Source of the DNA: an uncultured virus (IMG/VR IMGVR_UViG_3300021399_004696)
Lineage: Duplodnaviria > Heunggongvirae > Uroviricota > Caudoviricetes
Reading direction: 5' to 3' (one strand)
Virus record (IMG/VR): IMGVR_UViG_3300021399_004696
Length of the DNA: 64,000 bases
In this document: piece by piece, positions 1 to 64,000 of the stretch
Layout of the letters: each line of letters begins with the position of its first letter
How positions within the stretch are numbered: position 1 is the first letter of the stretch
Made by a program: the position numbers and the translations under genes
Notes under the pieces: generated by a model
Seen by the model: the letters and a program-made list of their open reading frames with translations, nothing else
Told to the model about the DNA's origin: nothing
Databases searched by the model: none

Positions 1-329
1 GGGGCTGTCTAATACAAACATTGATTATATGTTGCCCGCCTTTTCCGAAAGTTTTCGTTACGGTTGTGGTGTGGGGCTTTAAGGAGGAATTGTCGGTAGC
101 CGGAATAGAAAAGGTTTTAGCGGACGACCCGAGCATTAGAGAATCGTAAAACACAAAATCTCAGATCTTATCTTTCAACATGTGATTATCCGAGATGAAA
201 GGCTAAATCAGTTGGCGCTAAGAAGAAAGGGCTTTGCGGAAGCAGGGCTCTTTTCTTCTGTAACACACCCTCGCCCAATCAAACTTTCTTTTCCAACATA
301 ATAAAGAAAAAATATGGAGGGCTTTTTAT

Positions 330-887
330 ATGGATCAGCAGGACCGCCACGTAATTTGGAGCAACACTTACGAAGCTATCAAAGCTATAGCCGATGACAG
401 CTCCGTAGAGATGAAGGATGAATACCCGGAGTTTGATGAGAACGACTGGTACAATTATGCCGTCGATACAAATAATATGTACTACGACGATGAGATCATG
501 AATCTCAAAGACGCAGTCAATCACGAGAAGGGGATACTGATATTCGGTAGAGCCGGACGCTGGGACGGCACGTATGATATCAGACCTCATTGTATCGGAT
601 CGGGCATAGCAGATATTTTATCTTCAGTATCCCATTTGGACGAAAAGACTTTCTATGTTGATAACGAAGGTGAGCTTCGTGTAGAAGGTTCGCACCACGA
701 TGCAAGTGATGCATATTACTACCGCGCTTTCAAGGATGACATTACCTGGGAGCAGAAAGACGATTGGCTTGAGCTTTGGTCTGAAAGAAGGCCCACACCC
801 GAAGAGATCGAAGAAGTAACGGTCAAGCTTGGCCCCGAGATTGCTATGGTTTACGGTTGGGAGCTTGATGGGGGCAAGGGTTTATGA
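330..887 (+). CDS. hypothetical protein
   Basis: 185-aa ORF with GGAGG RBS; acidic; no motif recognised. Confidence 0.8.
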   Translation: MDQQDRHVIWSNTYEAIKAIADDSSVEMKDEYPEFDENDWYNYAVDTNNMYYDDEIMNLKDAVNHEKGILIFGRAGRWDGTYDIRPHCIGSGIADILSSVSHLDEKTFYVDNEGELRVEGSHHDASDAYYYRAFKDDITWEQKDDWLELWSERRPTPEEIEEVTVKLGPEIAMVYGWELDGGKGL

Positions 888-1291
888 ACATCAATAAAGA
901 TTCTTTCATAAAGACTGATTTTGGGCAATATCTGGAACTTCCCATGGGTGTTGAGATCGACGAGCTTAAAGATGCACTGCAGTTCAGTTATGATCAGGGC
1001 TGGAGTAGGGTTCAATTTAATATCGGCGGAAGTTATTTTAAGGTAAGACCTGATATGTTTGAGGGCACAAAGGTTCCTTCGCATATTATACTGTTTGATC
1101 GAAATGCCGGATGTGCCGTATATGGCCCCTGGACTGAAGAGACTTATACGAAGCACTGGGAAGACGGGCGTCTCCGTTTGTACCCCGGGCGTGATACGAT
1201 TTGTGAACCTTATACGGATTTTGAGTCTGCGGCTTGTTTAATAGTCGCGGATCTTTCTCAGAGGTTGGCCGGGCCTCAGCATACGATGTAA
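884..1291 (+). CDS. hypothetical protein, paralog of 1311..1727
   Basis: ATGA overlap with the upstream gene; shares GRDTxC and ADLxQRLxGPQH with the next ORF. Confidence 0.8.
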   Translation: MNINKDSFIKTDFGQYLELPMGVEIDELKDALQFSYDQGWSRVQFNIGGSYFKVRPDMFEGTKVPSHIILFDRNAGCAVYGPWTEETYTKHWEDGRLRLYPGRDTICEPYTDFESAACLIVADLSQRLAGPQHTM

Positions 1292-1310
1292 TTTACAGGA
1301 GACTTGCGTT

Positions 1311-1727
1311 ATGGACAAAAAGAATTATCAGTCAGTCCCTAATAAAGAGTTTGGTGAAATCTATACCGTTGATCCCGATATATCTATTGATGAGATAATA
1401 GAAATAATGAACAAGACTCAAATTTCAGAGCACGGGCGTTGTGGTATTGACATTCTTGGGCTGAGAGATCCTGCGCTTCCAGATCACGTCGTTATGCCTT
1501 CATATCTTATCTTTTTCCAGTCCAAGACCGAAGACAGAGCTATTGTTGAAGGTGTCTGGACTCGCGAACAATATGAACAGGATCTGGCGGAGCTTAATAA
1601 TTTTAAGAACACAAAAATGTTCTTCGGGCGCGATACCCTTTGCGATAACTTTACAAAAGAGTTGTGTGCTCAGTCTATTGCAGCGGATCTGGCGCAAAGA
1701 TTATCAGGGCCTCAGCACGCTATCTAA
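1311..1727 (+). CDS. hypothetical protein, paralog of 884..1291
   Basis: AGGAG RBS; paralogous C-terminus. Confidence 0.8.
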   Translation: MDKKNYQSVPNKEFGEIYTVDPDISIDEIIEIMNKTQISEHGRCGIDILGLRDPALPDHVVMPSYLIFFQSKTEDRAIVEGVWTREQYEQDLAELNNFKNTKMFFGRDTLCDNFTKELCAQSIAADLAQRLSGPQHAI

Positions 1728-1767
1728 TCAGAATTTTTAAAAAGAGGTCTGGTGGCGGACCCTTTTT

Positions 1768-1810
1768 GTAACACCTGTTCCGGGACTGTTTGGAAATTTA
1801 TTAACATATT
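1768..1810 (+). promoter_or_regulatory. GTAACAC-N3-TTCCGGG-N20-CATATT promoter motif
   Basis: One of 15 intergenic copies with fixed 20-nt spacing to a -10-like hexamer. Confidence 0.7.
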
Positions 1811-1854
1811 TAATATGTGATAAGGGGATAGAGCCCCTAATAATTTTAAAATCG

Positions 1855-2319
1855 GTGGTCAGATATATGATAAAAGATAAGTTAATCAAAACATTTGATT
1901 CCATTTTGGATAAAACAGTTCCGATGCAGTTTACATCTTCTTTTGATACGCCTTCTTATGGGCCGGTTCCCGAGAAAGTCATTCATTATATAACAAAAGA
2001 GTTGCAGCAGAACGGATATAATCTTTTCAACCCCCAGCGCAAATCATCCAGGGCTATAGAGTGGGATGTTTCCGAAATAGGAACCAAGGTAGCGTCTGGA
2101 ATAAAATTCAGGTTTGGTGTTAACCAGGAGCGAGATACGATTTATACATCGCTTCGGGAAGGGCAGAATGTGCTGACTCAGTATAATATCCGGGAGATCG
2201 GAACCGTAAAGATAACCAAAGGTCAGGGTGGGGAAGTCGAGGTTAATAATCCTATGACTGAAGATAAAGTAGAGCTTGAGATGCGGGACCGTTTTGATTT
2301 TAGGGACTACGATCTGTAA
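1855..2319 (+). CDS. hypothetical protein
   Basis: 154-aa ORF filling the gap; start uncertain. Confidence 0.7.
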   Translation: MVRYMIKDKLIKTFDSILDKTVPMQFTSSFDTPSYGPVPEKVIHYITKELQQNGYNLFNPQRKSSRAIEWDVSEIGTKVASGIKFRFGVNQERDTIYTSLREGQNVLTQYNIREIGTVKITKGQGGEVEVNNPMTEDKVELEMRDRFDFRDYDL

Positions 2320-2321
2320 AG

Positions 2322-2354
2322 TTCCGGGACTTTTTCTGTTTTCTATAGCATTAT
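2322..2354 (+). promoter_or_regulatory. TTCCGGG-N20-CATTAT promoter motif
   Basis: Recurrent motif with fixed spacing. Confidence 0.7.
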
Positions 2355-2386
2355 TTAATTAATTAAACAGAAAGGAGTCTTTTCAC

Positions 2387-2899
2387 ATGGAGCAAAAAGG
2401 CTATATTACAACCAAAGACGGCGTCCTGAATTTGTTACAGACTCAGGATAAGGTATACAGGCGCGATGCTGAGAAGGTAGGAAGCGACAGATTGTCTGCA
2501 AGGGTCTGGGATCTTAAGCACATCGACAAGTATGACATCCTGACTTTTTATGAGACCCGCATCATCCACAAGGGCGAGCGCAAGGGCTGTAAGAAGAGAG
2601 AAGTATATTACATGCTTTGGGAAAAGGTATGTAAGTACATAAAGCCCGAGACGGTTTGCGATTTTCTTGCAAGCACTGGCTGGACGGAATATGAGTATTC
2701 AAAGTCCGGTAAGGATGAGTTCAGGTGGTTCACCAAGTACAGAAAGCCTATGAAGGACGGTAAGGGTACTGTAGCGATCCCTTTGGATCAGGACGGATTT
2801 AATTATCCGACATACATGAAGACGGCCCTTGTGTATATTTGGGAAAATAACGCCAAGTATAAGAAGTTCGTTGATCTGGTAAAGAAGGTTATGGACTGA
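2387..2899 (+). CDS. hypothetical protein
   Basis: AGAAAGGAG RBS; basic 170-aa ORF. Confidence 0.8.
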   Translation: MEQKGYITTKDGVLNLLQTQDKVYRRDAEKVGSDRLSARVWDLKHIDKYDILTFYETRIIHKGERKGCKKREVYYMLWEKVCKYIKPETVCDFLASTGWTEYEYSKSGKDEFRWFTKYRKPMKDGKGTVAIPLDQDGFNYPTYMKTALVYIWENNAKYKKFVDLVKKVMD

Positions 2900-3058
2900 T
2901 TTTTGGGCTAAATTGTGCAATCCCGTTCGTTTGGGAGCGCGATTTCCTTAAAAATTTGTTGTATAATGTAACATATAGAAATATGTTTCAAGGGGTTTAG
3001 CCTAACAAGCTTGCCCCTTTTATAATGCAATTTTTTGTACAGAGTATAGGAGCAGAAG

Positions 3059-3862
3059 ATGGAAAAGATAAAGGTTAATGAACTGTTTTCGGGAATAGGG
3101 GCTTTTAGGAAGGCGCTGGATAAACTTGAGATTCCGTATGAGATAGTAGGGATATCTGAAATAGACAAGTTTGCTATCAAGTCATATGAAGCGATCTTTG
3201 GCCCGACACGCAATTACGGTGACATTAGTAAGATCGATGCTTTAGATTATGCAGACCTTTGGACCTGGGGGTTTCCTTGTACCGACATCTCGGTAGCAGG
3301 CGAGCAGAAAGGCATGATCCAGGGCGAAACTCGAAGCGGATTGCTCTATGAAGTTATCCGTCTTTTAAGAACTGCAGTCGAAAACGGTACGGCGCCTAAA
3401 TTTTTGATAATGGAAAACGTAAAGAATCTGGTAGGTAAAAAGTTCGGTGAGCAGTTCAAAGAAGTGGTTAAAGTCCTGGATTCTCTCGGATATGATAATT
3501 ACTGGCAGGTATTGAAAGCTTCGGATTACGGAGTGCCTCAGAGAAGAGAGCGTGTCTTCATGGTCTCTATCCGCAAAGACCTCGGCAAAACATTTTCTTT
3601 TGCAGACCCGATACATTTAGATACTTCTTTTGCGGATCTGTTAGAAGATGCAGATGAGGTAGATGAGAAATACTATCTGACTGAAGGTTACCTTGAGGGA
3701 TTTGAAAGCCGAAACATAAAAAACAAAGAGCGTGGAGTGAATTTTATATTTGAACCTCAGAAGAGGGGGGAGCAGCAGATCGCAAAGACGATAACAACAA
3801 AAGCCGGGCAGAGGCCGTGCGATAACTTTGTGATAGAATGTGAGGAGAAGAAAAATGGATGA
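3059..3862 (+). CDS. DNA cytosine-5 methyltransferase, N-terminal part (motifs I-VIII)
   Basis: ELFSGIG, catalytic GFPC, ENV, PQRRERVF; motifs IX-X absent. Confidence 0.93.
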   Translation: MEKIKVNELFSGIGAFRKALDKLEIPYEIVGISEIDKFAIKSYEAIFGPTRNYGDISKIDALDYADLWTWGFPCTDISVAGEQKGMIQGETRSGLLYEVIRLLRTAVENGTAPKFLIMENVKNLVGKKFGEQFKEVVKVLDSLGYDNYWQVLKASDYGVPQRRERVFMVSIRKDLGKTFSFADPIHLDTSFADLLEDADEVDEKYYLTEGYLEGFESRNIKNKERGVNFIFEPQKRGEQQIAKTITTKAGQRPCDNFVIECEEKKNG

Positions 3863-5075
3863 CAGAAGTTTTGGGTCTAAAGGGAGCAAATCGTTAATGA
3901 GTTATACACTTATGCATAAAGATCAGCCCGTTCTTGAGTGCTTGATAGACAGCAAGACTGGAGTTATTGCTAAGATCAATGAAGTTCATTCTTTGGAACA
4001 CGCTCCTCTAGGCGGGTTAAGGTCTGACGGTAAACTTGACAGACACGAATTGAACAGCTGGTGGGTTGGCAGATCGATTCCGTCGCACCGTATGCACATA
4101 CAGAATGTTTTAGACACCCTTGGTGTCAATGATACAAAAATGCTTTTAACTAAAAGTTTTGGATTGAGTCTTTCTGATCAGTATTGGGTTAAGCCTCAAA
4201 ATTCCAACATATCTTGGGAGCAGGTTAATTTCTTTACTAATACTTTTTCTGAAGACCTCGGGGATCTGTTGTTAGGGTTACCCGTAGATAAAAGCGGTAA
4301 AGATATCGATCTTAATGTGCCGGATAATACCTCGGACGGATACTTGGAAAAAGGTTGGAAGATCTTCGATGGTGTCAGATGCCTGGTGAAAGCGGGAGAA
4401 GCTCCTTTTTATCAGCAACCTTTCAATGAAGTTATAGCGGCCGATCTAATGGAAAGACTGGGCGTTAGCCATGCTGAGTATTCGGTTTGTTGGCTGAGCG
4501 AAAAACCTTATTGTGTAACGCCGGATATCGTAGACGTTGATCATGAGATCGTACCTATGGCACAGGTATTGAATGTTAAGAAACAGAAGGGCAGTGAGTC
4601 TATCTATCAACATACGATCAACTGTTGTAAAGATCTCGGGTTTGATAAAGTTGAAAAGTCGTTAAATGAGATGATGGTTATTGACTATATTTTAGGTAAT
4701 GAAGACAGGCATTTTAACAATTTTGGTTTGATGCGAAATGCTCAGACCCTTGAGATCGAAGGGCTGGTTCCTTTGTTTGATACCGGCTCATCTTTAGGCT
4801 ATAACAAGATAGCTCGTGATATAAGGGCAGAACGGGATATGGAATGTAAGCCTTTTAGAAAAAAGCACGAAGACCAGATTAAGCTGGTAAAAGATCTCAG
4901 TTGGGTGGATTTTAACGCTTTGGCCGACTTTTCTGAAAAGATACGAGAGGTTTTTAAAGGAGCAGAAGAGCTTGTCGGAAAGGATCGAATAGACGCGATC
5001 TGTCACGGAGTAGAAAAGAGAATAGGCCGATTAAAGGAAATGTCGGCTACTCTTATATCCGAGCCGAGCTTATAG
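3855..5075 (+). CDS. HipA-like Ser/Thr kinase domain protein
   Basis: SLSDQYW, SDGYLEKGW, DRHFNNFG and FDTGSSL motifs; GAGGAG RBS before ATG 3855. Confidence 0.85.
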   Translation: MDDRSFGSKGSKSLMSYTLMHKDQPVLECLIDSKTGVIAKINEVHSLEHAPLGGLRSDGKLDRHELNSWWVGRSIPSHRMHIQNVLDTLGVNDTKMLLTKSFGLSLSDQYWVKPQNSNISWEQVNFFTNTFSEDLGDLLLGLPVDKSGKDIDLNVPDNTSDGYLEKGWKIFDGVRCLVKAGEAPFYQQPFNEVIAADLMERLGVSHAEYSVCWLSEKPYCVTPDIVDVDHEIVPMAQVLNVKKQKGSESIYQHTINCCKDLGFDKVEKSLNEMMVIDYILGNEDRHFNNFGLMRNAQTLEIEGLVPLFDTGSSLGYNKIARDIRAERDMECKPFRKKHEDQIKLVKDLSWVDFNALADFSEKIREVFKGAEELVGKDRIDAICHGVEKRIGRLKEMSATLISEPSL

Positions 5076-5101
5076 AATATATAAACTTACAGAAACGGAG
5101 G

Positions 5102-5130
5102 AAAGAGCATCCTAAACGGGTGCTTTTTTA
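5102..5130 (+). terminator. intrinsic terminator after the HipA-like gene
   Basis: AGCATCC/GGGTGCT stem followed by a T run. Confidence 0.6.
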
Positions 5131-5140
5131 TTGGAACAAA

Positions 5141-5548
5141 ATGGATGGTTGTATTTTGGCCGGACGATTAGCCGGAGAAAAATGGGATAAATATCTGGAT
5201 CAGCAGAGGCGCGTTTATGATCCTAAAGGATTGTGTCCGACGTTGGTTACCAGTGTAGGTGGGCATCATATAGCTAAGATCTTGGAAAGGAGCAACGAAA
5301 TGGGCAAAGAAAGAACCAGAATCAGACGGCTGACACCGTTGGAGTGCTGGAGGCTTCAAGCCTTTGAAGACGAGGATTTTGAAAAAGCCTCAAAAGTTTG
5401 TAGTGATACACAGCTTTATAAACAGGCTGGCAACTCTATTGCGGTAGATGTATTGGTTAACGGCATATTAAAGCCTTTGCTTTTGGATGAGCCTCCTAAG
5501 CAGATGACTATTCAAGAAATAATCGCGGCTCAGGACGGAGGTGATTGA
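5141..5548 (+). CDS. DNA cytosine-5 methyltransferase, C-terminal part (TRD remnant plus motifs IX-X)
   Basis: IRRLTPLECWRLQAF and QLYKQAGNSI. Confidence 0.88.
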   Translation: MDGCILAGRLAGEKWDKYLDQQRRVYDPKGLCPTLVTSVGGHHIAKILERSNEMGKERTRIRRLTPLECWRLQAFEDEDFEKASKVCSDTQLYKQAGNSIAVDVLVNGILKPLLLDEPPKQMTIQEIIAAQDGGD

Positions 5549-5888
5549 ATTGGGAACAGAAGGAGCTGAAAACACTACTGCCGTAGTAAAAGTCGACATA
5601 AATTCGATGTATAAGATAAGCAGGATCGCCAACAACAACGGCGGGATTTCGTACGGGGCAGTGTTAAACGGGTTAATAGAATGTGTCAGAGAAGATCTGA
5701 ATGTATCTTTTTTGGATCTCTCGCCGTATTCATCGGATCGAGCGCATTCTCATCCCATCAGGATCTCGAAAGTGTCTTATGAAAAGGTTTGTCATATAGC
5801 TAAGCTTTCGGAAACATCAATCACCTGCATCTTAGGATTTATGGTGGCGCATTTCCCCGAGGATTTCTTGATTCAGGAGGGAATATGA
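5541..5888 (+). CDS. hypothetical protein, possibly small DNA-binding
   Basis: 115-aa ORF overlapping neighbours at both ends. Confidence 0.6.
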   Translation: MIELGTEGAENTTAVVKVDINSMYKISRIANNNGGISYGAVLNGLIECVREDLNVSFLDLSPYSSDRAHSHPIRISKVSYEKVCHIAKLSETSITCILGFMVAHFPEDFLIQEGI

Positions 5889-6664
5889 GTGGTAAAACTT
5901 ATAAAATAATAAACGGCGTTCTGATCCTGATCGCAAGCGCAGCGGTTATCGGACTGGGGTATAGCAGTTATAAGATCATTACCGCAAGGCAGGAAACAGC
6001 AGCTTTTGAAAAGGAGCTGGACGGTTTACAAGAAATGCGTGATGAGAACCTGCCCACAGCAGCGGTTGATCCAGGCGACGATGTTAACGCAGAAGATGTT
6101 AACGGAGACGGATATCTGGATGTGTACGAATCTTTTTACCTTTCAAATCCGGATTTTACGGGCTGGCTTACGATCGAAGGCACTGATGTGGACTTTCCTG
6201 TTATGCAGGCTTCGCAAGAAGATCCTACTTATTATCTGAGCCATAATTTTGACCGTGAATATTCAGTCTTTGGTTTACCTTTTGTTCAGGCGGAATGTAC
6301 GGTTGATTCTAAACAGGTAATTATATACGGGCATCACATGAGGCAATATAACATGTTCGCTCAGTTGGACCCGTATGTTGAGCAGGATTTTTACGATGAG
6401 CACAGGATCATTAATTTTGACACCCGCACTGAACATAGGGAATATGAAGTCTTTGCCGTTATAACGATCTCGGCTTTTGATGAGTCGTTTGCTTGGTGGC
6501 AATATCCTGACGGGTATGACGGATTTGTTGCTGATGCTTTAGAAAGGTCGTTGATAGATAACGGTGGTATGGAAGTATCAGATGATGATGAATTTATCAC
6601 ATTGGTGACATGTGAGTATACGCATAACAACGGAAGATTATTAATTATAGGAAAGCGTGTATAA
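5885..6664 (+). CDS. srtB: class B sortase
   Basis: N-terminal TM segment; IYGHHM, TLVTC, GRLLIIG. Confidence 0.92.
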   Translation: MSGKTYKIINGVLILIASAAVIGLGYSSYKIITARQETAAFEKELDGLQEMRDENLPTAAVDPGDDVNAEDVNGDGYLDVYESFYLSNPDFTGWLTIEGTDVDFPVMQASQEDPTYYLSHNFDREYSVFGLPFVQAECTVDSKQVIIYGHHMRQYNMFAQLDPYVEQDFYDEHRIINFDTRTEHREYEVFAVITISAFDESFAWWQYPDGYDGFVADALERSLIDNGGMEVSDDDEFITLVTCEYTHNNGRLLIIGKRV

Positions 6665-6681
6665 GAAAGGAGACACAAGAG

Positions 6682-6963
6682 ATGAATATCAAGAGCGCAC
6701 TCGCGGAAATGATAAAAAATGACGAGTTCACTAAGATCGCGGACTGTAAGGTATACGGTAAGAAAGAGCGTAAAAAGGCTCTGGAAGATCGGGATATGCT
6801 CAATAAGATGAGTATGGAATTTGGCGGTTTTGATCAGATTCCTTTTCCTGTTTTGGTAACCGGGATATCTTCACGGGAAGTTCTCAGGGGGCTTGTTGTT
6901 TATATGGCAACCAGTGAGGTTGCAAACACGGATGATAAGAACAAAAACAGAAAGGTTAATTAA
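6682..6963 (+). CDS. hypothetical protein
   Basis: AAGGAG RBS; 93 aa. Confidence 0.7.
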   Translation: MNIKSALAEMIKNDEFTKIADCKVYGKKERKKALEDRDMLNKMSMEFGGFDQIPFPVLVTGISSREVLRGLVVYMATSEVANTDDKNKNRKVN

Positions 6964-6980
6964 AGAAAGGAGCTTTAAAC

Positions 6981-7769
6981 ATGAAACAGTTCAAGAAAAG
7001 TATTGCCGTCTTTTTGGCAATCATGATGGCAGGAAGTGCAGTCGGTCTGACCGGATGTATGAAGAAAGGCGACAAAGGAAACACCGAGGAAGGCGACGCA
7101 GATGCTGCAGAAGAGTATTCTATGTCGGATGTTAAGGGCTGGTGTTCTGATGTAGGCAGTCAGTATATGAGCAGTGCCCTGACGTTTGATTTTAACGCTA
7201 TGATGGAGTGCTCTGATTATGAGACGAATGGCGGAGTTGAAGATGCACTCTTCAATTATTTTGATGATGTAACTGCTGATGAGTGGCTTTACGAGTTCTA
7301 TTACGAAACTTTAGGTGAGGCTACATACAATACCAGCAACTTTGAGTACGATCTGGACGCAGGTACAGCATCGATGGATTATCGTATTGCGATCGATGAC
7401 TATTCATCTGATAATCCCAACGCCGTGATCAGGTATATCATTACTCTTGATTTCCTTCTGGATACGGAGAATGAGTCGGCTGTTATCGCTAATCCCAGCG
7501 TTATTATTGCCGGTTTCTATCAGGAAGCTTGTGATGACTATAACAGATATCTGTTGAGAGAACTGGATGCAACATCTTACGTTGAATCTCAGAGAGCAGA
7601 CGAGACTGAGGCCACTGAGGAGACGGAGCCTGTTGAAACAGCAGCCCCTACACCCACACCTGAGCCTACTCCCACGCCTACTCCCACGCCTACACCCGAG
7701 CCTGAGCCTGAAGAGACAGAGCCTGAAGAGACAGAGCCTGCCGAGACCGAAGCAGCAGGAGAGGCATAA
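6981..7769 (+). CDS. acidic lipoprotein with Pro/Thr-rich tail
   Basis: Signal peptide with LTGC lipobox; PTPEPTPT repeats. Confidence 0.85.
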   Translation: MKQFKKSIAVFLAIMMAGSAVGLTGCMKKGDKGNTEEGDADAAEEYSMSDVKGWCSDVGSQYMSSALTFDFNAMMECSDYETNGGVEDALFNYFDDVTADEWLYEFYYETLGEATYNTSNFEYDLDAGTASMDYRIAIDDYSSDNPNAVIRYIITLDFLLDTENESAVIANPSVIIAGFYQEACDDYNRYLLRELDATSYVESQRADETEATEETEPVETAAPTPTPEPTPTPTPTPTPEPEPEETEPEETEPAETEAAGEA

Positions 7770-7807
7770 TCTCGAAAAAGTTTCAAAAACATTAGGAGGG
7801 AAGGACT

Positions 7808-8131
7808 ATGGAAGACGGATTCAAGGATGACGGCACTTTTATTACCAGCATCGAGGAAGTTGTCGGTTCTGACGGAAAGGGCATTGTTATAAACACTAAA
7901 GACGGTGTTTATCTGACCTCTGAAGAGAAAATGGTTGCATATGCTTCCAAAGAAGGCTACGGAGTACGTTTGTATAATCACGAGCCTTCGGAAACGATGT
8001 GGAAGCACATTAAGGCGTTTTTCGGTGATGATCTTACAAAAAAGGATTGGTATCGGATGCCGTATGTAGAGGGGATCGGGGTTGCTCATGAAAGGCGACC
8101 CAAACATAGTTTATCGGGGGGCCGTTACTGA
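7808..8131 (+). CDS. hypothetical protein
   Basis: GGAGG RBS; 107 aa; directly upstream of the relaxase. Confidence 0.7.
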   Translation: MEDGFKDDGTFITSIEEVVGSDGKGIVINTKDGVYLTSEEKMVAYASKEGYGVRLYNHEPSETMWKHIKAFFGDDLTKKDWYRMPYVEGIGVAHERRPKHSLSGGRY

Positions 8132-8133
8132 TT

Positions 8134-8988
8134 ATGGCGACAAGTAAGATATGGGCAGTTCATACCAGCTCTGGTAATAAGATCGGATATATAGAAGATA
8201 AGGAGAAGACGACAGCTTCTATAGAAGATTTGGTGCCGGTCGTAACTGAAGGTGTGAAGACAGATAACGGGCGTTTGGTTGCAGGCTTGAACTGTGACCC
8301 ATGGAGCGCCATGTCCGAAATGGAGTCTGTTAAACAGAAGTTCAGTAAGACAGACGGTGTGCAGGCATATCATGGCTATATCAGTTTTGGGCCGAAAGAT
8401 TCTATGTCAGCTACAGATGTACTTAAAGTTGCAAAAGAAGTGGCTGAAGATATCTGGGGCGACCGCTTTCAGGTTGTTTTGGCGGTGCATAACAACACAA
8501 ATACTTTGCACTGTCATTTTGTAGTTAATTCGGTGTCGTTTGTTGATGGTTTGAAAGCCAGAGACAACGAACATAACTATTACTACTTGAAGCAAAAAGT
8601 AGACGAGAAGTGTAAAAAGTATGATTTGGCGGTTACGGAACCTTATTCTCGTAAGATTGTGCCCAAGGGCGAAGTAATAAGAACTTTATATGAAGCCAAG
8701 GCGCAGGCGTCTGGCGATCGTGTTGCTTTTGATGAGCTTTTGCGCGAGAAAGGGTTTAAGTTCATTTCCGATGACCGCGTCAGAGCTCCTGACGGGAAGA
8801 GGTATATAACTACCGATCTTGATCCCAAATTGACAATTAAAGCCGCGGACTTTAAGACGTTTGATACGGAATCCGTTGCCAAGCCTGTCGTTCCTGCAGT
8901 TAATAAAACTGTTGAACAGGAGCAGAAAAAAGGCCTCGACCTTTCGTTTATGGAAGATATTTCCGGGCGTAAAGTCGATAAAGAATAA
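8134..8988 (+). CDS. relaxase/mobilization nuclease (MOBP family)
   Basis: N-terminal Tyr (IGYIED), AYHGYISF, and HUH motif HNNTNTLHCHFVVNSVS. Confidence 0.9.
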   Translation: MATSKIWAVHTSSGNKIGYIEDKEKTTASIEDLVPVVTEGVKTDNGRLVAGLNCDPWSAMSEMESVKQKFSKTDGVQAYHGYISFGPKDSMSATDVLKVAKEVAEDIWGDRFQVVLAVHNNTNTLHCHFVVNSVSFVDGLKARDNEHNYYYLKQKVDEKCKKYDLAVTEPYSRKIVPKGEVIRTLYEAKAQASGDRVAFDELLREKGFKFISDDRVRAPDGKRYITTDLDPKLTIKAADFKTFDTESVAKPVVPAVNKTVEQEQKKGLDLSFMEDISGRKVDKE

Positions 8989-9002
8989 AGGAGGGATGAA
9001 AT

Positions 9003-9572
9003 ATGAGTTTTGAGGCATCAGGCGATAAATGTCAGGTATGCGGAGCAGCTTTGTTTTACTCCCCCGGCCTGACTAAAAAGAGTGAATTATGTTGCAGCGG
9101 GTGCGCCCGTTCTTTCAAAGCAACCAAAGAACATCGACTTATACCTGAAGATGCCGGGCGCGTCCGTTTGATGAAGCAGGGTAAAACAATTCCTGAAAGG
9201 GCTGATATTGAAGATAAGTATAAGGAAATACCGTCTTCGGTCGGTAAGCCCGAAGAATATCCCGGTGCTTTCTGGGATACGAACAAACAGCTTTGGAAGA
9301 CCAGCAAAGAACGTAAAGAAAAAGATATTCCTAAAGAAGTAATAATCGGTCCTTCCAACTATAGCGGGGTACAAGATCCGCCTGAGATTCACAGCCCATA
9401 TACGAGTGATGAGCCGGCACCTGGTTATCGAAATCCGGGATTTGGACTTTATGGTGATTTTGTTAACCCCTTAGGTGGCTCAAACTATTGTGCTATCTGT
9501 GGAACCCCTTTGATGGGTGGGGGTGTATGTACAAAATGCGTTAATCCTATGCAAGGGGTTGATCCATATTGA
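9003..9572 (+). CDS. hypothetical protein with N- and C-terminal zinc ribbons
   Basis: Paired CxxC motifs at both termini. Confidence 0.75.
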   Translation: MSFEASGDKCQVCGAALFYSPGLTKKSELCCSGCARSFKATKEHRLIPEDAGRVRLMKQGKTIPERADIEDKYKEIPSSVGKPEEYPGAFWDTNKQLWKTSKERKEKDIPKEVIIGPSNYSGVQDPPEIHSPYTSDEPAPGYRNPGFGLYGDFVNPLGGSNYCAICGTPLMGGGVCTKCVNPMQGVDPY

Positions 9573-9651
9573 TAAGTAACACTTAGATATGGAAAGCACA
9601 AGGCGCTGCAAGATAGAGTGTGGGTAGATAATTATATGGGGAGGACGTTTT

Positions 9652-11340
9652 ATGGCATATAACGGTAGAGGAGTAAACTGGTACGATACAGCAACAGGGT
9701 TTGCTGAAACTCAGGGGCAAAAGGGGCTTTCTTTTGGTAATATGGCGAATCATACGACTGGTATGGCCAGTTCTATACTTAGGACAGGCGGGGGCACTGA
9801 AGGTACGCAAGCGTTGGAGCAGGCAACCGCTACGGCAATAACAGCGGCAGGAACCGCATTATTGGTTACAATGATGCTTCGTCAGCATCTTATTCAAAAT
9901 ACGATCAGAGATCTGAGTACGGCGCGAGCTCTTGGCGGTCTTATGGGGATTGGGCCTTTGCGCATGATCGCTCGTATGAATGACGACGCTCCGGTTTCAT
10001 ACGATATAGGTGGATGTATTTCAGGCGTGAACGGAACTAACGAAGGCCCTCGTGTATTGGAACAGGAATTCAAAGTCGATTTTTCTGATGAATCCAAAGA
10101 GATCAATATTGAAACGGAGCAGGCTAACGCTTTAGGTAAAGTTCAAAGTGCATTCGAAAAAGAGTGGAATGAGAGATTTGCGGATAATCTTGATGATCCT
10201 GCTTTAGGTGTGGGCGGGCAGCTTAACGTGGCACCTAAGGTGTCTTTCAATGCACACTATTCGGAGAAAACCAAAACAATATACATTGATGCGATTGTAA
10301 ACGATAAAGGAAACCGGGCAGAGATTGCAAGAGAGATATTGAATAAGCAGGGGTTTAATGCTTTTCAGCGTGATGTTTCAGAAGTAGGTAATGGCGGAGT
10401 TTCAAAAGAGAGTCTGGAAGCTCTGGCTGAAGAGATCAAAGACGGCCTGAAACATGATGCACTGACAAAGCATAAGAAAGACAACCCTTATAGTATAGGT
10501 ATTGACTATGATAAGGAGACCGGGACCGGTTGTGTTAAGGTCGGGTGTTGTGCAAAGAGATCTGCAAATATTTACAGTCATATCAGCCGTTATTTCCGCA
10601 TAAATAAAAGCGGTGAGTTTAAACACGGTAAAATGGACATGGAAGAGTTTACTAAGGCATGTCAGTTAAACGGCGAGGAAATGAGGACTGTATATATAAC
10701 AACAAATCCTGATACGCATTTCCGTTGGGTAGAAAAAAACAGCGACGGTAAAGATTATTACATGGGGCCGGTTTCCGGACGTAACGGTAATGTTGAAACA
10801 TTGCTTGAGAAAATGGTAGGCATGAATGTTCGTAATGGTCGAATTATGAGCTATGCGGTTGACGGTTTTAAAACAGTAAATGGTGAAGACGTTCTTGCAA
10901 TTAAGTGCGGAGCCAGATTCCAAGCAGATTTTGAAGATATCGCCCGTAGGATCAAATTTGGAGAGAACAGCTTCACTTATGACCCTCAAGCGAAAGAAGA
11001 AGAGGTATTTATCGACGGCAATGGTATTGAAATCGTCTATACCAGTGCTGCTTTGGATAAATTCCGTGAGATTGTAGGCCGTGATCCTGACGAAGAAGAA
11101 ATGCAAGCTATTAAAAATGCGATTGACGGTATCGACGACGATCTGCCTACTAGCGCAGATACTTTTATAGACGCTAAAACAGGTGAAGTAACTCGGGTAA
11201 AAGACCTTACGGCTAAAGCGATCCAAAAAATGGGTGGTTTGGACGTGGTTAAAGGTAAAGCTATAACAGAAAGGGCCGAGGATATGCCGAATCAGAATGT
11301 TTGGGATCGGGATGGTTTAGACGACAGTGAAGGCCTTTGA
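9652..11340 (+). CDS. hypothetical protein (conjugation region)
   Basis: 562-aa ORF with GGAGG RBS. Confidence 0.8.
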   Translation: MAYNGRGVNWYDTATGFAETQGQKGLSFGNMANHTTGMASSILRTGGGTEGTQALEQATATAITAAGTALLVTMMLRQHLIQNTIRDLSTARALGGLMGIGPLRMIARMNDDAPVSYDIGGCISGVNGTNEGPRVLEQEFKVDFSDESKEINIETEQANALGKVQSAFEKEWNERFADNLDDPALGVGGQLNVAPKVSFNAHYSEKTKTIYIDAIVNDKGNRAEIAREILNKQGFNAFQRDVSEVGNGGVSKESLEALAEEIKDGLKHDALTKHKKDNPYSIGIDYDKETGTGCVKVGCCAKRSANIYSHISRYFRINKSGEFKHGKMDMEEFTKACQLNGEEMRTVYITTNPDTHFRWVEKNSDGKDYYMGPVSGRNGNVETLLEKMVGMNVRNGRIMSYAVDGFKTVNGEDVLAIKCGARFQADFEDIARRIKFGENSFTYDPQAKEEEVFIDGNGIEIVYTSAALDKFREIVGRDPDEEEMQAIKNAIDGIDDDLPTSADTFIDAKTGEVTRVKDLTAKAIQKMGGLDVVKGKAITERAEDMPNQNVWDRDGLDDSEGL

Positions 11341-12146
11341 TAAATCTACAGAAAGGAGACCCATTTTATATGGACAGAAGTAAATTGACTTGCGCAGATG
11401 CCAACATTGCGGATAAGATCGAACTTATTGTCGAGGGGCACGAAGATGTTGTGCCTATAGTGTATAAGCTTTATAAGGACTATATCACTAAGAATGAGTC
11501 GAGGCTCTGCAAGGCGGATCTGGAAAAGGCTCCGTTTGCCGTAGCAGGCAGAAACGATAAACTCTTATGTTTTGTTGTTCCTTCTAATAAAGAGATGGCT
11601 TTAAGTGAAGCTCTTATCGGGTACGGCATCGAGTTTATCGAAGCTTTTGCGCAGTATGACGGCGATTTTACCGTTTTTGTCGTAGCAGAAGAAAAGGCAA
11701 CTGAAAGGGTTATGCTGGAAAAAGGCATAGAAAAACCTTTTTATTGTTACGTTACCTGCTATGATATCGGGTTGAGTGAAGAAGAAAGTGTAAGCGCGGG
11801 GATTATTCGTGGGGTGGGCTTGGACGGCGTGTACACTGAAGAAAAACTCATGGAAGAAATAGCAGCAGTTGCTGCGTCTAATATGAAGTTCCTGGAAAGT
11901 CTTCCTCCGGAGCGTTTAGCGGTCATAAGCAGGGAATATAACACGCCTGAAAAACTTGATCGAGATTTTGAATCTCAGAAGTTTGAGGAGACGATAGCAA
12001 AGACTCCCGAAGGCGAGAAGTTGATCGAGGACGCTGATGACTATTATGCCAAGATGGTGGCAGAGCTCAAGAATCAAAGGCTTAGTAATCTGCATTCGGT
12101 ACAGCCCGTACGCAGAAGCCAGAATATCGGAGGTAGTCCTGCGTGA
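11337..12146 (+). CDS. hypothetical protein
   Basis: 269-aa ORF overlapping the previous stop. Confidence 0.75.
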   Translation: MINLQKGDPFYMDRSKLTCADANIADKIELIVEGHEDVVPIVYKLYKDYITKNESRLCKADLEKAPFAVAGRNDKLLCFVVPSNKEMALSEALIGYGIEFIEAFAQYDGDFTVFVVAEEKATERVMLEKGIEKPFYCYVTCYDIGLSEEESVSAGIIRGVGLDGVYTEEKLMEEIAAVAASNMKFLESLPPERLAVISREYNTPEKLDRDFESQKFEETIAKTPEGEKLIEDADDYYAKMVAELKNQRLSNLHSVQPVRRSQNIGGSPA

Positions 12147-12427
12147 ATATAAAGGCACACAAATCGCTTTCAAGGCTGTTTTTTATTCTCGGGGCTTTGG
12201 GAGGCGCAACAATAATGTTTTACAGCGGGGTCCGTTACGGCCCCGTTTTTGACCAATATGGAATGCTTCAGGGTATAAAACATATAACAGAAGGTGTTTT
12301 TGGTTGGGGTAATTATAAATACGGATTGTGGTTCGTCATCATATACATGATCGTCGGGCTTGCGATGTGGACAATAAGGCCTCAACTCCCTGAACATTAT
12401 TATTGCGAAAAGAAGGAGGTGGCATAA
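12143..12427 (+). CDS. small two-TM membrane protein, resembling the VirD4 N-terminal membrane segment
   Basis: Two hydrophobic segments; coupled to virD4. Confidence 0.65.
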   Translation: MNIKAHKSLSRLFFILGALGGATIMFYSGVRYGPVFDQYGMLQGIKHITEGVFGWGNYKYGLWFVIIYMIVGLAMWTIRPQLPEHYYCEKKEVA

Positions 12428-14314
12428 TTGATCGTACCTGATGCGAACGCTAAAAAGAAAAAGGCTTTTATCTTTTTTGGTATTTGCGCGGTCTTCACGT
12501 TCTTGTATGGAATCTTTGCAGGCCCTGCTATAACCGAACGGGGTATAATGGCATTAGGGGAAGGTTGGGATGCCTTATCTTTTAAGTGGTCGACCTTTAC
12601 GGATTTCCAAAACTGGAAGTGGGGCGCCATCCTTACAACACTCTTCCTCTTTGTAGCATTTATCTGGATTGAAAAGCAGGGCAACTTCCGTTTCGGCGAG
12701 GAGTATGGTACTGCGAAGTGGGCTAATCCTAAAAAGCTTGCCAAGAAGTACGGGGATGTTAAGCATTTTGAGGCAAATAAGCTGTATTCCGAAAATTTTT
12801 ACCTGTCGTATGATAACGAGAAAACGGAAAGAAACGCCAACGCTCTGATAATCGGAGGTTCCGGCGCTGGTAAAACCTTCAGATATGCTATGCCGAATCT
12901 GCTCCAGTGTTCTACTACTTTCGTAGACATTGACCCTAAAGGTGAGCATTTGGCTAAATCAGGCAACAGATTGGTTAAATTGGGTTATGATATCAAAGTT
13001 CTTAATCTGATCCAGTTAAATGAGAGTGATAGCTATAACCCGTTTAAATACATACGTGAGACCGAGGTTGAGCGTGATATTGAAATGATGGTAGACACTA
13101 TCTTTACTGCTTCAACAGATGGTCGTGGTAAAAGTCAGGACCCCTTCTGGGATGACTCGGCTAAGAATGTTATTCTAGCCCTTTTGTATTATGTATATTA
13201 TGAGTACCCTAAGAGCAGGCAGCACTTTGGTTCTGTTATGGATCTTAAGCGAAAGTGTAACATTAAAAACCAGATGGGGTCTTGTGACTTTGACCGCATG
13301 ATCGACGAGTTGGCTAAGAAGAAGCCTGATTCGCTTGCTGTTAAGTATTGGGGTGAGTATAAGGGCAACGATGTTAAGGTAAAAAGGGATATCTTGGCGG
13401 TTGTATCGTCAAAACTTTTGAAGTTTAACAACCCCGCTCTTGTAAACATGACCCGATTCGACGATATGGATTTTGATTCGTTGGGGGAGAGGAAGAGAGT
13501 CCTGTTTATTGTTATTTCCGATACCGACACATCAATGAACTTTATTGTCTCAATGCTTTATACCCAGCTGTTCCAGAGATTATTTAACGTAGCAGACTTT
13601 AAGTATAGAGGTGCGTTACCCGTACATGTACACATCCTTATGGATGAGTTTGCGAACATTAAGTTACCGGATGACTTTGATAAAGTGCTTGCTACAATGC
13701 GTTCCCGTAACGTTTCGGCAAGTATTATCATTCAGAACCTTGCTCAGATCAAGAACATCTATGAAAAACAGTGGGAAGGTATGGTAGGTAACTGTGATGT
13801 TATGATGTATCTGGGCGGTAACGAATACGGTACTGCTGAGTATGTTTCTAAACTTTTAGGTAAATATACTCTTGATACCAAGAGTTGGAATTTTAACACG
13901 AGCATGATGGGTGGCGGTGGCAGCTCAGGCGGTCAGAAGAGCCAGATTGCCCGTGAGCTTCTGTCTCCTGATGAGATCCGTAAAATGCCAAATGATCAGG
14001 CAATCGTCTTGATCCGTGGTGAAGATCCTATGCTGGACTATAAACTTAATCCGCTTAAGCTGGAGACACGTAAATATTCAGTATATGACAAGGTTGAAGG
14101 TGCTAAGTATATCAGGGTCGTTAAAGATATGTTTGAGTATGATGATGAAGTAATGGAAAATCTTGACCCCAGTAACTTTGATTATACAAAAGCCGAGGAG
14201 CTTGATATGCGAGGGTATTATTTCAAGACCAGCGATGAGATCAAAGCCGCCGCGGTAGATCTGAATAAAGCAGACCCCAGAAGGCATCAGCATCACAAAG
14301 CATATACCGTATAA
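12428..14314 (+). CDS. virD4: type IV coupling protein, VirD4/TraG family
   Basis: EYGTAKW, Walker A GGSGAGKT, DPKGE, MDEFAN; two N-terminal TMs; AAGGAGG RBS with TTG start. Confidence 0.95.
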   Translation: MIVPDANAKKKKAFIFFGICAVFTFLYGIFAGPAITERGIMALGEGWDALSFKWSTFTDFQNWKWGAILTTLFLFVAFIWIEKQGNFRFGEEYGTAKWANPKKLAKKYGDVKHFEANKLYSENFYLSYDNEKTERNANALIIGGSGAGKTFRYAMPNLLQCSTTFVDIDPKGEHLAKSGNRLVKLGYDIKVLNLIQLNESDSYNPFKYIRETEVERDIEMMVDTIFTASTDGRGKSQDPFWDDSAKNVILALLYYVYYEYPKSRQHFGSVMDLKRKCNIKNQMGSCDFDRMIDELAKKKPDSLAVKYWGEYKGNDVKVKRDILAVVSSKLLKFNNPALVNMTRFDDMDFDSLGERKRVLFIVISDTDTSMNFIVSMLYTQLFQRLFNVADFKYRGALPVHVHILMDEFANIKLPDDFDKVLATMRSRNVSASIIIQNLAQIKNIYEKQWEGMVGNCDVMMYLGGNEYGTAEYVSKLLGKYTLDTKSWNFNTSMMGGGGSSGGQKSQIARELLSPDEIRKMPNDQAIVLIRGEDPMLDYKLNPLKLETRKYSVYDKVEGAKYIRVVKDMFEYDDEVMENLDPSNFDYTKAEELDMRGYYFKTSDEIKAAAVDLNKADPRRHQHHKAYTV

Positions 14315-14458
14315 CACATTTTGAAGAAAAATCAAGATGTAACACCGGAAAACAGATTTTTATTTTAGTGAAACTAAAATGAAGATAGGTAGTATTCTGT
14401 AGGTTTTACGTACAGAAAGGAAACATAAAACAATAATAGATGAAGGAGCGTTAGTATT

Positions 14459-14803
14459 ATGGGACTTATCGGAGCTAAAATTAACATGGCGGCGCTGGCA
14501 ATCATGAATATCAAGCCTATTAAGGTTTTGTTGGACACTGCTTCCGGAGGCGGTAGTGTATCTTCTGATGATATTACATCCCCTATGGCGAAGTTGATCA
14601 GTCTTGTCTTTACGATCTTCCAGGTCGGCGGTGTAATTATGATCGCATTCGGCGTATTCAATTTCGTTTCTAACATGGATGGACACGATACTTCAGTAAA
14701 GATCAGATCGGCTTTGATGATCGGTGGTGGAATCCTGCTTTGCCTTATCAAGCTTGTTATCAAGTCTCTCGGTATCAGTGGTATCGATAATCTTATTACT
14801 TAA
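14459..14803 (+). CDS. VirB2/pilin-like membrane protein
   Basis: Two TM helices flanking MDGHD; positioned after virD4. Confidence 0.7.
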   Translation: MGLIGAKINMAALAIMNIKPIKVLLDTASGGGSVSSDDITSPMAKLISLVFTIFQVGGVIMIAFGVFNFVSNMDGHDTSVKIRSALMIGGGILLCLIKLVIKSLGISGIDNLIT

Positions 14804-14884
14804 GATTCAACGTCGCGGTATTGTAGAACAATGTAGTAAAGTGGCCCGTCATAACAAAGTGGCGGGCCGTTTTGCAAAAGAGAG

Positions 14885-15142
14885 GTGCTTATTATGAAAA
14901 TGCTGTTAGAGGTAGATATATCAGGCATAACTGATCCTATTGTTCATTTATGTAATGACTTCTTAGTCGTTTTTGTCGGCTTGGGAGTTATTTTGATGAT
15001 TTTTGGTATTTTCACTTTAGTAACGACCATGGATGGTCACGATAACGCCCAGAAGCTCAGGTCGATCCTTATGTTTGCGGCCGGGATCTTGTTGGCGTCT
15101 TCGAAAGCGGTGTTAATAGCTATTACTAATATAGCTCTTTAA
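14885..15142 (+). CDS. VirB2/pilin-like membrane protein (paralog)
   Basis: Same TM-MDGHD-KxRS-TM pattern. Confidence 0.7.
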   Translation: MLIMKMLLEVDISGITDPIVHLCNDFLVVFVGLGVILMIFGIFTLVTTMDGHDNAQKLRSILMFAAGILLASSKAVLIAITNIAL

Positions 15143-15168
15143 ATATAGAAGGGAAGGAGGCAAGGTCA

Positions 15169-16215
15169 ATGGATAAGATCTTAGAGTGGTTATTTGGAGA
15201 TCTTTTATTCCAAGTTGGGCAAGGAATTGAATCCGGCGGATTGTTTTTCTGGCACGCCTTAAGAAGTTTAGGCAGTTTAATTTGGGACTGGCTTATTAGC
15301 AATGTTATTGGTTCTTCCATGTCGGGCCAACAATTTAATTTAGGCGCAACAATGATTCAAATTGCGGGCTATTTAGCACTGTTTTTTGTTATCTACGGCT
15401 TTGTAATAGAGAACTTGGATTTTCATACTTATGATGGCTGGGATAGAGTTATCCGGCTGCTTATTCGTTGCGCAATAATTATACCGTTAACCAACAGGGC
15501 ATATATAATTGCTGAGTATATAGGATCAGCTACCACGGCTTTTAAATCTATGATCATGTCGGAAGTATACCAAGGAGTTTCCGGGACAGGAACAATATTT
15601 ACCTCGACAGACGGTACTGAGACTACTACAAACTTTTTCAATATGTATGTAATGCCGTCTTTTGATCGAATTTGTAACGATGAGATGTGGGATTCATTAA
15701 GTAGTCTTGAAGATAGTTTTGGAGCACGACTTGGAGGGTTTGCTCTCGGCGGGCCACTCGTAGCTTTGTTTTTATCGGCAATAGTAAGAATTATTGTATC
15801 AGTCTTTGTTGTTATTGTCGGTGTAATGATTGTAAAAAAAGTATTAGAAATAGCACAGATTGCATTAATCCCGGTCATTGAATTTAAGATCCTGTACTTT
15901 TTTGCACCTGTTGCTATAGCTTTTTATGGATCTCATGCTACACAGCATGTCGGTCAGTCTTATTTAAGAAATTTATTAGTTGTTGGTATGGAAAATGCCA
16001 TTCGACTTTTGATTTTAGTAACTGTTTACACTAAATTGGGGTGGATCTGGAGTTCATTTTCAGCCATATTCACCTCTTGGCACGCAGGAGTAGACGGAAA
16101 CAGTTTAGGGTTTGAAGTTACGATAGGTACTGTTTTATTAGTATTTATTAAGCTCTCGTTGGTTAAAACACTGTTTGAACGTACTAATTCCATCTCAGCT
16201 AAAGTGTTTAATTAA
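15169..16215 (+). CDS. VirB6-like polytopic membrane protein
   Basis: Multiple TMs; FFAPVAIAF...GQSYLR pattern; synteny. Confidence 0.75.
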   Translation: MDKILEWLFGDLLFQVGQGIESGGLFFWHALRSLGSLIWDWLISNVIGSSMSGQQFNLGATMIQIAGYLALFFVIYGFVIENLDFHTYDGWDRVIRLLIRCAIIIPLTNRAYIIAEYIGSATTAFKSMIMSEVYQGVSGTGTIFTSTDGTETTTNFFNMYVMPSFDRICNDEMWDSLSSLEDSFGARLGGFALGGPLVALFLSAIVRIIVSVFVVIVGVMIVKKVLEIAQIALIPVIEFKILYFFAPVAIAFYGSHATQHVGQSYLRNLLVVGMENAIRLLILVTVYTKLGWIWSSFSAIFTSWHAGVDGNSLGFEVTIGTVLLVFIKLSLVKTLFERTNSISAKVFN

Positions 16216-16240
16216 CATCAGACAAGGAGGGAGCTTGCTT

Positions 16241-16582
16241 ATGATGGTCAATGTTAATAAAGAAATAACTAATTACAAGGAAAACTTTTTCAGAGGCCTT
16301 ACTAAGCGGCAGACATTTGCAATGTTTGGTGTAGTGCTGGTTTTTATAATCTGCTACTACATCAACGTTACTTATGTCGGTGGCGAGATAGCAATGCCTA
16401 TCGGGTATTTCTTTGTAGCACTTATAGGTGTTATCGGGTTTTATAAGAAAGATGGCGTAAACGGGGAAGAGCTTTTGTTGCTTGTTTTACGTTATATGAG
16501 AGAGCCCAAAGAGATTGACGCCCAGTGTGAAGAATTCCCCACAAAACTGGTTGAGAACACTAAACCGGGTAAAAAGAAGTGA
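16241..16582 (+). CDS. prgI: PrgI family protein
   Basis: VNKEITNYKENFFRGLTKRQ; two TMs; directly upstream of virB4. Confidence 0.85.
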   Translation: MMVNVNKEITNYKENFFRGLTKRQTFAMFGVVLVFIICYYINVTYVGGEIAMPIGYFFVALIGVIGFYKKDGVNGEELLLLVLRYMREPKEIDAQCEEFPTKLVENTKPGKKK

Positions 16583-16619
16583 GATGTAGTTTATTTATAT
16601 ATGAGAGGAGCAGCAGACA

Positions 16620-19091
16620 ATGGCTAAAGTAAAAGAAAAAATAGAACAGCTTTCAAAATTCTTGACCTTCCCTAAGAAGTGTCAGGATTTTATTCATGTT
16701 CAGACTATAGACATCAACACAGGTATTTTTTATCACGGGGATAACGTTTATACGAAGCAGTACACGTTTGACGATGTGAACTTTGAGACGCTTTCAGAAG
16801 CGGATAAGGAAGACATTGTATTAAAGTACAGTGCGTTTATTAACGCTTTCGCGACTGGCGGTGAGTTCAAGGTTACTCTTAATAACCGTAGGATCGATTC
16901 AGAAACGTTCGGTAATGCTTGTGCGCTGAGGAATAACAAGGATGAGTTTCAGCCGTTAAGAGATGAATATAACGGCATTATCAAAGAGAAGGTTGTTAAT
17001 TCTGACGGATTGGACACACAGCTGATCCTGACACTTAGGGTAGAGGCCGAAAATTTTGCAGATGCCGAAAGTCAGTTTCAGCAGATGGAATATGTCGCCG
17101 AACAGCGTTTAGGGGATATAGAGTCTAATCTCGTTAGTGTATCCGCGAAAGAGAGACTTCGCATCCTTTATTCATTCTATCATCGTGGCGAAGAGTGGTT
17201 CTTTGATGATCATATTCTTACTGACGACGATGGCAAGCCTGTATATAATAAGCGTACCGGCCGTATTGTACGTACAGGCGGTTTTGATCTTAACGAAAAG
17301 CAGTTTGGTCTTTACACGTTCAAGGATTTTAAGACGTTCATAGCTCCTAACAGCATGACGATCAGGCCTACATATATTGTTTTGGAAGGAAATTCTGAAG
17401 CAGAGGCAAAATATGCCAGGGTTTTGTATGTAAAGGACTATTCAGCGTATGTTAGTGATAATGCTTTGTACGCAGCTTTGGATATTCCGGCTTCTACTTG
17501 CATGAGTATCGATGTTAAGATCATCAATCCTGCAGAGGCTATGAAGATCGTTGAGAAGAAGCTTGATGCCATAGAGATGAACATTACTAAGTGGCAGCTT
17601 TCTCAGAACAAATCCCAAAATTTTTCAGCTGAGATTCCGTATAAGATGCGTAATCAGAAGAATGAGGTAGAAGCATTTATGGAAGATCTCAACGAAAGAG
17701 ATCAGTGCATGTGCGAGACTTGTATAACAGTATTCCTGCTTGCAGACAGCCTCGAAGAGCTTGAAAGCGAAACACAGCTTATTACCAAAAACGCTAAAAG
17801 AGGCGGTATGGAGTTGGCTTTACCGAAATTCCAGCAGATCGAAGCATTTAATACCGCTATTCCTCTCGGAATTAACGAGATGAGGCATAAGAGGACTCTT
17901 ACTACAGAGAGCCTTGCTATCCAGATGCCTTTCAAAACGCAGAACATCATGCACGATGGCGGCCTTTATTACGGAGTTAATCCTTTATCCAAAAAGATCA
18001 TCTCGGTAAATAGATACAAGCTTCCTAACTTTAATAGCTTTATTTTGGGTATGTCTGGTTCAGGTAAGTCCACCTTTGCTAAGCTTGAGATCTTGTCAAC
18101 GGCTCTGCAGGGCGAAACGGATATTATCATTATCGATCCTGAGCGTGAGTATTCGCCGGTTGTTAAAAAGATCGGGGGGGAGGTTATAAGGCTGTCCTCG
18201 GTCGGTGATGTACACATCAATGCTATGGAATGTAGTGCAGAGTACGGTGAGAGGGAAGACGGCTCGTATGCAAACCCTGTCAGTGCCAAGTCTGAGTTTA
18301 TCCTCAGCTTGTTGGCTAAGATCAACGGCGCTCCTTTAGGGCCTGATGAGAAGTCGATCGTTGACCGTGTTATGCGTAAGATCTTCAAAAATTATGAGCG
18401 TAAGCGTTTTAACAATGAAAAAGCAGTCAGCCCGACTTTGGCAGATCTGAGAGAAGAGCTGGAGAAACAGAAAGAAGATGCCGCACACAGGATTGCGACA
18501 GCATTGGAGATCTTTACAGAAGGTTCGTTGAATCTGTTCGGCCAGCAGAATAATGTCGATATTCACAACCGTATAGTTTGTTATGATATGTACGATCTCG
18601 GATCTCAGCTTAAGCCTCTTGCAATGCTGGTTACTCTTGATAATATCCAGAACAGGATTGCTGAGAACAGAGCTAAAGGTAAAAACACTGCTATTTATAT
18701 TGACGAGCTTTACCTTATGTTCCAGGATGAAGGTTCTTCAGAGTTCCTGATGAACCTTTGGAAGAGGGTTCGTAAGTATAATGCATATATGGTAGGTATT
18801 ACACAGAATATTGCCGATATCATGCGATCAGTTGAGGCAAAGAACATGCTTGGTAACAGTTCGTTCTTGGTATTGTTGGGGCAGTCTGATGAAGATTTCC
18901 CTCAGATCAGAGATCTGTTAGGTTTGTCAGAGAGACAGACTCCTTATATACACCATTCTAAGAAGGGCGAAGGGCTTCTTAAGGTTGGATCTACTGTTAT
19001 CCCGTTTGAGAATGTTCTTTCCAATAAAGGTCAGATATACGAGTTGGTAACAACAGACGAAAAGAATAAAGATAGAGCGCTTGATGATTAA
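16620..19091 (+). CDS. virB4: VirB4-like conjugative ATPase
   Basis: GMSGSGKS, IDPEREY, IDELY, KRVRKY, ITQN. Confidence 0.95.
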   Translation: MAKVKEKIEQLSKFLTFPKKCQDFIHVQTIDINTGIFYHGDNVYTKQYTFDDVNFETLSEADKEDIVLKYSAFINAFATGGEFKVTLNNRRIDSETFGNACALRNNKDEFQPLRDEYNGIIKEKVVNSDGLDTQLILTLRVEAENFADAESQFQQMEYVAEQRLGDIESNLVSVSAKERLRILYSFYHRGEEWFFDDHILTDDDGKPVYNKRTGRIVRTGGFDLNEKQFGLYTFKDFKTFIAPNSMTIRPTYIVLEGNSEAEAKYARVLYVKDYSAYVSDNALYAALDIPASTCMSIDVKIINPAEAMKIVEKKLDAIEMNITKWQLSQNKSQNFSAEIPYKMRNQKNEVEAFMEDLNERDQCMCETCITVFLLADSLEELESETQLITKNAKRGGMELALPKFQQIEAFNTAIPLGINEMRHKRTLTTESLAIQMPFKTQNIMHDGGLYYGVNPLSKKIISVNRYKLPNFNSFILGMSGSGKSTFAKLEILSTALQGETDIIIIDPEREYSPVVKKIGGEVIRLSSVGDVHINAMECSAEYGEREDGSYANPVSAKSEFILSLLAKINGAPLGPDEKSIVDRVMRKIFKNYERKRFNNEKAVSPTLADLREELEKQKEDAAHRIATALEIFTEGSLNLFGQQNNVDIHNRIVCYDMYDLGSQLKPLAMLVTLDNIQNRIAENRAKGKNTAIYIDELYLMFQDEGSSEFLMNLWKRVRKYNAYMVGITQNIADIMRSVEAKNMLGNSSFLVLLGQSDEDFPQIRDLLGLSERQTPYIHHSKKGEGLLKVGSTVIPFENVLSNKGQIYELVTTDEKNKDRALDD

Positions 19092-19137
19092 CAGGGGGTA
19101 ACACCCCTGTAAAATCATTTTTAGCAGAGGTAACAAT

Positions 19138-22100
19138 ATGCGGGAGAATGATTCTAGAAAAAATGTGAGCCAAGCGTCTCAAGCGCGAAGGAACTACGTC
19201 AATTACATGAGGCAACATTCGACAGCAGATCAAGCTGCCACATCTTTGCGCGGGTTCATTCCTAAAGCAGGGGGCGGTATTTATTCGTATGCTCATGGGC
19301 ATAGAGCAGCATATCAATACTATCGCAGTCAAGGCTATACAAAAGCCAGAAGCTTTGTGTCTGGTGCAAAGGGCGGTTTGCGTGAGACTGGGCGTTTTGC
19401 AGCTAAGTCTGCTTGGTATTGGATCAATCCGTATGAAGAGGGTAAGGCAGAAGCCCAAAAATTTATAGCGCACAGACAAGAGGTTAAAGAATATAAGCAG
19501 GAGAGGCGTAAGGAAAGAGTACAGGAGAAGGAAGAAAGGCAAAGAAAAAAGCCTAATTCGCATAGAACTGAGCAGAATCAGAGAAGAAAAGCTCAAAAGA
19601 AAAACGCAACCAAGAAAAACGCAATCGACAAGCTTAAGAGATCAAAGCTGGTTCAAAAGATAAAAGAAAAGAGCAGGGGCGGGTTTAAAAAGATCAGCAA
19701 GACTGCCTCAACTGCTCAAAAAGCAGCTACGGTAGCGTTTACTGCTAAAGCTGTTTATAAGAGGACTTTAGGCAGGTTTAGCGGGGTCTCAGGGAAATTA
19801 ACCGGAGGCGTTAACAAGGCATCACAGAATGCTACCCAAGACAGTGATATAGGTAAAGCGGTTGAAGGCGCAATTGTCGCGGCTTCAGTAACTAATGATG
19901 TTGCAAAAAAGGCTATTCCTAATACTGTAAAAACCGTAAAAGATATAAATAAGATCAGAGACATTCCGCGTAAATATAAGAAGGCCAAAGCAACCGCTAA
20001 GAAGGGGGCAAAAAAAGCTAAAGAGCTTGCTAAAAAGGCACGCGAAGCCGGTCGTAAGCACGCACAAAAAATAGCGCAAAGGCTTCCTAAACGCGTTGCG
20101 CAAGCTGCAAGGAAAGCCGCAGAAATAGCAAAAAAACTTATAGATGCAATTATTAAGGCGATCAAAGCTGTTCTTGATGCTTTGAAGGCGGTTCTTGCGC
20201 CCATCTTACCCTGGATTGCGGTAATAATTGCTGTTATTTTGTTTTTTGTCATCATTATTGTTCTTATAATTATGATGGTGTTAAATTTTGAGCCTGAGCC
20301 TAGAGAATATTGTTTAAGAGAAGCAGTATATTTGATGGATCAAGAATATCACAGTGACGTTATTTCCCACATAAACGAATACTTTATGGAAGAGGGGGAA
20401 GAAGTTCCTAACGAAGATATTAATTATATAAACAGCAGCGTCAGTTGGAAAGAAATTTTGTGCTATTGGTACGTTTTAGGATGTTCTATGGACGGCCAAA
20501 CAATTGATGGGGAAGAATTTGATTTTCAATTTGCGGGGAGTCCGTCTAATGTGGCCGATATGGTAACTGGCGGGGATGATGGGCATAGTTTTACATTGTC
20601 TGAAGCCGAATATAAATTGTTATCAGACAGTTTTAATGAATTGTATTTAATACTGATCTACCCCAGTGTGGATTCCAGTGCCGGCGATGTGGAGTATTAT
20701 GATACAGTTGCTGAAGTAGAGGCACGTTGTGCTGAATTGGACGCGCAAGGGGTCAGGTATGAATCCGATGGTGTATCGTTTGTTGCGATTTTATACGAAG
20801 ATGATGTTTATATAGTAGATACACAGCATACGAGTATTTATGATATAGCTGAAAAGTTGCCCGAAGATCAAAAACAGCATATTTTGGATTGTATGGCAGC
20901 TGTTGACAGAGATAATCCGAACCGAGATTTGGAACCGACATTCTATGATTTATGGTTTGCAGTAAGAAATAATACAAGTATCACAGTTGATGCTAGAGAT
21001 ATGATCGTCGAAGAAGCGTATGCAATGTGGCTTATGTCAGGAGCATACGGTAACGGTTCTGCGACGATTCCCCAATACGTGCGCGATGCGTATGGGGTAG
21101 AAACTCCATTAGAACACACCATTTATTTAGAGAGCGGGACAGGATCTTCAAACAATTACGTGACGCCGTTTACGTTTATTTATCAAAACTCAGCAGGCAA
21201 TACACAAAATAATGTCGTTAATGCACTGCCTTGGTTGGGCGGAGCTATTCAAAACGGAGATAGTGTACCTATATTTCTTAACATGGATTATTTTAGTGAT
21301 GCCAGTGCCGGTGATTGTAATATGTTAGCGGCCTATTGTGATAGTGGGGTTAACTCTTTAAATTCTTCTTCTATAGATATTCACAGTGCATTGTCGATGC
21401 ATGGAGGGGATCAAACGGCATATACAGGATTTTACGGAGGGAATATAGGTTCTGCAACATTTAGGTTTATTCCGCCTAAATGTGCAGGATATGACTGGAA
21501 CACATATGCGTATCACACTGCACAACCTTGGCAATACTCAGGACAAGGGCTGAATTTGAATACGGATAGTTATCCTTGGTGTGCAGCTTTTGTTACCACA
21601 TTAGCGTGTAACGGATCTCCGTACGGTTGCTTTTTTACCAGCAAAGATTTTTATATTGATTCGAACCATCCGTCCTGGACTGTATATTATACATCAGAAA
21701 ACCCTGCGCCTTGGCAGCAAGCAAACGAAGACCTGATTGATGCTTTAAGTGATTGGGGGGATATTACAGATTTTTGGGACTTTTGCGAAGCATTTGCAAA
21801 TACTTTTTATAGTTTACGTAATAGTTGGTATGAGTCTCAAACAGCGGATACGATTAACGCGTTGCAATTAACAGCGCATACTGATTATTTCCGTGTGAAT
21901 CTGTTAAATACTTTTTCGGATACTCCTGCGGGATTGTTTTATACCGTTACACAGGACAATGAAAAATTTACTCCGGCCCACGTAAATGCCCACGATTATC
22001 AGCCTGATTTTGATGAGTTTGATGATATTTGTGGGGCTGAGCCCGAAGAATATATGATGTTTTTAACTATGGAAGGAGTGCCGGAAGGGTTTACCGCAGT

Positions 22101-22752
22101 TAGTGGTCATAGACAAGGCTGGTATTCTCCTTTGATGGAGTATGAATGTTCCTTAGGCGAGTATAAGGTAAACGACGTTGAGGAATTGTTCACAGCGGTA
22201 GCAGGTCTCGGACTTGTAAATCGCTTAGGATACGCAGAAATGACTAGTGATCGTATAGGCGATGAAATCGTAGGAGCTTTACAATCAATAGGTCTAGTTG
22301 ATGAAGATGATTACGGTAATGTAATCGCAGCCGAATTAAGAAGTTTTCAGCTGGATTATTTTTGTATCTTTGGCGAAATCCGTGAAGAAAAACAAGGTTT
22401 GTTTGTATATGACTGGCGTGATACTTGGTGTCCAGGCATGTATGAATATTATAAAAGTTTTGCAGGAGCAGAGTTGTATGGGCCGGCGGATATGAGCATG
22501 GAAATGTACACACCATCTACTGGTGATGTGATATTATACGATTGGTTACGTACTGATGAAGACGGATATAACAGAACTCGTGATGGCGTGGCGGATCATG
22601 TAGGACTTATCGTTTGGGCCTCACCGGATTCTGATTATGTCGCAGTTATTGAAGGTAATAGTGGTAATCATATTTGTATGCGTTGGGTAAGCATATATAG
22701 CGAAGATGTATATGCGATAGCGCATTTAGCATACGGTACAGGAGATCCATAA
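19138..22752 (+). CDS. conjugative cell-wall hydrolase with split CHAP domain
   Basis: Basic N-terminal region, TM segment, PWCAAFV, GDVILYDW, DHVGLI, IEGNS. Confidence 0.8.
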   Translation: MRENDSRKNVSQASQARRNYVNYMRQHSTADQAATSLRGFIPKAGGGIYSYAHGHRAAYQYYRSQGYTKARSFVSGAKGGLRETGRFAAKSAWYWINPYEEGKAEAQKFIAHRQEVKEYKQERRKERVQEKEERQRKKPNSHRTEQNQRRKAQKKNATKKNAIDKLKRSKLVQKIKEKSRGGFKKISKTASTAQKAATVAFTAKAVYKRTLGRFSGVSGKLTGGVNKASQNATQDSDIGKAVEGAIVAASVTNDVAKKAIPNTVKTVKDINKIRDIPRKYKKAKATAKKGAKKAKELAKKAREAGRKHAQKIAQRLPKRVAQAARKAAEIAKKLIDAIIKAIKAVLDALKAVLAPILPWIAVIIAVILFFVIIIVLIIMMVLNFEPEPREYCLREAVYLMDQEYHSDVISHINEYFMEEGEEVPNEDINYINSSVSWKEILCYWYVLGCSMDGQTIDGEEFDFQFAGSPSNVADMVTGGDDGHSFTLSEAEYKLLSDSFNELYLILIYPSVDSSAGDVEYYDTVAEVEARCAELDAQGVRYESDGVSFVAILYEDDVYIVDTQHTSIYDIAEKLPEDQKQHILDCMAAVDRDNPNRDLEPTFYDLWFAVRNNTSITVDARDMIVEEAYAMWLMSGAYGNGSATIPQYVRDAYGVETPLEHTIYLESGTGSSNNYVTPFTFIYQNSAGNTQNNVVNALPWLGGAIQNGDSVPIFLNMDYFSDASAGDCNMLAAYCDSGVNSLNSSSIDIHSALSMHGGDQTAYTGFYGGNIGSATFRFIPPKCAGYDWNTYAYHTAQPWQYSGQGLNLNTDSYPWCAAFVTTLACNGSPYGCFFTSKDFYIDSNHPSWTVYYTSENPAPWQQANEDLIDALSDWGDITDFWDFCEAFANTFYSLRNSWYESQTADTINALQLTAHTDYFRVNLLNTFSDTPAGLFYTVTQDNEKFTPAHVNAHDYQPDFDEFDDICGAEPEEYMMFLTMEGVPEGFTAVSGHRQGWYSPLMEYECSLGEYKVNDVEELFTAVAGLGLVNRLGYAEMTSDRIGDEIVGALQSIGLVDEDDYGNVIAAELRSFQLDYFCIFGEIREEKQGLFVYDWRDTWCPGMYEYYKSFAGAELYGPADMSMEMYTPSTGDVILYDWLRTDEDGYNRTRDGVADHVGLIVWASPDSDYVAVIEGNSGNHICMRWVSIYSEDVYAIAHLAYGTGDP

Positions 22753-22768
22753 CGAGGGAGGGATAACA

Positions 22769-23737
22769 ATGAACCGGCATAGAATAATTAGGCTCGTGTG
22801 TATTATGTTAGTGCTTAGTTTATCAGGGTGTTTCGCAGCTTGTAAAAAGAGATCGGAAGTAGCTCTTCAAACTGAGGATTACTCTGAAAACTCGTCATCT
22901 GAAGAAAGCTCTTCAGAAACATATGAAGAGGAAACAACAGAAAGTATTGAAATGACAGTAGATACAAGCGTTGTTGAGTCAGAAAGTTCAGAAGAAACAG
23001 AAGTGGTTGAAACTTCAGAAACATACGGGGAAACCAGTGTTTCCGGAGAAGATTTTGTTTTATATACACAACCTTCGCAACCTTCAGATTACTATATTAT
23101 TCAAGACTATTCGAGTTTTATATTGCCTGAACACGGTTTTGCAGCACAACGCGTTACAATGGATCGAAGTCAGTTTTTAATGGGGATGGGCACAGTCGAT
23201 ATTATCGGAACGCAATTAGAGGTGCATTATTCTTATCACGATTTTGAATCGGGGCAAGACGTGCAAATTGACGGACCGTTTGTTTTAGAGGGTATATCAG
23301 TTCCTTCCGATTATTCAATCCAATGGGCACAAACAGTACCTCAACAATCGTATAGTAATATTTGTAATGCATTGTTATACAATTTAACTGTGTTTATTGA
23401 TTCTGACAACGTTCCTGATGAAAACGGGTATTATCATGGGTATATCTACTTTACTCCAAAGGTAGATCGAAATTTATATGGGTACACTCTGGAATCCGAG
23501 GATCTTGTTCAGCTTAACGAGTTCTTGCTCGCTTATGGTTTTGCAGGCCCCGATCCTGAATATACAGGCCCCTATGCCGACATCTACGCTCAGTACCCCG
23601 CATTAGCAGAGGACTATACCGGATACCCGATCTTCCAGCCTTTCTGCGAGAACGGCCTTGACATCATCGAAGACAGCGTAGCCTTTTATGACCCGAGCAT
23701 CTATACACAGTATTATGGAGACATGTACGAGCCGTGA
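22769..23737 (+). CDS. secreted/lipoprotein with degenerate thermonuclease-like domain
   Basis: Signal peptide with Cys; LEGISVP, D..GYYHGYIY and LNEFLLAYGFA resemble the SNase fold. Confidence 0.55.
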   Translation: MNRHRIIRLVCIMLVLSLSGCFAACKKRSEVALQTEDYSENSSSEESSSETYEEETTESIEMTVDTSVVESESSEETEVVETSETYGETSVSGEDFVLYTQPSQPSDYYIIQDYSSFILPEHGFAAQRVTMDRSQFLMGMGTVDIIGTQLEVHYSYHDFESGQDVQIDGPFVLEGISVPSDYSIQWAQTVPQQSYSNICNALLYNLTVFIDSDNVPDENGYYHGYIYFTPKVDRNLYGYTLESEDLVQLNEFLLAYGFAGPDPEYTGPYADIYAQYPALAEDYTGYPIFQPFCENGLDIIEDSVAFYDPSIYTQYYGDMYEP

Positions 23738-23840
23738 TCTTCGCATTGAATATCCGGTACAGAGCAACAGTACAGCAAGCACAATCCTGCATATAGTGGG
23801 GCTATTGATTTTTTAACACAATATGTAGTATAATTAATTA

Positions 23841-23912
23841 AGTAAGGAGTCGTTTTCTACCTTAATATAGCCATATACAGTCCCCTGGTCGAAAGATCGG
23901 GGGATTGTTTTA
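23841..23912 (+). ncRNA. putative small RNA 1
   Basis: TTGATT-18-TATAAT promoter (23805-23834); no ORF; GAAA-loop terminator 23877-23911. Confidence 0.6.
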
Positions 23913-23917
23913 TGCAC

Positions 23918-24095
23918 ATAAAAAGGAAGTATCCGTAAAGCTGGGGGCTAAACAAATACTTCCTATATACAGAAAGGAGCTTGTCAAAGGCGAAACCAAG
24001 TATATCCAAACCTAAGCTGAATATATGTAAAAGCAGATCCCTGAGTCTTGGTTCCGTTCTTACGCAGGAAAAGGGCCTTTGGCTTCTACCTTTGT
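23918..24095 (-). ncRNA. putative small RNA 3
   Basis: Minus-strand TATAAT (24107-24102); AGGAAGTA/TACTTCCT terminator stem with T run; contains anti-SD CTCCTTTCT. Confidence 0.45.
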
Positions 24096-24148
24096 ATTAT
24101 TATTATAAAGGCAAATCAGCAATAATAATCAAAAACGGGTGTTACATG

Positions 24149-24260
24149 AAAAACCGACCCGTGTATCTTTCTTGGTAGGAGAAAGACATGGGTCACGGAT
24201 CGGCGATCGGCTACGCCATTAAAGGTAATTAAGTAGAACGACTCAACAATCTTTAAGGCT
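24149..24260 (-). ncRNA. putative small RNA 2
   Basis: Minus-strand TTGCTT-17-TAAACT promoter (24295-24267); terminator CCGATCCGTG/CACGGGTCGG plus T5. Confidence 0.6.
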
Positions 24261-24307
24261 TGTTCAAGTTTACTAAAAGGGCAGAAGTAAAGCAAGCACT
24301 ATTTTCA

Positions 24308-24350
24308 GTAACGCCGTTTCCGGGCTTTTCTTCTTTAGGATCTTTATTAT
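24308..24350 (+). promoter_or_regulatory. GTAACGC-N3-TTCCGGG-N20-TATTAT promoter motif
   Basis: Recurrent motif. Confidence 0.7.
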
Positions 24351-24377
24351 ATATACATAAACATTTGGAGGTTCCCT

Positions 24378-25235
24378 ATGGATGATGTAGTAAGACAGCA
24401 CGCGAAGGTATCGCCCTCATCGCTTTCCAGAACAGTAAAGTGTCCGCCCTCATTAAAGCTTAACGAGGGGGTTAATTCTGAGAGTAAATATACGGTTGAA
24501 GGTACTAAGGCGCATATGGTAGCCGAGTATTTTGTACGCGAAGCATTCGGGCTTGGCAACGACCATGATTTCAGAGAGATCGAAGGCAAGACCGGCCAAA
24601 TGATAGATTGTGCCGAGAAGTACGTCCAGTTTGCTCGAAATATTGTTAAGTACATGCACAGAACGACTGACGATCCTATTCAGGTAGAAGTCGAGAAGGA
24701 AGTACATCTTGAAGAGTATATCGACGAATGCTGGGGAACGTGCGACTTGATGTTTATCGGTTCTGACCGCCTTTCTATCTGCGACTATAAGTATGGCGGC
24801 GGTAAGGTTGAGGTTAAGGACAACTCTCAGTTGAAGGCTTATGCTTTAGGAGCATATCTGTCTATCGATCCTGAAAAAAGAGTGGGGATCAGGACGATCG
24901 ATACATATATCTTCCAGCCCAGAGCATCGTTTTATAACGAAGAGACGAGGAAATGGGAGACCGGATATTATGGCAGAGATACGTTTACACCCGAGCAACT
25001 CATCGACTGGGCCTTTGCTGCCGAAAAGGAAGTGAAGAAAGCTCTTGACGGAGAAGGGGAGAGGTCAGGCGGCGATCACTGCAGATTCTGCACTGCAAAG
25101 GGGACTTGCGAAGCGTGTCTGGGCGCTTATAAACCCAATGTCCATAAAAGGGTTATTGAAAGCAATGACTTGCCTGACGGCGATGATCTTCCTGACGGCG
25201 GAGCAGATCCGTTTTCCGGTATGGGCGGGCATTGA
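24378..25235 (+). CDS. DUF2800 family PD-(D/E)XK nuclease (phage-type)
   Basis: HAKVSPSS..CPPS, GTKAH, GTCD, DYKYG, QLKAYALG, HCRFC. Confidence 0.9.
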   Translation: MDDVVRQHAKVSPSSLSRTVKCPPSLKLNEGVNSESKYTVEGTKAHMVAEYFVREAFGLGNDHDFREIEGKTGQMIDCAEKYVQFARNIVKYMHRTTDDPIQVEVEKEVHLEEYIDECWGTCDLMFIGSDRLSICDYKYGGGKVEVKDNSQLKAYALGAYLSIDPEKRVGIRTIDTYIFQPRASFYNEETRKWETGYYGRDTFTPEQLIDWAFAAEKEVKKALDGEGERSGGDHCRFCTAKGTCEACLGAYKPNVHKRVIESNDLPDGDDLPDGGADPFSGMGGH

Positions 25236-25314
25236 TCAAAAAGGCATCTTAAAAAAGCAAAAAGGAGAAGGCCGGCGATGTCGGTCTTTTCTTGTCTTTC
25301 AGGGAATTTTACAA

Positions 25315-25358
25315 GTAACACCGAATTCCGGGTGTTTTGACAATAGGTTATGTATAGT
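25315..25358 (+). promoter_or_regulatory. GTAACAC-N4-TTCCGGG-N20-TATAGT promoter motif
   Basis: Recurrent motif. Confidence 0.7.
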
Positions 25359-25444
25359 AAACATACAAGGCTGGTACTTCAGTTCAAACGGCTACTAGAC
25401 TGAAGAGAAACCGAGCCAAACGCTATTAAAAGGAGATTATTTAC

Positions 25445-26218
25445 ATGAACGACTCAAAAGCAAAGACATTTATTCCGATTACTCTTAAGGAAGTTTTCTG
25501 CATTGGCTCTAACATCGTCAAGGACGTTGTTATCAAGGGCAAGAAGCAGACAGGACACAACATTTCTGTCAAGATCAATCAGGCGCAGTATGATCAGCTG
25601 ATGGAAGCAGCCCGCGCAGTCGAGACTGCACAGAACTTTACCGCTACCAACAAGATCTTCCGCGCAGAGCCTGCAAAGACTCGCGAGGGCGAGATCGATC
25701 CCGGTAAGTATATCGTCCAGCTGAACATGCCCGCAGATCTTCACAAGCTGATCTTGGCTAATGCATCAACCGGCGTTGATGGTAATGTTGGCTTCGAAAA
25801 TCTTTACGATGTTAACAAGAACACTCTTGATGTCGGGGTTTACGTCAGGAACGGTGAAGGGCCTAAGGGTCCCGTTGTAACAACGACTGTCGGTAAGATC
25901 TATGACTACGGCAGACCTGAGCGTGCTGACCAGTTCGCCGGTATGGGTCAGGGCGATCCTTTTGGAAGGGGCAGAGCAGCTGACCCTTTCGCAGGGATGG
26001 GTCAAGGAACCGCAACCCCTAACACAGCTCCCCAGAGCCCTGTTCAGGCAGTTCCCGCGCCCACACCCGTAGCACCCACGGCACCTGCAACACCTGCACC
26101 CGCACCTGTTGCGCCTACGGCACCCGCACCTTCAGGTATTCCTGATCCTGAACCTCCGCCCGCAGCCGATGAGTTTGGCGGATATGGTCCGGACGACCTC
26201 CCGGTCGAGTTTCTGTAA
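25445..26218 (+). CDS. putative single-stranded DNA-binding protein
   Basis: Follows DUF2800 as in phage PolA modules; Pro-rich linker; acidic tail DDLPVEFL; biased codon use. Confidence 0.6.
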   Translation: MNDSKAKTFIPITLKEVFCIGSNIVKDVVIKGKKQTGHNISVKINQAQYDQLMEAARAVETAQNFTATNKIFRAEPAKTREGEIDPGKYIVQLNMPADLHKLILANASTGVDGNVGFENLYDVNKNTLDVGVYVRNGEGPKGPVVTTTVGKIYDYGRPERADQFAGMGQGDPFGRGRAADPFAGMGQGTATPNTAPQSPVQAVPAPTPVAPTAPATPAPAPVAPTAPAPSGIPDPEPPPAADEFGGYGPDDLPVEFL

Positions 26219-26483
26219 CCATAACTGACAAACAGGTGTCTTATTGATTTGAGCGGTAACATTTTCAACATTTGTATCGATCGGTCCTTATATCTACTGT
26301 GGCTTCGTTGGCAAAAATAGACAGCGTCAAAATAACTTTTTTTGCAGTCGCCCAGTTTTCCGTGGAAATGATAACCGGAATCATGAAGGCTTTTACCGAT
26401 TTGATGGGCCCCCTAGTAGCGCGTAGCCTCGCGAACGGGGGTTTTATCATGTTTTAAAGAATCGGTGTTACATTTCGAGTAAA

Positions 26484-26516
26484 TTCCGGGGCTTTTTCAT
26501 AAAAAGGTTGCAAAAT
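26484..26516 (+). promoter_or_regulatory. TTCCGGG-N20-CAAAAT promoter motif
   Basis: Recurrent motif. Confidence 0.7.
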
Positions 26517-26574
26517 GAAGAATAACGGTTAGCAATGTGCAAAGAATGCAAAGTGCAGAAGGGAGATTGCATTA

Positions 26575-27066
26575 ATGGCTAAGATACAGAAGATCCATCT
26601 GATCTTTCAGAATGAGGACTATGCAGAGATAGATGGCAAGAACATTGAAGATCTGATGATCGACGGGGTTATGACATCTATCTGTACAGTAAAGAACGAA
26701 GAAGAGGAGAACGAGCTACAAGCAGTAGAGGTATGCAGTCTGTTTATGCTCAACGTGAAGAAAGCAGCCGACAGGGACTGGATCAACTTCGAGCATGTAG
26801 AAAGCGAGCATGGCGGACAGGTAAGCGGTACTTTGTTTGAGAGACTGGCGTACGGCGATATTACCGGAGTGGTTCTTTTCCTGGCTGAAGATGAAGTTGT
26901 CGATGAGGAAGAAGAGGAGATTGAAGAAAGCGAAGATATAGAGGAGCTTGAAGAGGAGCCGGATGAGATCCTCATGCCTTGGGGCGAAGATCCGGACTAT
27001 AACGATTACCAGAACACCTTTAGGGAAGACAACGGTAATTTAAGGATCGTTATTACACCTAACTAA
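26575..27066 (+). CDS. acidic hypothetical protein
   Basis: 163 aa with a Glu-rich tract. Confidence 0.8.
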   Translation: MAKIQKIHLIFQNEDYAEIDGKNIEDLMIDGVMTSICTVKNEEEENELQAVEVCSLFMLNVKKAADRDWINFEHVESEHGGQVSGTLFERLAYGDITGVVLFLAEDEVVDEEEEEIEESEDIEELEEEPDEILMPWGEDPDYNDYQNTFREDNGNLRIVITPN

Positions 27067-27091
27067 GCTGAAGGGTAGAAGTATAGACGGA

Positions 27092-28276
27092 GTGATTATG
27101 AACAAGATTAAACATATCGGAGCAACACTTGTAAGTACGGCGATCGTGGCGGGATCTATGGTCTTGCCCGTTTTTGCAGCGTCGCTCGACGAAGATCAGA
27201 TCGTGTTGGAACAAAAGATCACTGTGCACAACACGAACACTACGGACGTACAGGTCGATACTAACACATACACATATAGTATAGAACCTGTTTCTGACGC
27301 AGATGTTTTAGGTATCGTTCCTTTTGAAGGAGCTACCGTAACCTCCGGTCTTGAGGACGCAGTTGTCCTTACAACCGAATCGGTTGATTTCGGGTCACTT
27401 CTTATCGAAGGCGGGGTAACCGAGTACACGGATTCAGCCGATATCGTTCTTGAAGTCAGTGTTGAAAATTTTACCAGTGCCGGTATATACCGCTATGAGA
27501 TCGTCAACGAGACTACCGACGATTTCAGATATTTAGATGTTTATATATTATATGAAGATGGCGAGCTTTGTCTTTCGGGGTATAACCTCTATGAAGGCGA
27601 AGCTTTTTCTGTCTCCAATATGAAAAAGTGCGACGGTTTTGAGGATTCTTATCAGGCGGATGTTATCGAGGAACCCGAAGAAGGCGATTATGAAGTAATC
27701 TTCAGATTTGTTGATGCTAACGGAAATCTTTTGGCTGACGATATCTGCGTAACAGAAAGACGAGTTATTGCTCCTGCTATGCTCGCTCCTGTAAAGAACG
27801 CTTCAAGGCCTTCTCGCAACGGCAGTGTATCGCCGGTTAACGAAATAGTCAGCGTTAATACGATAGATCAGGCTCTTGCAGCTTATGAAGACATAAAGGC
27901 AGCTCTTATCAATCAGGATTATGTGGTTACCAGAGACGATGTTGCCGATCACGTTGAAGGTTCTGATTGGTTCGGGACTTCAACAACAGAGCCCATGATC
28001 TACTATGTAGTATTCGGGCAGGAGGGAGGACCTCTTGATACTCCCACTCCTACTCCCACACCTACGGCAACAGTTACGCCTGTTCCTACAGATACACCTA
28101 CGAGTACTCCCACACCTACAAGTACGGGGATTACATCTACGGGTGAAGCACCTTCGGTTTTAAGTCATGTCGGACTTTGCCTTATCGCATTCGGTATAGG
28201 CTTCTTTACGTTCGAAATGATTTCAAGACATATACACAAAAACTCTAAGAAAAACAAGGAGGAAGAAAATTCATGA
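27092..28276 (+). CDS. sortase-anchored pilin-like protein (putative basal/ancillary pilin)
   Basis: Signal peptide; FTSAGIYRYEI pilin motif; PT linker; ITSTG followed by TM and basic tail. Confidence 0.75.
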   Translation: MIMNKIKHIGATLVSTAIVAGSMVLPVFAASLDEDQIVLEQKITVHNTNTTDVQVDTNTYTYSIEPVSDADVLGIVPFEGATVTSGLEDAVVLTTESVDFGSLLIEGGVTEYTDSADIVLEVSVENFTSAGIYRYEIVNETTDDFRYLDVYILYEDGELCLSGYNLYEGEAFSVSNMKKCDGFEDSYQADVIEEPEEGDYEVIFRFVDANGNLLADDICVTERRVIAPAMLAPVKNASRPSRNGSVSPVNEIVSVNTIDQALAAYEDIKAALINQDYVVTRDDVADHVEGSDWFGTSTTEPMIYYVVFGQEGGPLDTPTPTPTPTATVTPVPTDTPTSTPTPTSTGITSTGEAPSVLSHVGLCLIAFGIGFFTFEMISRHIHKNSKKNKEEENS

Positions 28277-29607
28277 AAAAGACAAGAGAAAGAATTGCCA
28301 AAGCTCTTGTTGCGTTTATGGTTGCAGGCTTGATGGCCGCTCCTGTATGTGCAGCAGGAATCGGTGACTCGGGAGTGTACACAGGTAATGACACTACGCT
28401 TACTATTCCCAAGGGAATCATCGTCAATAATGACGGATATACGCAGAGTTATTGCCCTAATATCACATTCTCGTTCGCTATCGCTCCCGCTACAGTTCCT
28501 GCCGGAACAACCATCACGGACAGTCAGGGCAATTCGATCAGCGTAACAGCCGGTGTTGCAAATGGTGTATCTACTACAGCAACGGCAGAGATCGCAGCAC
28601 AGAATGTCGTTGAGAGCGATGCCGGCGCTACTTCATTGAGCGAGCAGGTATCTGCTAACATGACGCTTTCTGTTGATCTGACACAGTTCACAACGCCTGG
28701 TGTTTATCGTTATACCATCACAGATACAACGACAAACGCTACACTTCTGGCGGCAGGTATTGTAAGACCTGATGACTATGATACAACTCGTGAGCTGGAT
28801 GTTTACATCGAGAGGAATGCTACAGACGGTACCCTCGGTGTTGCAGGTTATGCACTGAGCGATGATATTCCCGGTAACGTTGTAGCCGATACTCTTAAGA
28901 GCCCCGGTTATGTTGAAGACGGTGATATCGTATGGACAAGAGAGCCCGGTACAGACGGTGAGCTCGGTACAGCCGATGACGTATGGTCTGCCGATGCGGC
29001 TGAGAGCGATGTTATGGATCAGTACACCACATACAACCTTGATCTTAATAAGGTTGTTACAGGTAACATGGGTGATGTTGATCACGACTTCCCGTTCTCT
29101 ATCGCTATTGCTAACAGCGTAGCAAGTGGCCTTACCGTTGATAGCCACGTATTCGTAGGTGATGATACAGACGCTCTTGCACTCAATGCCGGAACATCTG
29201 CTATCGCAACTGTTTTGGCTGACGGCGACAACTACTATGTATATGGTCTCAATCCTTATGCAGTAGTAACCGTAACCGAGACAAACGATACAGCAAACGT
29301 CTATAAGACAACGATCTCTGACGGTAGCGCCGCAGCTCAGGCTGTTAACCCTAACGCTCAGATCAGTTCTGACGGTATTGCTGTTTCTGACTACGCTACA
29401 GTAAACAGTGCATCTGACGTAAGCAACGATCCTACGGCATCTGACGATCTCGCACTTACGTTTACTAACAATCTGCAGAGTCCTTCTGTTACAGGTTTCG
29501 TAGCAAGGATCGCTCCTTTCATCGCTCTTATCGGTGTTGTTGGCGGACTGTTCGGAATTTCTAAGGTGAAAGCAAAGAAGCAGAATGAAGGTACGGAAGA
29601 GTCTTGA
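28273..29607 (+). CDS. major pilin-like protein
   Basis: Signal peptide; FTTPGVYRYTI; KVVTGNMGD; FTNN; SPSVTG followed by TM and basic tail. Confidence 0.8.
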   Translation: MKKTRERIAKALVAFMVAGLMAAPVCAAGIGDSGVYTGNDTTLTIPKGIIVNNDGYTQSYCPNITFSFAIAPATVPAGTTITDSQGNSISVTAGVANGVSTTATAEIAAQNVVESDAGATSLSEQVSANMTLSVDLTQFTTPGVYRYTITDTTTNATLLAAGIVRPDDYDTTRELDVYIERNATDGTLGVAGYALSDDIPGNVVADTLKSPGYVEDGDIVWTREPGTDGELGTADDVWSADAAESDVMDQYTTYNLDLNKVVTGNMGDVDHDFPFSIAIANSVASGLTVDSHVFVGDDTDALALNAGTSAIATVLADGDNYYVYGLNPYAVVTVTETNDTANVYKTTISDGSAAAQAVNPNAQISSDGIAVSDYATVNSASDVSNDPTASDDLALTFTNNLQSPSVTGFVARIAPFIALIGVVGGLFGISKVKAKKQNEGTEES

Positions 29608-30121
29608 CAATTCCACAAAGTCGCCTTCTGACAAGAAGAAGGCATTTTCAGAGCTTAAGGTGTTAGCAATAAAACTTTTGGGTTTTGTCATAGCACTTTA
29701 TATAGCTTTTGGATATATCCTTGGCGTGAATACTATGCCTTCCGAGTATATGGACCCTTCGATCAAGTATCACGATAACGTGATCTATTCACGTATCAGC
29801 ACTGATTACTTTTTGAGAAACGTCATTGTTTATGACTACGAAGGCACAACATATCTCGGAAGAATAGTAGGAACGCCAGGTGATACTATCCAGATCGACG
29901 ATCAGGGAAATCTGTTTCAGAACGGCCATCTGGTCTATGAAACAGATATTTTCCTGAAATCGTCTTTTTCTCCTAATGTCGAGGTTACTTTGGGAGAAGG
30001 TGAGTATTTTGTACTTTGTGATAACAGGGCATATCTGAATGACAGCAGGACTTTCGGAGCTATTGATGAATCGCAGATCAAAGGCGTAGTCATTACGGTA
30101 GTAAGAAGGTTTGGAATATGA
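29585..30121 (+). CDS. signal peptidase I-like protein (SipA-type, catalytic Lys apparently absent)
   Basis: YMDPSI, YLGRIVGTPGD, DNR..NDSRTFG. Confidence 0.85.
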   Translation: MKVRKSLDNSTKSPSDKKKAFSELKVLAIKLLGFVIALYIAFGYILGVNTMPSEYMDPSIKYHDNVIYSRISTDYFLRNVIVYDYEGTTYLGRIVGTPGDTIQIDDQGNLFQNGHLVYETDIFLKSSFSPNVEVTLGEGEYFVLCDNRAYLNDSRTFGAIDESQIKGVVITVVRRFGI

Positions 30122-30843
30122 AAGCATATCAGGTATTAAGAAAAACAAACAACTTTATTTCGTTACTTATCGAGATAATGTGCCTTATATGTTTCGTGGT
30201 ACTTGGATTTATCCTGTATGACAATTATATGATCCAGCAGGACGCAATGGCGGATTATATAACACAGTACAAGCCTCAGATAAATGAGGAGACCGGTGAG
30301 TTTTCACTGGCTGAATTACAGGCGATCAATCCGGATGTAGTTGCCTGGGTAACTGTTGAGGATACACCTCTTGATTATCCGATATTACAGGGAAATCCGG
30401 AATTTACATATCTGAATCATGATATGGAAGGAAACAGTTGTCTGACAGGCTCGCTTTATATAGGCGTACGGGCCAACAGATACTTTGAAGATGATTACAC
30501 CATAGTATATGGGCATCATGTTGCGGGAGGAGCAATGCTCGGGTGCTTGGACTATTACGAAGACGATGAAGGTTATCTGGAAGAACATAGTCGCGGCACG
30601 TTAATAACCGAGAATCAAACATACGAAATCAAATTCTTGGCAGTTGCCAGGATTGATGCATATAACGATCTATATGCTTATACAACGATCGAGGATTTTA
30701 ACACGTATATACAGGAAGAAGATTTTGAGTTGGTCAGAGGATCGTTGGAAGACATAGATGAAGACAGTAAATTAATTATCTTTTCGACTTGCAGCACAAA
30801 CGGCACTACAGACCGAAAGCTGCTGATCGGAATTCTTACTTGA
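30118..30843 (+). CDS. srtB: class B sortase
   Basis: INPDVVAW, VYGHH, FSTC, DRKLLIG. Confidence 0.9.
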   Translation: MKAYQVLRKTNNFISLLIEIMCLICFVVLGFILYDNYMIQQDAMADYITQYKPQINEETGEFSLAELQAINPDVVAWVTVEDTPLDYPILQGNPEFTYLNHDMEGNSCLTGSLYIGVRANRYFEDDYTIVYGHHVAGGAMLGCLDYYEDDEGYLEEHSRGTLITENQTYEIKFLAVARIDAYNDLYAYTTIEDFNTYIQEEDFELVRGSLEDIDEDSKLIIFSTCSTNGTTDRKLLIGILT

Positions 30844-30862
30844 TAGACGGGAGGAAGCAATT

Positions 30863-33800
30863 ATGTATCGAGCAAAGACAAAGGTACTGGCATTTTCAGT
30901 AACAACTGCGTTGATGTTCAATGTTTTCGGAGGCGGCGTAGCGTTGGCAGTCGAATCTGCGGATACTACGGATGAGACTGTACCTGAAGGCTATACCTAC
31001 GAGGAAACAGCAGAAACAGAAGATCCCGAGGACATTCCGGCGGTTGAACGTACTGATCTTATAGAGCCTGAAGAGGGCGAGAGTACAACAGAGACGGAAG
31101 AAGCCGATCCGACAGACGCAACGGAAACTGAAGCTACGGAAAGCGGGGAGAGTTCAGAGGAAGTTACTCCCGCAGTAGTCAGCATTGATGATATTGATGA
31201 TGTCAGCGATACAGATGTTTTGGTCGTCGAGTCTGATGAAACGGAAACGACTGAAGCAGTTGAGGCCGTAGAAGAGCCCGCATTTGATATGACTGTCTCT
31301 TTGGACGATGTTGATGTCCGAGTAATGGCTGATGAAGGTGTGCTTCCTGTGGGGGCTACGCTTAGTGTATCGGTTGTTGATGATGTTGATACAGATGAGC
31401 TTATTGATAGGGGAGACAATGAGATCGTAGCCCTGTCAACCGTTTATGATATAACGATTTTTGATGAGAACGGGCAGGAGATACAACCAGATGGTGATGT
31501 CCGCGTTCTGTTTTATGATACAAGGTTTGCTGATTCAAACTTAACTGCTTCTGTTTATCACATTGAAGATGAAGAGGCTGTTGAGCTTGATTACGTTTTT
31601 GTCGACGAAAACGACGAGATCACTGAAGATATTGATGAAATGATCGCTGTTGAAGCAGTCACAGACGGCTTCTCATACTATACGGTCGAATTTACTTACG
31701 AGGAAATGGAGTACACACTTTCCGGTGGGGCTGATGTAGCTCTCAGTGAGATCCTGAATACTCTCGGCCTTGAGGGTGATGTTACAGCTACTTCCGTAAG
31801 CAATAATACATTATTTAATGTTATAGAAGAAAACGGTGTTCCGGTCGTAAGGTCTCTTCAGGCTTTTGACACAGAAGAGTGGTTAAAGGTTATTATTAAC
31901 GGTGTTGAGTATACGATCGTTGTTACAGACGCTCAGACAGCTACAGTCGGTACTGACGCTTACGCAATTCTTTACGATAGCGGGAAGATGGTATTCCAGA
32001 TTGGTGATACTCCCGACCCCGATGAGGGTACGGTTGTTTCAACTTGGCTCGTTACAGCAGCTCCTGATACGGGTTCAGGCGTTTCCCCCAGACCTTGGAA
32101 TAGTAATACAGATATAACAAGCATTGATTTTAAAGATCCTATCGAAGGCATTACCAGTGGTTTTAATTTCTTCTATGGTTTGACCAATCTTGCATCGATT
32201 ACAAACATAGATAATTTAGGTACAAGTGCAATGACTGCCATGAACGGAATGTTCCAGAACTGCCAGTCGCTGACTTCTATAGACCTGAATTATTTTGACA
32301 CAAGTTCAGTTACGAACATAGGTAATATGTTCTATGGCTGTTCATCTTTAACATCTCTGGATCTTTCTTCTATGGACGTAAGCAATGCATATAGTCGAGC
32401 TTGCTTGTTTACGGGGTGCAGCAACTTGTCCAGTATTGATATGTCCGGCTGGGTTTGGGTCAACGGCCCAGGCTCTATGGCCGGTGTTTTCTCGGGCTTT
32501 AACCCTACTAACGGGGTGGCTCTTGATGCTTCTGAATGGAGTTTCAGAAACGGTCAGCCTGCACATGTGTTTGGTAGAAGCTTTGCTGATTCCTGTATAT
32601 GGACTGATATTGACGTTTCCAACTGGGACCTTTCAAACCTGACTTCTTTACAGGGTTTCTTCTGTTCGCCCAGAATCCAGCACATAACCGGTCTCGATAC
32701 TTGGGATGTTTCGGGCATTTCGAGCTTTGATCAGACTTTCCAGGGCGCAAGTTCACTCAGCGCTGAGTCTTTGGCCGATACAGAAGGTTGGGATATGTCA
32801 AGCGCAACTAACCTTAGTAATATGTTTAACGGATGCTATCAGGCTACGTCGTTTGATCTGTCCGGCTGGAATGTAGAGAATGTTACTAATTTCGGTAATA
32901 TGTTTGCCGGTAACTATACCTTGACTGAACTTAATGTTTCCGGCTGGGATACAAGTGCAGCTCAGAACTTCAGTAATTTTATCGGCGGTACAGCCATCGA
33001 AGAAATAGACCTTACTTCTTTTAACACGGCTAATACTACCGGAATGAACAGCATGTTGGCTTCAACAGCGTTAAACAAAATAATTATCAGTGATGATTTT
33101 GTTATTCCAGCCAATCAGACTGCAACGACAGGGTATTGGAGAGTAGGGGATACGTCTACTGTTCTTTCGGCTTTTGCTAACGGTCAGATCTCAGCTACAA
33201 CGCCCGGGAATACTTACTGGCGTGCTTATCCTGTAACTTTTGATCCTAACGGCGGTACTATCAATGGAAGCACTGATACGGTAACGATCTATTATTCTGA
33301 GAATGTACAGGATGCATTCCCCGCAGATGCTGAAAGAACAGCCTATAATTTTATGGGTTGGGTTGACGGTGACGGAGTTCAATACACACAGATCGTAGCT
33401 GATATGCCTGATACGTTGTATGCTTCTTGGAGTGATTATATTCCTCAGACCGCAACGGTTGGCGTTGATGCGTACGCGATCCTTTATACAGACGGTTCTT
33501 TGGTATTCCAGAAAGGAAATATTCCTGATCCTGAAAAGACGGTTGCGCAGGGGCCGTTGCTTCTTACCGCCACTAATAATACATGGAGTACAGACAGCCG
33601 TTGGTATAATACAGCTACCAGCATGGAGTTTAAGGATAACATTGTAGGCCGTACATCACTTAACCAGTTCTTCGGCTATATGAATAAGGTTACGTCAATA
33701 TCTCACCTTGAGCGTTTGGATACAAGTCGAGTAACTAGCCTGACAGCGTGCTTTGCAAGCAGTAAAGTAACATCATTCCCTGGTCTTGAAACATGGGATA

Positions 33801-36800
33801 TGTCGTCTGTTGTTTTTATGGATAGGATGTTTGCGAACTGCACAAATATTACGGATCTTTCAACACTTCCTTTCGAAAACTGGGAGTTTGAGCGACCTGT
33901 AACTATGGATTATATGTTCCGAGATTGTTCTGGGCTTACTTCTTTGGACGGCATTGAAGATCTGGACATGTCGCATACAACATCGACAGCGGCTATGTTC
34001 CAAAATTGTAATAAAATTACTAATGTAGATGCTTTGGCCGATTGGGACATGTCTAATAACACCAACATGACTTCTATGTTCCGGAGTTGTACAGCGCTGT
34101 TAAACGCTGACGGAATAGCGGGCTGGGATTTTAGTAAAGTTTTAAGTACAGCATCAATGTTTAGGTTGTGTTCTAAGCTTACCAGTGTTCCCGATTTTGA
34201 GAATAAAGACTGGAGTTCTGTTACTGATATGAACTCTATGTTCTATTCATGCACTAAGTTGACAGACACATCCGGGCTTGAATATCTTGATCTTACGGCT
34301 CTTACTGACATGGGTTCTATGTTTTATCAGGCAGGCATTACCGACCTTAATGGGTTAAGAGGATGGAATACACCTGCTCTGCAGAACATGGCATATGCAT
34401 TCTATAGATGTGCGTCTTTGGCAGATACGACAGCAACGATCGGCTGGGATCTTCCGTCTTTGACAAATATGGCATCTGCTTTCTATCAAGACACATCTCT
34501 GGTTAATCTTAACGGATTGTCTGGGTGGAATACGCCGGCTTTGCAGGACTTAAGTTCTACATTTTCCATCTGTACCGGCTTGACAGACGTAGACGGTCTT
34601 TCCGGTTGGGATACAACGTCTGTTACAACAATGGAAAATACGTTCAGCGGTTGCTCTAAACTCGAAAACCTTGACGGTCTTTCTGATTGGGATACGCCCG
34701 CATTGACTACAATGTATCATACTTTTATTAATTGTCAGGGGCTTTTAGATATAGACGGCCTTACGGATTGGGATACGCCTGCTTTAACTAACATGGATCG
34801 CACTTTTTACAATGTTAATAAGGTTACCAACTTGGATGCGTTAGCAGGGTGGGATGTATCGCACGTTACGACATTGAACAGCACCTTCTATAATATGACG
34901 GCTTTGACTGATATTAGCGGTCTTTCAAGCTGGAATACCGGAAGTGTTACGAATATGGCATCGACTTTCTATGGTGATAGAAATATAACAGATTATGCTC
35001 CGCTTTCAGGTTGGGATGTTTCTTCTGTAACTTCGCTTTATTCGGCATTTAACAACAATACCGGCTTAACAGACACGGATGTCTTCAGCGAGTGGAGAAC
35101 GCCTGCATTAGATACAGCTTACGGTATGTTCGAAGGATGCTCAAATCTGACTACGCTTGACGGATTGGCAGATTGGGGGCCTACACATCTGACGAATATG
35201 AGTCGTATGTGTATTAACTGTTCTTCTTTGGTTGATATGGACGGTATTGCTGATTGGGATACACAGTATGTTACGACTTTTGATAGTCTGTTTTCCGGGT
35301 GTTCGTCATTAGAAGAAATCGACATGGGCTCTTGGGATATGAGTGCCAGCTGGGATTCATCATATAACAATACAAGCAGTATGTTTACCAACTGTAATGC
35401 TTTGTGGAAGATAACACTGCCTGAGACTTTTAGAACAGCTTATGCGACAACGAGTTATAATGAGCCCGGTCTTAACGGTATGTGGTACAGAGAATCGGAT
35501 GGTGCAAGACTTCAGATCAGACAGGATGTTCTTGAAGGCTTTGATGAAACCGATGCCGATACATACTATAAAGAGTTTACTTTGAATTTCTACCCTATGG
35601 GTGGAACAGTTGAGCCTGCAACTATTAAGTTATCCGTTCTTGGTATGGACGAAGATTTCCCGACACCTGTAAGAACAGGATATACGTTCTTGGGCTGGTA
35701 TGATGCTGATGGAAATCTTTATACGGAGTATCCGGTAGGGCGGAAGCTGACAAAGTTGTATGCGCACTGGGATGTTGCTGAAACTTATGCGATCGTCTTC
35801 GATCCTAACGGTGTTGAAGGAATAAATGCAGTTACACGTAATGTTGCGTTTGATGAGTCAACACAGCTCAATAGAGACGTATTTGGCGATGTTTCGGGCT
35901 ATAGTCTTATTAGTTGGAATACTGAGCCTGATGGTAGCGGAACTGAATATAGCGTAAATGCAACAGTCATGAGACTTGCTGAGAATCCGGGTGATACGAT
36001 CACATTGTATGCCCAGTGGGTTGAGCAGGTCCCGATGACAATAACAGTGCACTATATTGATTATAAGACGGGCGATGAGCTCGGATCGGCTACGTATAAT
36101 ACGGTTTCCGGTTCAACATGGGAAGATCTCGGAACAGATTATTACTTTACAACAGATGATTCCTATACAGCATATTTCTGGAGTAAACTTCCGGGTCTTG
36201 ACGGTGAGAGCCGTATGGATAATCCAGATTATGCAAATTCCAGCACGCAGTACAAGTCTTGGTATTCATATACTAGTGATAATGGTCAGGTAGTTCTTTA
36301 TAATACGGTTCTTGAAGAAACAGATACAGATCTGTATGTATATATGTTGCCACCTGTAGGCTTTAGGATCTGGTATCCTCAGCCTTTGCTTGATGAAGTA
36401 CCTGATTTTACAATGACGATCGATGGCGTTGATTATGCAAGCGGAGAGTATGTTCTTTATATGCCGTTCTATGATCCCACCGGAACTTATAGTAACGGTA
36501 TTACAAGATATACAACACGCGTATCTGTGAATCCTTATTATACTTGGGCCACAGACGCTAATGGTACGCCTGTTTCGGGTATGTCTTCAACAACAAGCTA
36601 TCCTCAGGCTGATGTAGAGCTTGTTACAAATAGGGGTGCCACATTTACAGCACCTTTCACAACGGTTTGGTATTACTTGCTTGCAGACGATTCGGTATCG
36701 ACTACAGGTAGCGGAAACTATGCGTATACGACTTATGATACTTCTAATGCTAATACGCAGTACGGATATTATAATACTCTTGGTTATGAGTACGGCGGAT

Positions 36801-39800
36801 ATTATAGAGGAGAAACGTACGATTTCTATATCTGTCCTCATTTGACCGTAGATTATAATTTGAATACCGGAAATCCTGATACAGATTCTCATCCTACAAG
36901 GCATTGGTTAAGTTCCGGTCAGAATGTTGATCCTACTGAACAGCGTGTTGCTTATTATATGAATACAAATGCCAGAGAAGGGTACACATTCCTTGGTTGG
37001 TCTTACACGCCTGATGGCGAAGTTGCTATTCCTGCATCTGATACTGAGTCGGCAAGATTTAATGCTCTGGAGCATACTGTTTTGTATGCACAGTGGGAGC
37101 TTACCGGAGATCCTACGATTACGCCTGAGCCGGCTGACAGTAATGCCAGATATATCAGGATTACCTATAATACTCAGAGAAGTGTAGTTGCGCCCGGTAC
37201 TTCGTTCAGTAATGAGTCGCAGATCATGGATATGTATTATGATGTGGAGTATCAAGAGAGTAAAGTTAATCCTGATACAGGCATTGATGAAGGTGGTTTC
37301 ACATTTGGCGGATATTTACCTGAACTTATGCCGATCCGTGATTATATGGTCACGAATAGTGACGGGACTACATACTACTTTGACGGTTGGTATACAGAGC
37401 CTAACGGTCAGGGCATTAAGGTAGAAGAAGGCACAGACGTTTATTGCGCTTATACGGAGAGCATGACCTTATATGGTCATTGGATCGAAGGTGTAAAGAT
37501 CTACTTTAATGCTTTCGGTGTTAATGCGCCGAGTTCAATAGACGATCTGACATATTACGGTGCAACTAATTACTCTGATGGGTATAAAGCAAACACCGAT
37601 ACATCTATCGATGCTCAGTATTATATGGTAATGAATCCTAATGTGCCCATCGGTAATATTTTGAAAAATATAAACGATCGTTCTACGCCTGCTACTAAAA
37701 CATTTATTGGCTGGTTTATGGACGATACTGATGCTCAGATGCTGACCGGTGAAGAGTTACCTATAGTGGATCACGTATATTGGGCGCATTGGTCTTCTGA
37801 TCCTGCAGTTACAACGGTAACGAGCGGAGATATTGAGTATAGTTACAGAATTGAGTGGGCTAATGTTTCTAACAGAGTTTCTGCGGATAAACTGTGGTTT
37901 GTTAATAAGCAGCCTGAGCAGAATATGATCATCAGCTTCTCTGTTAACTCTCCTACGCAGACCCTTCCTGCAGGTGCTATATCCATTAAGTTGCCTTATG
38001 AGGGGTCTATGCAGAATGTTGCCCAGTATCCTGACACGACGTACGGCGGTTTCTTCTCTTATCGCGTAGTAAGTCCTACGTGGAGTAACGATACGTACAT
38101 ACCCGGGTATTACGAACTTATTAATACAGTACCTATTTCCGGTGCCGGTATTGAGGGTGTTGTTGAGATCCCTGCGCCTACGCTCAGGCAGTCACCTACA
38201 GATAAGGCATACACCGTATCCATAACAGTTGATGAAGATGTTGATGGAACGCCTGAATATGAGTACGAGAAAGAAATGTCTTGGCACTTTGAGGGCGGTG
38301 TATCATATTTGAACGGTGCCAGCTATTATCAAGGTACTTATTATCAGACTTGGAATTCTTCTTGGGGCGCGCAACCTGCCGGCTCGGAAAACTATTTCTA
38401 TATTGATTGGGAGTTAAAAGCAAGCAGGTCTAATTCCAGTTATGTTGATGGTAGCGGTGTTATGTCTGCAACTGCAGTCGGAGCTCCTGCAGAAGGCGTT
38501 TATACCGTTAAAACGACAAGACGCAACGCCGGTAGTGGATCGTATCGCCTTCATGTTATCCGTGCTTATCCCATGTCTATGATAGACCCCGAATCCGGGC
38601 GTTGTACCGTAGATGAACAGTTTGCTGTTACTTGGAATCCTAATTTCGTGGTTCGTGGTACTACCAGTCCTGACACGATGATCATTGATGCTGAAAAAAC
38701 GGTTCGCTGGGAAAGATATACGCACGTAATGCTTAATTATTCCATGGGCCGTAACGGTACAGCACGCGAAAAGAACGTACTTGAAAACTTTGTTAGTGCT
38801 ACGGGGTCGCCTATCACAAACCTTCAGTGGCACGTAACTTATGAGAATAGCTCTCCTATTAACAGGGAGTACGATCACGGAGATCTTATTTCTTCAGAGT
38901 GGGTAAATGAAGAGATCGCGTTGTCTGTATTACCTGGGGATGTTTATTATAATTCGGGTGCGCCGGATGACTATTATGATTGGCACCCCGAGTTTGGTAA
39001 TGAAGTTCTCGGTCAGGAGGACTATGCTATTACAAATCTGTCGATCATTCGTTATTCCAGAACAGCAGATGCAGAGTTGGATGAGTCGATGCTGTGGGCA
39101 ACGTCTCGTATATATACAGATCCGATTACGGTAGATCTGTATGTACAGAGAAGGGGAGATACAGAGCCTGTTTATTATAATACTTATACGTTTAATAACG
39201 GATCTACAAGTCAGCAGAACATAACGCTTCCTGGCAATATTGTAGGTGTCGTGGCTAAGACACAGACGAATGGAGCATATTATTCATATTTCAGGATTCT
39301 TCCTACTTTGAAGATCCTGCATACGGATCGTATGGTCACATTGATGGGTAACGATTATAATCAGAATGCTTCTTCTGTAATCAAACTCGGATCACATCTG
39401 GACATTACATATCCCGATTATGGCGGATATAATCCCACAAACTTCTGGGATGAGGTTCACATGGAATTCTCTGAGGCTGAATCTACAGGTAGCGCTTTGC
39501 TGGATTTGTATGAGATTACCGGTAATAGGCTTGGAGATGTATCTATATACGCAGAAGGCGTTTGCTCTAGCTTTACAAACAATTCATCTACAGGTGTCCA
39601 AAGTGCAAAGTTTACCTTTGGTGTAAGGCACGCGTCAACAGAAGCTACGGATTATCGTAATATTACTGACGGTACTTTCTATATCTATCTGCCCGCAGGC
39701 GCTACGGCCCGTGACATATCGTTGGTTTACGGTAGAACTCAAAGTGCAATGCCTACCAGTGGAAACAGGGTATCCGGAAAGGTGCCCGACTCTAAATATA

Positions 39801-41260
39801 CTGTAGAGCAAGTAGATAACTGGGAGGGAACAGGGCGTGCTATGTTGATAGTTTCCTTCCACGATCTTACTGATCGAGCTAACAGTTGTAACGTTGTAGA
39901 TTGTAAGGTGACGGTTGAAAAGGATTATTTCAGTGTTATGTCTACAGGAACAGCAGGTTCGATACCTTTCCTGTTCGTTAACGAGACGCCTGAGATCCCT
40001 GATGATTACGTTACACAGAGTTATCAGTTTACTGAAAACCACGCTACTAATAATCCTAATCAGGCGTTTAGCAGTATCGCAGCAAATAATCAGCAGATCA
40101 GGATGGTAACTAACTACGCTAACAGGAATTTCCAGACGATTACAACGCCTCAGTACGGCTATTCCGCAACTATTGCAAATAGTTCCGGAGTGTACGGGGC
40201 TACTACAACGGTATTCCCTGGTGAAGATTTCAGTTATCGTTTGCGCTATAGTCAGCCCAGCGGTACCAGAACAGGTAATATCCACATTCAGGATACTCTT
40301 GACGGTGTCGGTACCTTGGTAAGTGTAGATGCGCCTTCAATGAGCGGTCTTAACGATCAGGGTCAGAACACAACTTGCGTACCTGTTATATGGTATTCTC
40401 TCGATGAGAATCCGGATTTTGACAATATAGATGCAACTCACGGATGGACAACAGACGCACCTGTAGGGCAGGTCGTTAAGGGGCTGTATGTAGATTATAG
40501 TACTGATATAAACGGTGATCCGTTTATCCTGAACGATCAGAGGTTTATTACGGTAACTGTTAACGAGACCAACGGGCCTTGGACAGATGGCAGAACATTT
40601 ACCAGTGAAAGTGAATTCGATTATTCACTTTATAACGGATTGTCGCCTTCTACAGACGGCTTGCTGTATCAGGGTGTTACCGGTGGTACAGTAGCCCTTC
40701 CTACATTAGAAATCACCAATAGAGCTAATCCGGCATCCGGAACCGAGGCTGAACCTCGTGAAGTCAAGAGAAATTCGAGTATTCAGTATACTATTACGGT
40801 TACTAATAATTCGGATCGTGCAGTACAGGATCTCAGGTTGGTTGATCCTCTTCCTGATTCGCTTATCTGGGATTATGAAAATATCCGAGTAGACGGCCTT
40901 ACGTTAGCTGATGCAGGTATTACAGATTATGATTTCACTAATGGTCTTAATCTTGTTATTCCTAACCTCAGTAAAAACGGTTCAGTAACAATAACAGTTC
41001 CCACGATAGCTGACGCACCTGCAGAAACACGCATTGAGACAACAGCGCATATCACAGAAGTGTTTGGTGTGGCTTTGGAGCCTGAACAGGTTTATAATTC
41101 CAATACCACTTACCACAGCATTTTGTTGATAGTACCTGATCCTACAGGGTTTAATGCAAACTTTATCAAAGAGGCTCTGCCGTTGTTCGGCGTGACATTG
41201 TGCTTACTTCTTATCGTTTATGAAGTCAAGCCCAGGAGGAAGGAGGAGACAAGTGACTAA
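30863..41260 (+). CDS. giant surface adhesin: BspA-like ~26-aa repeats, Listeria-Bacteroides repeats, DUF11-like domain, sortase signal
   Basis: Many WDxSxVTxMxxMF repeats; FDPNGG..GYTFLGW..LYAxW repeats; VPDPTG followed by TM and basic tail. Confidence 0.9.
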   Translation: MYRAKTKVLAFSVTTALMFNVFGGGVALAVESADTTDETVPEGYTYEETAETEDPEDIPAVERTDLIEPEEGESTTETEEADPTDATETEATESGESSEEVTPAVVSIDDIDDVSDTDVLVVESDETETTEAVEAVEEPAFDMTVSLDDVDVRVMADEGVLPVGATLSVSVVDDVDTDELIDRGDNEIVALSTVYDITIFDENGQEIQPDGDVRVLFYDTRFADSNLTASVYHIEDEEAVELDYVFVDENDEITEDIDEMIAVEAVTDGFSYYTVEFTYEEMEYTLSGGADVALSEILNTLGLEGDVTATSVSNNTLFNVIEENGVPVVRSLQAFDTEEWLKVIINGVEYTIVVTDAQTATVGTDAYAILYDSGKMVFQIGDTPDPDEGTVVSTWLVTAAPDTGSGVSPRPWNSNTDITSIDFKDPIEGITSGFNFFYGLTNLASITNIDNLGTSAMTAMNGMFQNCQSLTSIDLNYFDTSSVTNIGNMFYGCSSLTSLDLSSMDVSNAYSRACLFTGCSNLSSIDMSGWVWVNGPGSMAGVFSGFNPTNGVALDASEWSFRNGQPAHVFGRSFADSCIWTDIDVSNWDLSNLTSLQGFFCSPRIQHITGLDTWDVSGISSFDQTFQGASSLSAESLADTEGWDMSSATNLSNMFNGCYQATSFDLSGWNVENVTNFGNMFAGNYTLTELNVSGWDTSAAQNFSNFIGGTAIEEIDLTSFNTANTTGMNSMLASTALNKIIISDDFVIPANQTATTGYWRVGDTSTVLSAFANGQISATTPGNTYWRAYPVTFDPNGGTINGSTDTVTIYYSENVQDAFPADAERTAYNFMGWVDGDGVQYTQIVADMPDTLYASWSDYIPQTATVGVDAYAILYTDGSLVFQKGNIPDPEKTVAQGPLLLTATNNTWSTDSRWYNTATSMEFKDNIVGRTSLNQFFGYMNKVTSISHLERLDTSRVTSLTACFASSKVTSFPGLETWDMSSVVFMDRMFANCTNITDLSTLPFENWEFERPVTMDYMFRDCSGLTSLDGIEDLDMSHTTSTAAMFQNCNKITNVDALADWDMSNNTNMTSMFRSCTALLNADGIAGWDFSKVLSTASMFRLCSKLTSVPDFENKDWSSVTDMNSMFYSCTKLTDTSGLEYLDLTALTDMGSMFYQAGITDLNGLRGWNTPALQNMAYAFYRCASLADTTATIGWDLPSLTNMASAFYQDTSLVNLNGLSGWNTPALQDLSSTFSICTGLTDVDGLSGWDTTSVTTMENTFSGCSKLENLDGLSDWDTPALTTMYHTFINCQGLLDIDGLTDWDTPALTNMDRTFYNVNKVTNLDALAGWDVSHVTTLNSTFYNMTALTDISGLSSWNTGSVTNMASTFYGDRNITDYAPLSGWDVSSVTSLYSAFNNNTGLTDTDVFSEWRTPALDTAYGMFEGCSNLTTLDGLADWGPTHLTNMSRMCINCSSLVDMDGIADWDTQYVTTFDSLFSGCSSLEEIDMGSWDMSASWDSSYNNTSSMFTNCNALWKITLPETFRTAYATTSYNEPGLNGMWYRESDGARLQIRQDVLEGFDETDADTYYKEFTLNFYPMGGTVEPATIKLSVLGMDEDFPTPVRTGYTFLGWYDADGNLYTEYPVGRKLTKLYAHWDVAETYAIVFDPNGVEGINAVTRNVAFDESTQLNRDVFGDVSGYSLISWNTEPDGSGTEYSVNATVMRLAENPGDTITLYAQWVEQVPMTITVHYIDYKTGDELGSATYNTVSGSTWEDLGTDYYFTTDDSYTAYFWSKLPGLDGESRMDNPDYANSSTQYKSWYSYTSDNGQVVLYNTVLEETDTDLYVYMLPPVGFRIWYPQPLLDEVPDFTMTIDGVDYASGEYVLYMPFYDPTGTYSNGITRYTTRVSVNPYYTWATDANGTPVSGMSSTTSYPQADVELVTNRGATFTAPFTTVWYYLLADDSVSTTGSGNYAYTTYDTSNANTQYGYYNTLGYEYGGYYRGETYDFYICPHLTVDYNLNTGNPDTDSHPTRHWLSSGQNVDPTEQRVAYYMNTNAREGYTFLGWSYTPDGEVAIPASDTESARFNALEHTVLYAQWELTGDPTITPEPADSNARYIRITYNTQRSVVAPGTSFSNESQIMDMYYDVEYQESKVNPDTGIDEGGFTFGGYLPELMPIRDYMVTNSDGTTYYFDGWYTEPNGQGIKVEEGTDVYCAYTESMTLYGHWIEGVKIYFNAFGVNAPSSIDDLTYYGATNYSDGYKANTDTSIDAQYYMVMNPNVPIGNILKNINDRSTPATKTFIGWFMDDTDAQMLTGEELPIVDHVYWAHWSSDPAVTTVTSGDIEYSYRIEWANVSNRVSADKLWFVNKQPEQNMIISFSVNSPTQTLPAGAISIKLPYEGSMQNVAQYPDTTYGGFFSYRVVSPTWSNDTYIPGYYELINTVPISGAGIEGVVEIPAPTLRQSPTDKAYTVSITVDEDVDGTPEYEYEKEMSWHFEGGVSYLNGASYYQGTYYQTWNSSWGAQPAGSENYFYIDWELKASRSNSSYVDGSGVMSATAVGAPAEGVYTVKTTRRNAGSGSYRLHVIRAYPMSMIDPESGRCTVDEQFAVTWNPNFVVRGTTSPDTMIIDAEKTVRWERYTHVMLNYSMGRNGTAREKNVLENFVSATGSPITNLQWHVTYENSSPINREYDHGDLISSEWVNEEIALSVLPGDVYYNSGAPDDYYDWHPEFGNEVLGQEDYAITNLSIIRYSRTADAELDESMLWATSRIYTDPITVDLYVQRRGDTEPVYYNTYTFNNGSTSQQNITLPGNIVGVVAKTQTNGAYYSYFRILPTLKILHTDRMVTLMGNDYNQNASSVIKLGSHLDITYPDYGGYNPTNFWDEVHMEFSEAESTGSALLDLYEITGNRLGDVSIYAEGVCSSFTNNSSTGVQSAKFTFGVRHASTEATDYRNITDGTFYIYLPAGATARDISLVYGRTQSAMPTSGNRVSGKVPDSKYTVEQVDNWEGTGRAMLIVSFHDLTDRANSCNVVDCKVTVEKDYFSVMSTGTAGSIPFLFVNETPEIPDDYVTQSYQFTENHATNNPNQAFSSIAANNQQIRMVTNYANRNFQTITTPQYGYSATIANSSGVYGATTTVFPGEDFSYRLRYSQPSGTRTGNIHIQDTLDGVGTLVSVDAPSMSGLNDQGQNTTCVPVIWYSLDENPDFDNIDATHGWTTDAPVGQVVKGLYVDYSTDINGDPFILNDQRFITVTVNETNGPWTDGRTFTSESEFDYSLYNGLSPSTDGLLYQGVTGGTVALPTLEITNRANPASGTEAEPREVKRNSSIQYTITVTNNSDRAVQDLRLVDPLPDSLIWDYENIRVDGLTLADAGITDYDFTNGLNLVIPNLSKNGSVTITVPTIADAPAETRIETTAHITEVFGVALEPEQVYNSNTTYHSILLIVPDPTGFNANFIKEALPLFGVTLCLLLIVYEVKPRRKEETSD

Positions 41261-41411
41261 GGGGACTAAATTCATATTCACTTATCGTGATAAAGGAGAA
41301 AAGAAGAAAGTTGTTGTATGGGCAGCTACGGAAGAAGACGCAAAAGTACAGTTTTCGATATTTTTCCCTTTAATACACGATTATAGTGTATTTGTTGATT
41401 ACGACGCATAA
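41253..41411 (+). CDS. small hypothetical protein
   Basis: GGAGG RBS with GTG start overlapping the adhesin stop; 52 aa. Confidence 0.55.
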   Translation: MTKGTKFIFTYRDKGEKKKVVVWAATEEDAKVQFSIFFPLIHDYSVFVDYDA

Positions 41412-41437
41412 GCATTCTCCCGCTTTGCACATAGATT

Positions 41438-41470
41438 AAGGATCTGCCGATCGGCGGGTCCTTTTTCTTT
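41438..41470 (+). terminator. intrinsic terminator
   Basis: GGATCTGCCG/CGGCGGGTCC stem plus T run. Confidence 0.7.
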
Positions 41471-41503
41471 TACCGGGTGGAATGGATACCTGCATAGTAT
41501 AGT
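41471..41503 (+). promoter_or_regulatory. TACCGGG-N20-TATAGT promoter motif
   Basis: Variant of the recurrent motif. Confidence 0.65.
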
Positions 41504-41532
41504 TGAATTAGGATCTTAAGAGGAGGCGGACT

Positions 41533-42207
41533 ATGCGAATTATATATGACGCAACAGAACATAAGCAGGATGAAGAAAGGAATGAGGTCGAAAAGATCTT
41601 AGATCAGATCCCGAAGAATATTAGTAGTTCGAACATGTATAGAAATGCCGTAAGCGAAATGAACGCTTGTCCTATATGTGGGGGGCGTACCACTAAGGTA
41701 GGTTTTACTTGTTCTAGATCGGAAGCGGATTCGGAAATGGCAAGCCGTTGTTTGGAATACGATTATGTATATAGACTTAAAGCAGAATGTGAACAATGTT
41801 CTTCTGAGTGGGAAAGCGAGCCCTTTGCATATTGTGCGACATTTAATAAGAGTAAGTTGGAACGCACTCTGAAAAGAGATGTTGACGGGGCTTGGGGTTT
41901 TGGCTTGCTTTCTGCGGTTATAGTAGCAGTTTTGATAGCACTGGCTTGTACAACTAATATAGCTGTCGATGTATTGGTCGGGATCTTTATATTAGGGGCG
42001 TTGCCCACAGCTTTTGTAGCGATAGCGTTCGGGACTGGCGCGGTAACAGATTCGGTCTGGCTGAAAGAAGAAGAACGCGCTATGAAAGAATATAATGAAA
42101 CATATTTTGTGTATGGGAGTTGTTATTCGGAAGAATGGGAGTATGAGTCGGTAACAGACGGTATTGAAAAATTTTTAAAATCCGAGGGATACGACCCGAC
42201 ATATTAA
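41533..42207 (+). CDS. membrane protein with zinc ribbon
   Basis: CPIC..CEQC; two TMs. Confidence 0.8.
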   Translation: MRIIYDATEHKQDEERNEVEKILDQIPKNISSSNMYRNAVSEMNACPICGGRTTKVGFTCSRSEADSEMASRCLEYDYVYRLKAECEQCSSEWESEPFAYCATFNKSKLERTLKRDVDGAWGFGLLSAVIVAVLIALACTTNIAVDVLVGIFILGALPTAFVAIAFGTGAVTDSVWLKEEERAMKEYNETYFVYGSCYSEEWEYESVTDGIEKFLKSEGYDPTY

Positions 42208-42220
42208 GGGGGATAAGTAT

Positions 42221-42874
42221 ATGATTTACACTAATTGGGAAGATTTATACCGAGAATACAACAAAGAGCGTTCTGACATGTCGTTTGACGAAGAAGTTTC
42301 TTTTGTTGAAGATTGTTTTGATTCGTATGAACATTGGGGTTTTGCGCAGACATTTAAAACGCCCTATGAGGACAAGGCAAAGTACAACGGGATGAAATTT
42401 ACCGTTGATAAAAGGCTTTCTTATACAGAAGATGATGTCAATCTGGAAGTTCTTCCTATGTGGAAGATCAAGATGGAAAACGGCGATGTGATAGATGCAT
42501 ATCCTGAAGAAATATGTCTGGCTGAAAGAGAGCTGGTTATTACTGATGTTGATTTTGTATATACCGGCGGGGGCATCTTTCTATTCTGGGGCGCTCTTGA
42601 TAACGGGCAGTATTTTATTGCTGACGGAGATAGGTTCGATGTCAGGATCTTGAACGTTAATCCTAACGATTACGGCACAGATGACGAGATTTGGTACGCA
42701 GAGTGGCAGGAAGAACATCTGGTGCGCGATCTGAATACCGAGACCGAAGGGCCTGCTTTTATCCTTAAAATGTTTGACTGGATTCACAAGAATAAGGAAA
42801 ATGACCTCATGGACGGTATGGATTATATTGAAGAAGAGGCTGCAAGCCTGAGAGGTAAAAGAGGGTGGAGATAA
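42221..42874 (+). CDS. hypothetical protein
   Basis: 217-aa acidic ORF. Confidence 0.8.
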   Translation: MIYTNWEDLYREYNKERSDMSFDEEVSFVEDCFDSYEHWGFAQTFKTPYEDKAKYNGMKFTVDKRLSYTEDDVNLEVLPMWKIKMENGDVIDAYPEEICLAERELVITDVDFVYTGGGIFLFWGALDNGQYFIADGDRFDVRILNVNPNDYGTDDEIWYAEWQEEHLVRDLNTETEGPAFILKMFDWIHKNKENDLMDGMDYIEEEAASLRGKRGWR

Positions 42875-43851
42875 CGAGCATACAAAAAGAGGTCAATAAG
42901 ATATTAGAAGAATGTCCAAGTACTATTTTGTTAGGGTATGGCGGGAGTCACGCTTACGGCACGAATATTGAAACTTCCGATATAGATATCAGGGGCATTT
43001 ATATGAATCCTATAGAGGAGCTTATAGGCATCAGTGCCGATTCTGAGCAGTATATTCCTTCAGACGGTGATACAGTCATATATAGCATTAAAAAGATGTT
43101 TAAGCTTTTAGAAGACTGCAATCCTAATACGATCGAACTTTTAGGGCTTAATCCGGACGGCTATTTATATATCAGTCCTGCAGGTCAGCTTATACTGGAT
43201 AACAGCAGTGTCTTTTTATCCAAGAAAGCTACATATACTTTCGGTAATTACGCCAAAAGCCAACTTAACAGGCTTGTAAACAAGTCCGGCAGGGTCAGGG
43301 ACGAAGTCGAGGTAAACGAATTCCGTTCTTTGAAGAAAGTACAAGCATATTTGAAAAAGCGGTGGCCGAACATTGATCTGGAAGTTTTGTTTTATGATGA
43401 CCAACCCCATATTCAATTGAATAACAGCGTTGACATTGACACTTTTTCCAAGATCACTTCTGAGATCAATAATGTCCACGCCGATTATAAAAAGAGCATA
43501 CGAAATAATAAGGCAGAAGTTCATAATAAGCTTAGTAAACATATGATGCATCTTATCAGGCTGTATTATATGGGTATCGACATTTTGGAAAAAGGTGAGA
43601 TCAACACATATAGGGCAGAAGAGCATGATCTTTTAATGGATATTCGAAACTGTAAATATCTTGAAAAGGATATGGTAACTCCCACCTGGGATTTTATGAA
43701 TATTTTGACAAAGCTGAATGCCAGATTTGAATTGGCGTCAGTTAAATCCTCTTTACCTGAAAGGGCCGATAGGGATAAGATCAACTCTTTGATGCAGGAA
43801 TGTTTTGCTCTTTTTTACGGGGTGGAGATGCCAAAACCTTTTGAAATCTAA
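42865..43851 (+). CDS. Pol-beta superfamily nucleotidyltransferase (RlaP/YcgL-like)
   Basis: GGSHAYGT..SDIDIRG, NPNTIELL, KHMMHLIRL. Confidence 0.88.
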   Translation: MEITSIQKEVNKILEECPSTILLGYGGSHAYGTNIETSDIDIRGIYMNPIEELIGISADSEQYIPSDGDTVIYSIKKMFKLLEDCNPNTIELLGLNPDGYLYISPAGQLILDNSSVFLSKKATYTFGNYAKSQLNRLVNKSGRVRDEVEVNEFRSLKKVQAYLKKRWPNIDLEVLFYDDQPHIQLNNSVDIDTFSKITSEINNVHADYKKSIRNNKAEVHNKLSKHMMHLIRLYYMGIDILEKGEINTYRAEEHDLLMDIRNCKYLEKDMVTPTWDFMNILTKLNARFELASVKSSLPERADRDKINSLMQECFALFYGVEMPKPFEI

Positions 43852-43939
43852 TCTAAAAATTTTGAGGTTTTGTAAGAATCGCAAAGAATTATTAACGAAA
43901 ACTCACCTTTCGTTTTTCGAGGGCTTGGTGAGTGTCAAA

Positions 43940-43972
43940 TTCCGGGAGTTTTTAAGTGGGTTATGATAAAAC
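43940..43972 (+). promoter_or_regulatory. TTCCGGG-N20-TAAAAC promoter motif
   Basis: Recurrent motif; imperfect -10 hexamer. Confidence 0.6.
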
Positions 43973-44001
43973 AAGGCAAACGGAAAGGAATTTAATGAAA
44001 T

Positions 44002-45069
44002 ATGCCTCGACAATTAGCAAGTATTCAGAAGATTGACAGCTTAAGCCCGATTGAAGGGGCGGATATGATAGAACTTGCTCACATAAAAGGGTGGCAGGTT
44101 GTTGTCAAGAAGAATGAGTTTAAAGAGGGCGATCTCGGCGTGTATTTTGAGATCGATTCGTTTCTTCCTATAGATCCCCGATATGAGTTTTTGCGTAACA
44201 GCTCTTATAAGGTTTCCGACCTTCTGGGCGAAGGTTTCAGGATCAAAACAGTTAAATTGAGAGGTCAGTTAAGCCAAGGCCTTTTGTTATCGGTTAAAAA
44301 CTTTCCTGAGATCAAAGATCCCATTGTCGGTTCAGACGTTACTGAAATTCTCGGTGTTCGCAAGTGGGAGATCGCGACCAGGGCGTCGTCTTCTGGAACT
44401 ATAATCGCAGATCTTCCTTCATATGTTCCTTATACGGATGAGATACGCATTCAAAACATCCCTGAAGTTATCGAAGAGATTAACAGATATGAATATTATA
44501 TATCTGTTAAGATGGACGGCACTTCTTGCAGTGTTGCTATTGATACAGAAGGGCAGTTTCATGTTTTCGGGCATCAGTATGAATATGCGGATGATGGAAC
44601 AAGCACGTTTTATGAGTGGGTAAAAGCTCATCATGTTGAAGAGCTTCTTCGGGATCTGTGGGAACCCGGTACATCTATAACAGTGCAAGGGGAGTATTGC
44701 GGTGCGGGTATTCAGAAAAATACGGCTAAATTGAGAGAGCCTTACTGGTTTATATTTACTGTATTAAAAAACGGCAAGAGGATCTCTCTTCACGAGATGA
44801 AGCGGGTTTCTAACAGGCTTCGTATCAGAACAGTGCCGATCATTGAATGCGGAGAAAGAGGTTCGTTCATTAAGAAGCATCCTACAGTTGAAAAGATCTT
44901 GGAATTTGCGGACGGACAATACAAAGATTTTGATGATGAGACAAAAGATGTGGGAAGAAGAGAGGGTATCGTCATCAGGTCTCAGACTCCCGTGTATTCA
45001 TCGATCGTGTCCGGCGATCTGTCTTTTAAGGCGGTAAGTAATAAGTATTTATTGAAGAACGACGATTAA
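44002..45069 (+). CDS. ATP-dependent RNA ligase (DRB0094/Rnl2-like)
   Basis: N-terminal IEGADMIE..GWQVVV..YFEIDS; motif I KMDGTS; QGEY; EGIV; SFKAVSNKYL. Confidence 0.92.
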   Translation: MPRQLASIQKIDSLSPIEGADMIELAHIKGWQVVVKKNEFKEGDLGVYFEIDSFLPIDPRYEFLRNSSYKVSDLLGEGFRIKTVKLRGQLSQGLLLSVKNFPEIKDPIVGSDVTEILGVRKWEIATRASSSGTIIADLPSYVPYTDEIRIQNIPEVIEEINRYEYYISVKMDGTSCSVAIDTEGQFHVFGHQYEYADDGTSTFYEWVKAHHVEELLRDLWEPGTSITVQGEYCGAGIQKNTAKLREPYWFIFTVLKNGKRISLHEMKRVSNRLRIRTVPIIECGERGSFIKKHPTVEKILEFADGQYKDFDDETKDVGRREGIVIRSQTPVYSSIVSGDLSFKAVSNKYLLKNDD

Positions 45070-45123
45070 GACGGCCTTTAATTAATTTATGGGGAAATAA
45101 ATTAAGAAAGGAAGGTTCTTGTT

Positions 45124-45522
45124 ATGCCCGAGCTATCTAAAGCAGACCGTTTAGAGTCTTGTGCCATCCGCTGCAGGATTACGCAGCTTTTTATGGAGTT
45201 TAACCGGCTATCTGTTGATGAGGCCATGGAGAACGACATTAAAGAAGCCGCTAAGAGGATCTTGAAAAGCTATAACTATACGGATATCAGTCCGGACGAG
45301 GTGTGGGAAAGAGTTTATGAAATTTCCCGCATTGAAGCTGAAAATGACGAGGTTTATCCGGCAATACACTCTACATACATAGATTTTTTCGAAGACGCCA
45401 TCGACGACCTTTATAATATGGGGGCTCGTCGCTTAGGGAGTAAGGCTTGGTATATGAAGTACGAAAGTTTCCACCGAGCTAATAAGGAGGAAGATCCTCC
45501 GGAGGACGAAAACGACTTTTAG
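45124..45522 (+). CDS. hypothetical protein
   Basis: 132-aa ORF with RBS. Confidence 0.75.
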   Translation: MPELSKADRLESCAIRCRITQLFMEFNRLSVDEAMENDIKEAAKRILKSYNYTDISPDEVWERVYEISRIEAENDEVYPAIHSTYIDFFEDAIDDLYNMGARRLGSKAWYMKYESFHRANKEEDPPEDENDF

Positions 45523-45546
45523 ATTTTTTTCGAAAATCGGTTAAAA

Positions 45547-45579
45547 TTCCGGGTTTTTGACGGCGACGTTGTGTAAAAT
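45547..45579 (+). promoter_or_regulatory. TTCCGGG-N20-TAAAAT promoter motif upstream of the polymerase gene
   Basis: Recurrent motif. Confidence 0.7.
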
Positions 45580-45644
45580 CTACTTAGAAAACAAGACGGA
45601 TATGTGGGATTGGCTACCCTGCATATTTGGGAAGGTAGAACGAC

Positions 45645-48149
45645 ATGATTTTTCTCGATTTGGAAACCAGATCGGGTGTAGATCTTAATGACGTTGGTGT
45701 CTATAGATATGTAGAAGACCCTGACTTTACCATTCAACTTCTGTCATATTCATATGACGAAGGCGAGGTAATAACGCTTGATCTGACCCGAGTGCCTGTT
45801 CATATAAACGATGACCTGAAGCGGGACCTATTAGATCCTCAGATCACTAAAGTTGCTCATAACAGCCAGTTTGAACGCATTTGTTTAAGTGCGTTCTTTG
45901 GCATGTCTGTAGGAAATTATATTGCTCCTACTAACTGGATCTGTACCATGACTTATGGTCTGTATAGAGGGTTTCCGGCATCCTTGGAAGGTCTGGGTGC
46001 TGCTTTAGGCTTGGCAGAAGGTGAAGCTAAGATCAAAGACGGCAAGAGACTTATCAGGCTTTTTGCGGTTATTCACGAGGACAAGCAGGGCAGAAGATAC
46101 TTTGTTGAGCCTGACGATGAGCCTGAGGATTGGGCAAAATACAAAGAATACAACAATCAGGATGTTGTGGCGGAACGGGCAATTTATTATAGACTGGTTG
46201 CCCGCGGTGGCGAGTATGGCGAAAAGAACAGTAAGCTTTGGAAGGAGTTCTGGCTTTCCGAGTCCATCAACGACCGTGGTGTCAGGATCGATATTCCTTT
46301 TGTTCGTAACGTCGTTAAACTTGAAGCTGAATATAAAAAGAGGGAAGAGAAGAAGTTCTTGGCTTCTTTACAGCGTTTGGCAAAACTTCGCGGGATCAGA
46401 CCTGATTTTTATATTGATGTATCAAAAGACCTGCAGGCGCTCACTAAGATCGACGGCTTTTCTGTTAATACAGCAAAGTCTATCCTTAAGAACGGCTTCG
46501 GGCTTTTTGGTAACGGCGTAGTTGAAGAATCGAAGCGCGAAGAGTACGAAGCGGCGGTTACGACTATTGCTGAATGTAAAGTCGCTTTTACGAAGATCAA
46601 AAAAGAGTTTTCTAAAGCCGGCCAGTACTTTGTGAACGACCCCGAGATTACTGATGATTATCAGGAGTTTGTTAGTGTTTATGGAGATTACAGAACGCGT
46701 TATCTTAACGCTTGTTCCATACTGGCGGACATGTTCGGGCTTTCAGATCTTGATATCAATATCAATTCGATCCAACAGCTTTGTAAGATAACGGGGCTTA
46801 AAAACATTAACAAGGAAACGGTCAGTGAAGCCTTAAGCGGTAAGCTGGACTTGCAGGACGGGCTTGAATATCTGACCGAAGATCCCGAGACGGTTGATCT
46901 TATTAAGGAGATCGTTGAATTCCGCGATATTTTCGGCAAGACCAGCGTTACAAAATATACGGCAATGCTGAATTCCGTTAATTCCGATGGACGTGTAAGG
47001 GGTCTTTTCAGGTTTGGCGGTGCAGGTCAAACTTTAAGGTATGCCGGGCGCTTAGTACAGCTTCAGAATCTGTCTAAAAATCATTATGAAACTCAAAGTG
47101 AAGGCTCTTTGATCTGGTCAGATGATATTAACGAATTGAAACAGAAGATCATTGCCGGAGATCTGAGCGTGTTGGACAGACCTAATTTTATAGGCGACTT
47201 GTCTCAGTTGGTCAGGCCGTCTCTTATTCCGGCAGAAGGATGTGTGTTTGCCGTAGCCGACTTTTCGGCTATCGAGGCCAGAGTGCTTTCTTGGCTCGCT
47301 GATGAACAGTGGCGTATCGATGCATTTAAGAACGGCAAGGATATTTATTGTGAGACAGCCAGTCAGATGTTTAAAGTTCCTGTAGTAAAACACGGCGAAA
47401 ACGGCGAGTTGAGAGCTAAAGGTAAGGTCGCTGAGCTTGCTTGCGGTTACGGTGGCGGCGTTGGGGCTCTGCTCGCGTTTGGCGCCGATAAGATGGGTAT
47501 GTCCGAAGAAGAAATGTCGGACGTAGTCCAGAAGTGGAGAGAGAGTAGTCCCAATGTTATAAAGTTCTGGTACGCTCTTGAAGGTGCCGTTAAGATGGCT
47601 TTGCTTACGTATAAGTCACAGAAGGTAAAGCTGGGTGAGGGTGAGATCGAAGTGTCTGTCCGTTCCGTAGCCAATTCAAGCGACAGTACCGTGGATCTTT
47701 GTATCGAGCTTCCGTGTGGGCGTTTACTCTTTTATAACGATGCTGAGATATACGATGAGCAGGGCTTCGAGAGGACCGGCGCATGTGCGCATAACAAGGC
47801 TAAAGACGCCAGAGTCGAAGTCAGAACTATAAAGAGCATTAAGTTCAAAGGCGTCGGATTGAATAAGAAGATCTGCGAAAAAGATACTTATTCCGGAAAA
47901 CTTGTAGAGAATGTTACGCAGGCGTTGGCCAGAGACATTTTGCAGAACGCGATGACACTTTTGGATCAGAACGGGTATCACATAGTCGCACATATACACG
48001 ACGAAGTTATAGTTGAGATCCCGAACGGTCCGAATGCTGAAGAAGAACTGAACAAGATATCATCTCTAATGGCTCAAAACGGCGAATGGTTCGTGCATTT
48101 GCCTCTCAGAGCGGACGGATATCTTTGTAATTACTATATGAAAGATTAA
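45645..48149 (+). CDS. phage-type family A DNA polymerase with 3'-5' exonuclease
   Basis: DLET, AHNSQFE, YNNQDV, VQLQNL, ADFSAIEAR, KVAELACGYG, HIHDE. Confidence 0.95.
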   Translation: MIFLDLETRSGVDLNDVGVYRYVEDPDFTIQLLSYSYDEGEVITLDLTRVPVHINDDLKRDLLDPQITKVAHNSQFERICLSAFFGMSVGNYIAPTNWICTMTYGLYRGFPASLEGLGAALGLAEGEAKIKDGKRLIRLFAVIHEDKQGRRYFVEPDDEPEDWAKYKEYNNQDVVAERAIYYRLVARGGEYGEKNSKLWKEFWLSESINDRGVRIDIPFVRNVVKLEAEYKKREEKKFLASLQRLAKLRGIRPDFYIDVSKDLQALTKIDGFSVNTAKSILKNGFGLFGNGVVEESKREEYEAAVTTIAECKVAFTKIKKEFSKAGQYFVNDPEITDDYQEFVSVYGDYRTRYLNACSILADMFGLSDLDININSIQQLCKITGLKNINKETVSEALSGKLDLQDGLEYLTEDPETVDLIKEIVEFRDIFGKTSVTKYTAMLNSVNSDGRVRGLFRFGGAGQTLRYAGRLVQLQNLSKNHYETQSEGSLIWSDDINELKQKIIAGDLSVLDRPNFIGDLSQLVRPSLIPAEGCVFAVADFSAIEARVLSWLADEQWRIDAFKNGKDIYCETASQMFKVPVVKHGENGELRAKGKVAELACGYGGGVGALLAFGADKMGMSEEEMSDVVQKWRESSPNVIKFWYALEGAVKMALLTYKSQKVKLGEGEIEVSVRSVANSSDSTVDLCIELPCGRLLFYNDAEIYDEQGFERTGACAHNKAKDARVEVRTIKSIKFKGVGLNKKICEKDTYSGKLVENVTQALARDILQNAMTLLDQNGYHIVAHIHDEVIVEIPNGPNAEEELNKISSLMAQNGEWFVHLPLRADGYLCNYYMKD

Positions 48150-48165
48150 AGGGAAGGAGGTTAAC

Positions 48166-49884
48166 ATGGCAGAAGAAATTAAAAATGACCAGCTCGATGA
48201 GCGTATCAAGACTATAGCTGAAAGAAGCGGGCCGTTAGGCGTCTTTCTTGAGCTGTATGATATATATCGTGTTCTTGATGAATTCCCCATAACGCACTAT
48301 CAGGTTAGCGGTAATTGCGTATATTACAACAATAATCCTGTCGAAGTCCGCGATGACGATAAGGGGCATAAAAACTTCTATATCTGTTCTTCGGTAGAAG
48401 GAGATCCTTTGTGCGGTAAGATGCTTACGGCATACGATCTTCTCGTATATACACACTTTTCCAGGCGTGTAAACGGAAAGCCTACTAAGAAAGCTTATGA
48501 AGAAGCAGACGTTGCGATCGCAGGCCTTAAAGATGTATTGGTATATTTCTGTAGGGAACCTTGGGAGACCGAGCTTACAAGAGATAAGATGGAGAATGTT
48601 GAAACTACCGTTTACAACGTTTCTCTTATCATGCAGAAGGATGAATTCTTTGCTACGTTAAAGTACAACAATTGGAAGAACAGATATGAATGGCAGGACG
48701 AGTATTTTGAAGACCATCATGTCAATATCTTTATTAAGCATATTGTTGAAAGGTACGGGCTTACTAAACTTGTGCCTAAGGTTGTATATGATTCACTGCC
48801 TTTTATAAGGGCTATCAGGAGCTATGATCCGCTTGTAGATTATCTTGAGGCCTGTTTTAAGGATTACGGGGCTTCCGGAACTGAAGAGATCGATCATTAT
48901 CTGCAGGAGTATCTCGGAGCAGAAGATTCTGATTATATCAAAGAGGTTGGAAGGCTTCTTCTTGTCGGCAGCGTCGGCAGAGCGTTTGTTCCCGGAATCA
49001 AGTTTGATACGATGTTCTTGCTGCAGGGCGAAAAACAGGGGCAGGGTAAATCTACATTGGTAGCAAAGCTTGGTGCCGGATTCGGTACGGATAACATCAG
49101 TCTGAAAGATTTTGAGAATCATCAGCGTCTGGGTGAAAAGCTCCGTAATGGCGCGTGGTTGTCTGAGATCCCTGAGATGAACGGTCTTAAAGCGATTGAC
49201 GAGAACACTTTGAAGGCTTTGCTTTCAGTTCGTGAAGATACGTTCAGGCCTGCGTATGGCAGAACAGTCGAGACTTTTAAGAGAAGAACGGTATTTATCG
49301 GTACGATCAACAATCTTGACGATGTCTTTACGGATGTTAAGAATAGAAGATTTATCGTTGTTCAGTGCGACGCCAACAGACAGACTAAGTATTCTTACGA
49401 GGATTCCGATCTCAGCGAAGAGGATGTAAGAAAGCTTTGGGGTCAGGCGGTAGCGTTATACAGAAGCGGAGCATACGATAAGGAAGGCCTTATATTGAGT
49501 AAGCCTTCTCAGGCTATTGCCGAAAAACTTTGTGATTCCTTGGTCAGACACGAGCTCGCCCTGTCGCAGCTTGAAGACTATTTAAGGATGCCCAGAGGGG
49601 ACGATTGGGATACTCTTCAGAAGGGTGACCGTGCAAAGAGGTTTAAGAATTTCCTTGAGGATTATAATGCTCCTCTTGGCGATTGGGTGGAAGTAACATC
49701 TTTGCCCGAGATCGTTTTTGAGATGCTCGGATATGACATTACTAATAACGTAGGTGATGATAGAGCTATTCAGCAGATCAAGAAAGAATTGCAGCGTTTC
49801 GGCTATCAGAAGTGGAAGAAAGTTCCGATCCGTGGTTACGGTAAGACGGTACAGGTCTTCAGAAGGGAGGTAAAAAATGCCTAA
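48166..49884 (+). CDS. virulence-associated E (VirE/VapE)-like replicative helicase
   Basis: PGIKFD..QGQGKST, RPAYGR, FIGTIN..RRF, LWGQA. Confidence 0.88.
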   Translation: MAEEIKNDQLDERIKTIAERSGPLGVFLELYDIYRVLDEFPITHYQVSGNCVYYNNNPVEVRDDDKGHKNFYICSSVEGDPLCGKMLTAYDLLVYTHFSRRVNGKPTKKAYEEADVAIAGLKDVLVYFCREPWETELTRDKMENVETTVYNVSLIMQKDEFFATLKYNNWKNRYEWQDEYFEDHHVNIFIKHIVERYGLTKLVPKVVYDSLPFIRAIRSYDPLVDYLEACFKDYGASGTEEIDHYLQEYLGAEDSDYIKEVGRLLLVGSVGRAFVPGIKFDTMFLLQGEKQGQGKSTLVAKLGAGFGTDNISLKDFENHQRLGEKLRNGAWLSEIPEMNGLKAIDENTLKALLSVREDTFRPAYGRTVETFKRRTVFIGTINNLDDVFTDVKNRRFIVVQCDANRQTKYSYEDSDLSEEDVRKLWGQAVALYRSGAYDKEGLILSKPSQAIAEKLCDSLVRHELALSQLEDYLRMPRGDDWDTLQKGDRAKRFKNFLEDYNAPLGDWVEVTSLPEIVFEMLGYDITNNVGDDRAIQQIKKELQRFGYQKWKKVPIRGYGKTVQVFRREVKNA

Positions 49885-50218
49885 GTACAAGCGTTTAACA
49901 CCTCTCCCTGATAATATTTCCGCTCTTATTAAGACCATCAACGCGAAGGGCGAGATTGAGTATGTAGATGCTATCGACAGCGGCCACACAGTCTTTTTTG
50001 CCAGCATTGAAGAATGCAATGATGAAAAGCTTGTTGCATATGTTGTAAATACATACGGGGAAGCTGATACAGAAGGTGCTTATCAGGATGTCAGATATGT
50101 TCCTACAAAGATATGTCATCAGTGTCATATCCGAATGATCCCTCACGGGGATAAGAATGGTTTGATATATCGTTGTGAAGGATGTAACACCGAGAAGAAG
50201 ACGGAGTTTGATTTATAA
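49877..50218 (+). CDS. hypothetical protein with C-terminal zinc ribbon
   Basis: CHQC..CEGC. Confidence 0.75.
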   Translation: MPKYKRLTPLPDNISALIKTINAKGEIEYVDAIDSGHTVFFASIEECNDEKLVAYVVNTYGEADTEGAYQDVRYVPTKICHQCHIRMIPHGDKNGLIYRCEGCNTEKKTEFDL

Positions 50219-50261
50219 ATGACAATAAAAGGGTCAAGTAGTCAAAAATAGTGAAAGGAGA

Positions 50262-50660
50262 TTGACGACTATGGATTATGAAGTAACTTATTATTGCGGT
50301 CATTCAGGTACCGTAAACATTTCCGATCGGGAAAAGAACCCTGAAAAGCTCCTTAATTGGTATAAGGAGAAGGGGTATTGCCCCGAATGCTTTAAGAAGA
50401 TGAAGGAGGCCGAGAAGGACGCCAATAACATTAAGTTTGGTCTTCCTGCGCTTGTCGGCAGCGATAAGCAGGCTGAGTGGGCAGATTCGATCCGAGGTGC
50501 AGCAATGTCTTATCTGGTAACATACTGCGACTCCGACGATGACGAGATCTTTTCCCTTATTAAAAAGAAGAAGGATGCCAAGTGGTGGATTGAGCATCAG
50601 AAAAAGCTTAAGAGCCGTGACTATGAGGCCATATACAAGCTGTTGGGCGGTAAAGGCTGA
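50262..50660 (+). CDS. hypothetical protein (phage/plasmid type)
   Basis: CGH..CPEC, GLPALVGSDKQAEWA..IR, AKWWIE. Confidence 0.8.
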   Translation: MTTMDYEVTYYCGHSGTVNISDREKNPEKLLNWYKEKGYCPECFKKMKEAEKDANNIKFGLPALVGSDKQAEWADSIRGAAMSYLVTYCDSDDDEIFSLIKKKKDAKWWIEHQKKLKSRDYEAIYKLLGGKG

Positions 50661-50947
50661 TGACGATAGCTCAGTACGCTTATGAACTTTATAAGTTGGA
50701 TTGGTGTCTGAGGCGCTGTTCTCATTGTAGGGCGGAAGCTATTCGTGACATCGCTGTTTCTGATCTGGACGGAAGTCGATATTCAACTATCGAAGAAGGG
50801 TATCAGGAACAGGGGATACTGGGTTCTTTATATCTCAGTTTTGAAGAGTTCTTGGCAGATCTGTATACAGACGCTGAATATATAGAAGAACTGCTGGGGC
50901 GTAAAGAGCTGGTCGATAAATACCGAAAGGATGTGATGCAAACATGA
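50660..50947 (+). CDS. hypothetical protein
   Basis: YELYKLDW and SFEEFL, resembling the C-terminal half of 51520..52083. Confidence 0.75.
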   Translation: MTIAQYAYELYKLDWCLRRCSHCRAEAIRDIAVSDLDGSRYSTIEEGYQEQGILGSLYLSFEEFLADLYTDAEYIEELLGRKELVDKYRKDVMQT

Positions 50948-51216
50948 AATATGCTGAAATAATAAGCTGCCTTACGAAAGATCTGGAACAGGGTGTTATT
51001 CCCGGTGGCGAAAATGAACGTGGTGATTATGTCATTAACGTTTGTCGTACACAGGATGACGGTACTAAAACCTGGGAATATGAAGAACTTGTTAAAGTAG
51101 CTAAGGAAATGATGTTCCACAAAGATCTTCAAAAGGAGTATCTTATCAAGTCCAACGAAAAAAGACAGACTTTAGGGTTAGCGCTTTTGGATGAGCATGG
51201 GGCTGAAGTTTCTTAA
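50944..51216 (+). CDS. hypothetical protein
   Basis: ATGA overlap; 90 aa. Confidence 0.7.
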   Translation: MKYAEIISCLTKDLEQGVIPGGENERGDYVINVCRTQDDGTKTWEYEELVKVAKEMMFHKDLQKEYLIKSNEKRQTLGLALLDEHGAEVS

Positions 51217-51251
51217 CCATGATTTACTCTTTATCGAAGTAAGGTAGGTTA

Positions 51252-51288
51252 AGCAAGAGTCGGGATTAGCGTTCCGGCTCTTGTTTTT
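51252..51288 (+). terminator. intrinsic terminator
   Basis: CAAGAGTCGG/CCGGCTCTTG stem plus T run. Confidence 0.7.
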
Positions 51289-51371
51289 AGGTAAATAACA
51301 CGTATGTTAGCAAAAATAAGAGCAAATAATACAAAATAATTCTAAAATAACGCGTTAAATAATTCGGTGTT

Positions 51372-51415
51372 GAATTAAGCACGAGTTAAACGCGAGTTAA
51401 ACGTGAATTAAACGG
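51372..51415 (+). repeat. four tandem 11-bp repeats (GARTTAAACG-like) after an AAAATAA-rich tract
   Basis: GAATTAAGCAC, GAGTTAAACGC, GAGTTAAACGT, GAATTAAACGG. Confidence 0.75.
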
Positions 51416-51417
51416 CG

Positions 51418-51450
51418 TTCCGGGCTATTTAATTCGAAAGATGCGAAGAT
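51418..51450 (+). promoter_or_regulatory. TTCCGGG-N20-GAAGAT promoter motif
   Basis: Recurrent motif; weak hexamer preceded by TGn. Confidence 0.55.
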
Positions 51451-51519
51451 AAAAATATAAGCTGTTTACAGGTACGTGAGATCCGTTTGATCCGGCGGGA
51501 TAAAATAGGAGGGTAAGAT

Positions 51520-52083
51520 ATGATACGTTGTGGTGATGACAGATCCGTTTTTGACGGAGCAGAAGTACAGATAGCTACCGTTAACGTTGATGGAGTGACC
51601 AGATATTGGGGCGCCGATAACATAAACGATTTTTATGACATGTGGTGGGGTTCTGATTATGACGGACCTGCAGGGGATGATCGGATATTGGAACTGACTG
51701 TTGATACGTTAAATATTACCGGTGTTGAAACTTTCGGTGATTTCATCAAGATGCACAATCTGGACAAAAATCCTGAAGACAGGCTTGCTAACATCCAAAA
51801 GTTGCTCTATGAAGATTATAAGACCGAGTGGCTTAAAGAACATGTAACTGACGGCGAGTGGGAAGATCTTTATAACAGCTATCAGGAAGGCGATATCAGG
51901 GAAAGATATCCTAATATGCTGTCTTATGCCGAAGAAGCAGGCTTTGCAGGCGGAGCTATCTACGCCTGTTTTGAGGAGTTTCTTGAGAACGAGTATTTAG
52001 ATCCCGATTGGATGAACGGCCGATTAAACAAAGCGGATAAAGCATTTATGGAAGCTTATAACGGCCTTGGAGATACTTTATGA
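51520..52083 (+). CDS. hypothetical protein
   Basis: GGAGG RBS; 187 aa. Confidence 0.8.
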   Translation: MIRCGDDRSVFDGAEVQIATVNVDGVTRYWGADNINDFYDMWWGSDYDGPAGDDRILELTVDTLNITGVETFGDFIKMHNLDKNPEDRLANIQKLLYEDYKTEWLKEHVTDGEWEDLYNSYQEGDIRERYPNMLSYAEEAGFAGGAIYACFEEFLENEYLDPDWMNGRLNKADKAFMEAYNGLGDTL

Positions 52084-52253
52084 ACGATTCCGGTGATTTT
52101 ATTAAGAAATACAAGAAGATGACTCCTGAAGGTTTAAAGGGGCTGGAATATATGAGAAAGAGGGCTTTTGTCCAGAAGGCTAAAAAGGGCAAGGGATCTT
52201 ACGAACGTAATCCTAAGCACAAAACTCCGTATGACGAGGACCATTCTTTATGA
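52080..52253 (+). CDS. arfA: ArfA-like alternative ribosome rescue factor (57 aa; not in the ORF track)
   Basis: Manual translation gives ...RAFVQKAKKGKGSYERNPKHK...; ATGA overlaps at both ends. Confidence 0.65.
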   Translation: MNDSGDFIKKYKKMTPEGLKGLEYMRKRAFVQKAKKGKGSYERNPKHKTPYDEDHSL

Positions 52254-52723
52254 GGGACGATGTCGGACGACGCGTTAAAGAATGCGTTATAGAAAAACAT
52301 CTTATAAACAGGGTGGAGAGTCTGGGCGGGGCTTGTATAAAGTTTACGCCGATGGGCAATAACGGATATCCTGACCGAATCGTAATACTGCCTGAAGGAA
52401 GGATAAGTTTTGTTGAGTTAAAGCGCCCTGGTGAACAGCCCAGACCTTTGCAGTATCAAAGGATCGACGAATTAAGGCGTTTGGGTGTTTCTGCTTGGTG
52501 GGCTAATAGCATTCAGGGTGTTGACGACGGGTTGAACAATCTTCTGGTCCACGGCACACCTATCTTTATATCCAGCTTGCTGCCTCTCATACAGGGGCTG
52601 TCTGAGATCGAAGGTGACCGAACCGCACAACTTGCGGAGATCCAGGGTAATGTGGTTCTGAAAACAAAAAGTCCGGATATAAACGGCCCTGAAGCCGGGA
52701 ACGAGAAAATTTTTATCTTTTAG
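52250..52723 (+). CDS. VRR-NUC domain nuclease
   Basis: KECVIE, GYPDRI, FVELKRPG..RPLQ. Confidence 0.9.
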   Translation: MRDDVGRRVKECVIEKHLINRVESLGGACIKFTPMGNNGYPDRIVILPEGRISFVELKRPGEQPRPLQYQRIDELRRLGVSAWWANSIQGVDDGLNNLLVHGTPIFISSLLPLIQGLSEIEGDRTAQLAEIQGNVVLKTKSPDINGPEAGNEKIFIF

Positions 52724-52752
52724 CACGTTTAGAAGTCCCGTTAAGTCCGTAA

Positions 52753-52785
52753 TTCCGGGTGTTTTAAGCTTGAAACCTCTAACAT
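52753..52785 (+). promoter_or_regulatory. TTCCGGG-N20-TAACAT promoter motif
   Basis: Recurrent motif. Confidence 0.7.
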
Positions 52786-52816
52786 AAAAGTATCAAAGAG
52801 TTTATGTGGAGGACTT

Positions 52817-53911
52817 ATGAAGCGTTTTAAGGATTTGATCAGACGGTTAGCCGGAAATAAAAGCGTAGTAGCCGGAGCGTTCAGTATTGCGTTGGCATTA
52901 GTGATCGTTCTGGTCTTTTTGCTGTTTTTGAGCGGATGTCAGACCGATACATTAGGAACAGATATCAGAGCTACCTCTGAGGGCACTACAGCGGTTATGG
53001 AAGCTACGCAAGATGAAACAACACAGGCGGAACTTGAAAGCGTCACTACAACAGCTGTTGAGAGCATTGAAGATATATCTGATGAATATCTTGCAACAAA
53101 CTGGAATGGCCTTGACGCTTGGGCGGTGATCAACAACAATGAACCGTTTTTCACTAACGATGAACTGCTTGCTGAATTAGGGGATTCTTTTGAATATTAT
53201 GCTCCTTTGGATGACCTTGGCAGATGTGGTGTTTGTTATGCTCTTGTAGGTGCAGAAACCATCCCTACGGAGCCACGCGGAGAAATAGGTAATGTAAGAC
53301 CTACAGGTTGGCACACGGTCCGTTACGATGATCTTATCGCGGATCACTATCTTTATAACCGTTGTCATCTTCTCGGCTATCAGTTGACGGGTGAAAACGC
53401 TAATACGCAAAACCTTATAACCGGAACCCGATATCTTAATGTCATCGGTATGCTTCCTTTTGAAAACGAGATAGCAGCTTACGAAGAAGCTAATCCGAAT
53501 AACCACGTACTTTACAGAGTTACTCCTATTTTCTTGGATGATAACCTTGTGGCAGAGGGTGTTTTAATGGAAGCAAGATCTGTTGAGGATGACGGGGTAT
53601 GTTTCAATGTTTTCTGTTTCAATGTCCAGCCTGGAATTGAAATTGACTACCTTACAGGCGATTCTTGGGCGAATGGGGAAGAGGTGGTAATAGTTGAAGC
53701 GACCACTGACGATCATGAGGCAGTTTATGAAGATTATCAGGTTAGCAACTCTGATGTTACTTATATTCTTAACACTAATTCAATGAGATTTCACGACCCT
53801 GATTGTGAGGCTGTAGACCGTATGGCGGACCAGAACAGGGCGGAGTCTACGCTTAGCAGAGATGAACTTATCGCAGAAGGTTATACACCTTGTGGAATAT
53901 GCAATCCTTAA
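52817..53911 (+). CDS. DNA/RNA non-specific endonuclease lipoprotein with C-terminal Ada-like metal-binding domain
   Basis: LSGC lipobox; LDDLGRC, YNRCHL, NLITGTRYLN; FHDPDC..GYTPCGICNP. Confidence 0.9.
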   Translation: MKRFKDLIRRLAGNKSVVAGAFSIALALVIVLVFLLFLSGCQTDTLGTDIRATSEGTTAVMEATQDETTQAELESVTTTAVESIEDISDEYLATNWNGLDAWAVINNNEPFFTNDELLAELGDSFEYYAPLDDLGRCGVCYALVGAETIPTEPRGEIGNVRPTGWHTVRYDDLIADHYLYNRCHLLGYQLTGENANTQNLITGTRYLNVIGMLPFENEIAAYEEANPNNHVLYRVTPIFLDDNLVAEGVLMEARSVEDDGVCFNVFCFNVQPGIEIDYLTGDSWANGEEVVIVEATTDDHEAVYEDYQVSNSDVTYILNTNSMRFHDPDCEAVDRMADQNRAESTLSRDELIAEGYTPCGICNP

Positions 53912-53939
53912 AGGCGTAAATACAGGAAGGAGTTTTTAA

Positions 53940-54305
53940 ATGTTATTTGGTTTGATCGAGCCTGACAAAAAGCTCAGGATTTATAATTTCGGAGAGACGG
54001 CAGATAAGACAGTATTCAGGAATAAGGAGCATGAACTGCAGTTTCTGGATGATCGAATAATTATTAAAAAGACAACGGAAGTACATACGAGGATCGATGT
54101 TGTTTTTTATTCGCAGATAACTCGGATAAGAATGTCTTTGTTCGATGTCTTAACCCTTCCCGGAAAAGCAGCGGTCTTTACTCCTTCTCCTAAGATCGAT
54201 ATTACAACAAAGGACGGGCGTAAGATCCATTTGGATTTTAAGAACAGTATTGGTAAAAACTCGTTGAAGCATTTTATTGAAGATAAAATGTCGGGAGTTA
54301 ATTAA
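53940..54305 (+). CDS. hypothetical protein (PH-like)
   Basis: AAGGAG RBS; beta-rich pattern. Confidence 0.7.
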   Translation: MLFGLIEPDKKLRIYNFGETADKTVFRNKEHELQFLDDRIIIKKTTEVHTRIDVVFYSQITRIRMSLFDVLTLPGKAAVFTPSPKIDITTKDGRKIHLDFKNSIGKNSLKHFIEDKMSGVN

Positions 54306-54317
54306 GGAGGACTATGT

Positions 54318-54638
54318 ATGAGTTTTCAGTTGGTCGGAAAATATTGCCCTGTATGCGGTAATGACTGGTTCGAAGAAAAGAAAGTTTTGGGCGGGTTACT
54401 CGGTAAGCATCTTGTCTGTGCAGATTGTCGTAGCAAGGTAAAGATGTCAGAGCTTGAACTTGCGGTCGAGGTTGGTAAGAGTAAGGAGGAGATCGCTGAA
54501 GAAGCAAACATTACGGCCTTGGAAAATGCAGGCAGCGGGTTTACTAATCCGAACGGCGAATATGATCCCAGTATGGCTAAGCCTGAGAAAAAGGTGAATT
54601 TCTTTACTCAGGACGCTAACGGGAATGAATACTATTGA
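54318..54638 (+). CDS. zinc-ribbon hypothetical protein
   Basis: CPVC..CADC; AAGGAGG RBS. Confidence 0.75.
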   Translation: MSFQLVGKYCPVCGNDWFEEKKVLGGLLGKHLVCADCRSKVKMSELELAVEVGKSKEEIAEEANITALENAGSGFTNPNGEYDPSMAKPEKKVNFFTQDANGNEYY

Positions 54639-54703
54639 TCGGGGTGTAACACCCGATCTTTGTTTTGTAGGTAAATTTATATAGATAATTAAGGAAATGA
54701 TAT

Positions 54704-55339
54704 ATGAGAGTGAGAGGTAAAGGAAATATGTTGAATCTCATTGTTGGCCGAACAGGTGTCGGTAAGGACTATCTGGCAAATCTTTTTGTTGAAGAAGGGT
54801 GTAGGCAGCTTATAACATATACGACCAGGCCTAAGCGTTTTGCCGGTGAGATTACGCATAAATTTATTACGGAAGATCAGGTAGACAGCATTCCTAATAA
54901 GATCATCGAGACTGAGATCGCCGGGTTTAAGTATTTTTCCACTAAAGAAGACGTTGCTAATAGCGATGTCTGTATAGTAGATCCTAATGGTGCGATAGAA
55001 CTGATAAAAAGTCTGCCCGATGAACCTATTCATTTGATCTATGTTCAGGCTTTGAATTCAATAAATAGTTTTAAGGCAATGAAAAGAGAAAGTGACGGGG
55101 CTAAAGCTGAGGCTATAGTAAATAATAGGGTGCAGAGCGAAAAGGAGCGTTTTGACGCTTTTGAGAAGCTGATCCAGCCTTATACTAATCCTTCCGCAGC
55201 CAATAACGAACAGAGAAAAGTTTTTCCTCCTAATGTTAAAGCAGTAACGGTGTACGTTAATGATTATGAACCTCAGAAAGCTAAAGTGTTTGTGACAAAC
55301 ATTTTGGAGAATAATTATCAATACAGCAGGGGACTTTAA
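54704..55339 (+). CDS. guanylate kinase-like protein
   Basis: GRTGVGKD, TYTTRPKR, IVDPNG. Confidence 0.85.
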   Translation: MRVRGKGNMLNLIVGRTGVGKDYLANLFVEEGCRQLITYTTRPKRFAGEITHKFITEDQVDSIPNKIIETEIAGFKYFSTKEDVANSDVCIVDPNGAIELIKSLPDEPIHLIYVQALNSINSFKAMKRESDGAKAEAIVNNRVQSEKERFDAFEKLIQPYTNPSAANNEQRKVFPPNVKAVTVYVNDYEPQKAKVFVTNILENNYQYSRGL

Positions 55340-55420
55340 TTTTGGCTTACTCAAGTAACACAAACTTTTAACAACAAGCCGAAGCTTTTGTTAAGTTAAA
55401 AATATAAAAGTGGAGGTTAT

Positions 55421-56359
55421 ATGAGTATGCTTACATTTGAAGAATTTAAGACCGAATGTATAAAAGTTTTTCAAGAATTGCATCCTGATGCAGAGGTTGA
55501 GATTATGCGTATGGTTAACCAAGGGGGCTATGACGGGATAGTCGTTAAAGGCGGGGAACGTCAACTTGGTGGAGCTACGGTTACTCCGGTTTTTAACGCG
55601 GATCAATCTTATAAAGAATATAAGTATGGTAAATACGATTCGATCGAAGAGTGTGTTAAAACTTTTGATAGATATCAGGCTCCCGCTAACGTGAAAGAAA
55701 CTGCGCAAAATCTTTTAGATTATGCTTGGGCGCGCGATCGTATTTTACCTGAATTGTTTAATCCCGAAACAGACGGGGCTCGTATAGAAACCCTTTTAAA
55801 CCGTGATTTTTTCAATCTCAGTCTTTGTTATTCTATTAACATAGATGAGCATAGTATACTACGCATTCCGCCGGATTTAGCGGAGACGTGGGGCGTTACG
55901 GAAGAAGATCTGTATTCGGTGGCAATGGAGAATTGTCTTAACAAAAAAGCTTTTGCTTCATATGGGATCGATTTAGGTACTTTTTTAAAGACTGGCGAAG
56001 CAAAGACTCAATCTATACAGAATTTCTTGCAACAGACAACAAAAACAAGCATGTTACTTAAAACCGATAACAAGATTAACGCAGCTCCGCTTTTGTTTGA
56101 TAAAGATATCTTTAATAAGTTGGAGGAACGTATCGGTAGTTATTATATAGCAATGCCGGCTAAAGGGGATATTTTGATATTCCCGACAGAAAATTTTAAC
56201 GATGAGGATTTGAAGTTTGATCTGGCGGAGCATGTTAAGGAATCATATTCTATGATCCCGCCGGAGGACAGACTGTCTTCTGAAATGTATTATTTTAACT
56301 CGTTGGAACAAGAGATAGATATGGTAGATCTATCTTTTAGAATATCCGATCTTTTATAA
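55421..56359 (+). CDS. DUF5688-like hypothetical protein
   Basis: WGVTEEDLY..AMEN and EDRLSSEMYYF patterns. Confidence 0.7.
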   Translation: MSMLTFEEFKTECIKVFQELHPDAEVEIMRMVNQGGYDGIVVKGGERQLGGATVTPVFNADQSYKEYKYGKYDSIEECVKTFDRYQAPANVKETAQNLLDYAWARDRILPELFNPETDGARIETLLNRDFFNLSLCYSINIDEHSILRIPPDLAETWGVTEEDLYSVAMENCLNKKAFASYGIDLGTFLKTGEAKTQSIQNFLQQTTKTSMLLKTDNKINAAPLLFDKDIFNKLEERIGSYYIAMPAKGDILIFPTENFNDEDLKFDLAEHVKESYSMIPPEDRLSSEMYYFNSLEQEIDMVDLSFRISDLL

Positions 56360-56372
56360 GGAGACTATAGAA

Positions 56373-56807
56373 ATGGCCAATATTATACTTCCCCAGGATT
56401 TTGTAGACAGTTGTGACGGTGATTGGACTATCAGAACTTGTGAAACAGCTCCGAATAATAATAAAGAAGAAAGTGTTTGGATCGAGTTTGAGGCTTGGTC
56501 TCCTGCAGGTGAAGATCTGCCTCTTGATCTGTATTTTGACGGAACATGTCAGTCTCTTATTAAATCGCTTCAGGAATACTGTGATACTTTTGATGTAGAC
56601 GAGCATGTTGAGTTGTGGATTGGTTCAAGAGGGCAGAGAGGAGTTCCCGGAACCGTCAGCGAGCTGTTAGAAGACGCAAAAGCTATCGACAAGATGCAAA
56701 AAGATCTTCTTAAATCCATTCAGGATTATTATAAATCTAAGCTCTTGGAAGACAGTATTGGCGCAATCAGGCTTGACCTTGAAATAGAGCCTGAGCGCGG
56801 GTTGTGA
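56373..56807 (+). CDS. hypothetical protein
   Basis: AAGGAG RBS; 144 aa. Confidence 0.8.
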   Translation: MANIILPQDFVDSCDGDWTIRTCETAPNNNKEESVWIEFEAWSPAGEDLPLDLYFDGTCQSLIKSLQEYCDTFDVDEHVELWIGSRGQRGVPGTVSELLEDAKAIDKMQKDLLKSIQDYYKSKLLEDSIGAIRLDLEIEPERGL

Positions 56808-56821
56808 TTTACAACTTAGAA

Positions 56822-56854
56822 TTCCGGGCATATTTAAGTAACTTGGGGTATCAT
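56822..56854 (+). promoter_or_regulatory. TTCCGGG-N20-TATCAT promoter motif upstream of the tRNA-array leader
   Basis: Recurrent motif; a second, extended -10 (TGtTATGGT) lies at 56939-56947. Confidence 0.65.
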
Positions 56855-57066
56855 ATTTTTAATACATAGAGAAGAAAAGGTTTTTAGAAAAATTTTTTTA
56901 AGTAACACCAAAAACGCCTGGACTTTTCAAAATGGATATGTTATGGTTAATTCAGATAAAAGGAAGTGCCTGCCTGATATCTGATTACAAGATCTTAAAT
57001 AGGGATTATTTGTAATTGGATATGAGACAGGCATTTTTAATGAAAAAGAAGAAAGGAAAAACGGTC

Positions 57067-57213
57067 ATGAAAACTATGTCGTTAAGAAAAGTGCATATGT
57101 GGAATCTGGAAACGCAGAAGATAAGTGCGTTGGCTTTCACCTGCTCACTTAATGATGTAGCAGAGCGTTTTGACGGTATTTACGGATATCCCAATACAGG
57201 TGGGCGATCTTAG
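57067..57213 (+). CDS. putative attenuator leader peptide (48 aa, all 20 amino acids)
   Basis: AAAGG RBS; 42 distinct codons; stop codon overlaps the antiterminator arm. Confidence 0.7.
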   Translation: MKTMSLRKVHMWNLETQKISALAFTCSLNDVAERFDGIYGYPNTGGRS

Positions 57214-57281
57214 GGTTATAGGATTATAAGTTGTTTCTATAAGATCGCTCGAAGTTTCAAAGGTTCGGGCGATTTTTTATT
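57202..57281 (+). promoter_or_regulatory. attenuator: antiterminator 57202-57212/57240-57250 versus terminator 57243-57253/57264-57274 plus T run
   Basis: Two mutually exclusive 11-bp helices share 57243-57250. Confidence 0.75.
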
Positions 57282-57372
57282 AGAAAAATCAAGTAGGGAA
57301 GGGGAGTGTTAAAAACAGGCATTAAAACAATAAGGGGGTCATTAAAGCAGGCACTTCAAGGCTCTCTTATCT

Positions 57373-57448
57373 GGACAGTAAGCTAATCTGGTGAAAGCAT
57401 CGGTTTGAAGCACCGAAGAGGTTGGATCGAAACCAACACTGTCCACCA
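57373..57448 (+). tRNA. tRNA-Phe(GAA), atypical
   Basis: Cloverleaf with CCA; A8, T-loop ATCGAAA, anticodon loop TTGAAGC. Confidence 0.75.
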
Positions 57449-57453
57449 TATAT

Positions 57454-57530
57454 GGGGCTTTAGCTCAGTTGGGATGAGCGTCTGCCTTGCAAGCAGAAGG
57501 TCACGAGTTCGATCCTCGTAAGCTCCACCA
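57454..57530 (+). tRNA. tRNA-Ala(TGC)
   Basis: Cloverleaf; G3:T70; CCA. Confidence 0.95.
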
Positions 57531-57535
57531 TATAT

Positions 57536-57612
57536 GCTCGATTAGCTCAGCTGGGATGAGCATCTGCCTTACAAGCAGAGGGCCGGGGGTTCGAAACCCT
57601 CATCGAGCACCA
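57536..57612 (+). tRNA. tRNA-Val(TAC)
   Basis: Cloverleaf; loop CTTACAA; CCA. Confidence 0.93.
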
Positions 57613-57616
57613 CAAC

Positions 57617-57666
57617 TTTATCGGTTCATGTGACCCGATAAATGGTCCGATAAATGACCCGATAAT
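57617..57666. repeat. 12-bp repeats TGACCCGATAAA-like (one inverted, three direct)
   Basis: 57617-57628 inverted; direct copies at 57631, 57643 and 57655. Confidence 0.7.
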
Positions 57667-57815
57667 ATCGATATTGTAAGCAGGCACTTTAATATCGAAT
57701 CGAACTTTGACAATTAAATATTCTTCCATATTCACTATATCCCTGTGGCGAAGGGTTGTTCAGGGTATTTCGGTGGATCGGCCTGAGCATAAAACCTAAC
57801 CGTCCACTGTCTTTT

Positions 57816-57891
57816 GTCCCATTGGTGTAATGGTTTAGCACTCCTGCCTTCCAAGCAGGCAATGAGGGTTCGATTCCCTTATGGGGCTCCA
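57816..57891 (+). tRNA. tRNA-Gly(TCC)
   Basis: Cloverleaf; loop CTTCCAA; TCCA end. Confidence 0.93.
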
Positions 57892-57896
57892 TATAT

Positions 57897-57983
57897 GGGT
57901 GGGTAAACCGTAGTTGGTAGCGGGTCAGACTGTAAATCTGATGTCTTTCGGCTCCGGGGGTTCGATTCCCTCCCCACTCACCA
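57897..57983 (+). tRNA. tRNA-Tyr(GTA)
   Basis: Loop CTGTAAA; long variable arm; CCA. Confidence 0.92.
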
Positions 57984-57987
57984 AAAT

Positions 57988-58064
57988 GGATGCGTAGCTC
58001 AGTTGGCAGTAGCAGCAGACTCTTAATCTGAAGGTCGCAGGTTCGATGCCTGTCGCATCCACCA
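57988..58064 (+). tRNA. tRNA-Lys(CTT)
   Basis: Loop CTCTTAA; CCA. Confidence 0.92.
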
Positions 58065-58069
58065 CATAT

Positions 58070-58145
58070 CGAGGTGTAAGCCAGTGGTCAGACGGCGTGC
58101 CTTGGGAGCACGAAGACGAAGGTTCGAATCCTTCCACCTCGACCA
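58070..58145 (+). tRNA. tRNA-Pro(TGG)
   Basis: C1:G72; loop CTTGGGA; CCA. Confidence 0.92.
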
Positions 58146-58152
58146 TTTATAT

Positions 58153-58226
58153 CGTAGCTTCTTTCAATGGTAGGAAGCCCGTCTGATAAGCGGGTAATAC
58201 AAGTTCAATTCTTGTAGCTACGACCA
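58153..58226 (+). tRNA. tRNA-Ile(GAT)
   Basis: Loop CTGATAA; CCA; divergent D arm. Confidence 0.85.
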
Positions 58227-58331
58227 GGCGGGCCGACATACTAGTTGTTGTCGGATAGTGGCCAGAAGCCGAAAGCGGTGTTCCCGAAAGAAAGGCGCGT
58301 TATCCTTTCGGTTAAAGCCGTCCCGTCGCCA
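58227..58331 (+). ncRNA. tRNA-like orphan RNA with acceptor-type stem and GCCA end
   Basis: GGCGGG/CCCGTC closing stem; internal hairpins; no canonical D or T loops. Confidence 0.5.
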
Positions 58332-58335
58332 CTAA

Positions 58336-58412
58336 GGGCATGTAGCTCAGTTGGTCAGAGCATCCGGCTCATAACCGGACGGTCCAGAGTTCGAGTCTCT
58401 GCTTGCCCACCA
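58336..58412 (+). tRNA. tRNA with CAT anticodon, probably Ile2
   Basis: CGG-CTCATAA-CCG arm and CGGTC variable loop as in Firmicutes Ile2. Confidence 0.85.
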
Positions 58413-58418
58413 CATTTA

Positions 58419-58451
58419 TTCCGGGTGTTGCGGTCTAACACAAAGTATAAT
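58419..58451 (+). promoter_or_regulatory. TTCCGGG-N20-TATAAT internal promoter
   Basis: Recurrent motif with a perfect -10. Confidence 0.75.
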
Positions 58452-58465
58452 AAATATGTTGACAC

Positions 58466-58545
58466 GGCGCGTTGGTGAAGCTTGGTTCAACACACCGCCC
58501 TTTCACGGCGGCACTCACTCGGTTCAAATCCGGTACGCGTCACCA
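58466..58545 (+). tRNA. tRNA-Glu(TTC)
   Basis: CCGCC-CTTTCAC-GGCGG arm; CCA. Confidence 0.9.
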
Positions 58546-58549
58546 AGAT

Positions 58550-58625
58550 GCTTCTATAACTCAGTTGGTAGAGTGACTGCCTTGTAAGCAGTAAGTCCAG
58601 GGTTCGAGTCCCTGTAGAAGCTCCA
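58550..58625 (+). tRNA. tRNA-Thr(TGT)
   Basis: Loop CTTGTAA; CCA. Confidence 0.93.
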
Positions 58626-58631
58626 AAAGCC

Positions 58632-58930
58632 CGCCGAGGCCCGATCGTAAGGTCGCAGGCTGTGAGGTGAAAGACGGATCGCTGAGACGGTGTAGCCGGT
58701 AGATATGCGTATCGAAAGCTTTAACGCGAAAGGCTCGGTTTATAAGCAACCGGTTAAATGCTTATCCCCAAAGGCTCCGCGGGGTAAAAGCGGTTAGCTC
58801 CTAAACCGCAAGGCGCTTAGGGCGGGTGAAGGGGAGTTGCCTTATATGAGATCGATATAAGGTTTATGAAACTCCAAGCGCTAAAGTCGTCGACACCGTA
58901 ACGGACTGCAGTAACGTGTACAGGACGGCG
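58632..58930 (+). ncRNA. ~300-nt highly structured orphan RNA
   Basis: Nested long-range helices, GNRA loop and a potential pseudoknot; no ORF. Confidence 0.65.
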
Positions 58931-58938
58931 CATTATAC

Positions 58939-59013
58939 GGCCCTATGGTATAACGGCTATTATGGCGGATTGTCTCTCCGCAGACCGGGGTTCGACTCCC
59001 CGTAGGGTCGCCA
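58939..59013 (+). tRNA. tRNA-Asp(GTC)
   Basis: Loop TTGTCTC; GCCA end. Confidence 0.88.
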
Positions 59014-59180
59014 GTTAAGTGAGGGAGTTTCGGGAAAGGCTAATGGCTTTGAAAAAAGCTATTGGTCGGCACTGAAACAGGAAACGTGCAAAGAAGGGTT
59101 AGCCTTCATAAAGATGCGGGGAAGCTTTCCAGGCATCTTGAACTATCAGTCCCGATGCCAAAGACGGTGCATGTGCTGAC
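59014..59180 (+). ncRNA. ~170-nt structured orphan RNA
   Basis: TCGGGA/TCCCGA stem enclosing four hairpins, including a 13-bp GAAA-loop hairpin. Confidence 0.55.
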
Positions 59181-59188
59181 TTTAATAT

Positions 59189-59264
59189 TCTCGGGTAGTT
59201 CAATCGGTAGAGCAACGGACTGTTAATTCGTGAGTTGTGGGTTCGAGTCCCACCCCGGGAGCCA
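59189..59264 (+). tRNA. tRNA-Asn(GTT)
   Basis: Loop CTGTTAA; GCCA end. Confidence 0.93.
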
Positions 59265-59359
59265 AATAATCTAGGAAAGTGAGGGTTAGGATAGTGTTGG
59301 GGACTCCTAAGCTGATTTCCAAAGCGGAGGACCTTCGGTCTTTATAAAGGAGTGCGAGG

Positions 59360-59704
59360 ATGGAAATAGAACGGATCTCCAAAGATGAATTTGTAAAAAT
59401 TCTAAAAAAGATACAAGACGATTGGGATTTTTATTCTTTAATATCTTCTTTAGGTCATAAGAATAACAGAGAGGATACTTTGAATATATCGCCTAAGACC
59501 GTTGATGTTGCGATTGAGCTTTTAGAAAAGCTAAGTGGGGATAGGTATGAATATATTTCCTGGTGGTGTTTCGAAAAAGATTTCGGAAGACGAGTTGATA
59601 TAAATGTTTATGAAGGAAAGGGCGAAGATCAAATAGTTCCTACAGATACGGCGGAGGATCTTTATGATCTGATTACGCAGAATTTGCAAGAAAAAGCTTC
59701 TTAA
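59360..59704 (+). CDS. hypothetical protein within the tRNA array
   Basis: AAGGAG RBS; ISWWCFEKDFG and TAEDLYDL. Confidence 0.8.
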   Translation: MEIERISKDEFVKILKKIQDDWDFYSLISSLGHKNNREDTLNISPKTVDVAIELLEKLSGDRYEYISWWCFEKDFGRRVDINVYEGKGEDQIVPTDTAEDLYDLITQNLQEKAS

Positions 59705-59760
59705 TAGCGGATAGAAGAGGAAGGTCGTGACCATCGCTATCTGCTACGACCATATATTAA

Positions 59761-59884
59761 GAAGAGGTAGGTTGGGATTAAGTTACCCGTTCGCAAGGCC
59801 TTACCACCCGAAACCTGTGAGAGTCAAATATCGGGGAACTCCAAGGGATTTACCCTTGCCAGCGGAGGTTGGGCTCCGCACTTC
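59761..59884 (+). ncRNA. ~125-nt multi-branched orphan RNA
   Basis: GAAG/CTTC closure enclosing four hairpins. Confidence 0.45.
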
Positions 59885-59886
59885 AT

Positions 59887-59961
59887 GTTGATCTTGGTGT
59901 AATGGTAGCATTACAGATTGTGGCTCTGTCGGTATGGGTTCAACTCCCGTAGATCAACCCA
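59887..59961 (+). tRNA. tRNA-His(GTG)
   Basis: G-1:C73 pair; loop TTGTGGC; CCA. Confidence 0.92.
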
Positions 59962-59966
59962 AATAC

Positions 59967-60040
59967 GCGCCATTGGTGTAATGGTAGCACATTAGCTTCC
60001 CAAGCTGACAGTACGGGTTCGATCCCCGCATGGCGCTCCA
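59967..60040 (+). tRNA. tRNA-Gly(CCC)
   Basis: Loop TTCCCAA; TCCA end. Confidence 0.92.
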
Positions 60041-60067
60041 TTTTACGCCACAAAAATTTAGTGACAA

Positions 60068-60143
60068 GCTCCTGTTCGTCGTCGGCCGGCGGTGCGGTCT
60101 GCAAAACCGTAACATGTGAGTTCGAGTCTCACCGGGAGCTCCA
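60068..60143 (+). tRNA. tRNA-Cys(GCA)
   Basis: Loop CTGCAAA; U73; divergent D loop. Confidence 0.82.
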
Positions 60144-60146
60144 TAA

Positions 60147-60222
60147 GCCCCCGTAGCACAACAGGAGGTGCAACGCCCTTCTAAGGCGAAGGTTGCAGGT
60201 TCGAGCCCTGTCGGGGGTACCA
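60147..60222 (+). tRNA. tRNA-Arg(TCT)
   Basis: Loop CTTCTAA; CCA. Confidence 0.92.
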
Positions 60223-60240
60223 GTAATGTTAAGTGAATAT

Positions 60241-60316
60241 GCCCCTGTCTTTCAACCGAATAGGAAAGCGGTTTCCTAAACCGCCAATCAGAGTTTGAGT
60301 CTCTGCAGGGGTACCA
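60241..60316 (+). tRNA. tRNA-Arg(CCT), divergent
   Basis: Loop TTCCTAA; T loop TTTGAGT; CCA. Confidence 0.8.
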
Positions 60317-60330
60317 CAAATGAGTAATGA

Positions 60331-60369
60331 TTTGTGATGATTTTTCGGTTTTGTGATGATTTGTGATGA
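60331..60369 (+). repeat. three copies of TTTGTGATGA
   Basis: Copies at 60331, 60350 and 60360. Confidence 0.65.
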
Positions 60370-60388
60370 CTTATCAACACTTTAAAAC

Positions 60389-60463
60389 GGTCGCGTAGGC
60401 TAATGGATAGACTTTCTGACTACGGATCAGACGGTGCGGGTTCGACTCCTGCCGCGATCGCCA
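60389..60463 (+). tRNA. tRNA-Arg(ACG)
   Basis: Loop CTACGGA; GCCA end. Confidence 0.92.
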
Positions 60464-60494
60464 CGTCTTATAAAACACGATGAAGAAAGGAGTG

Positions 60495-60995
60495 ATGAAT
60501 ATCGTGTTCAGACAAGCTAACGGAAGAGAAATATCGATGGAAGGAATCGCTAAGCGGATCGCGGGTTTCATCAATGCCGATCTTCAAAGTGAATACGAGG
60601 TTACCGTGGGTACCGACAGTCAGAACTTCAGTAAGACTAAGATGGTAGAAGTCATAGCGGTACATCGTGCAGGGACGGGAGGGATCTATTTTTATAGCAT
60701 CGATTATATTCCTCTTATTCAGAATCTGAAGCAAAAGATCAATGAAGAGACTTCACGTAGCCTTATGGTGGCTAATGAACTTATTGATGAGTTGACTTTT
60801 GCACTGATGGAGAAAGAGCAGGATATAGATGAACTGAAACTTTCTTTCCAGATCCACTGCGACATAGGAAAATATGGTAAGACCAGCATGTTGATAAAAG
60901 AGATCACTAGTTGGGTAACCAGTCAAGGTTATGTATGTCTTATCAAGCCTGACAGCTATGCAGCAAGTGCTATAGCAAACAAGTATAGTAAGTAA
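60495..60995 (+). CDS. RNase H-like YkuK (DUF458) family protein
   Basis: VGTDSQ, KINEETSRSL, IHCDIG, IKPDSYAAS..AN. Confidence 0.9.
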   Translation: MNIVFRQANGREISMEGIAKRIAGFINADLQSEYEVTVGTDSQNFSKTKMVEVIAVHRAGTGGIYFYSIDYIPLIQNLKQKINEETSRSLMVANELIDELTFALMEKEQDIDELKLSFQIHCDIGKYGKTSMLIKEITSWVTSQGYVCLIKPDSYAASAIANKYSK

Positions 60996-61036
60996 AGGTT
61001 TCGGCGTTCCTTAAAACCAAAAACGCCGATCCATAT

Positions 61037-61113
61037 GGCGCCATCCTATAAACGGTTAGTAGACCGGACTCTCAATCCGGCAATGTCGGGTTCGATCCCC
61101 ACTGGCGTCACCA
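61037..61113 (+). tRNA. tRNA-Glu(CTC)
   Basis: Loop CTCTCAA; CCA. Confidence 0.9.
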
Positions 61114-61116
61114 TAT

Positions 61117-61192
61117 GCAGGATTAGCTCAATTGGTAGAGCGTCGCCTTGCCATGGCGAAGGTTGCGGGTTCAAGCCCCGTATCTTGCTCCA
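61117..61192 (+). tRNA. tRNA-Gly(GCC)
   Basis: Loop TTGCCAT; TCCA end. Confidence 0.93.
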
Positions 61193-61206
61193 CTTTTATA
61201 ATAAAC

Positions 61207-61283
61207 GCTTCCGTGGCGCAATTGGCAGACGCAGGCGGTTCAGGGCCGTCAGGTTCCGAGTTCGAGTCTCGGCGGAAGCACCA
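61207..61283 (+). tRNA. tRNA-Leu(CAG), short variable loop
   Basis: Leu-type D loop; loop TTCAGGG; A73. Confidence 0.85.
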
Positions 61284-61299
61284 CTTTGGAAAAACATAC

Positions 61300-61379
61300 G
61301 CCCGCGTAGCAGAATTTGGCATATGCGCCAGACTAAGGATCTGGGTCTTTTCGGGGTTCGACTCCCCGCGTGGGCACCA
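61300..61379 (+). tRNA. tRNA-Leu(AAG), short variable loop
   Basis: Loop CTAAGGA; A73. Confidence 0.85.
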
Positions 61380-61381
61380 AC

Positions 61382-61414
61382 TTCCGGGATTTATCAAACT
61401 TTTTCTTGTAATAT
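61382..61414 (+). promoter_or_regulatory. TTCCGGG-N20-TAATAT internal promoter
   Basis: Recurrent motif. Confidence 0.7.
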
Positions 61415-61431
61415 TAATCTTAGGTTGAAAT

Positions 61432-61508
61432 GTCCGATTGATGGAATTGGCATACGTGCCTGACTCAAAATCAGGATTTTTCGGGTTCGAGTCCCGAATC
61501 GGACACCA
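61432..61508 (+). tRNA. tRNA-Leu(CAA), short variable loop
   Basis: Loop CTCAAAA; A73. Confidence 0.87.
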
Positions 61509-61620
61509 GCTGGGGATGCCCGAGCACTCAAAGGGGCCGGCGCGTATCACCGGTGTCCGATGGACGGCGTGCACCTTGCGTCCAGGACTGCGTAGGTATA
61601 GAATCCTGCTCCCCGCACCA
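61509..61620 (+). ncRNA. aberrant tRNA-Tyr-like RNA with very long variable arm
   Basis: Tyr-like D arm; 9-nt loop with GTA; T-arm-like hairpin; ACCA end. Confidence 0.6.
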
Positions 61621-61632
61621 ATTTTCTTAAAA

Positions 61633-61709
61633 GCCCAAGTAGGCCAATTGGCAGAACCACCGGACTTAAAATCCGTATCGTGCCGGTTCGAATCCGGTCT
61701 TGGGCACCA
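61633..61709 (+). tRNA. tRNA-Leu(TAA), short variable loop
   Basis: Loop CTTAAAA; A73. Confidence 0.85.
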
Positions 61710-61713
61710 ACAT

Positions 61714-61787
61714 AGGCGTATGATGTAATGGTAGCATGACGGTCTCCAAAACCGTTTGTGTGGGTTCAAGTCCTACTACGCCTGCCA
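61714..61787 (+). tRNA. tRNA-Trp(CCA)
   Basis: Loop CTCCAAA; GCCA end. Confidence 0.93.
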
Positions 61788-61798
61788 TTAAAATAAAT

Positions 61799-61874
61799 GC
61801 CGAATTAACTCAGTTGGTAGAGTAGCGGTATCGTAAACCGCAGGTCGTGGGTTCGAGTCCCACATTCGGCTCCA
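61799..61874 (+). tRNA. tRNA-Thr(CGT)
   Basis: Loop ATCGTAA; CCA. Confidence 0.93.
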
Positions 61875-61876
61875 AC

Positions 61877-61909
61877 TTCCGGGTAGATTCGCCAGTGATG
61901 TGGCATACT
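61877..61909 (+). promoter_or_regulatory. TTCCGGG-N20-CATACT internal promoter
   Basis: Recurrent motif with TGn extension. Confidence 0.7.
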
Positions 61910-62006
61910 GAGATTAGTAACGAGGAAGGTGAAGGTATCATTCATGAATGTCACTGTTGTAATTGCGGAGCCCGCATTACATACAGAATACCGATAGGAG
62001 AAGAAA

Positions 62007-62243
62007 ATGAGGAAGCATAATGTCGATGAAATTCATCTGTCTGTAGATAAGGTTGAGATAGTTAATGATACGGTTATCATTAGCTGGAGCTCGGATATTG
62101 GATTCGGCGAGTACGAAATCTGTTGGTCTGAGGAAGCACAGGAATGGTGTGCATACACAGAATGTATGGATAGGGACGACGATAAGGCGTTCGGAGCCAA
62201 ACTTTTGGCACTGTGGATGGAGCAGATAAAGATAAGGGATTGA
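62007..62243 (+). CDS. hypothetical protein within the tRNA array
   Basis: AGGAG RBS; WSSDIGFGEY and TECMD..DK motifs. Confidence 0.75.
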   Translation: MRKHNVDEIHLSVDKVEIVNDTVIISWSSDIGFGEYEICWSEEAQEWCAYTECMDRDDDKAFGAKLLALWMEQIKIRD

Positions 62244-62250
62244 TCAAGAC

Positions 62251-62325
62251 GGCCGTGTAGTGTAAACGGTAGCACAGCAGACTTTGACTCTGTTAATGTG
62301 GGTTCGATCCCCGCCACGGCTGCCA
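62251..62325 (+). tRNA. tRNA-Gln(TTG)
   Basis: Loop CTTTGAC; GCCA end. Confidence 0.92.
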
Positions 62326-62348
62326 CATAGCAAATAATTTTTGAATAA

Positions 62349-62425
62349 GCGCCCGTAGCTCAGACGGTAGCAGCACTTGACTTTTAATCAAGGGGTCATG
62401 GGTTCGAATCCCATCGGGCGTACCA
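62349..62425 (+). tRNA. tRNA-Lys(TTT)
   Basis: Loop CTTTTAA; CCA. Confidence 0.94.
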
Positions 62426-62492
62426 ATATGAAGAATCTTGGCAAATCTGAAGTTGTACTTTGGATCAGTCAAATATACTGGAGAATGTTGAA

Positions 62493-62792
62493 ATGAAAAA
62501 ACTGCTGATCTTAGCTACTATGCTGTTTATGGTACTTGCTACTTTACTGGGCATTTGGTGCTATCGTGAATATAGGGCTGAGGAGAATGCCAAGGGCATT
62601 TGCATCAGTTATCGTGATCTTGATGTAGGGAGTACGTACGGGTTAGATGTTACATTCTATTCAGACGAAGAGCAGGTCGTAGGAACAGGGTATGTAGAAT
62701 TTCAGCCTGAGACAAAAGATTCATCTTGTTGCTTGATAGACTGCGATGTTCCTGAAGGAGCCACACACGCATCTTTCAATATAGTAGAGTAA
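62493..62792 (+). CDS. small membrane-anchored or secreted hypothetical protein
   Basis: GGAG RBS; MKKLLILA hydrophobic N-terminus. Confidence 0.75.
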   Translation: MKKLLILATMLFMVLATLLGIWCYREYRAEENAKGICISYRDLDVGSTYGLDVTFYSDEEQVVGTGYVEFQPETKDSSCCLIDCDVPEGATHASFNIVE

Positions 62793-62808
62793 ATAGGTTT
62801 TATAATAT

Positions 62809-62882
62809 TGCGAGGAGGGTCTGGTTCCCAAGAAGCTCTCATAAGGCTTCCTATCCGAGTTCAAGTCTCGGCTTCGCAACCA
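62809..62882 (+). tRNA. tRNA-Met(CAT), atypical (initiator-like acceptor stem)
   Basis: TGCGAGG/CTTCGCA; loop CTCATAA; reduced D arm; lacks the three G-C initiator pairs. Confidence 0.7.
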
Positions 62883-62887
62883 CATAC

Positions 62888-62978
62888 GACGGGGTGGCGG
62901 AGTCCGGTCTAACGCGCCGGTCTTGAAAACCGGAGGCCTCGCAAGGGTCCGTGGGTTCGAATCCCACCCCCGTCGCCA
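62888..62978 (+). tRNA. tRNA-Ser(TGA)
   Basis: Loop CTTGAAA; long variable arm; GCCA end. Confidence 0.94.
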
Positions 62979-62982
62979 TTAT

Positions 62983-63058
62983 GCTTCCATAGCTCAGTAG
63001 GCAGAGTGCATCCATGGTAAGGATGAGGTCGTCGGTTCGATCCCGACTGGAAGCTCCA
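62983..63058 (+). tRNA. tRNA-Thr(GGT)
   Basis: Loop ATGGTAA; CCA. Confidence 0.93.
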
Positions 63059-63063
63059 ATTAT

Positions 63064-63138
63064 AGCCCGATCGTATAACGGCTAGTATAGCGGTCTCTGG
63101 AACCGCGGATGAAGGTTCGATTCCTTCTCGGGCTGCCA
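63064..63138 (+). tRNA. tRNA-Gln(CTG)
   Basis: Loop CTCTGGA; GCCA end. Confidence 0.9.
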
Positions 63139-63150
63139 AACTTTTACTAT

Positions 63151-63241
63151 GCCGTGGTACCTTAGTGGGGAGGAGGCGCGGTTTCGAAAACCGTCGGTCG
63201 TGAATAACGATCTGTGAGTTCAAATCTCACCCACGGCGCCA
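63151..63241 (+). tRNA. tRNA-Ser(CGA)
   Basis: Loop TTCGAAA; long variable arm; GCCA end. Confidence 0.88.
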
Positions 63242-63274
63242 GGAATATGAAAGACTATTTAATTGTATAGAAAT

Positions 63275-63363
63275 GTCGTCATGGGGTAATGGTAGCCCAA
63301 GAGCCTGCTAAGCTCTCCAACCCATTACGGGTTGTCCGAGTTCGAGTCTCGGTGGCGACGCCA
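63275..63363 (+). tRNA. tRNA-Ser(GCT)
   Basis: Loop CTGCTAA; long variable arm; GCCA end. Confidence 0.9.
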
Positions 63364-63369
63364 GATCTG

Positions 63370-63397
63370 AAAGCACTCTCTTCGGAGGGTGTTTTTG
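63370..63397 (+). terminator. intrinsic terminator ending the tRNA array
   Basis: GCACTCTC-TTCG-GAGGGTGT plus T run. Confidence 0.85.
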
Positions 63398-63428
63398 TTA
63401 TGTTGCAAAGAAAAAGCGGTGGTCGTAA

Positions 63429-63461
63429 TGCCGGGCTTTTTTAGGAGCTGCTGAGTAATAT
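63429..63461 (+). promoter_or_regulatory. TGCCGGG-N20-TAATAT promoter motif
   Basis: Variant of the recurrent motif. Confidence 0.65.
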
Positions 63462-63493
63462 GAAGACATAATACAGAAAAAGGAGTGTTTATC

Positions 63494-64000
63494 ATGCACA
63501 ATTTTAAGAAAGTTATCGGAATGTCGGTTTTAGCAAGTATTTTGCTTATGGGCTGCAGTGCAACCGAACCTACAGCTTCATTGGCGCCAACAGACTCTTC
63601 TGCTGGGGTAGAAGGGACAGCAATCGAGACAAGCGCAGTAGCAGAGACTACAGGGGTAGAGAACGTATCTGACTTGTCAGGTTATACCTTAGATGAAGGG
63701 TTTATGCCGTTCAGCTCAATTACTATTAACGGGACTGAGTACGCGTTCCCTGCAGCTTACAGCACGCTGGCAGAAGTTTTTCCTCTTAACGCCGAAATTA
63801 TGGGTGAATTTGCTCCTAACGGGTTGTACCCCGGAATGGAAGTAGCGTCTTATGTAACGTCTGATGACGGAGCAACACCGATCTATCCCGGTATTACGAT
63901 CTCTGTCGGAAATTATTATCAGGATATGTCCGGCGGCGACACTATCGCTATAGAGGATGGTCTGGTAAGGCATATTATCATTAATACGTGGGGAGACGAG
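63494..64000 (+). CDS. lipoprotein, truncated by the window end
   Basis: AAGGAG RBS; MHNFKKVIGMSVLASILLMGC lipobox; frame appears open to the edge. Confidence 0.75.
   Translation, partial: MHNFKKVIGMSVLASILLMGCSATEPTASLAPTDSSAGVEGTAIETSAVAETTGVENVSDLSGYTLDEGFMPFSSITINGTEYAFPAAYSTLAEVFPLNAEIMGEFAPNGLYPGMEVASYVTSDDGATPIYPGITISVGNYYQDMSGGDTIAIEDGLVRHIIINTWGDE

Follow-up and report, generated by a model that had tools for sequence, protein, structure and literature searches.

A TTCCGGG box in place of the usual upstream signal suggests that a conjugative element controls the expression of its genes by means of a dedicated factor

A Clostridia-type conjugative element from ruminant gut bacteria carries 15 sites at which a TTCCGGG box, or a one-mismatch variant of it, lies at one fixed distance upstream of a -10-like hexamer. 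That the sites form one promoter class is well supported by their sequence and placement, and the box, which takes the place of the normal upstream signal, suggests that the element may direct its own gene expression via a dedicated factor. From this pattern we infer that the sites act as promoters, where transcription would start, and what kind of factor reads them and where it is encoded.

Frequency, placement and anatomy of the TTCCGGG sites

The window (the whole stretch of 64 kb that was analyzed, itself part of a longer record) also encodes a replication module resembling those of phages, enzymes for RNA repair, and 35 tRNAs that cover all 20 amino acids. The holders listed for the element include no RNA run, and its only other DNA copies, on DNA contigs, are 1-3% different. 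Intergenic DNA amounts to 6,305 nt (9.85% of the window), and an unbiased count gave TTCCGGG as its most frequent 7-mer. The motif scan proposed in a preliminary description of this DNA revealed 21 copies on both strands compared to 5.31 ± 2.52 expected (100 shuffles, 0/100 reaching 21), and 13 of the 17 copies on the + strand were intergenic (binomial P = 1.3e-10). The pattern NANNNT was found at a start-to-start offset of 27 in 12 of these 17 copies, all 12 intergenic, compared to 0-3 copies at other offsets, with the exception of offset 33 (7 copies). None of the 4 coding copies on the + strand and none of the 4 copies on the - strand had a hexamer in this frame. For the composite TTCCGGG-N21-A-N3-T the count was 12, compared with an expectation of 0.41, and every copy was on the + (gene) strand.

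Thirteen exact copies and two one-mismatch sites (41471 and 63429), which fit the frame of the exact copies, make up the class. All 15 were present as the preliminary description had listed them, intergenic and co-oriented with the downstream genes, and its figure of 20 nt is correct as the gap between the last base of the heptamer and the first of the hexamer (27 nt between their starts), a distance identical in 15/15 sites:

1778..1817, + strand: TTCCGGG, 20 nt, CATATT; predicted start near 1817; ahead of ORF 1855-2319; terminator-like hairpin (1746-1761) just 5', and GTAACAC at 1768 adjoining the box
2322..2361, + strand: TTCCGGG, 20 nt, CATTAT; heads ORF 2387-2899 and a methylase, sortase, relaxase, and type IV secretion string
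24318..24357, + strand: TTCCGGG, 20 nt, TATTAT; ahead of a DUF2800 / PD-(D/E)XK exonuclease gene (24378-25235); GTAACGC nearby at 24308
25326..25365, + strand: TTCCGGG, 20 nt, TATAGT; best match to the class; ahead of ORF 25445-26218; GTAACAC nearby at 25315
26484..26523, + strand: TTCCGGG, 20 nt, CAAAAT; ahead of an operon for pilin, sortase, signal peptidase, and a 3465-aa adhesin (26575-41260); terminator-like hairpin at 26427-26440
41471..41510, + strand: variant TACCGGG, 20 nt, TATAGT; weakest member (leave-one-out score 3.6); ahead of 41533-43851, two ORFs without assigned function and an RlaP nucleotidyltransferase; 11-pair terminator-like hairpin (41438-41463) immediately 5'
43940..43979, + strand: TTCCGGG, 20 nt, TAAAAC preceded by TGn; ahead of an RNA ligase gene (44002-45069)
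45547..45586, + strand: TTCCGGG, 20 nt, TAAAAT; ahead of a family A DNA polymerase (45645-48149) and a VapE-type primase-helicase
51418..51457, + strand: TTCCGGG, 20 nt, GAAGAT preceded by TGn; precedes 51520-52723; 11-bp tandem repeats (51372-51414) adjoin the upstream side
52753..52792, + strand: TTCCGGG, 20 nt, TAACAT; ahead of 52817-56807 (a nuclease gene and others)
56822..56861, + strand: TTCCGGG, 20 nt, TATCAT; head of the tRNA region, with the first tRNA from 57373
58419..58458, + strand: TTCCGGG, 20 nt, TATAAT; between tRNA-Met and tRNA-Glu; predicted leader 8 nt
61382..61421, + strand: TTCCGGG, 20 nt, TAATAT; begins 2 nt past tRNA-Leu(aag); predicted start 11 nt before tRNA-Leu(caa)
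61877..61916, + strand: TTCCGGG, 20 nt, CATACT; begins 2 nt past tRNA-Thr(cgt); precedes ORF 62007-62243 and more tRNAs
63429..63468, + strand: variant TGCCGGG, 20 nt, TAATAT; leave-one-out score 24.5; ahead of a lipoprotein-like ORF from 63485 that continues past the window end

The genes said to lie downstream were also recovered: replication and recombination genes at 24318, 25326, and 45547, the sortase-pilus and adhesin operon at 26484, the RNA ligase at 43940, and tRNA blocks behind 56822, 58419, and 61382. All sites share the gene strand and precede ribosome-binding sites or tRNA 5' ends, with predicted leaders of 8-155 nt, and at three of them a terminator-like hairpin ends 16-43 nt or less upstream. 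A weight matrix built from the listed sites, which it then scored at 19.4-37.7, detected no additional convincing site in the window (best unlisted match 13.7) and no other member between 2322 and 24318; leave-one-out scores ranged from 3.6 to 31.1, with site 41471 the lowest.

The consensus is aaTTCCGGG-nn-TTTT-N14-g-TAtaAT. The T-tract occupies heptamer positions +9 to +12 (~1 bit each), a G at -13 stands immediately 5' of the hexamer in 10/15 sites, and TA occurs at positions 38/39, the expected -1/+1, in 8/15. The hexamers resemble the -10 element of canonical housekeeping promoters (sigma-70 / SigA): 15/15 have A in position 2, 14/15 have T in position 6, and 3 to 6 of 6 bases match TATAAT. 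The -35 element of such a promoter is absent from all 15 sites: at spacers of 16-18 nt none has a TTGACA-like sequence with at least 4/6 matches, the best being 3/6, so that the earlier statement that the sites "mostly lack" TTGACA was an understatement. Sigma-70-type promoter matches were not enriched in positions 1-60000 (37, 56, and 27 found versus 40, 47, and 41 in shuffles). A TGn motif precedes 3/15 hexamers (about 1 expected), and these are the three weakest. The box itself is asymmetric, single, and without a palindrome, and overlaps the -35 region at every site. The sites themselves contain neither a hairpin nor a repeat structure, and their spacers and flanks are not conserved, indicating that they are not copies of one repeated cassette. 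Together, the motif excess, the bias toward the gene strand and intergenic DNA, the constant distance to the hexamer, and the lack of a -35 hexamer are evidence for a promoter class of the element's own, and a bipartite layout with near-fixed spacing, common to many of its genes, is that expected of a mobile-element sigma regulon.

The CCGG core had also been proposed as a C5-methylation target. A C5 methylase gene is present (3059-3862 plus 5120-5548), and CCGG, with 205 copies against 221 expected, is neither depleted nor enriched in the window; 15 of the 205 fall within the sites, giving this proposal no specific support.

A sigma-type factor as the proposed reader

Our favored, though tentative, explanation is that the sites represent the element's main promoter class and are read by an element-encoded sigma-type specificity factor, as with SigN of pBS32 and Sig7-8 of Tn916. 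The hexamer would be read as an ordinary -10 element, with transcription starting ~7 nt after it, and TTCCGGG with the T-tract (about -39 to -27) would stand in for the -35 element. The box would be contacted by a dedicated specificity subunit on the host core RNA polymerase, either one small sigma or a sigma in split form, whose gene would be carried by the element beyond the 64-kb window or be too divergent to recognize. Genes for conjugation, the pilus, replication, RNA repair, and tRNAs would then be coupled in one regulon. Invariant spacing in 15/15 sites and an asymmetric box without a palindrome fit one rigid reader of both elements. Counting against a sigma factor is the 20-nt gap between box and hexamer, which exceeds that of the familiar sigma factors.

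A second point against it is that searches of the window turned up no gene of the sigma family. The preliminary description had assigned all sites to a single element-encoded activator or sigma factor; the single class with promoter geometry is borne out, whereas Pfam (E <= 0.01 for 62 proteins, E <= 10 for 27 unknowns), NCBIfam (42 proteins, E <= 1), PHROGs (58 proteins), and phmmer revealed neither a sigma nor a known activator family in the 64 kb. The search for sigma or HTH activators that it had recommended yielded only a weakly winged-helix-like protein, encoded by ORF 2387-2899 on the + strand directly behind site 2322. This orphan basic protein (170 aa, pI 9.3) has no Pfam, NCBIfam, or PHROG match. 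Its Atlas model is similar to small phage proteins of the winged-helix HTH_39 type (TM 0.42 by query and 0.72 by target), and its AlphaFold model, with a pLDDT of 47.5, is too poor for use. The family has 2 representatives among 1.84 billion proteins, that is, one distant relative. Judged from the predicted fold, the protein is a weak candidate for a box-binding factor, and the sole one.

Among annotated records, one from Monoglobus holds the closest relative of the transfer system (VirB4 40.6% identical). Its transfer region (42 kb, similar G+C) has 0 composite sites on the gene strand, and in a strict pattern scan of a viral collection the matches listed were single copies only, each on a different contig; as far as sequence comparison goes, both results point to a signal specific to the present element. 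Three genes of the Monoglobus region are annotated as sigma-70 family, and with Sig7-8 and SigN they may serve, by analogy, as a precedent for a sigma factor here. A phmmer search of 669 window ORFs with these three genes gave only noise (best E 0.076).

For Tn916, a split sigma encoded by orf7 and orf8 is reported to drive the main promoter of the element; ordinary sequence prediction missed its Orf8 part, and split sigma subunits can evade family models (bioRxiv 10.64898/2026.10.01.756105). The subunits of Sig7-8 are small and one is hard to recognize in that account, which shows how a factor could escape detection in our element. Both would be Gram-positive conjugative elements with a sigma-type factor of their own, a factor that for the present element is proposed. 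Tn916 is described there with one main promoter (Psig7), whereas about 15 dispersed promoter-like sites with a common box occur here, and no Sig7-8 homologue was detected in the window (Pfam; phmmer with the Monoglobus sigmas).

SigN of the Bacillus subtilis plasmid pBS32 is reported to have a mostly plasmid-borne regulon, its gene is preceded by a promoter of its own class, and a listed SigN promoter combines an unusual -35 with a housekeeping-like, A/T-rich -10 (PMC6751061). The TTCCGGG class resembles this description in being a putative promoter set on one mobile element with an odd -35 and a housekeeping-like -10. However, that paper gives a TTTACGTTT-type -35 in its table of promoters, and the present box is TTCCGGG; the SigN plasmid encodes its sigma, whereas our window showed no sigma gene, SigN-like or otherwise. 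The present class also precedes conjugation genes and tRNA arrays, unlike the SigN regulon as described there, and the SigN sites were mapped by Rend-seq while the TTCCGGG sites are known from sequence alone.

Alternative readings of the box

Possible, although we would not lean toward it, is an arrangement in which the host housekeeping sigma reads the -10 and an element-encoded activator bound to TTCCGGG replaces the -35 contact, either in the class II mode or by appropriating sigma in the manner of MotA/AsiA of T4. The housekeeping-like -10 consensus (TAtaAT) and the TGn before the three poorest hexamers fit the host main sigma plus an activator equally well, and no sigma gene was found in the window. 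ORF 2387-2899 could encode such an activator, being basic and winged-helix-like in its Atlas model, and an asymmetric box of 7 bp is one that a winged helix could read as a monomer. Against this, the resemblance to winged-helix proteins is weak (TM 0.42 by query; pLDDT 47.5), and with one distant relative among 1.84 billion representatives nothing ties the protein to the box.

Two known systems resemble this arrangement. In T4 middle promoters an element-specific MotA box replaces the -35, an ordinary -10 is retained, and many genes are driven, as may be the case for the TTCCGGG class. MotA boxes have another sequence and lie closer to the -10 (centered about -30) with slightly variable spacing, whereas the present box keeps its 20-nt gap invariant in 15/15 sites; moreover, no MotA/AsiA family member was detected among 58 (PHROG) and 62 (Pfam) proteins. 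SetCD/AcaCD of SXT/R391 elements and IncC plasmids are FlhDC-like activators of Proteobacteria, in which one conjugative-element activator switches on many dispersed transfer promoters via a box near -35. A common box near -35 across dispersed promoter-like sites is likewise seen here, but SetCD/AcaCD boxes are longer and of different sequence, and no FlhC or FlhD family was matched by Pfam in the window (62 proteins).

It is unlikely that an alternative sigma or regulator of the Clostridia-type host reads the sites, so that the element joins a host regulon. No factor gene was identified in the window, as this would predict, but the motif is unlike every Firmicutes sigma consensus familiar to us, the related transfer region in a Clostridia record lacks it, and relatives of this element type, like other plasmids, have sigma factors of their own. 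Slightly less probable still is that TTCCGGG is an operator silencing -10-only promoters across the element, for instance to keep it quiet in most cells. Element-wide silencing is frequent in conjugative elements and the box overlaps the -35 region throughout; however, steric repression needs neither an asymmetric, single box nor an invariant spacing to the -10, and with no -35 and no TGn in 12/15 sites the promoters would be weak even if derepressed. A recombination, replication, or RNA-level signal between genes is very improbable: three sites begin 2-6 nt past a tRNA 3' end, which could suggest processing or cassette joining, but the fixed spacing to an A/T-rich hexamer of the -10 pattern, the strict gene-strand orientation, the location before ribosome-binding sites, and the lack of an own hairpin or repeat argue against it.

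Implications for the element

Taking the sigma-type reading further, it is conceivable, if doubtful, that the element has a largely self-contained expression system composed of its own promoter code, an unrecognizable (possibly split or non-canonical) factor, 35 tRNAs, and RNA-repair enzymes. If this holds, such a system would keep the element's genes for transfer, the pilus, replication, and tRNAs out of reach of host control of transcription and of host defences that target tRNAs.

Geometry of the TTCCGGG sites

All the sites listed in the preliminary description, each named here by the window position at which its box starts, were found in the window. TTCCGGG occurs 21 times compared to 5.3 expected, and in a count made without prior assumptions it is the commonest 7-mer of the intergenic DNA. 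Seventeen of the 21 copies are on the + strand, 13 of them within the 6.3 kb that are neither ORF nor tRNA (binomial P = 1.3e-10). The remaining copies (4 on the - strand and 4 within ORFs on the + strand) are at chance level, and none of them has an in-frame -10-like hexamer. The composite TTCCGGG-N21-A-N3-T was found 12 times compared to 0.41 expected, on the + strand every time. The offset profile revealed a single sharp peak at a start-to-start distance of 27 nt, shared by 12 of the 17, over a background of 0-3; offset 33 comes second with 7, because an A and a T downstream of the hexamer are conserved.

Alignment of the 15 sites gave the consensus aaTTCCGGG-nn-TTTT-N14-g-TAtaAT, with a G directly before the hexamer in 10/15 sites and TA at the expected -1/+1 in 8/15. 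The spacer and flanks have an information content near zero, and therefore the sites are not copies of one cassette. The lack of a correctly spaced TTGACA, previously described for most sites, was confirmed, as a usable -35 hexamer was seen at 0 sites, and a weight matrix found no further class members in the window. Sigma-70-type promoter matches showed no enrichment in 1-60000. Judged from sequence, the sites would form one promoter class. Predicted leaders measure 17-155 nt ahead of protein genes, long enough for visible ribosome-binding sites, and 8-11 nt ahead of tRNAs; terminator-like hairpins end shortly upstream of sites 1778, 26484, and 41471.

Genes of the element and blocks headed by the sites

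The credible genes are all on the + strand of the window. The conjugation genes, identified with Pfam, PHROGs, and NCBIfam, indicate a conjugation system of Gram-positive type, and they are accompanied by a phage-like replication set and RNA-repair and tRNA genes.

Principal genes of the element
8134-8988, +, MobA/VirD2-type relaxase
12428-14314, +, VirD4 coupling protein
16175-16582, +, PrgI protein
16620-19091, +, VirB4-like ATPase
5885-6664 and 30118-30843, +, two sortases
28273-29607, +, pilin-like protein
29585-30121, +, signal peptidase
30863-41260, +, DUF285/LRR surface protein of 3465 aa
24378-25235, +, DUF2800 nuclease (replication set)
45645-48149, +, family A DNA polymerase (replication set)
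48166-49884, +, VapE primase-helicase (replication set)
+, VRR-NUC protein (replication set)
44002-45069, +, RNA ligase
42865-43851, +, RlaP nucleotidyltransferase
3059-3862 and 5120-5548, +, C5 cytosine methylase in two ORFs
57373-63363, 35 tRNA genes for all 20 amino acids, 32/35 above the Rfam threshold

The blocks headed by sites are the leading-region ORFs, the long string from methylase to secretion system, the nuclease, the pilus/adhesin operon, the RNA-repair genes, and the polymerase-primase block, and the tRNA region is headed by sites at four points. Almost every functional block has a site at its head, so the sites appear to be the principal promoter type of the element and not a temporal subclass.

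The proposal that the CCGG core is a target of C5 methylation fared poorly and is pure speculation: although a C5 methylase is present, CCGG shows no bias in the window (205 observed compared to 221 expected), and only 15/205 copies fall within the 15 sites. Of the Pfam profile, the first methylase ORF (3059-3862) covers positions 2-240 and the second one (5120-5548) positions 235-315, with a HipA-like kinase gene (3840-5075) between them, consistent with a split methylase or with insertion of a gene into the variable region. Two adjacent small acidic paralogues of no known family (884-1291 and 1311-1727; 35% identity over 86 residues, E = 4e-14), both with the C-terminus ...RL(A/S)GPQH, may lie in the leading region of transfer. 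The 35 tRNAs, RNA ligase, and RlaP-type nucleotidyltransferase together resemble a set of countermeasures to host defences that cleave tRNA. Such sets are better known from phages, and plasmid-borne tRNA arrays have reportedly been seen in mycobacteria and on a Bifidobacterium megaplasmid. In run X4, one contig has 2 other letters in place of 499 nt of the tRNA region (59266-59766), which suggests an insertion/deletion difference between strains.

The host is probably a Clostridia-type Firmicute, because the closest annotated match of VirB4 (40.6% identical) is in a Monoglobus pectinilyticus (Clostridia) record and the closest matches of the polymerase (approximately 40%) are in phages of Erysipelothrix, Streptococcus, and Oscillospiraceae. 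DNA differing by 1-3% from the window is present in contigs labelled sheep gut and rumen metagenome, and a look-up of 41400-51399 listed no RNA run among those that contain it. We compared strains over 41440-61439 using contigs of four DNA runs, whose copies differ by about 1-3%. Among the differences listed, those near site 43940 (43924, 43933, 43957, 43994, and 44000) and near site 52753 (52746) lie outside the heptamer, T-tract, and hexamer; a further 668 differences exist beyond those listed, and the comparison yields no footprint. Megablast against plasmids found no relatives, and neither did genome_contigs searches using the polymerase or VirB4 or a viral_contigs search using VirD4; the polymerase has relatives in viral_contigs at 29-44% only, and metagenome_contigs contained one 3.3-kb contig, 99.85% identical. 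The more distant relatives in metagenome_contigs were without the motif (1 match each in 3/12 loci), and 7-mer counts in ten of these loci revealed nothing resembling the box. Scanning viral_contigs with AATTCCGGG-NN-TTTT-N16-A-N3-T returned 102 stretches, and the 80 of these listed are single matches on separate contigs, at chance level.

Other intergenic signals

GTAACAC is a second intergenic word, with 14 copies compared to 5.65 expected and 9/10 of its + strand copies intergenic. Only two intergenic sigma-70-type matches of 10/12 were seen on the + strand of 1-60000.

GTAACAC copies and sigma-70-type matches
260, 1768, 9576, 14339, 19098, 25315, 54646, 55355, 56902, +, GTAACAC
24308, +, GTAACGC variant
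24139, 26465, -, reverse copies of GTAACAC
Within 23805-23915, +, TTGATT-18-TATAAT, 10/12, in the 640-nt gene-free stretch 23738-24377
19088-19115, +, TTAACA-16-TAAAAT, 10/12

At 1768, 24308, and 25315 the word ends 3-4 nt upstream of a TTCCGGG box, and at 260, 9576, 14339, and 55355 it stands without a box and is followed 36-38 nt later by a -10-like hexamer; the copies at 19098 and 54646 each make up the loop of a G+C hairpin. Seven of ten + strand sites (the nine exact intergenic copies and the 24308 variant) have a -10-like hexamer at offset 37-38. GTAACAC could mark another type of promoter or be the site of a second regulator. An A/T-rich stretch is followed at 51372-51414 by tandem repeats of 11 bp, about three to four in number (consensus CGAGTTAAACG), that adjoin promoter site 51418; they could be origin iterons or a phased operator array. 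A 75-nt stretch 3' of TTGATT-18-TATAAT is predicted to fold into a 14-bp hairpin that ends in a U-rich tail (-30.5 kcal/mol, z = -5.3), making 23805-23915 a small-RNA candidate that might control replication or transfer.

The reader of the box and its precedents

The box is asymmetric and single per site, spans approximately -39 to -27 together with the T-tract, and keeps an invariant distance to the -10. Its reader would be expected to be rigidly coupled to the -10 reader, either as the -35-binding domain of a sigma factor or as an activator locked onto polymerase. The preliminary description had proposed one element-encoded activator or alternative sigma factor as co-regulator, and the sites do head the replication, pilus, RNA-repair, and tRNA blocks.

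Orf7 and orf8 of Tn916 have been reported as a split sigma factor for the main promoter of that element, one subunit being unrecognisable by ordinary means (bioRxiv 10.64898/2026.10.01.756105), and SigN of pBS32 reads plasmid-borne promoters whose -10 is like the housekeeping one (PMC6751061). Because of these precedents we tentatively favour an element-encoded sigma-type factor as the reader, either unrecognised or encoded outside the window. Less probable, but still a serious contender, is an activator on the box working with the main sigma factor of the host. Searches with Pfam, NCBIfam, and PHROGs found no sigma, MotA/AsiA, or FlhDC-like proteins in the window. The only DNA-binding candidate there is the basic orphan protein of ORF 2387-2899, directly behind site 2322, with 2 representatives among 1.84 billion; its Atlas model weakly suggests a likeness to winged-helix HTH_39 proteins, and its AlphaFold model (2-row alignment) has a pLDDT of 47.5, too low for use. 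An Atlas look-up gave no lead for ORF 1855-2319. Recognition of the box by a host factor is unlikely, and that so asymmetric a box is a repressor operator is slightly more so; a non-promoter signal is the least probable reading. Regarding the favoured sigma-type factor, the nearest annotated relative of the transfer system, that of Monoglobus, carries at its regulatory end three genes of the sigma-70 family. By phmmer these genes resemble none of the 669 window ORFs (best E = 0.076), and the motif was not found in that relative.

That mobile elements may carry promoter codes of their own is well known, with phages, plasmids, and conjugative elements all providing established cases. The 20-nt gap between box and hexamer is unusual, and it is uncommon for one class in a conjugative element to reach a complete tRNA array as well as the conjugation and replication genes. 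The limited literature searched contained no description of TTCCGGG as a bacterial promoter element; among the papers listed that combine this heptamer with promoters, most concern eukaryotes, and the bacterial ones reportedly deal with Pseudomonas putida FNR proteins and two Mycobacterium tuberculosis regulators. If confirmed, the box would be a simple handle for finding the regulator of the element and recognising related elements in metagenomes, and could provide an orthogonal promoter/factor pair for Clostridia-type hosts. Confirmation would also add to pBS32 and Tn916 a further case of promoter specificity brought along by a plasmid or conjugative element of Gram-positive bacteria. A single short box would then define all of the transcription programme of this uncultured ruminant-gut conjugative element, tRNA array included.

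Follow-up and report, generated by a model that had tools for sequence, protein, structure and literature searches.

A putative leader-peptide attenuator with array-matched codons upstream of accessory tRNA arrays in a conjugative element and rumen Clostridia

The control of supernumerary tRNA arrays in bacteria and mobile elements is largely unexplained, and the one worked case, that of Anabaena, uses a protein repressor. The stretch of DNA analyzed in this work, 64,000 nucleotides long and hereafter called the window, carries 35 tRNA genes behind a short open reading frame (ORF) and an intrinsic terminator. Here, we propose, with a probability of about 0.7 judged from sequence comparisons, that the array is controlled by a ribosome-dependent (leader-peptide) transcription attenuator, and that a shortage in decoding by the tRNAs of the array would turn it on.

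The tRNA array and its leader

All long ORFs of the window are located on the + strand. The tRNA array, in which ARAGORN found the same 35 genes as counted in a preliminary description of this DNA, is broken up by a few small genes (Table 1). With 35 tRNA genes in 5,991 bases, it falls within the definition of a long tRNA array (L-array) stated in PMC4758250: at least 20 tRNA genes at a density of at least 2 per kb. Such arrays are also spread by horizontal transfer, which fits the genes of the window for a relaxase (MobA/VirD2), a type IV coupling protein, PrgI, a VirB4-like ATPase and a sortase. Along with genes for a signal peptidase and a surface protein of 3,465 aa with repeats, they indicate a Gram-positive conjugative element. 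Genes for DNA polymerase A and a VapE-type primase are also present, as are two RNA-repair genes. Near-identical DNA was found in contigs of ruminant gut and rumen sequencing runs, and no RNA run carrying the locus was among the sequencing runs listed. Contigs of four DNA runs, aligned to the window, proved to be close variants. In contig X3 (spanning 56484-58385, with 25 differences), none of the 24 listed differences fell within 56939-57292, and contig X4 had two unlisted differences in 56939-57197; differences were compared only as far as listed, and the X3 pattern is a hint of constraint on the leader.

Table 1. Features of the leader, the tRNA array and the RNA-repair genes in the window
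Feature	Position	Strand	Details
RlaP-type nucleotidyltransferase	42865-43851	+	RNA-repair gene
RNA ligase	44002-45069	+	RNA-repair gene
Promoter (predicted)	56919-56947	+	-35 TGGACT 56919-56924; 17-nt spacer ending TG; -10 TATGGT 56942-56947; predicted start near 56954
5' hairpin P1	56962-57038, into U run to 57040	+	fold -36.4 kcal/mol, z = -8.6
Shine-Dalgarno sequence	57050-57057	+	AGAAAGGA; 9 nt 5' of ORF ATG
Leader ORF	57067-57213	+	ATG 57067, stop TAG 57211-57213; 48 sense codons
Small hairpin within ORF	57111-57131 (57111-57116 with 57126-57131)	+	RNAalifold columns 202-207/220-225
Antiterminator	57201-57212 with 57240-57251	+	final codons and stop of the ORF form the 5' strand
Intrinsic terminator	57243-57279	+	stem 57243/4-57253 with 57264-57274; 10-nt loop; T6 run to 57279
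CAGGCA(Y)T motif, two copies	57315-57323, 57347-57357	+	complementary to P1 5' arm
tRNA array	57373-63363	+	35 tRNA genes, 34 distinct anticodons, all 20 amino acids; ARAGORN, Rfam tRNA matches
YkuK-type RNase H-like gene in array	60480-60995	+	Pfam PF04308, E = 2.9e-43
Array-end terminator	63368-63397	+	terminator scans

The leader ORF has an unusual codon content. A recount upheld what the preliminary description had reported of it: 42 of the 48 codons are distinct, all 20 amino acids are represented, only ATG, AAT, AAA and GGT are repeated, and the four Thr codons, like the four Ser codons, all differ. Of the repeated codons, ATG and AAT are used three times each, and AAA and GGT twice each. 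Its estimate of about 33 distinct codons for uniform draws was likewise accurate (mean 33.4; P = 1.2e-4 for at least 42). None of 10,186 stop-free mononucleotide shuffles of the ORF reached 42 distinct codons (mean 32.4, sd 2.16, maximum 40), and draws from the codon usage of the element itself reached this number once in 1,000,000 (mean 30.3, sd 2.37). Among the 29,649 stop-free 48-codon windows in the six frames of the 64 kb, just three had at least 41 distinct codons, all of them at 57061-57210; frames +1 and +2 of the ORF stretch contain 34 and 35 distinct triplets. The codon diversity of this ORF is not due to chance. The alternative in-frame starts at 57016 and 57040 would add Lys codons only and have no ribosome binding site (RBS) comparable to AGAAAGGA.

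The ORF covers 32 (strict wobble) or 33 (relaxed wobble) of the 34 distinct anticodons of the array, a coverage that 200,000 simulated ORFs reached in 24 and 18 cases, respectively. The preliminary description had drawn attention to the Leu codons TTA, CTG, TTG and CTT as the counterparts of the Leu anticodons in the array. They are indeed the exact cognates of the anticodons TAA, CAG, CAA and AAG, but this match adds nothing beyond the diversity itself, because the ORF contains exact Watson-Crick cognates for 26 of the 34 anticodons, which is not above the prediction of 42/61.

The end of the ORF can take part in an alternative RNA structure. The pairing of its last codons and stop with the 5' arm of the terminator, noticed in the preliminary description, is the minimum-energy fold (-18.9 kcal/mol) in all snapshots of the transcript that end before the 3' arm of the terminator. 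The best upstream duplex for the terminator 5' arm reaches -17.5 kcal/mol vs -8.6 +/- 1.8 kcal/mol after shuffling (0/500; z = -5.0), and nine other terminator-like hairpins of the window, used as controls, gave z = -1.17 to +1.27. The hairpin just upstream of the array, also named in the preliminary description, is a good terminator, which a consensus terminator scan missed because of its 10-nt loop. It starts 30 nt after the ORF stop, and about 67 nt separate the stop from the end of the U run. As judged by the known figures for the trp leader, this geometry is similar to that of trp, with the stop codon lying within the strand that has to be free for antitermination. In the snapshot folds, no upstream partner was found for the antiterminator 5' strand; therefore, an untranslated leader should read through, which would fit a sensor of any translation failure.

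Homologous leaders in rumen Clostridia

Several searches for related loci returned little. The 144-aa protein encoded upstream has IMG/VR relatives at 15 loci, and no tRNA lies within 3 kb of any of them (at L003, other genes lie downstream); hence the neighborhood of that gene does not carry the array. In IMG/VR, the YkuK protein had no relative, and an exact 33-mer from the terminator region and a 29-mer from tRNA-Phe had no match; the 29-mer occurred in one metagenome contig, 100% identical to the window, and in no genome contig. BLAST of the leader and array against phage and plasmid collections yielded generic tRNA similarity only, and a Clostridioides difficile "plasmid" match was rejected as ordinary tRNA genes next to housekeeping genes.

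The YkuK-type protein had one 99% relative and then none above 70% identity; some sequences at or below that level were labelled by their sources as rumen Clostridia. A protein alignment of YkuK was used to retrieve 20 loci from species-representative genomes, of which L037, from a cyanobacterial MAG and matching weakly over 36 residues, was left out. In 18 of the other 19 loci (55-70% identity), a tRNA array of 5-23 genes ends just before ykuK, the sole exception being a 2-kb contig (L035). The 450 bases 5' of the first tRNA in these arrays are plainly homologous to 56919-57281 of the window and share the promoter geometry, an invariant 5' segment, the long P1 hairpin with its U run, GAAAGGA, the ATG, an ORF of 49-55 codons, a GGGCG-type segment at the ORF end, and the terminator. 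The -35 and -10 elements of the window and their 17-nt spacing match column for column those upstream of all 17 leaders of this first set. Since two of the leaders (L022 and L023) are identical, the alignment of the family, A2, comprises 17 loci and the window.

The 22-nt pattern of the P1 5' arm was then used to find leaders independently of ykuK. It occurred as a single copy in 38 of 301 genomes, which represent the order around one carrier of the leader, and the reversed control pattern had no match. Of the 33 further genomes, 31 were used, as two leaders were cut by contig ends; 12 of the 31 leaders repeat first-set ORFs and 19 are new, and L090 was dropped because its ORF is the same as that of L082, leaving a second set of 18. 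Thus, homologous leaders precede 35 other accessory tRNA arrays of 3-23 genes (17 linked to ykuK and 18 found by the P1 pattern) in rumen Saccharofermentans/Ruminococcaceae genomes. In two carriers, 20 of 61 (G002) and 21 of 64 (G003) tRNA matches lie in the array; there, the arrays are extra copies, that is, spare sets.

Frame 0 is free of stops in all 18 aligned leaders, whereas each of the other two frames is interrupted by 1-6 stops, and the AAGGA core and ATG columns are invariant or nearly so. The peptides themselves diverge widely, the frame being kept open despite indels. RNAalifold on A2 recovered P1, the ORF-internal hairpin, a small hairpin at the ORF end and the terminator, with compensatory changes in 16 of 46 pairs (5 of 6 in the ORF-internal hairpin). 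For the antiterminator, the covariation test used a helix specified by hand: 90.2-94.4% of the cells are paired, as compared to 30-50% when the partners are slid by 1-3 columns, and 14 cells are changed on both sides vs 6.4 +/- 2.3 in shuffles (0/500). One of its pairs is GC in ten sequences, AU in seven and GU in one. The terminator is paired in 96.2% of cells, with three pairs showing compensatory changes. The covariation of both helices argues that both states of the switch are under selection. In snapshot folds, the terminator 5' arm pairs with the ORF end at 35 of 36 loci, and in the homologues the two 5' segments of the antiterminator either flank the stop codon or end just before it. 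The only conserved stretch of the peptides is the RLRC with which most homologues end, and its codons coincide with the antiterminator and a small hairpin; the window, L071, L094 and L097 lack this ending.

These observations bear on a plain explanation of the locus, in which the ORF would be a small gene of the usual kind, closed by a terminator of its own, and the array would have a separate promoter, the alternative pairing and the codon diversity being coincidental. Several intrinsic terminators do separate co-directional genes in the window, and a protein search with the 48-aa product returned two candidates, both self matches, and no relatives (the homologous leader ORFs were missed in this way). 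A consensus promoter scan found no + strand site between 56344 and 62052, but it is too insensitive to speak against a promoter in 57281-57372, since the conserved leader promoter scores under its threshold and was missed too. Against this explanation, the alternative helix is a z = -5 outlier that covaries, the whole unit is conserved before other arrays, the codon statistics argue against coincidence, and in 16 of 17 first-set homologues a distance of 109-122 nt separates the stop codon from the first tRNA, which leaves little room for a promoter after the U run. We consider this explanation very improbable.

A second alternative accepts the switch but lets RNA or a factor operate it: a ligand, tRNA or protein would bind the leader RNA, for example at P1 or CAGGCA, and the ORF would be incidental or modulating. 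No part of the leader family is as conserved as the P1 5' arm, whose 22 nt, identical in 38 genomes, exceed the needs of a plain stem. The distal stem pairs of P1 show compensatory changes, and P1 of the homologue L025 folds like that of the window. The CAGGCA motif, complementary to the P1 5' arm, is found in a hairpin loop between the ORF and the terminator in most homologues and lies 3' of the terminator in the window, L071, L097 and L033 (in two copies in L071 and L097); it is thus retained although its position shifts between lineages. Conserved hairpins in the ORF region point in the same direction. On the other side, Rfam searches gave no T-box match in 56000-64000 of the window at E <= 1 and no family, T-box included, for the window and L025 leaders at E <= 5. 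Moreover, a frame kept open in all 18 aligned leaders, although indels occur and the peptides diverge, would not be expected of a pure RNA sensor, nor would codon-anticodon matching restricted to frame 0 (see below). Operation by RNA or a factor without the ribosome is therefore an unlikely reading. Within the leader-peptide attenuator model, which does not explain them, P1 and the CAGGCA motif could represent a further level of RNA- or factor-based control; P1 may be a first terminator, a 5' stabilizer or a binding platform. Two other interpretations were rejected: for the CAGGCA motifs as promoters or as remnants of a split tRNA gene, no fitting -35/-10 spacing or T-arm was seen, and a leaderless mini-ORF starting at P1 is not supported, as the ATG found in homologues is missing from the window.

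Codon content of the leaders and tRNA content of the arrays

The preliminary description had viewed the window ORF as an inverse of the classical design, with all codons instead of runs of one, and had expected its homologues to keep this codon diversity together with covarying helices in spite of peptide divergence. The divergence and the covariation were found, as described above, whereas the diversity was not: the homologous ORFs have 17-40 distinct codons for 11-19 kinds of amino acids (31-38 distinct codons in 49-55, and 14-19 kinds, in the first set). What is kept instead is coverage of each leader's own array.

In the first set, the leaders provide codons for 272 of the 284 anticodons of their own arrays, as compared to an expected coverage of about 80%. 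The 12 missing anticodons contrast with 59.8 +/- 6.0 in simulations from local codon usage (minimum 37 in 20,000), 56 and 67 in frames +1 and +2, and a mean of 38.2 when leaders were re-paired with other arrays (minimum 22 in 5,000). Kinship in the codon-matching tests was handled by clustering at 80% identity only, and the decoding rules were generic wobble rules. With one leader per cluster (80% ORF identity, 13 clusters), 10 anticodons are missing vs 50.3 simulated and 29.2 re-paired; without the window, the respective numbers are 8, 39.8 and 23.7. The independent second set (n = 18) gave the same picture: 149 of 154 anticodons are covered, and the 5 missing compare with 34.5 +/- 4.7 simulated (minimum 16), 41 and 45 in frames +1 and +2, and 31.6 after re-pairing (minimum 15). 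The feature conserved in this family is that the leader, in frame 0 alone, offers codons to nearly all tRNAs encoded by its own array.

The correspondence can also be followed in individual leaders. The array of L094 encodes tRNAs for Tyr, Ile, Asp and His, and 49% of the codons of its leader, MKNVNVHGYIYSYAAYHYDPLYLECAFISISYDDHDDIYGRSKD, are read by those four tRNAs vs 17% expected; an array with the same four tRNAs (L071) is preceded by the leader MDMKIFVIDIYHYDYDVCGRSGS. The leader of an Asn, Phe, Lys, Tyr and Ile array (L085) is rich in Lys. Two near-identical leaders, those of L093 and L084, differ at one position, Pro vs His, and the L093 array has a tRNA-Pro and no tRNA-His, while the reverse is true for L084. 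In being rich in the amino acids of their own arrays, the leaders of small arrays follow, by analogy, the classical design. Codon diversity of the leader rises with array size (Spearman 0.61, n = 36; 0.58 without the window), and the window, with 34 anticodons, is the extreme of this trend. Since each leader covers its own array, the complete array of the window calls for a pan-codon leader. The "inverse design" was therefore not borne out: the window is a limiting case of a codon-matched family.

Several loci run against the trend. The leader of L068 has His, but its array lacks tRNA-His; L082 and L090 share an ORF, but their arrays have 10 and 5 tRNAs; and the L076 leader shows no enrichment. 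These exceptions indicate that arrays can change faster than leaders. As the loss of tRNAs from an array leaves coverage undiminished, part of the coverage signal could be inherited from larger ancestral arrays.

The same correspondence helps to weigh a third alternative, in which the leader is a general sensor of translation arrest, as known for Firmicutes antibiotic-resistance genes, so that any stalling drug would induce and codon identity would be irrelevant. The logic would be identical, with a leader ORF and an antiterminator freed by an early ribosome stop; attenuators described in these terms include those of bmrCD, mef/mel and a tylosin-induced methylase, and the conserved RLRC at the end of most homologues could be taken as an arrest signal. 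However, codon content follows array content lineage by lineage, for which a codon-blind sensor has no need, and the conserved C-terminal codons belong to the antiterminator and the small hairpin and are lacking in the four leaders named above. We regard a codon-blind arrest sensor as improbable, about as much as operation by RNA or a factor, and retain the codon-matched leader-peptide attenuator.

Proposed mechanism and comparison with known systems

Features of leader-peptide attenuators found in the family include a conserved ORF with an RBS and a start codon, cognate regulatory codons, mutually exclusive antiterminator and terminator helices, and a ribosome position at the ORF end that would mask the 5' strand of the antiterminator. 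In the proposed mechanism, transcription would start near 56954, pass P1 and enter the 48-codon ORF, which has a good RBS and which we infer to be translated. An undelayed ribosome would sit on 57201-57212 as 57240-57251 emerges, and no antiterminator would form; with the antiterminator blocked, the terminator at 57243-57279 would fold and transcription would stop 93 nt before the first tRNA gene. A ribosome held in roughly the first 40 codons, or never loaded, would allow the antiterminator to form first, and RNA polymerase would then enter the 35 tRNA genes. Since almost all tRNAs of the array find a codon in the ORF, slow decoding by any of those species would be expected to turn the array on. 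Read-through upon stalling is thus predicted from the arrangement of ORF and helices, and the array tRNAs would probably be made only when decoding falters. As for the natural trigger, anticodon nucleases, drugs or starvation are conjectured.

Two points complicate the leader-peptide attenuator. Several of the codons that occur once in the window ORF (CCC, ACA, GGG, CGA and TCT) fall in its last seven codons; judged from footprint geometry, stalls in about this segment would mask the antiterminator and cause no induction, which counts against the model. In Firmicutes, RNA polymerase has been reported to outrun ribosomes, and thus the timing needs a pause; the ORF-internal hairpin at 57111-57131 is possibly such a pause or timing element.

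More tentatively, the device could be a programmable "tRNA gauge", in which the ORF lists the tRNAs of the array, with one codon for each, and any shortage switches on a spare set. On the conjugative element, which has a complete list and carries RNA-repair genes, it would then be a self-regulating counter-defense and host-range device, derived in evolution from a homeostatic circuit in the chromosomes of rumen Clostridia. If so, decoding would be restored in recipients in which tRNAs are cleaved by anticodon nucleases or are unsuited to the codons of the element. Such a compact and re-programmable sensor of tRNA availability would let spare arrays be tolerated, since they are off until needed, and would offer a conjugative element a plausible route to shield its own expression from tRNA-targeting defenses. 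The 36 leaders with their array-dependent codon lists form a natural experiment, and some of the carriers, among them those of L019, L029 and L030, are isolate genomes and hence cultured, so that the idea is directly testable.

A search of the main texts of the literature yielded no description of leader-peptide attenuation in front of tRNA genes. One of the closest parallels is the trn L-array of Anabaena sp. PCC 7120, described as silent in normal growth and induced by translational stress. This long supernumerary array has spread horizontally and resides on a large extrachromosomal element; it is co-regulated with an RNA ligase, and the repressor TrcR controls it through direct repeats at the promoter (Santamaria-Gomez et al. 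2021, PMC8421152; Wang et al. 2023, PMC10272220). The main text of PMC8421152 makes no use of the words attenuat-, leader, terminator or uORF. The element in the window likewise carries RNA-repair genes, but where the published accounts of Anabaena name a protein repressor, the candidate sensor in the window is a translated leader with an RNA switch.

In the bmrCD, mef/mel and tylosin-induced methylase attenuators, as described, a ribosome stalled in a leader ORF also frees an antiterminator, and impaired translation is sensed; there, arrest depends on a drug and the genes confer resistance, whereas in the present family the codons are matched to the downstream tRNAs. T-box riboswitches are likewise antiterminator/terminator leaders of Firmicutes that report tRNA status. 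They bind uncharged tRNA directly and need no ORF, while the signal in the present family is confined to one frame.

The attenuators of amino-acid operons (trp, his, leu, thr, ilv, pheA) have a short ORF with an RBS just after the promoter. In those of the trp type, the regulatory codons are cognate to what the operon supplies, and the antiterminator, in competition with an intrinsic terminator, directly adjoins the end of the ORF; the thr and ilv attenuators are multivalent, responding to several amino acids. The family described here is alike in its leader ORF, cognate codons and antiterminator/terminator competition. It differs in that tRNAs are controlled instead of biosynthetic enzymes, in that the regulatory codons serve 3 to 34 tRNA species, usually without runs, and in its hosts (Clostridia and a conjugative element) and extra conserved 5' hairpin. 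On this reading, the device, which belongs to a family not in Rfam, would be leader-peptide attenuation turned to the regulation of tRNAs, the decoders themselves, with translation, followed codon by codon, as the sensor.

Leader hairpins and the end of the leader ORF

In most leader ORFs that precede related tRNA arrays in rumen Saccharofermentans/Ruminococcaceae genomes, the last four codons encode a C-terminal RLRC followed by the stop codon; this coding segment is invariant and itself folds into a 5-bp hairpin containing the stop codon. The leader stop is shifted 18 nt downstream at three loci (L072, L083 and L095). The RLRC-stop segment is deleted from the window leader, and the antiterminator there is therefore a single continuous helix.

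The 5' hairpin of the leader, P1, begins right after the predicted transcription start, and its 5' arm, which includes a Shine-Dalgarno-like AAGGAAGTG, contains 22 nt without variation across 38 genomes. Together with its U run, P1 looks like a terminator, with no antiterminator visible for it. The P1 5' arm is also the complement of a motif, CAGGCA(Y)T, that clusters at the leader (6 copies in ~730 bp versus 32 in the whole window, both strands). In the homologues this motif is exposed in hairpin loops, and at L071 and L097 it is located 3' of the leader terminators. CAGGCA(Y)T and the P1 5' arm could form a long-range stem enclosing the leader in read-through transcripts.

Coordinates of features in the leader, the array and the rest of the element
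Feature	Window position	Strand	Remarks
P1 and U run	56962-57040	+	columns 12-110 in the alignment of 17 homologous leaders and the window
CAGGCA(Y)T copies around leader	56966-56976 (complement), 57028, 57316, 57348, 57681		motif occurrences
Long G+C-rich spacers in tRNA array	58626-58938, 59014-59188, 61509-61632		
RlaP-type "RNA repair pathway" nucleotidyltransferase and RNA ligase	42865-45069		adjacent genes; PHA02142 OB-fold domain in ligase
C-5 cytosine methyltransferase, apparently split	3059-5548		
3,465-aa ORF	30863-41260		11 DUF285 repeats, BspA-type leucine-rich repeats, Listeria-Bacteroides repeats, DUF11 domain

The tRNA arrays and their upstream segment

A conserved CTTGACAAC/CTTGAAAAC motif lies ~20-30 nt 5' of the first tRNA in homologous leaders (e.g. 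L021 and L025), between the terminator U run and tRNA-Asn. It looks like a -35 box; no -10 box follows it up to the tRNA in these leaders, and the window lacks the motif.

Most host arrays of both locus sets (the ykuK-linked L019-L036 and the P1-pattern L068-L097) include the unusual anticodons Leu-AAG and Ile-TAT; Phe-AAA occurs in the L026 array and Tyr-ATA in that of L095. Near-identical leaders can precede arrays of differing tRNA content, and the arrays therefore turn over fast. The long G+C-rich spacers of the window array, in which neither an ORF of at least 100 aa nor an Rfam match (E <= 1) occurs, may represent structured RNAs or decayed genes.

Other genes on the element

The C-5 cytosine methyltransferase appears to be split in two: ORF 3059-3862 covers profile positions 2-240 and ORF 5120-5548 covers positions 235-315, the parts being separated by a HipA-like kinase ORF (3840-5075). 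The product of the 3,465-aa ORF, adjoined by sortase and signal-peptidase genes, is probably the surface adhesin of the element. The nucleotidyltransferase/RNA ligase pair sits 12 kb upstream of the tRNA array and may be a tRNA-repair module carried on the same element as the array.

Follow-up and report, generated by a model that had tools for sequence, protein, structure and literature searches.

A probable non-coding RNA of about 300 nt that matches no catalogued family, located in the tRNA array of a putative conjugative element

Introduction

Does the long gap between the tRNA-Thr and tRNA-Asp genes of a tRNA array on a mobile element hold an RNA gene of its own, or is it a spacer that lingers after the tRNAs have matured? 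To our knowledge, the tRNA islands of mobile elements were recognized decades ago as sites of non-tRNA RNAs, to which no function has been assigned. A preliminary description of the DNA studied here, made from the sequence alone, had placed a structured RNA of a possibly undescribed class in this gap. We analyzed the gap in the context of the window, by which we mean the whole 64,000-nt stretch of DNA. We consider it probable that positions 58626-58938 constitute a real RNA gene, giving rise to a stable non-coding RNA of ~300 nt that belongs to no catalogued family. Hence, of the earlier proposal, an RNA without a matching family is probable, but the structured fold ascribed to it was not borne out.

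Results

Position and non-coding status of the candidate RNA

The features of the locus and of its carrier are collected in Table 1.

Table 1. Coordinates of the features in the window that are discussed in the text (positions count from the first base of the window).
Feature	Coordinates	Strand	Basis or remarks
MobA/VirD2 relaxase	8134-8985		Pfam
Type IV (VirD4-type) coupling protein	12428-14311		Pfam
PrgI	16175-16579		Pfam
VirB4/TraG-like ATPase	16620-19088		Pfam
Gene pair RlaP (RNA-repair-pathway nucleotidyltransferase) and RNA ligase	42865-45066		Pfam; precedes the tRNA array by ~12 kb
Array of 35 tRNA genes covering all 20 amino acids; contains the candidate RNA	57373-63363	+	ARAGORN
tRNA-Thr(tgt), CCA encoded	58550-58625	+	ARAGORN; RF00005, 72.7 bits
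Candidate non-coding RNA gene	58626-58938	+	313-nt gap bounded by tRNA-Thr and tRNA-Asp, the largest possible extent
Closing pair CGCCG/CGGCG	58632-36/58926-30	+	String present
Hairpin CGATC-GTAA-GGTCG	58642-55	+	Pair probability 0.93
Helix ACGGTGT/ACACCGT	58687-93/58893-99	+	String present
Helix AGCCGGT/ACCGGTT	58694-700/58749-55	+	String present, one G-U
Site of 7-nt insertion (and C58736T) in the second haplotype	58735-58736	+	Runs X3 and X7
Crossing pair ATAAGCA/TGCTTAT	58742-48/58759-65	+	String present
Three-tier extended hairpin (the three tiers below)	58812-58882	+	
Helix tier GGCGCTT/AAGCGCT	58812-18/58876-82	+	String present
Helix tier GGAGTT/AACTCC	58833-38/58870-75	+	String present
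Helix tier CCTTATAT/ATATAAGG	58840-47/58855-62	+	String present
tRNA-Asp(gtc)	58939-59013	+	ARAGORN; RF00005, 52.7 bits
RNaseH-like YkuK-family ORF, 171 aa, inside the array between tRNA-Arg and tRNA-Glu	60480-60995		PF04308, E 2.9e-43
Terminator-like hairpin, 13 pairs and a T run, directly 3' of the last tRNA	63368-63397	+	

All six reading frames of the gap contain stop codons, which agrees with the earlier view that the stretch is non-coding, and the longest ORFs of the region encode 30 aa on the plus strand and 62 and 38 aa on the minus strand. The G+C content of the candidate RNA is 0.52, which is tRNA-like, as compared with 0.39-0.48 in the 2-kb bins of the window and 0.39-0.46 in the ORF-bearing and unconserved spacers of the array. 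Most spacers of the array (20 of 34) are only 3-18 nt long, and the gap is far longer than these. Five spacers reach at least 300 nt, among which the gap is the only one that lacks an ORF of at least 70 aa. No promoter-like or terminator-like sites were detected around the candidate RNA, and the sole terminator-like site of the array is the one that follows the last tRNA gene.

The strand, the action in trans and the function of the candidate RNA are inferred, as is its processing route, for which we rely on this arrangement and on what is established for tRNA operons. It would be co-transcribed with the tRNAs as a single precursor. RNase P cleavage at the 5' end of tRNA-Asp would generate its 3' end, and the 3' maturation of tRNA-Thr its 5' end. 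The freed RNA would then build up as a discrete molecule of ~300 nt that acts in trans. The position between the two tRNA genes fits the suggestion in the preliminary description that tRNA processing would release the RNA.

Divergence between two natural haplotypes

A second haplotype of the locus is present in the public runs X3 and X7 (sheep and bovine gut), and in one contig it spans positions 58356-59265. In the core of the candidate RNA (58626-58931), this haplotype differs by three substitutions in 306 nt (A58650C, T58663C and C58736T), in addition to the insertion given in Table 1. The neighbouring non-tRNA DNA (58413-58465, 58932-58938 and 59014-59188) has 15 substitutions in 235 nt, of which 1 is located in the first segment, 2 in the 7-nt tail 58932-58938 and 12 in the spacer 59014-59188. 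The core has therefore diverged ~6.5 times more slowly than its surroundings (3/306 versus 15/235, Fisher p = 0.001), a figure that stems from one haplotype pair and that mosaic recombination blocks, which could produce uneven divergence, might mimic. As far as one haplotype comparison goes, these sequence differences support purifying selection on the core.

The main rival explanation is that the gap is a functionless processed spacer, which is released by the maturation of the flanking tRNAs and lingers because it is rich in G+C and forms some hairpins. We give this explanation a modest chance of being correct. The slow divergence of the core argues against it, and so does the length of the gap together with its being the sole long spacer without a sizeable ORF. 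Two of the natural changes speak in its favour, since they alter features of the predicted fold: T58663C disrupts a pairing with an ensemble probability of 0.83, and A58650C converts the loop of the hairpin at 58642-55 from GTAA into GTAC, so that the GNRA loop is not kept. The 7-nt insertion is situated at the foot of a predicted hairpin and therefore tells little about the fold.

Contigs in RNA libraries

The runs that contain the searched stretch are ruminant gut and rumen samples. Eight of these 20 runs, from four studies, are RNA libraries, with word shares of 0.12-0.24 (the candidate's 296 of the 1001 bases searched would give 0.30). The comparison at contig level took in two of the eight, X10 and X12. 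These are small metatranscriptome runs, each from a different study, for which 55 and 87 million letters were read. Each contains a contig that lies wholly on the candidate RNA and shows no differences from it: record 8 of X10 is a 296-nt contig corresponding to 58636-58931, and record 16 of X12 is a 270-nt contig corresponding to 58639-58908; the strand is undefined in both cases. The contigs fall short of the 5' boundary of the gap by 10-13 nt and of its 3' boundary by 7-30 nt. The region 58946-59217 is without contig cover in X10 and X12, and this missing cover was not counted as evidence.

Contigs from DNA runs show how such borders are to be read. The contig of run X3 continues past both borders (58356-59265), and that of run X7 breaks close to the same borders (58612-58941), because tRNA sequence is common to other organisms. 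For this reason, borders of contigs carry little weight when taken by themselves. The stand-alone contigs are a weak hint of a discrete RNA; contigs show neither strand, ends nor level, and DNA may occur in RNA libraries.

Predicted folding

The preliminary description had read an ornate set of nested helices from the sequence, and every helix string that it named is literally present (Table 1). The nested fold as such did not withstand comparison with shuffled sequences. The candidate RNA contains 10 helices of at least 7 bp as compared with 8.2 +/- 2.7 in 200 dinucleotide shuffles, 62 of which have 10 or more. Its MFE on the plus strand is -104.7 kcal/mol versus -98.5 +/- 5.7 for the shuffles (z -1.08; 13 of 100 shuffles do as well), the MFE of the minus strand has a z of -1.20, and the z values of eight overlapping 100-nt windows range from -1.52 to +0.37. 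Both helix count and folding energy are hence within chance. When the nested helices are enforced, the best structure reaches -90.9 kcal/mol, a loss of 13.8 kcal/mol relative to the unconstrained optimum. The long-range closings that the ensemble prefers are different ones, GCCCGCC 58629-35 with GGCGGGU 58821-27 (p 0.95) and GCGCU 58878-82 with GGCGC 58927-31 (p 0.96). Tetraloops of the GNRA or UNCG type on stems of at least 3 bp number three, with 1.0 expected, and three or more occur in 86 of 1000 shuffles, so that their number, too, is within chance.

Individual elements fared differently. The three-tier hairpin at 58812-58882 is the sole locally significant structure of the candidate RNA (z -2.55; 2 of 200 shuffles fold equally well), and its inner 15 pairs have ensemble probabilities of 0.98-0.99. 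The hairpin at 58642-55, which had also been proposed before, is present with the high pair probability given in Table 1, but its GNRA loop is lost in the second haplotype. The proposed crossing helix exists as a string. It belongs to a set of several 7-mers that exclude one another, and nothing speaks for it in particular. Chance-level folding energy and helix counts are what the functionless-spacer explanation would lead one to expect.

The candidate RNA also contains a hint of an imperfect tandem duplication of ~40 nt, in which 58721-36 resembles 58762-77 (81%) and 58748-71 resembles 58788-811 (71%). This duplication at 58721-58811 is not clearly above chance.

Homologue searches

Within the collections searched, the only homologues of the candidate RNA are those of near-identical strains. 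Searches using blastn with a word size of 11 against 50,697 phage records retrieved the flanking tRNAs only, without a match to the candidate RNA, and in blastn searches of 72,556 plasmid records it was likewise unmatched. In IMG/VR, an exact 34-mer seed gave no matches and an exact 16-mer seed gave four, all of which proved unrelated by nhmmer. The doubled AAAGGCTC motif occurs in at least 117 IMG/VR loci, none of them related among the matches listed, and two 15-mers occur in 52 and 26 loci, none of which is related. An nhmmer search of the fetched loci (160 loci, 2.58 Mb) did not reveal a homologue of the candidate RNA. BLAST against three sets of 401 GTDB genomes (two phyla and one order; 1,203 genomes in total) produced only noise of 16-42 nt with a best E value of 0.006 per genome, and in the order-level set none of the 401 genomes gave a match at E <= 1e-5. 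In the published literature, searched with a limited set of keywords, we found no account of such an RNA beyond the analogues T4 RNAC/RNAD, ROOL, GOLLD and the RNAs of pMP7017.

The candidate RNA is therefore, at present, an orphan of a single lineage, and its fold is a predicted one. Being an orphan in every collection searched is another point in favour of a functionless spacer. We nevertheless prefer the reading as an RNA gene, given the slow divergence of the core and the exceptional nature of the gap among the spacers of the array.

Comparison with known RNA families

The candidate RNA was compared with known families using cmscan and the 4227 models of Rfam 15 (among them ROOL, GOLLD, RNase P RNAs, tmRNA, group I/II introns, manA, ToxI and Y RNA-like), at gathering thresholds for the window and with permissive filters at E <= 10 for the 326-nt stretch 58620-58945. 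At gathering thresholds, only tRNAs were detected in the whole window. The permissive search of 58620-58945 yielded only the meaningless matches WT1-AS_5 (14.3 bits, gathering threshold 80) and RAGATH-36 (10.9 bits, gathering threshold 70). This search, which had been proposed as a check in the preliminary description, thus assigns the candidate RNA to no family. ARAGORN detected neither a tmRNA nor a tRNA within the candidate RNA. The earlier statement that signatures of RNase P, tmRNA and introns could not be matched agrees with Rfam at E <= 10, with ARAGORN and with inspection by eye. On these grounds, RNase P RNA, tmRNA, intron-bearing tRNA, ROOL, GOLLD and the other Rfam families are excluded as far as the models can see.

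Several specific candidates were considered in addition. In RNase P RNA, helix P4 is formed by conserved regions I and V, beside the closing stem P1. As judged by eye, the 3' part of the candidate RNA does not contain a complement of the GAAAGACGG region, and hence no P4, and no model of bacterial RNase P RNA matched at E <= 10. For a tmRNA, we required a tRNA-like domain (acceptor stem, T-arm and CCA end) together with a tag reading frame; ARAGORN found none, and the 3' end, ...GGACGGCGCATTATAC, has no T-arm or CCA. A tRNA gene split by a group I intron would have exon halves on either side of an intron with a P3-P7 core. In 58620-58945, neither tRNA models nor those of introns gave a match at E <= 10, flanking tRNA halves are absent and, by eye, the ends form neither an acceptor stem nor a T-arm. 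Type III antitoxins of the ToxI type consist of near-perfect tandem repeats of ~36-45 nt, which the gene of a ToxN-like toxin follows directly. The direct repeats of the candidate RNA, ~40 nt apart, are just 71-81% identical over 16-24 nt, the next genes encode tRNAs, and the Pfam scan of 55 ORFs did not identify a member of the ToxN family. A sponge for a CsrA-type protein or an anti-Shine-Dalgarno sponge was considered and dropped (AAGG is present six times by eye), and for anticodon-loop mimicry no loop with a U33 pattern was seen by eye.

That the candidate RNA is a very divergent member of a known family (RNase P RNA, tmRNA, group I intron, ROOL or GOLLD) is in our view very unlikely. Its size of ~300 nt and its place among tRNA genes would fit, and GAGGTGAAAGACGG and ACAGGACGGCG bear, by eye, a faint likeness to what we take to be conserved regions I and V of RNase P RNA. 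Against this stand the permissive cmscan search, which lists none of these families at E <= 10, the absence of a tmRNA call by ARAGORN and, by eye, the lack of a P4 complement, a T-arm, a CCA end and flanking tRNA exon halves.

The carrier element

A phage context was not supported. The Pfam scan of 55 ORFs of the window revealed a relaxase, a coupling protein, PrgI, a VirB4/TraG-like ATPase (Table 1) and a sortase, and no capsid or tail families were found among these ORFs. A weak PHROGs call of the ORF at 16620-19088 as a terminase was rejected in favour of the ATPase assigned by Pfam. Further Pfam matches include a signal peptidase and a replication module of the DUF2800 / DNA polymerase A / VirE type, and a surface protein of 3465 aa contains DUF285, LRR, Listeria-Bacteroides and DUF11 repeats. 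The conjugation-type and surface genes fall within 5885-23734 and 30863-41257. The RlaP/RNA ligase pair and the set of tRNAs could form a tRNA-repair toolkit.

On the basis of this gene set, the matches of the coupling protein and the ruminant gut and rumen origin of the runs, the most likely carrier is not a phage but a plasmid-like conjugative element from Gram-positive bacteria of the Clostridia type in the rumen or gut. The best matches of the coupling protein in the plasmid database are Monoglobus and Subdoligranulum records (45-46% identity), and among PLSDB relatives the identity does not exceed 46% for the coupling protein and 39% for the polymerase. Four relatives of the DNA polymerase have 47-56% identity. 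The nearest of these is encoded by a contig of 234,848 nt (L070), the first 14,746 bases of which contain no tRNA gene; synteny with the window stops before the array. Polymerase relatives among the IMG/VR and GTDB representatives are at most 42% identical, and by this measure the clade of the carrier is absent from them. The neighbouring DUF5688 protein has one relative at 98% identity, which is recorded in ENA only. As queries, this protein and the RNaseH-like ORF inside the array did not retrieve a related plasmid, and a 114-aa ORF did not retrieve an informative phage.

Two side observations were made on this gene set. A C5 cytosine methylase is present as two ORFs (profile positions 2-240 and 235-315) within 3059-5545, and is split by an ORF of 411 aa that has a HipA-like C-terminal kinase domain. 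Furthermore, the PLSDB record L298 (Monoglobus pectinilyticus, 285,641 bp) is labelled as a plasmid, and its fetched part has pyrimidine biosynthesis genes; it also carries a siphovirus-like prophage, which is complete and includes the DUF2800 / polymerase / VirE module found in the window. L298 looks like a piece of chromosome rather than a plasmid.

The conjugative context raises the question whether the gap is conserved as a DNA-level element of a plasmid, such as an origin, an oriT or a site of recombination or attachment. The conservation signal comes from DNA sequences, and the imperfect direct repeats ~40 nt apart (71-81% identity) would suit such an element. However, the gap is part of a closely packed tRNA transcription unit 50 kb away from the relaxase gene, lacks both perfect iterons and an AT-rich tract, and is present as stand-alone contigs in two RNA libraries. 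We therefore consider a DNA-level element improbable to a high degree.

The weakest explanation, to which we attach hardly any probability, is a coding one, in which the gap would specify at least one very small protein, such as the product of the 38-aa ORF on the minus strand (58817-58933) or of the ATG frame of four codons at 58847, which is preceded by a GGGGAG box. Such frames exist, but ORFs so short are expected by chance, and of the three ORFs of at least 30 aa, two are put out of frame by the 7-nt indel. In addition, 36 of the 46 ORFs of at least 150 aa are on the plus strand, as are all 35 tRNA genes and presumably the candidate RNA, the 10 on the minus strand all overlapping longer plus-strand ORFs or the tRNA array. 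The two frameshifted ORFs are those that span position 58735 (58705-58797 on the plus strand and 58561-58749 on the minus strand), and the insertion therefore argues against coding.

Discussion

The reading that we favour, a stable non-coding RNA released from the tRNA transcript, has parallels in other mobile genomes. RNAC and RNAD of phage T4 are much shorter than the candidate RNA of ~300 nt. According to the accessible part of PMC3014915, they are small stable non-tRNA RNAs that are transcribed from the tRNA region, and no role is assigned to them there. The candidate RNA resembles them, as they are portrayed in that part, in being a non-tRNA RNA among the tRNA genes of a mobile genome. 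Unlike T4, a phage of Enterobacteria, its carrier appears to be a conjugative element of Gram-positive bacteria.

A second parallel is provided by ROOL and GOLLD. The available text of PMC12286853 presents these as large ornate RNAs without an assigned function that often occur near tRNA islands of phages or prophages, and traces the discovery of ROOL, which can reach very high abundance, to rumen data. The candidate RNA shares with them, as far as that text goes, the location at a tRNA island of a mobile genome. In contrast, ROOL and GOLLD are ~2-3 times longer, their ornate folds are well supported, and they are reported from phages and prophages, not from conjugative plasmids. Their Rfam models do not match the candidate RNA even at E <= 10.

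A third parallel concerns the type of carrier. For the conjugative megaplasmid pMP7017 of Bifidobacterium breve, the part of PMC10832533 at our disposal reports strong transcription of the tRNA array and places a tmRNA and a manA motif next to it. To the extent that pMP7017 is covered there, it resembles our probable conjugative element with its candidate RNA in having non-coding RNA at a tRNA array. The RNAs of pMP7017 are members of known families, whereas the candidate RNA matches none, and the host phylum differs. By analogy, the candidate RNA shares the niche of T4 RNAC/RNAD, ROOL and GOLLD, yet it fails every family model tested, and it is probably a new RNA.

The role of the candidate RNA would most likely lie in the tRNA, translation and RNA-repair programme of the element, for example as a binding partner or decoy for a tRNA-directed host factor. 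We can go one step further, and do so tentatively, as we hold the following to be a possibility rather than an expectation. The candidate RNA might represent the first example of an abundant, structured class of RNAs, new to science, in the tRNA arrays of conjugative megaplasmids of rumen Clostridia, and thus a plasmid counterpart of ROOL and GOLLD. Two modes of action could then be envisaged beside the RNA ligase/RlaP pair: a particle composed of RNA alone, or a partner or decoy for host factors that attack or process tRNAs. If the RNA gene is real, it extends a phenomenon of phages to a conjugative plasmid-like element with a tRNA set for all 20 amino acids and an RNA-repair pair. Since the candidate RNA was found in small RNA libraries from rumen and gut, it may be abundant enough for direct study.

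Two other spacers of the array

Two further spacers of the array attracted attention. The spacer at 61509-61632 is 124 nt long with a G+C content of 0.60; in its predicted fold it is closed by a long stem, and its last bases, ...GCACCA, resemble the acceptor end of a tRNA. Neither ARAGORN nor Rfam made a call in this spacer, which may encode an aberrant tRNA-like RNA. The spacer at 58227-58335, between tRNA-Ile and tRNA-Met, is 109 nt long, free of ORFs and has a G+C content of 0.56. It folds with a z of -2.03 (7 of 200 shuffles do as well) and may represent a second small RNA of the array.
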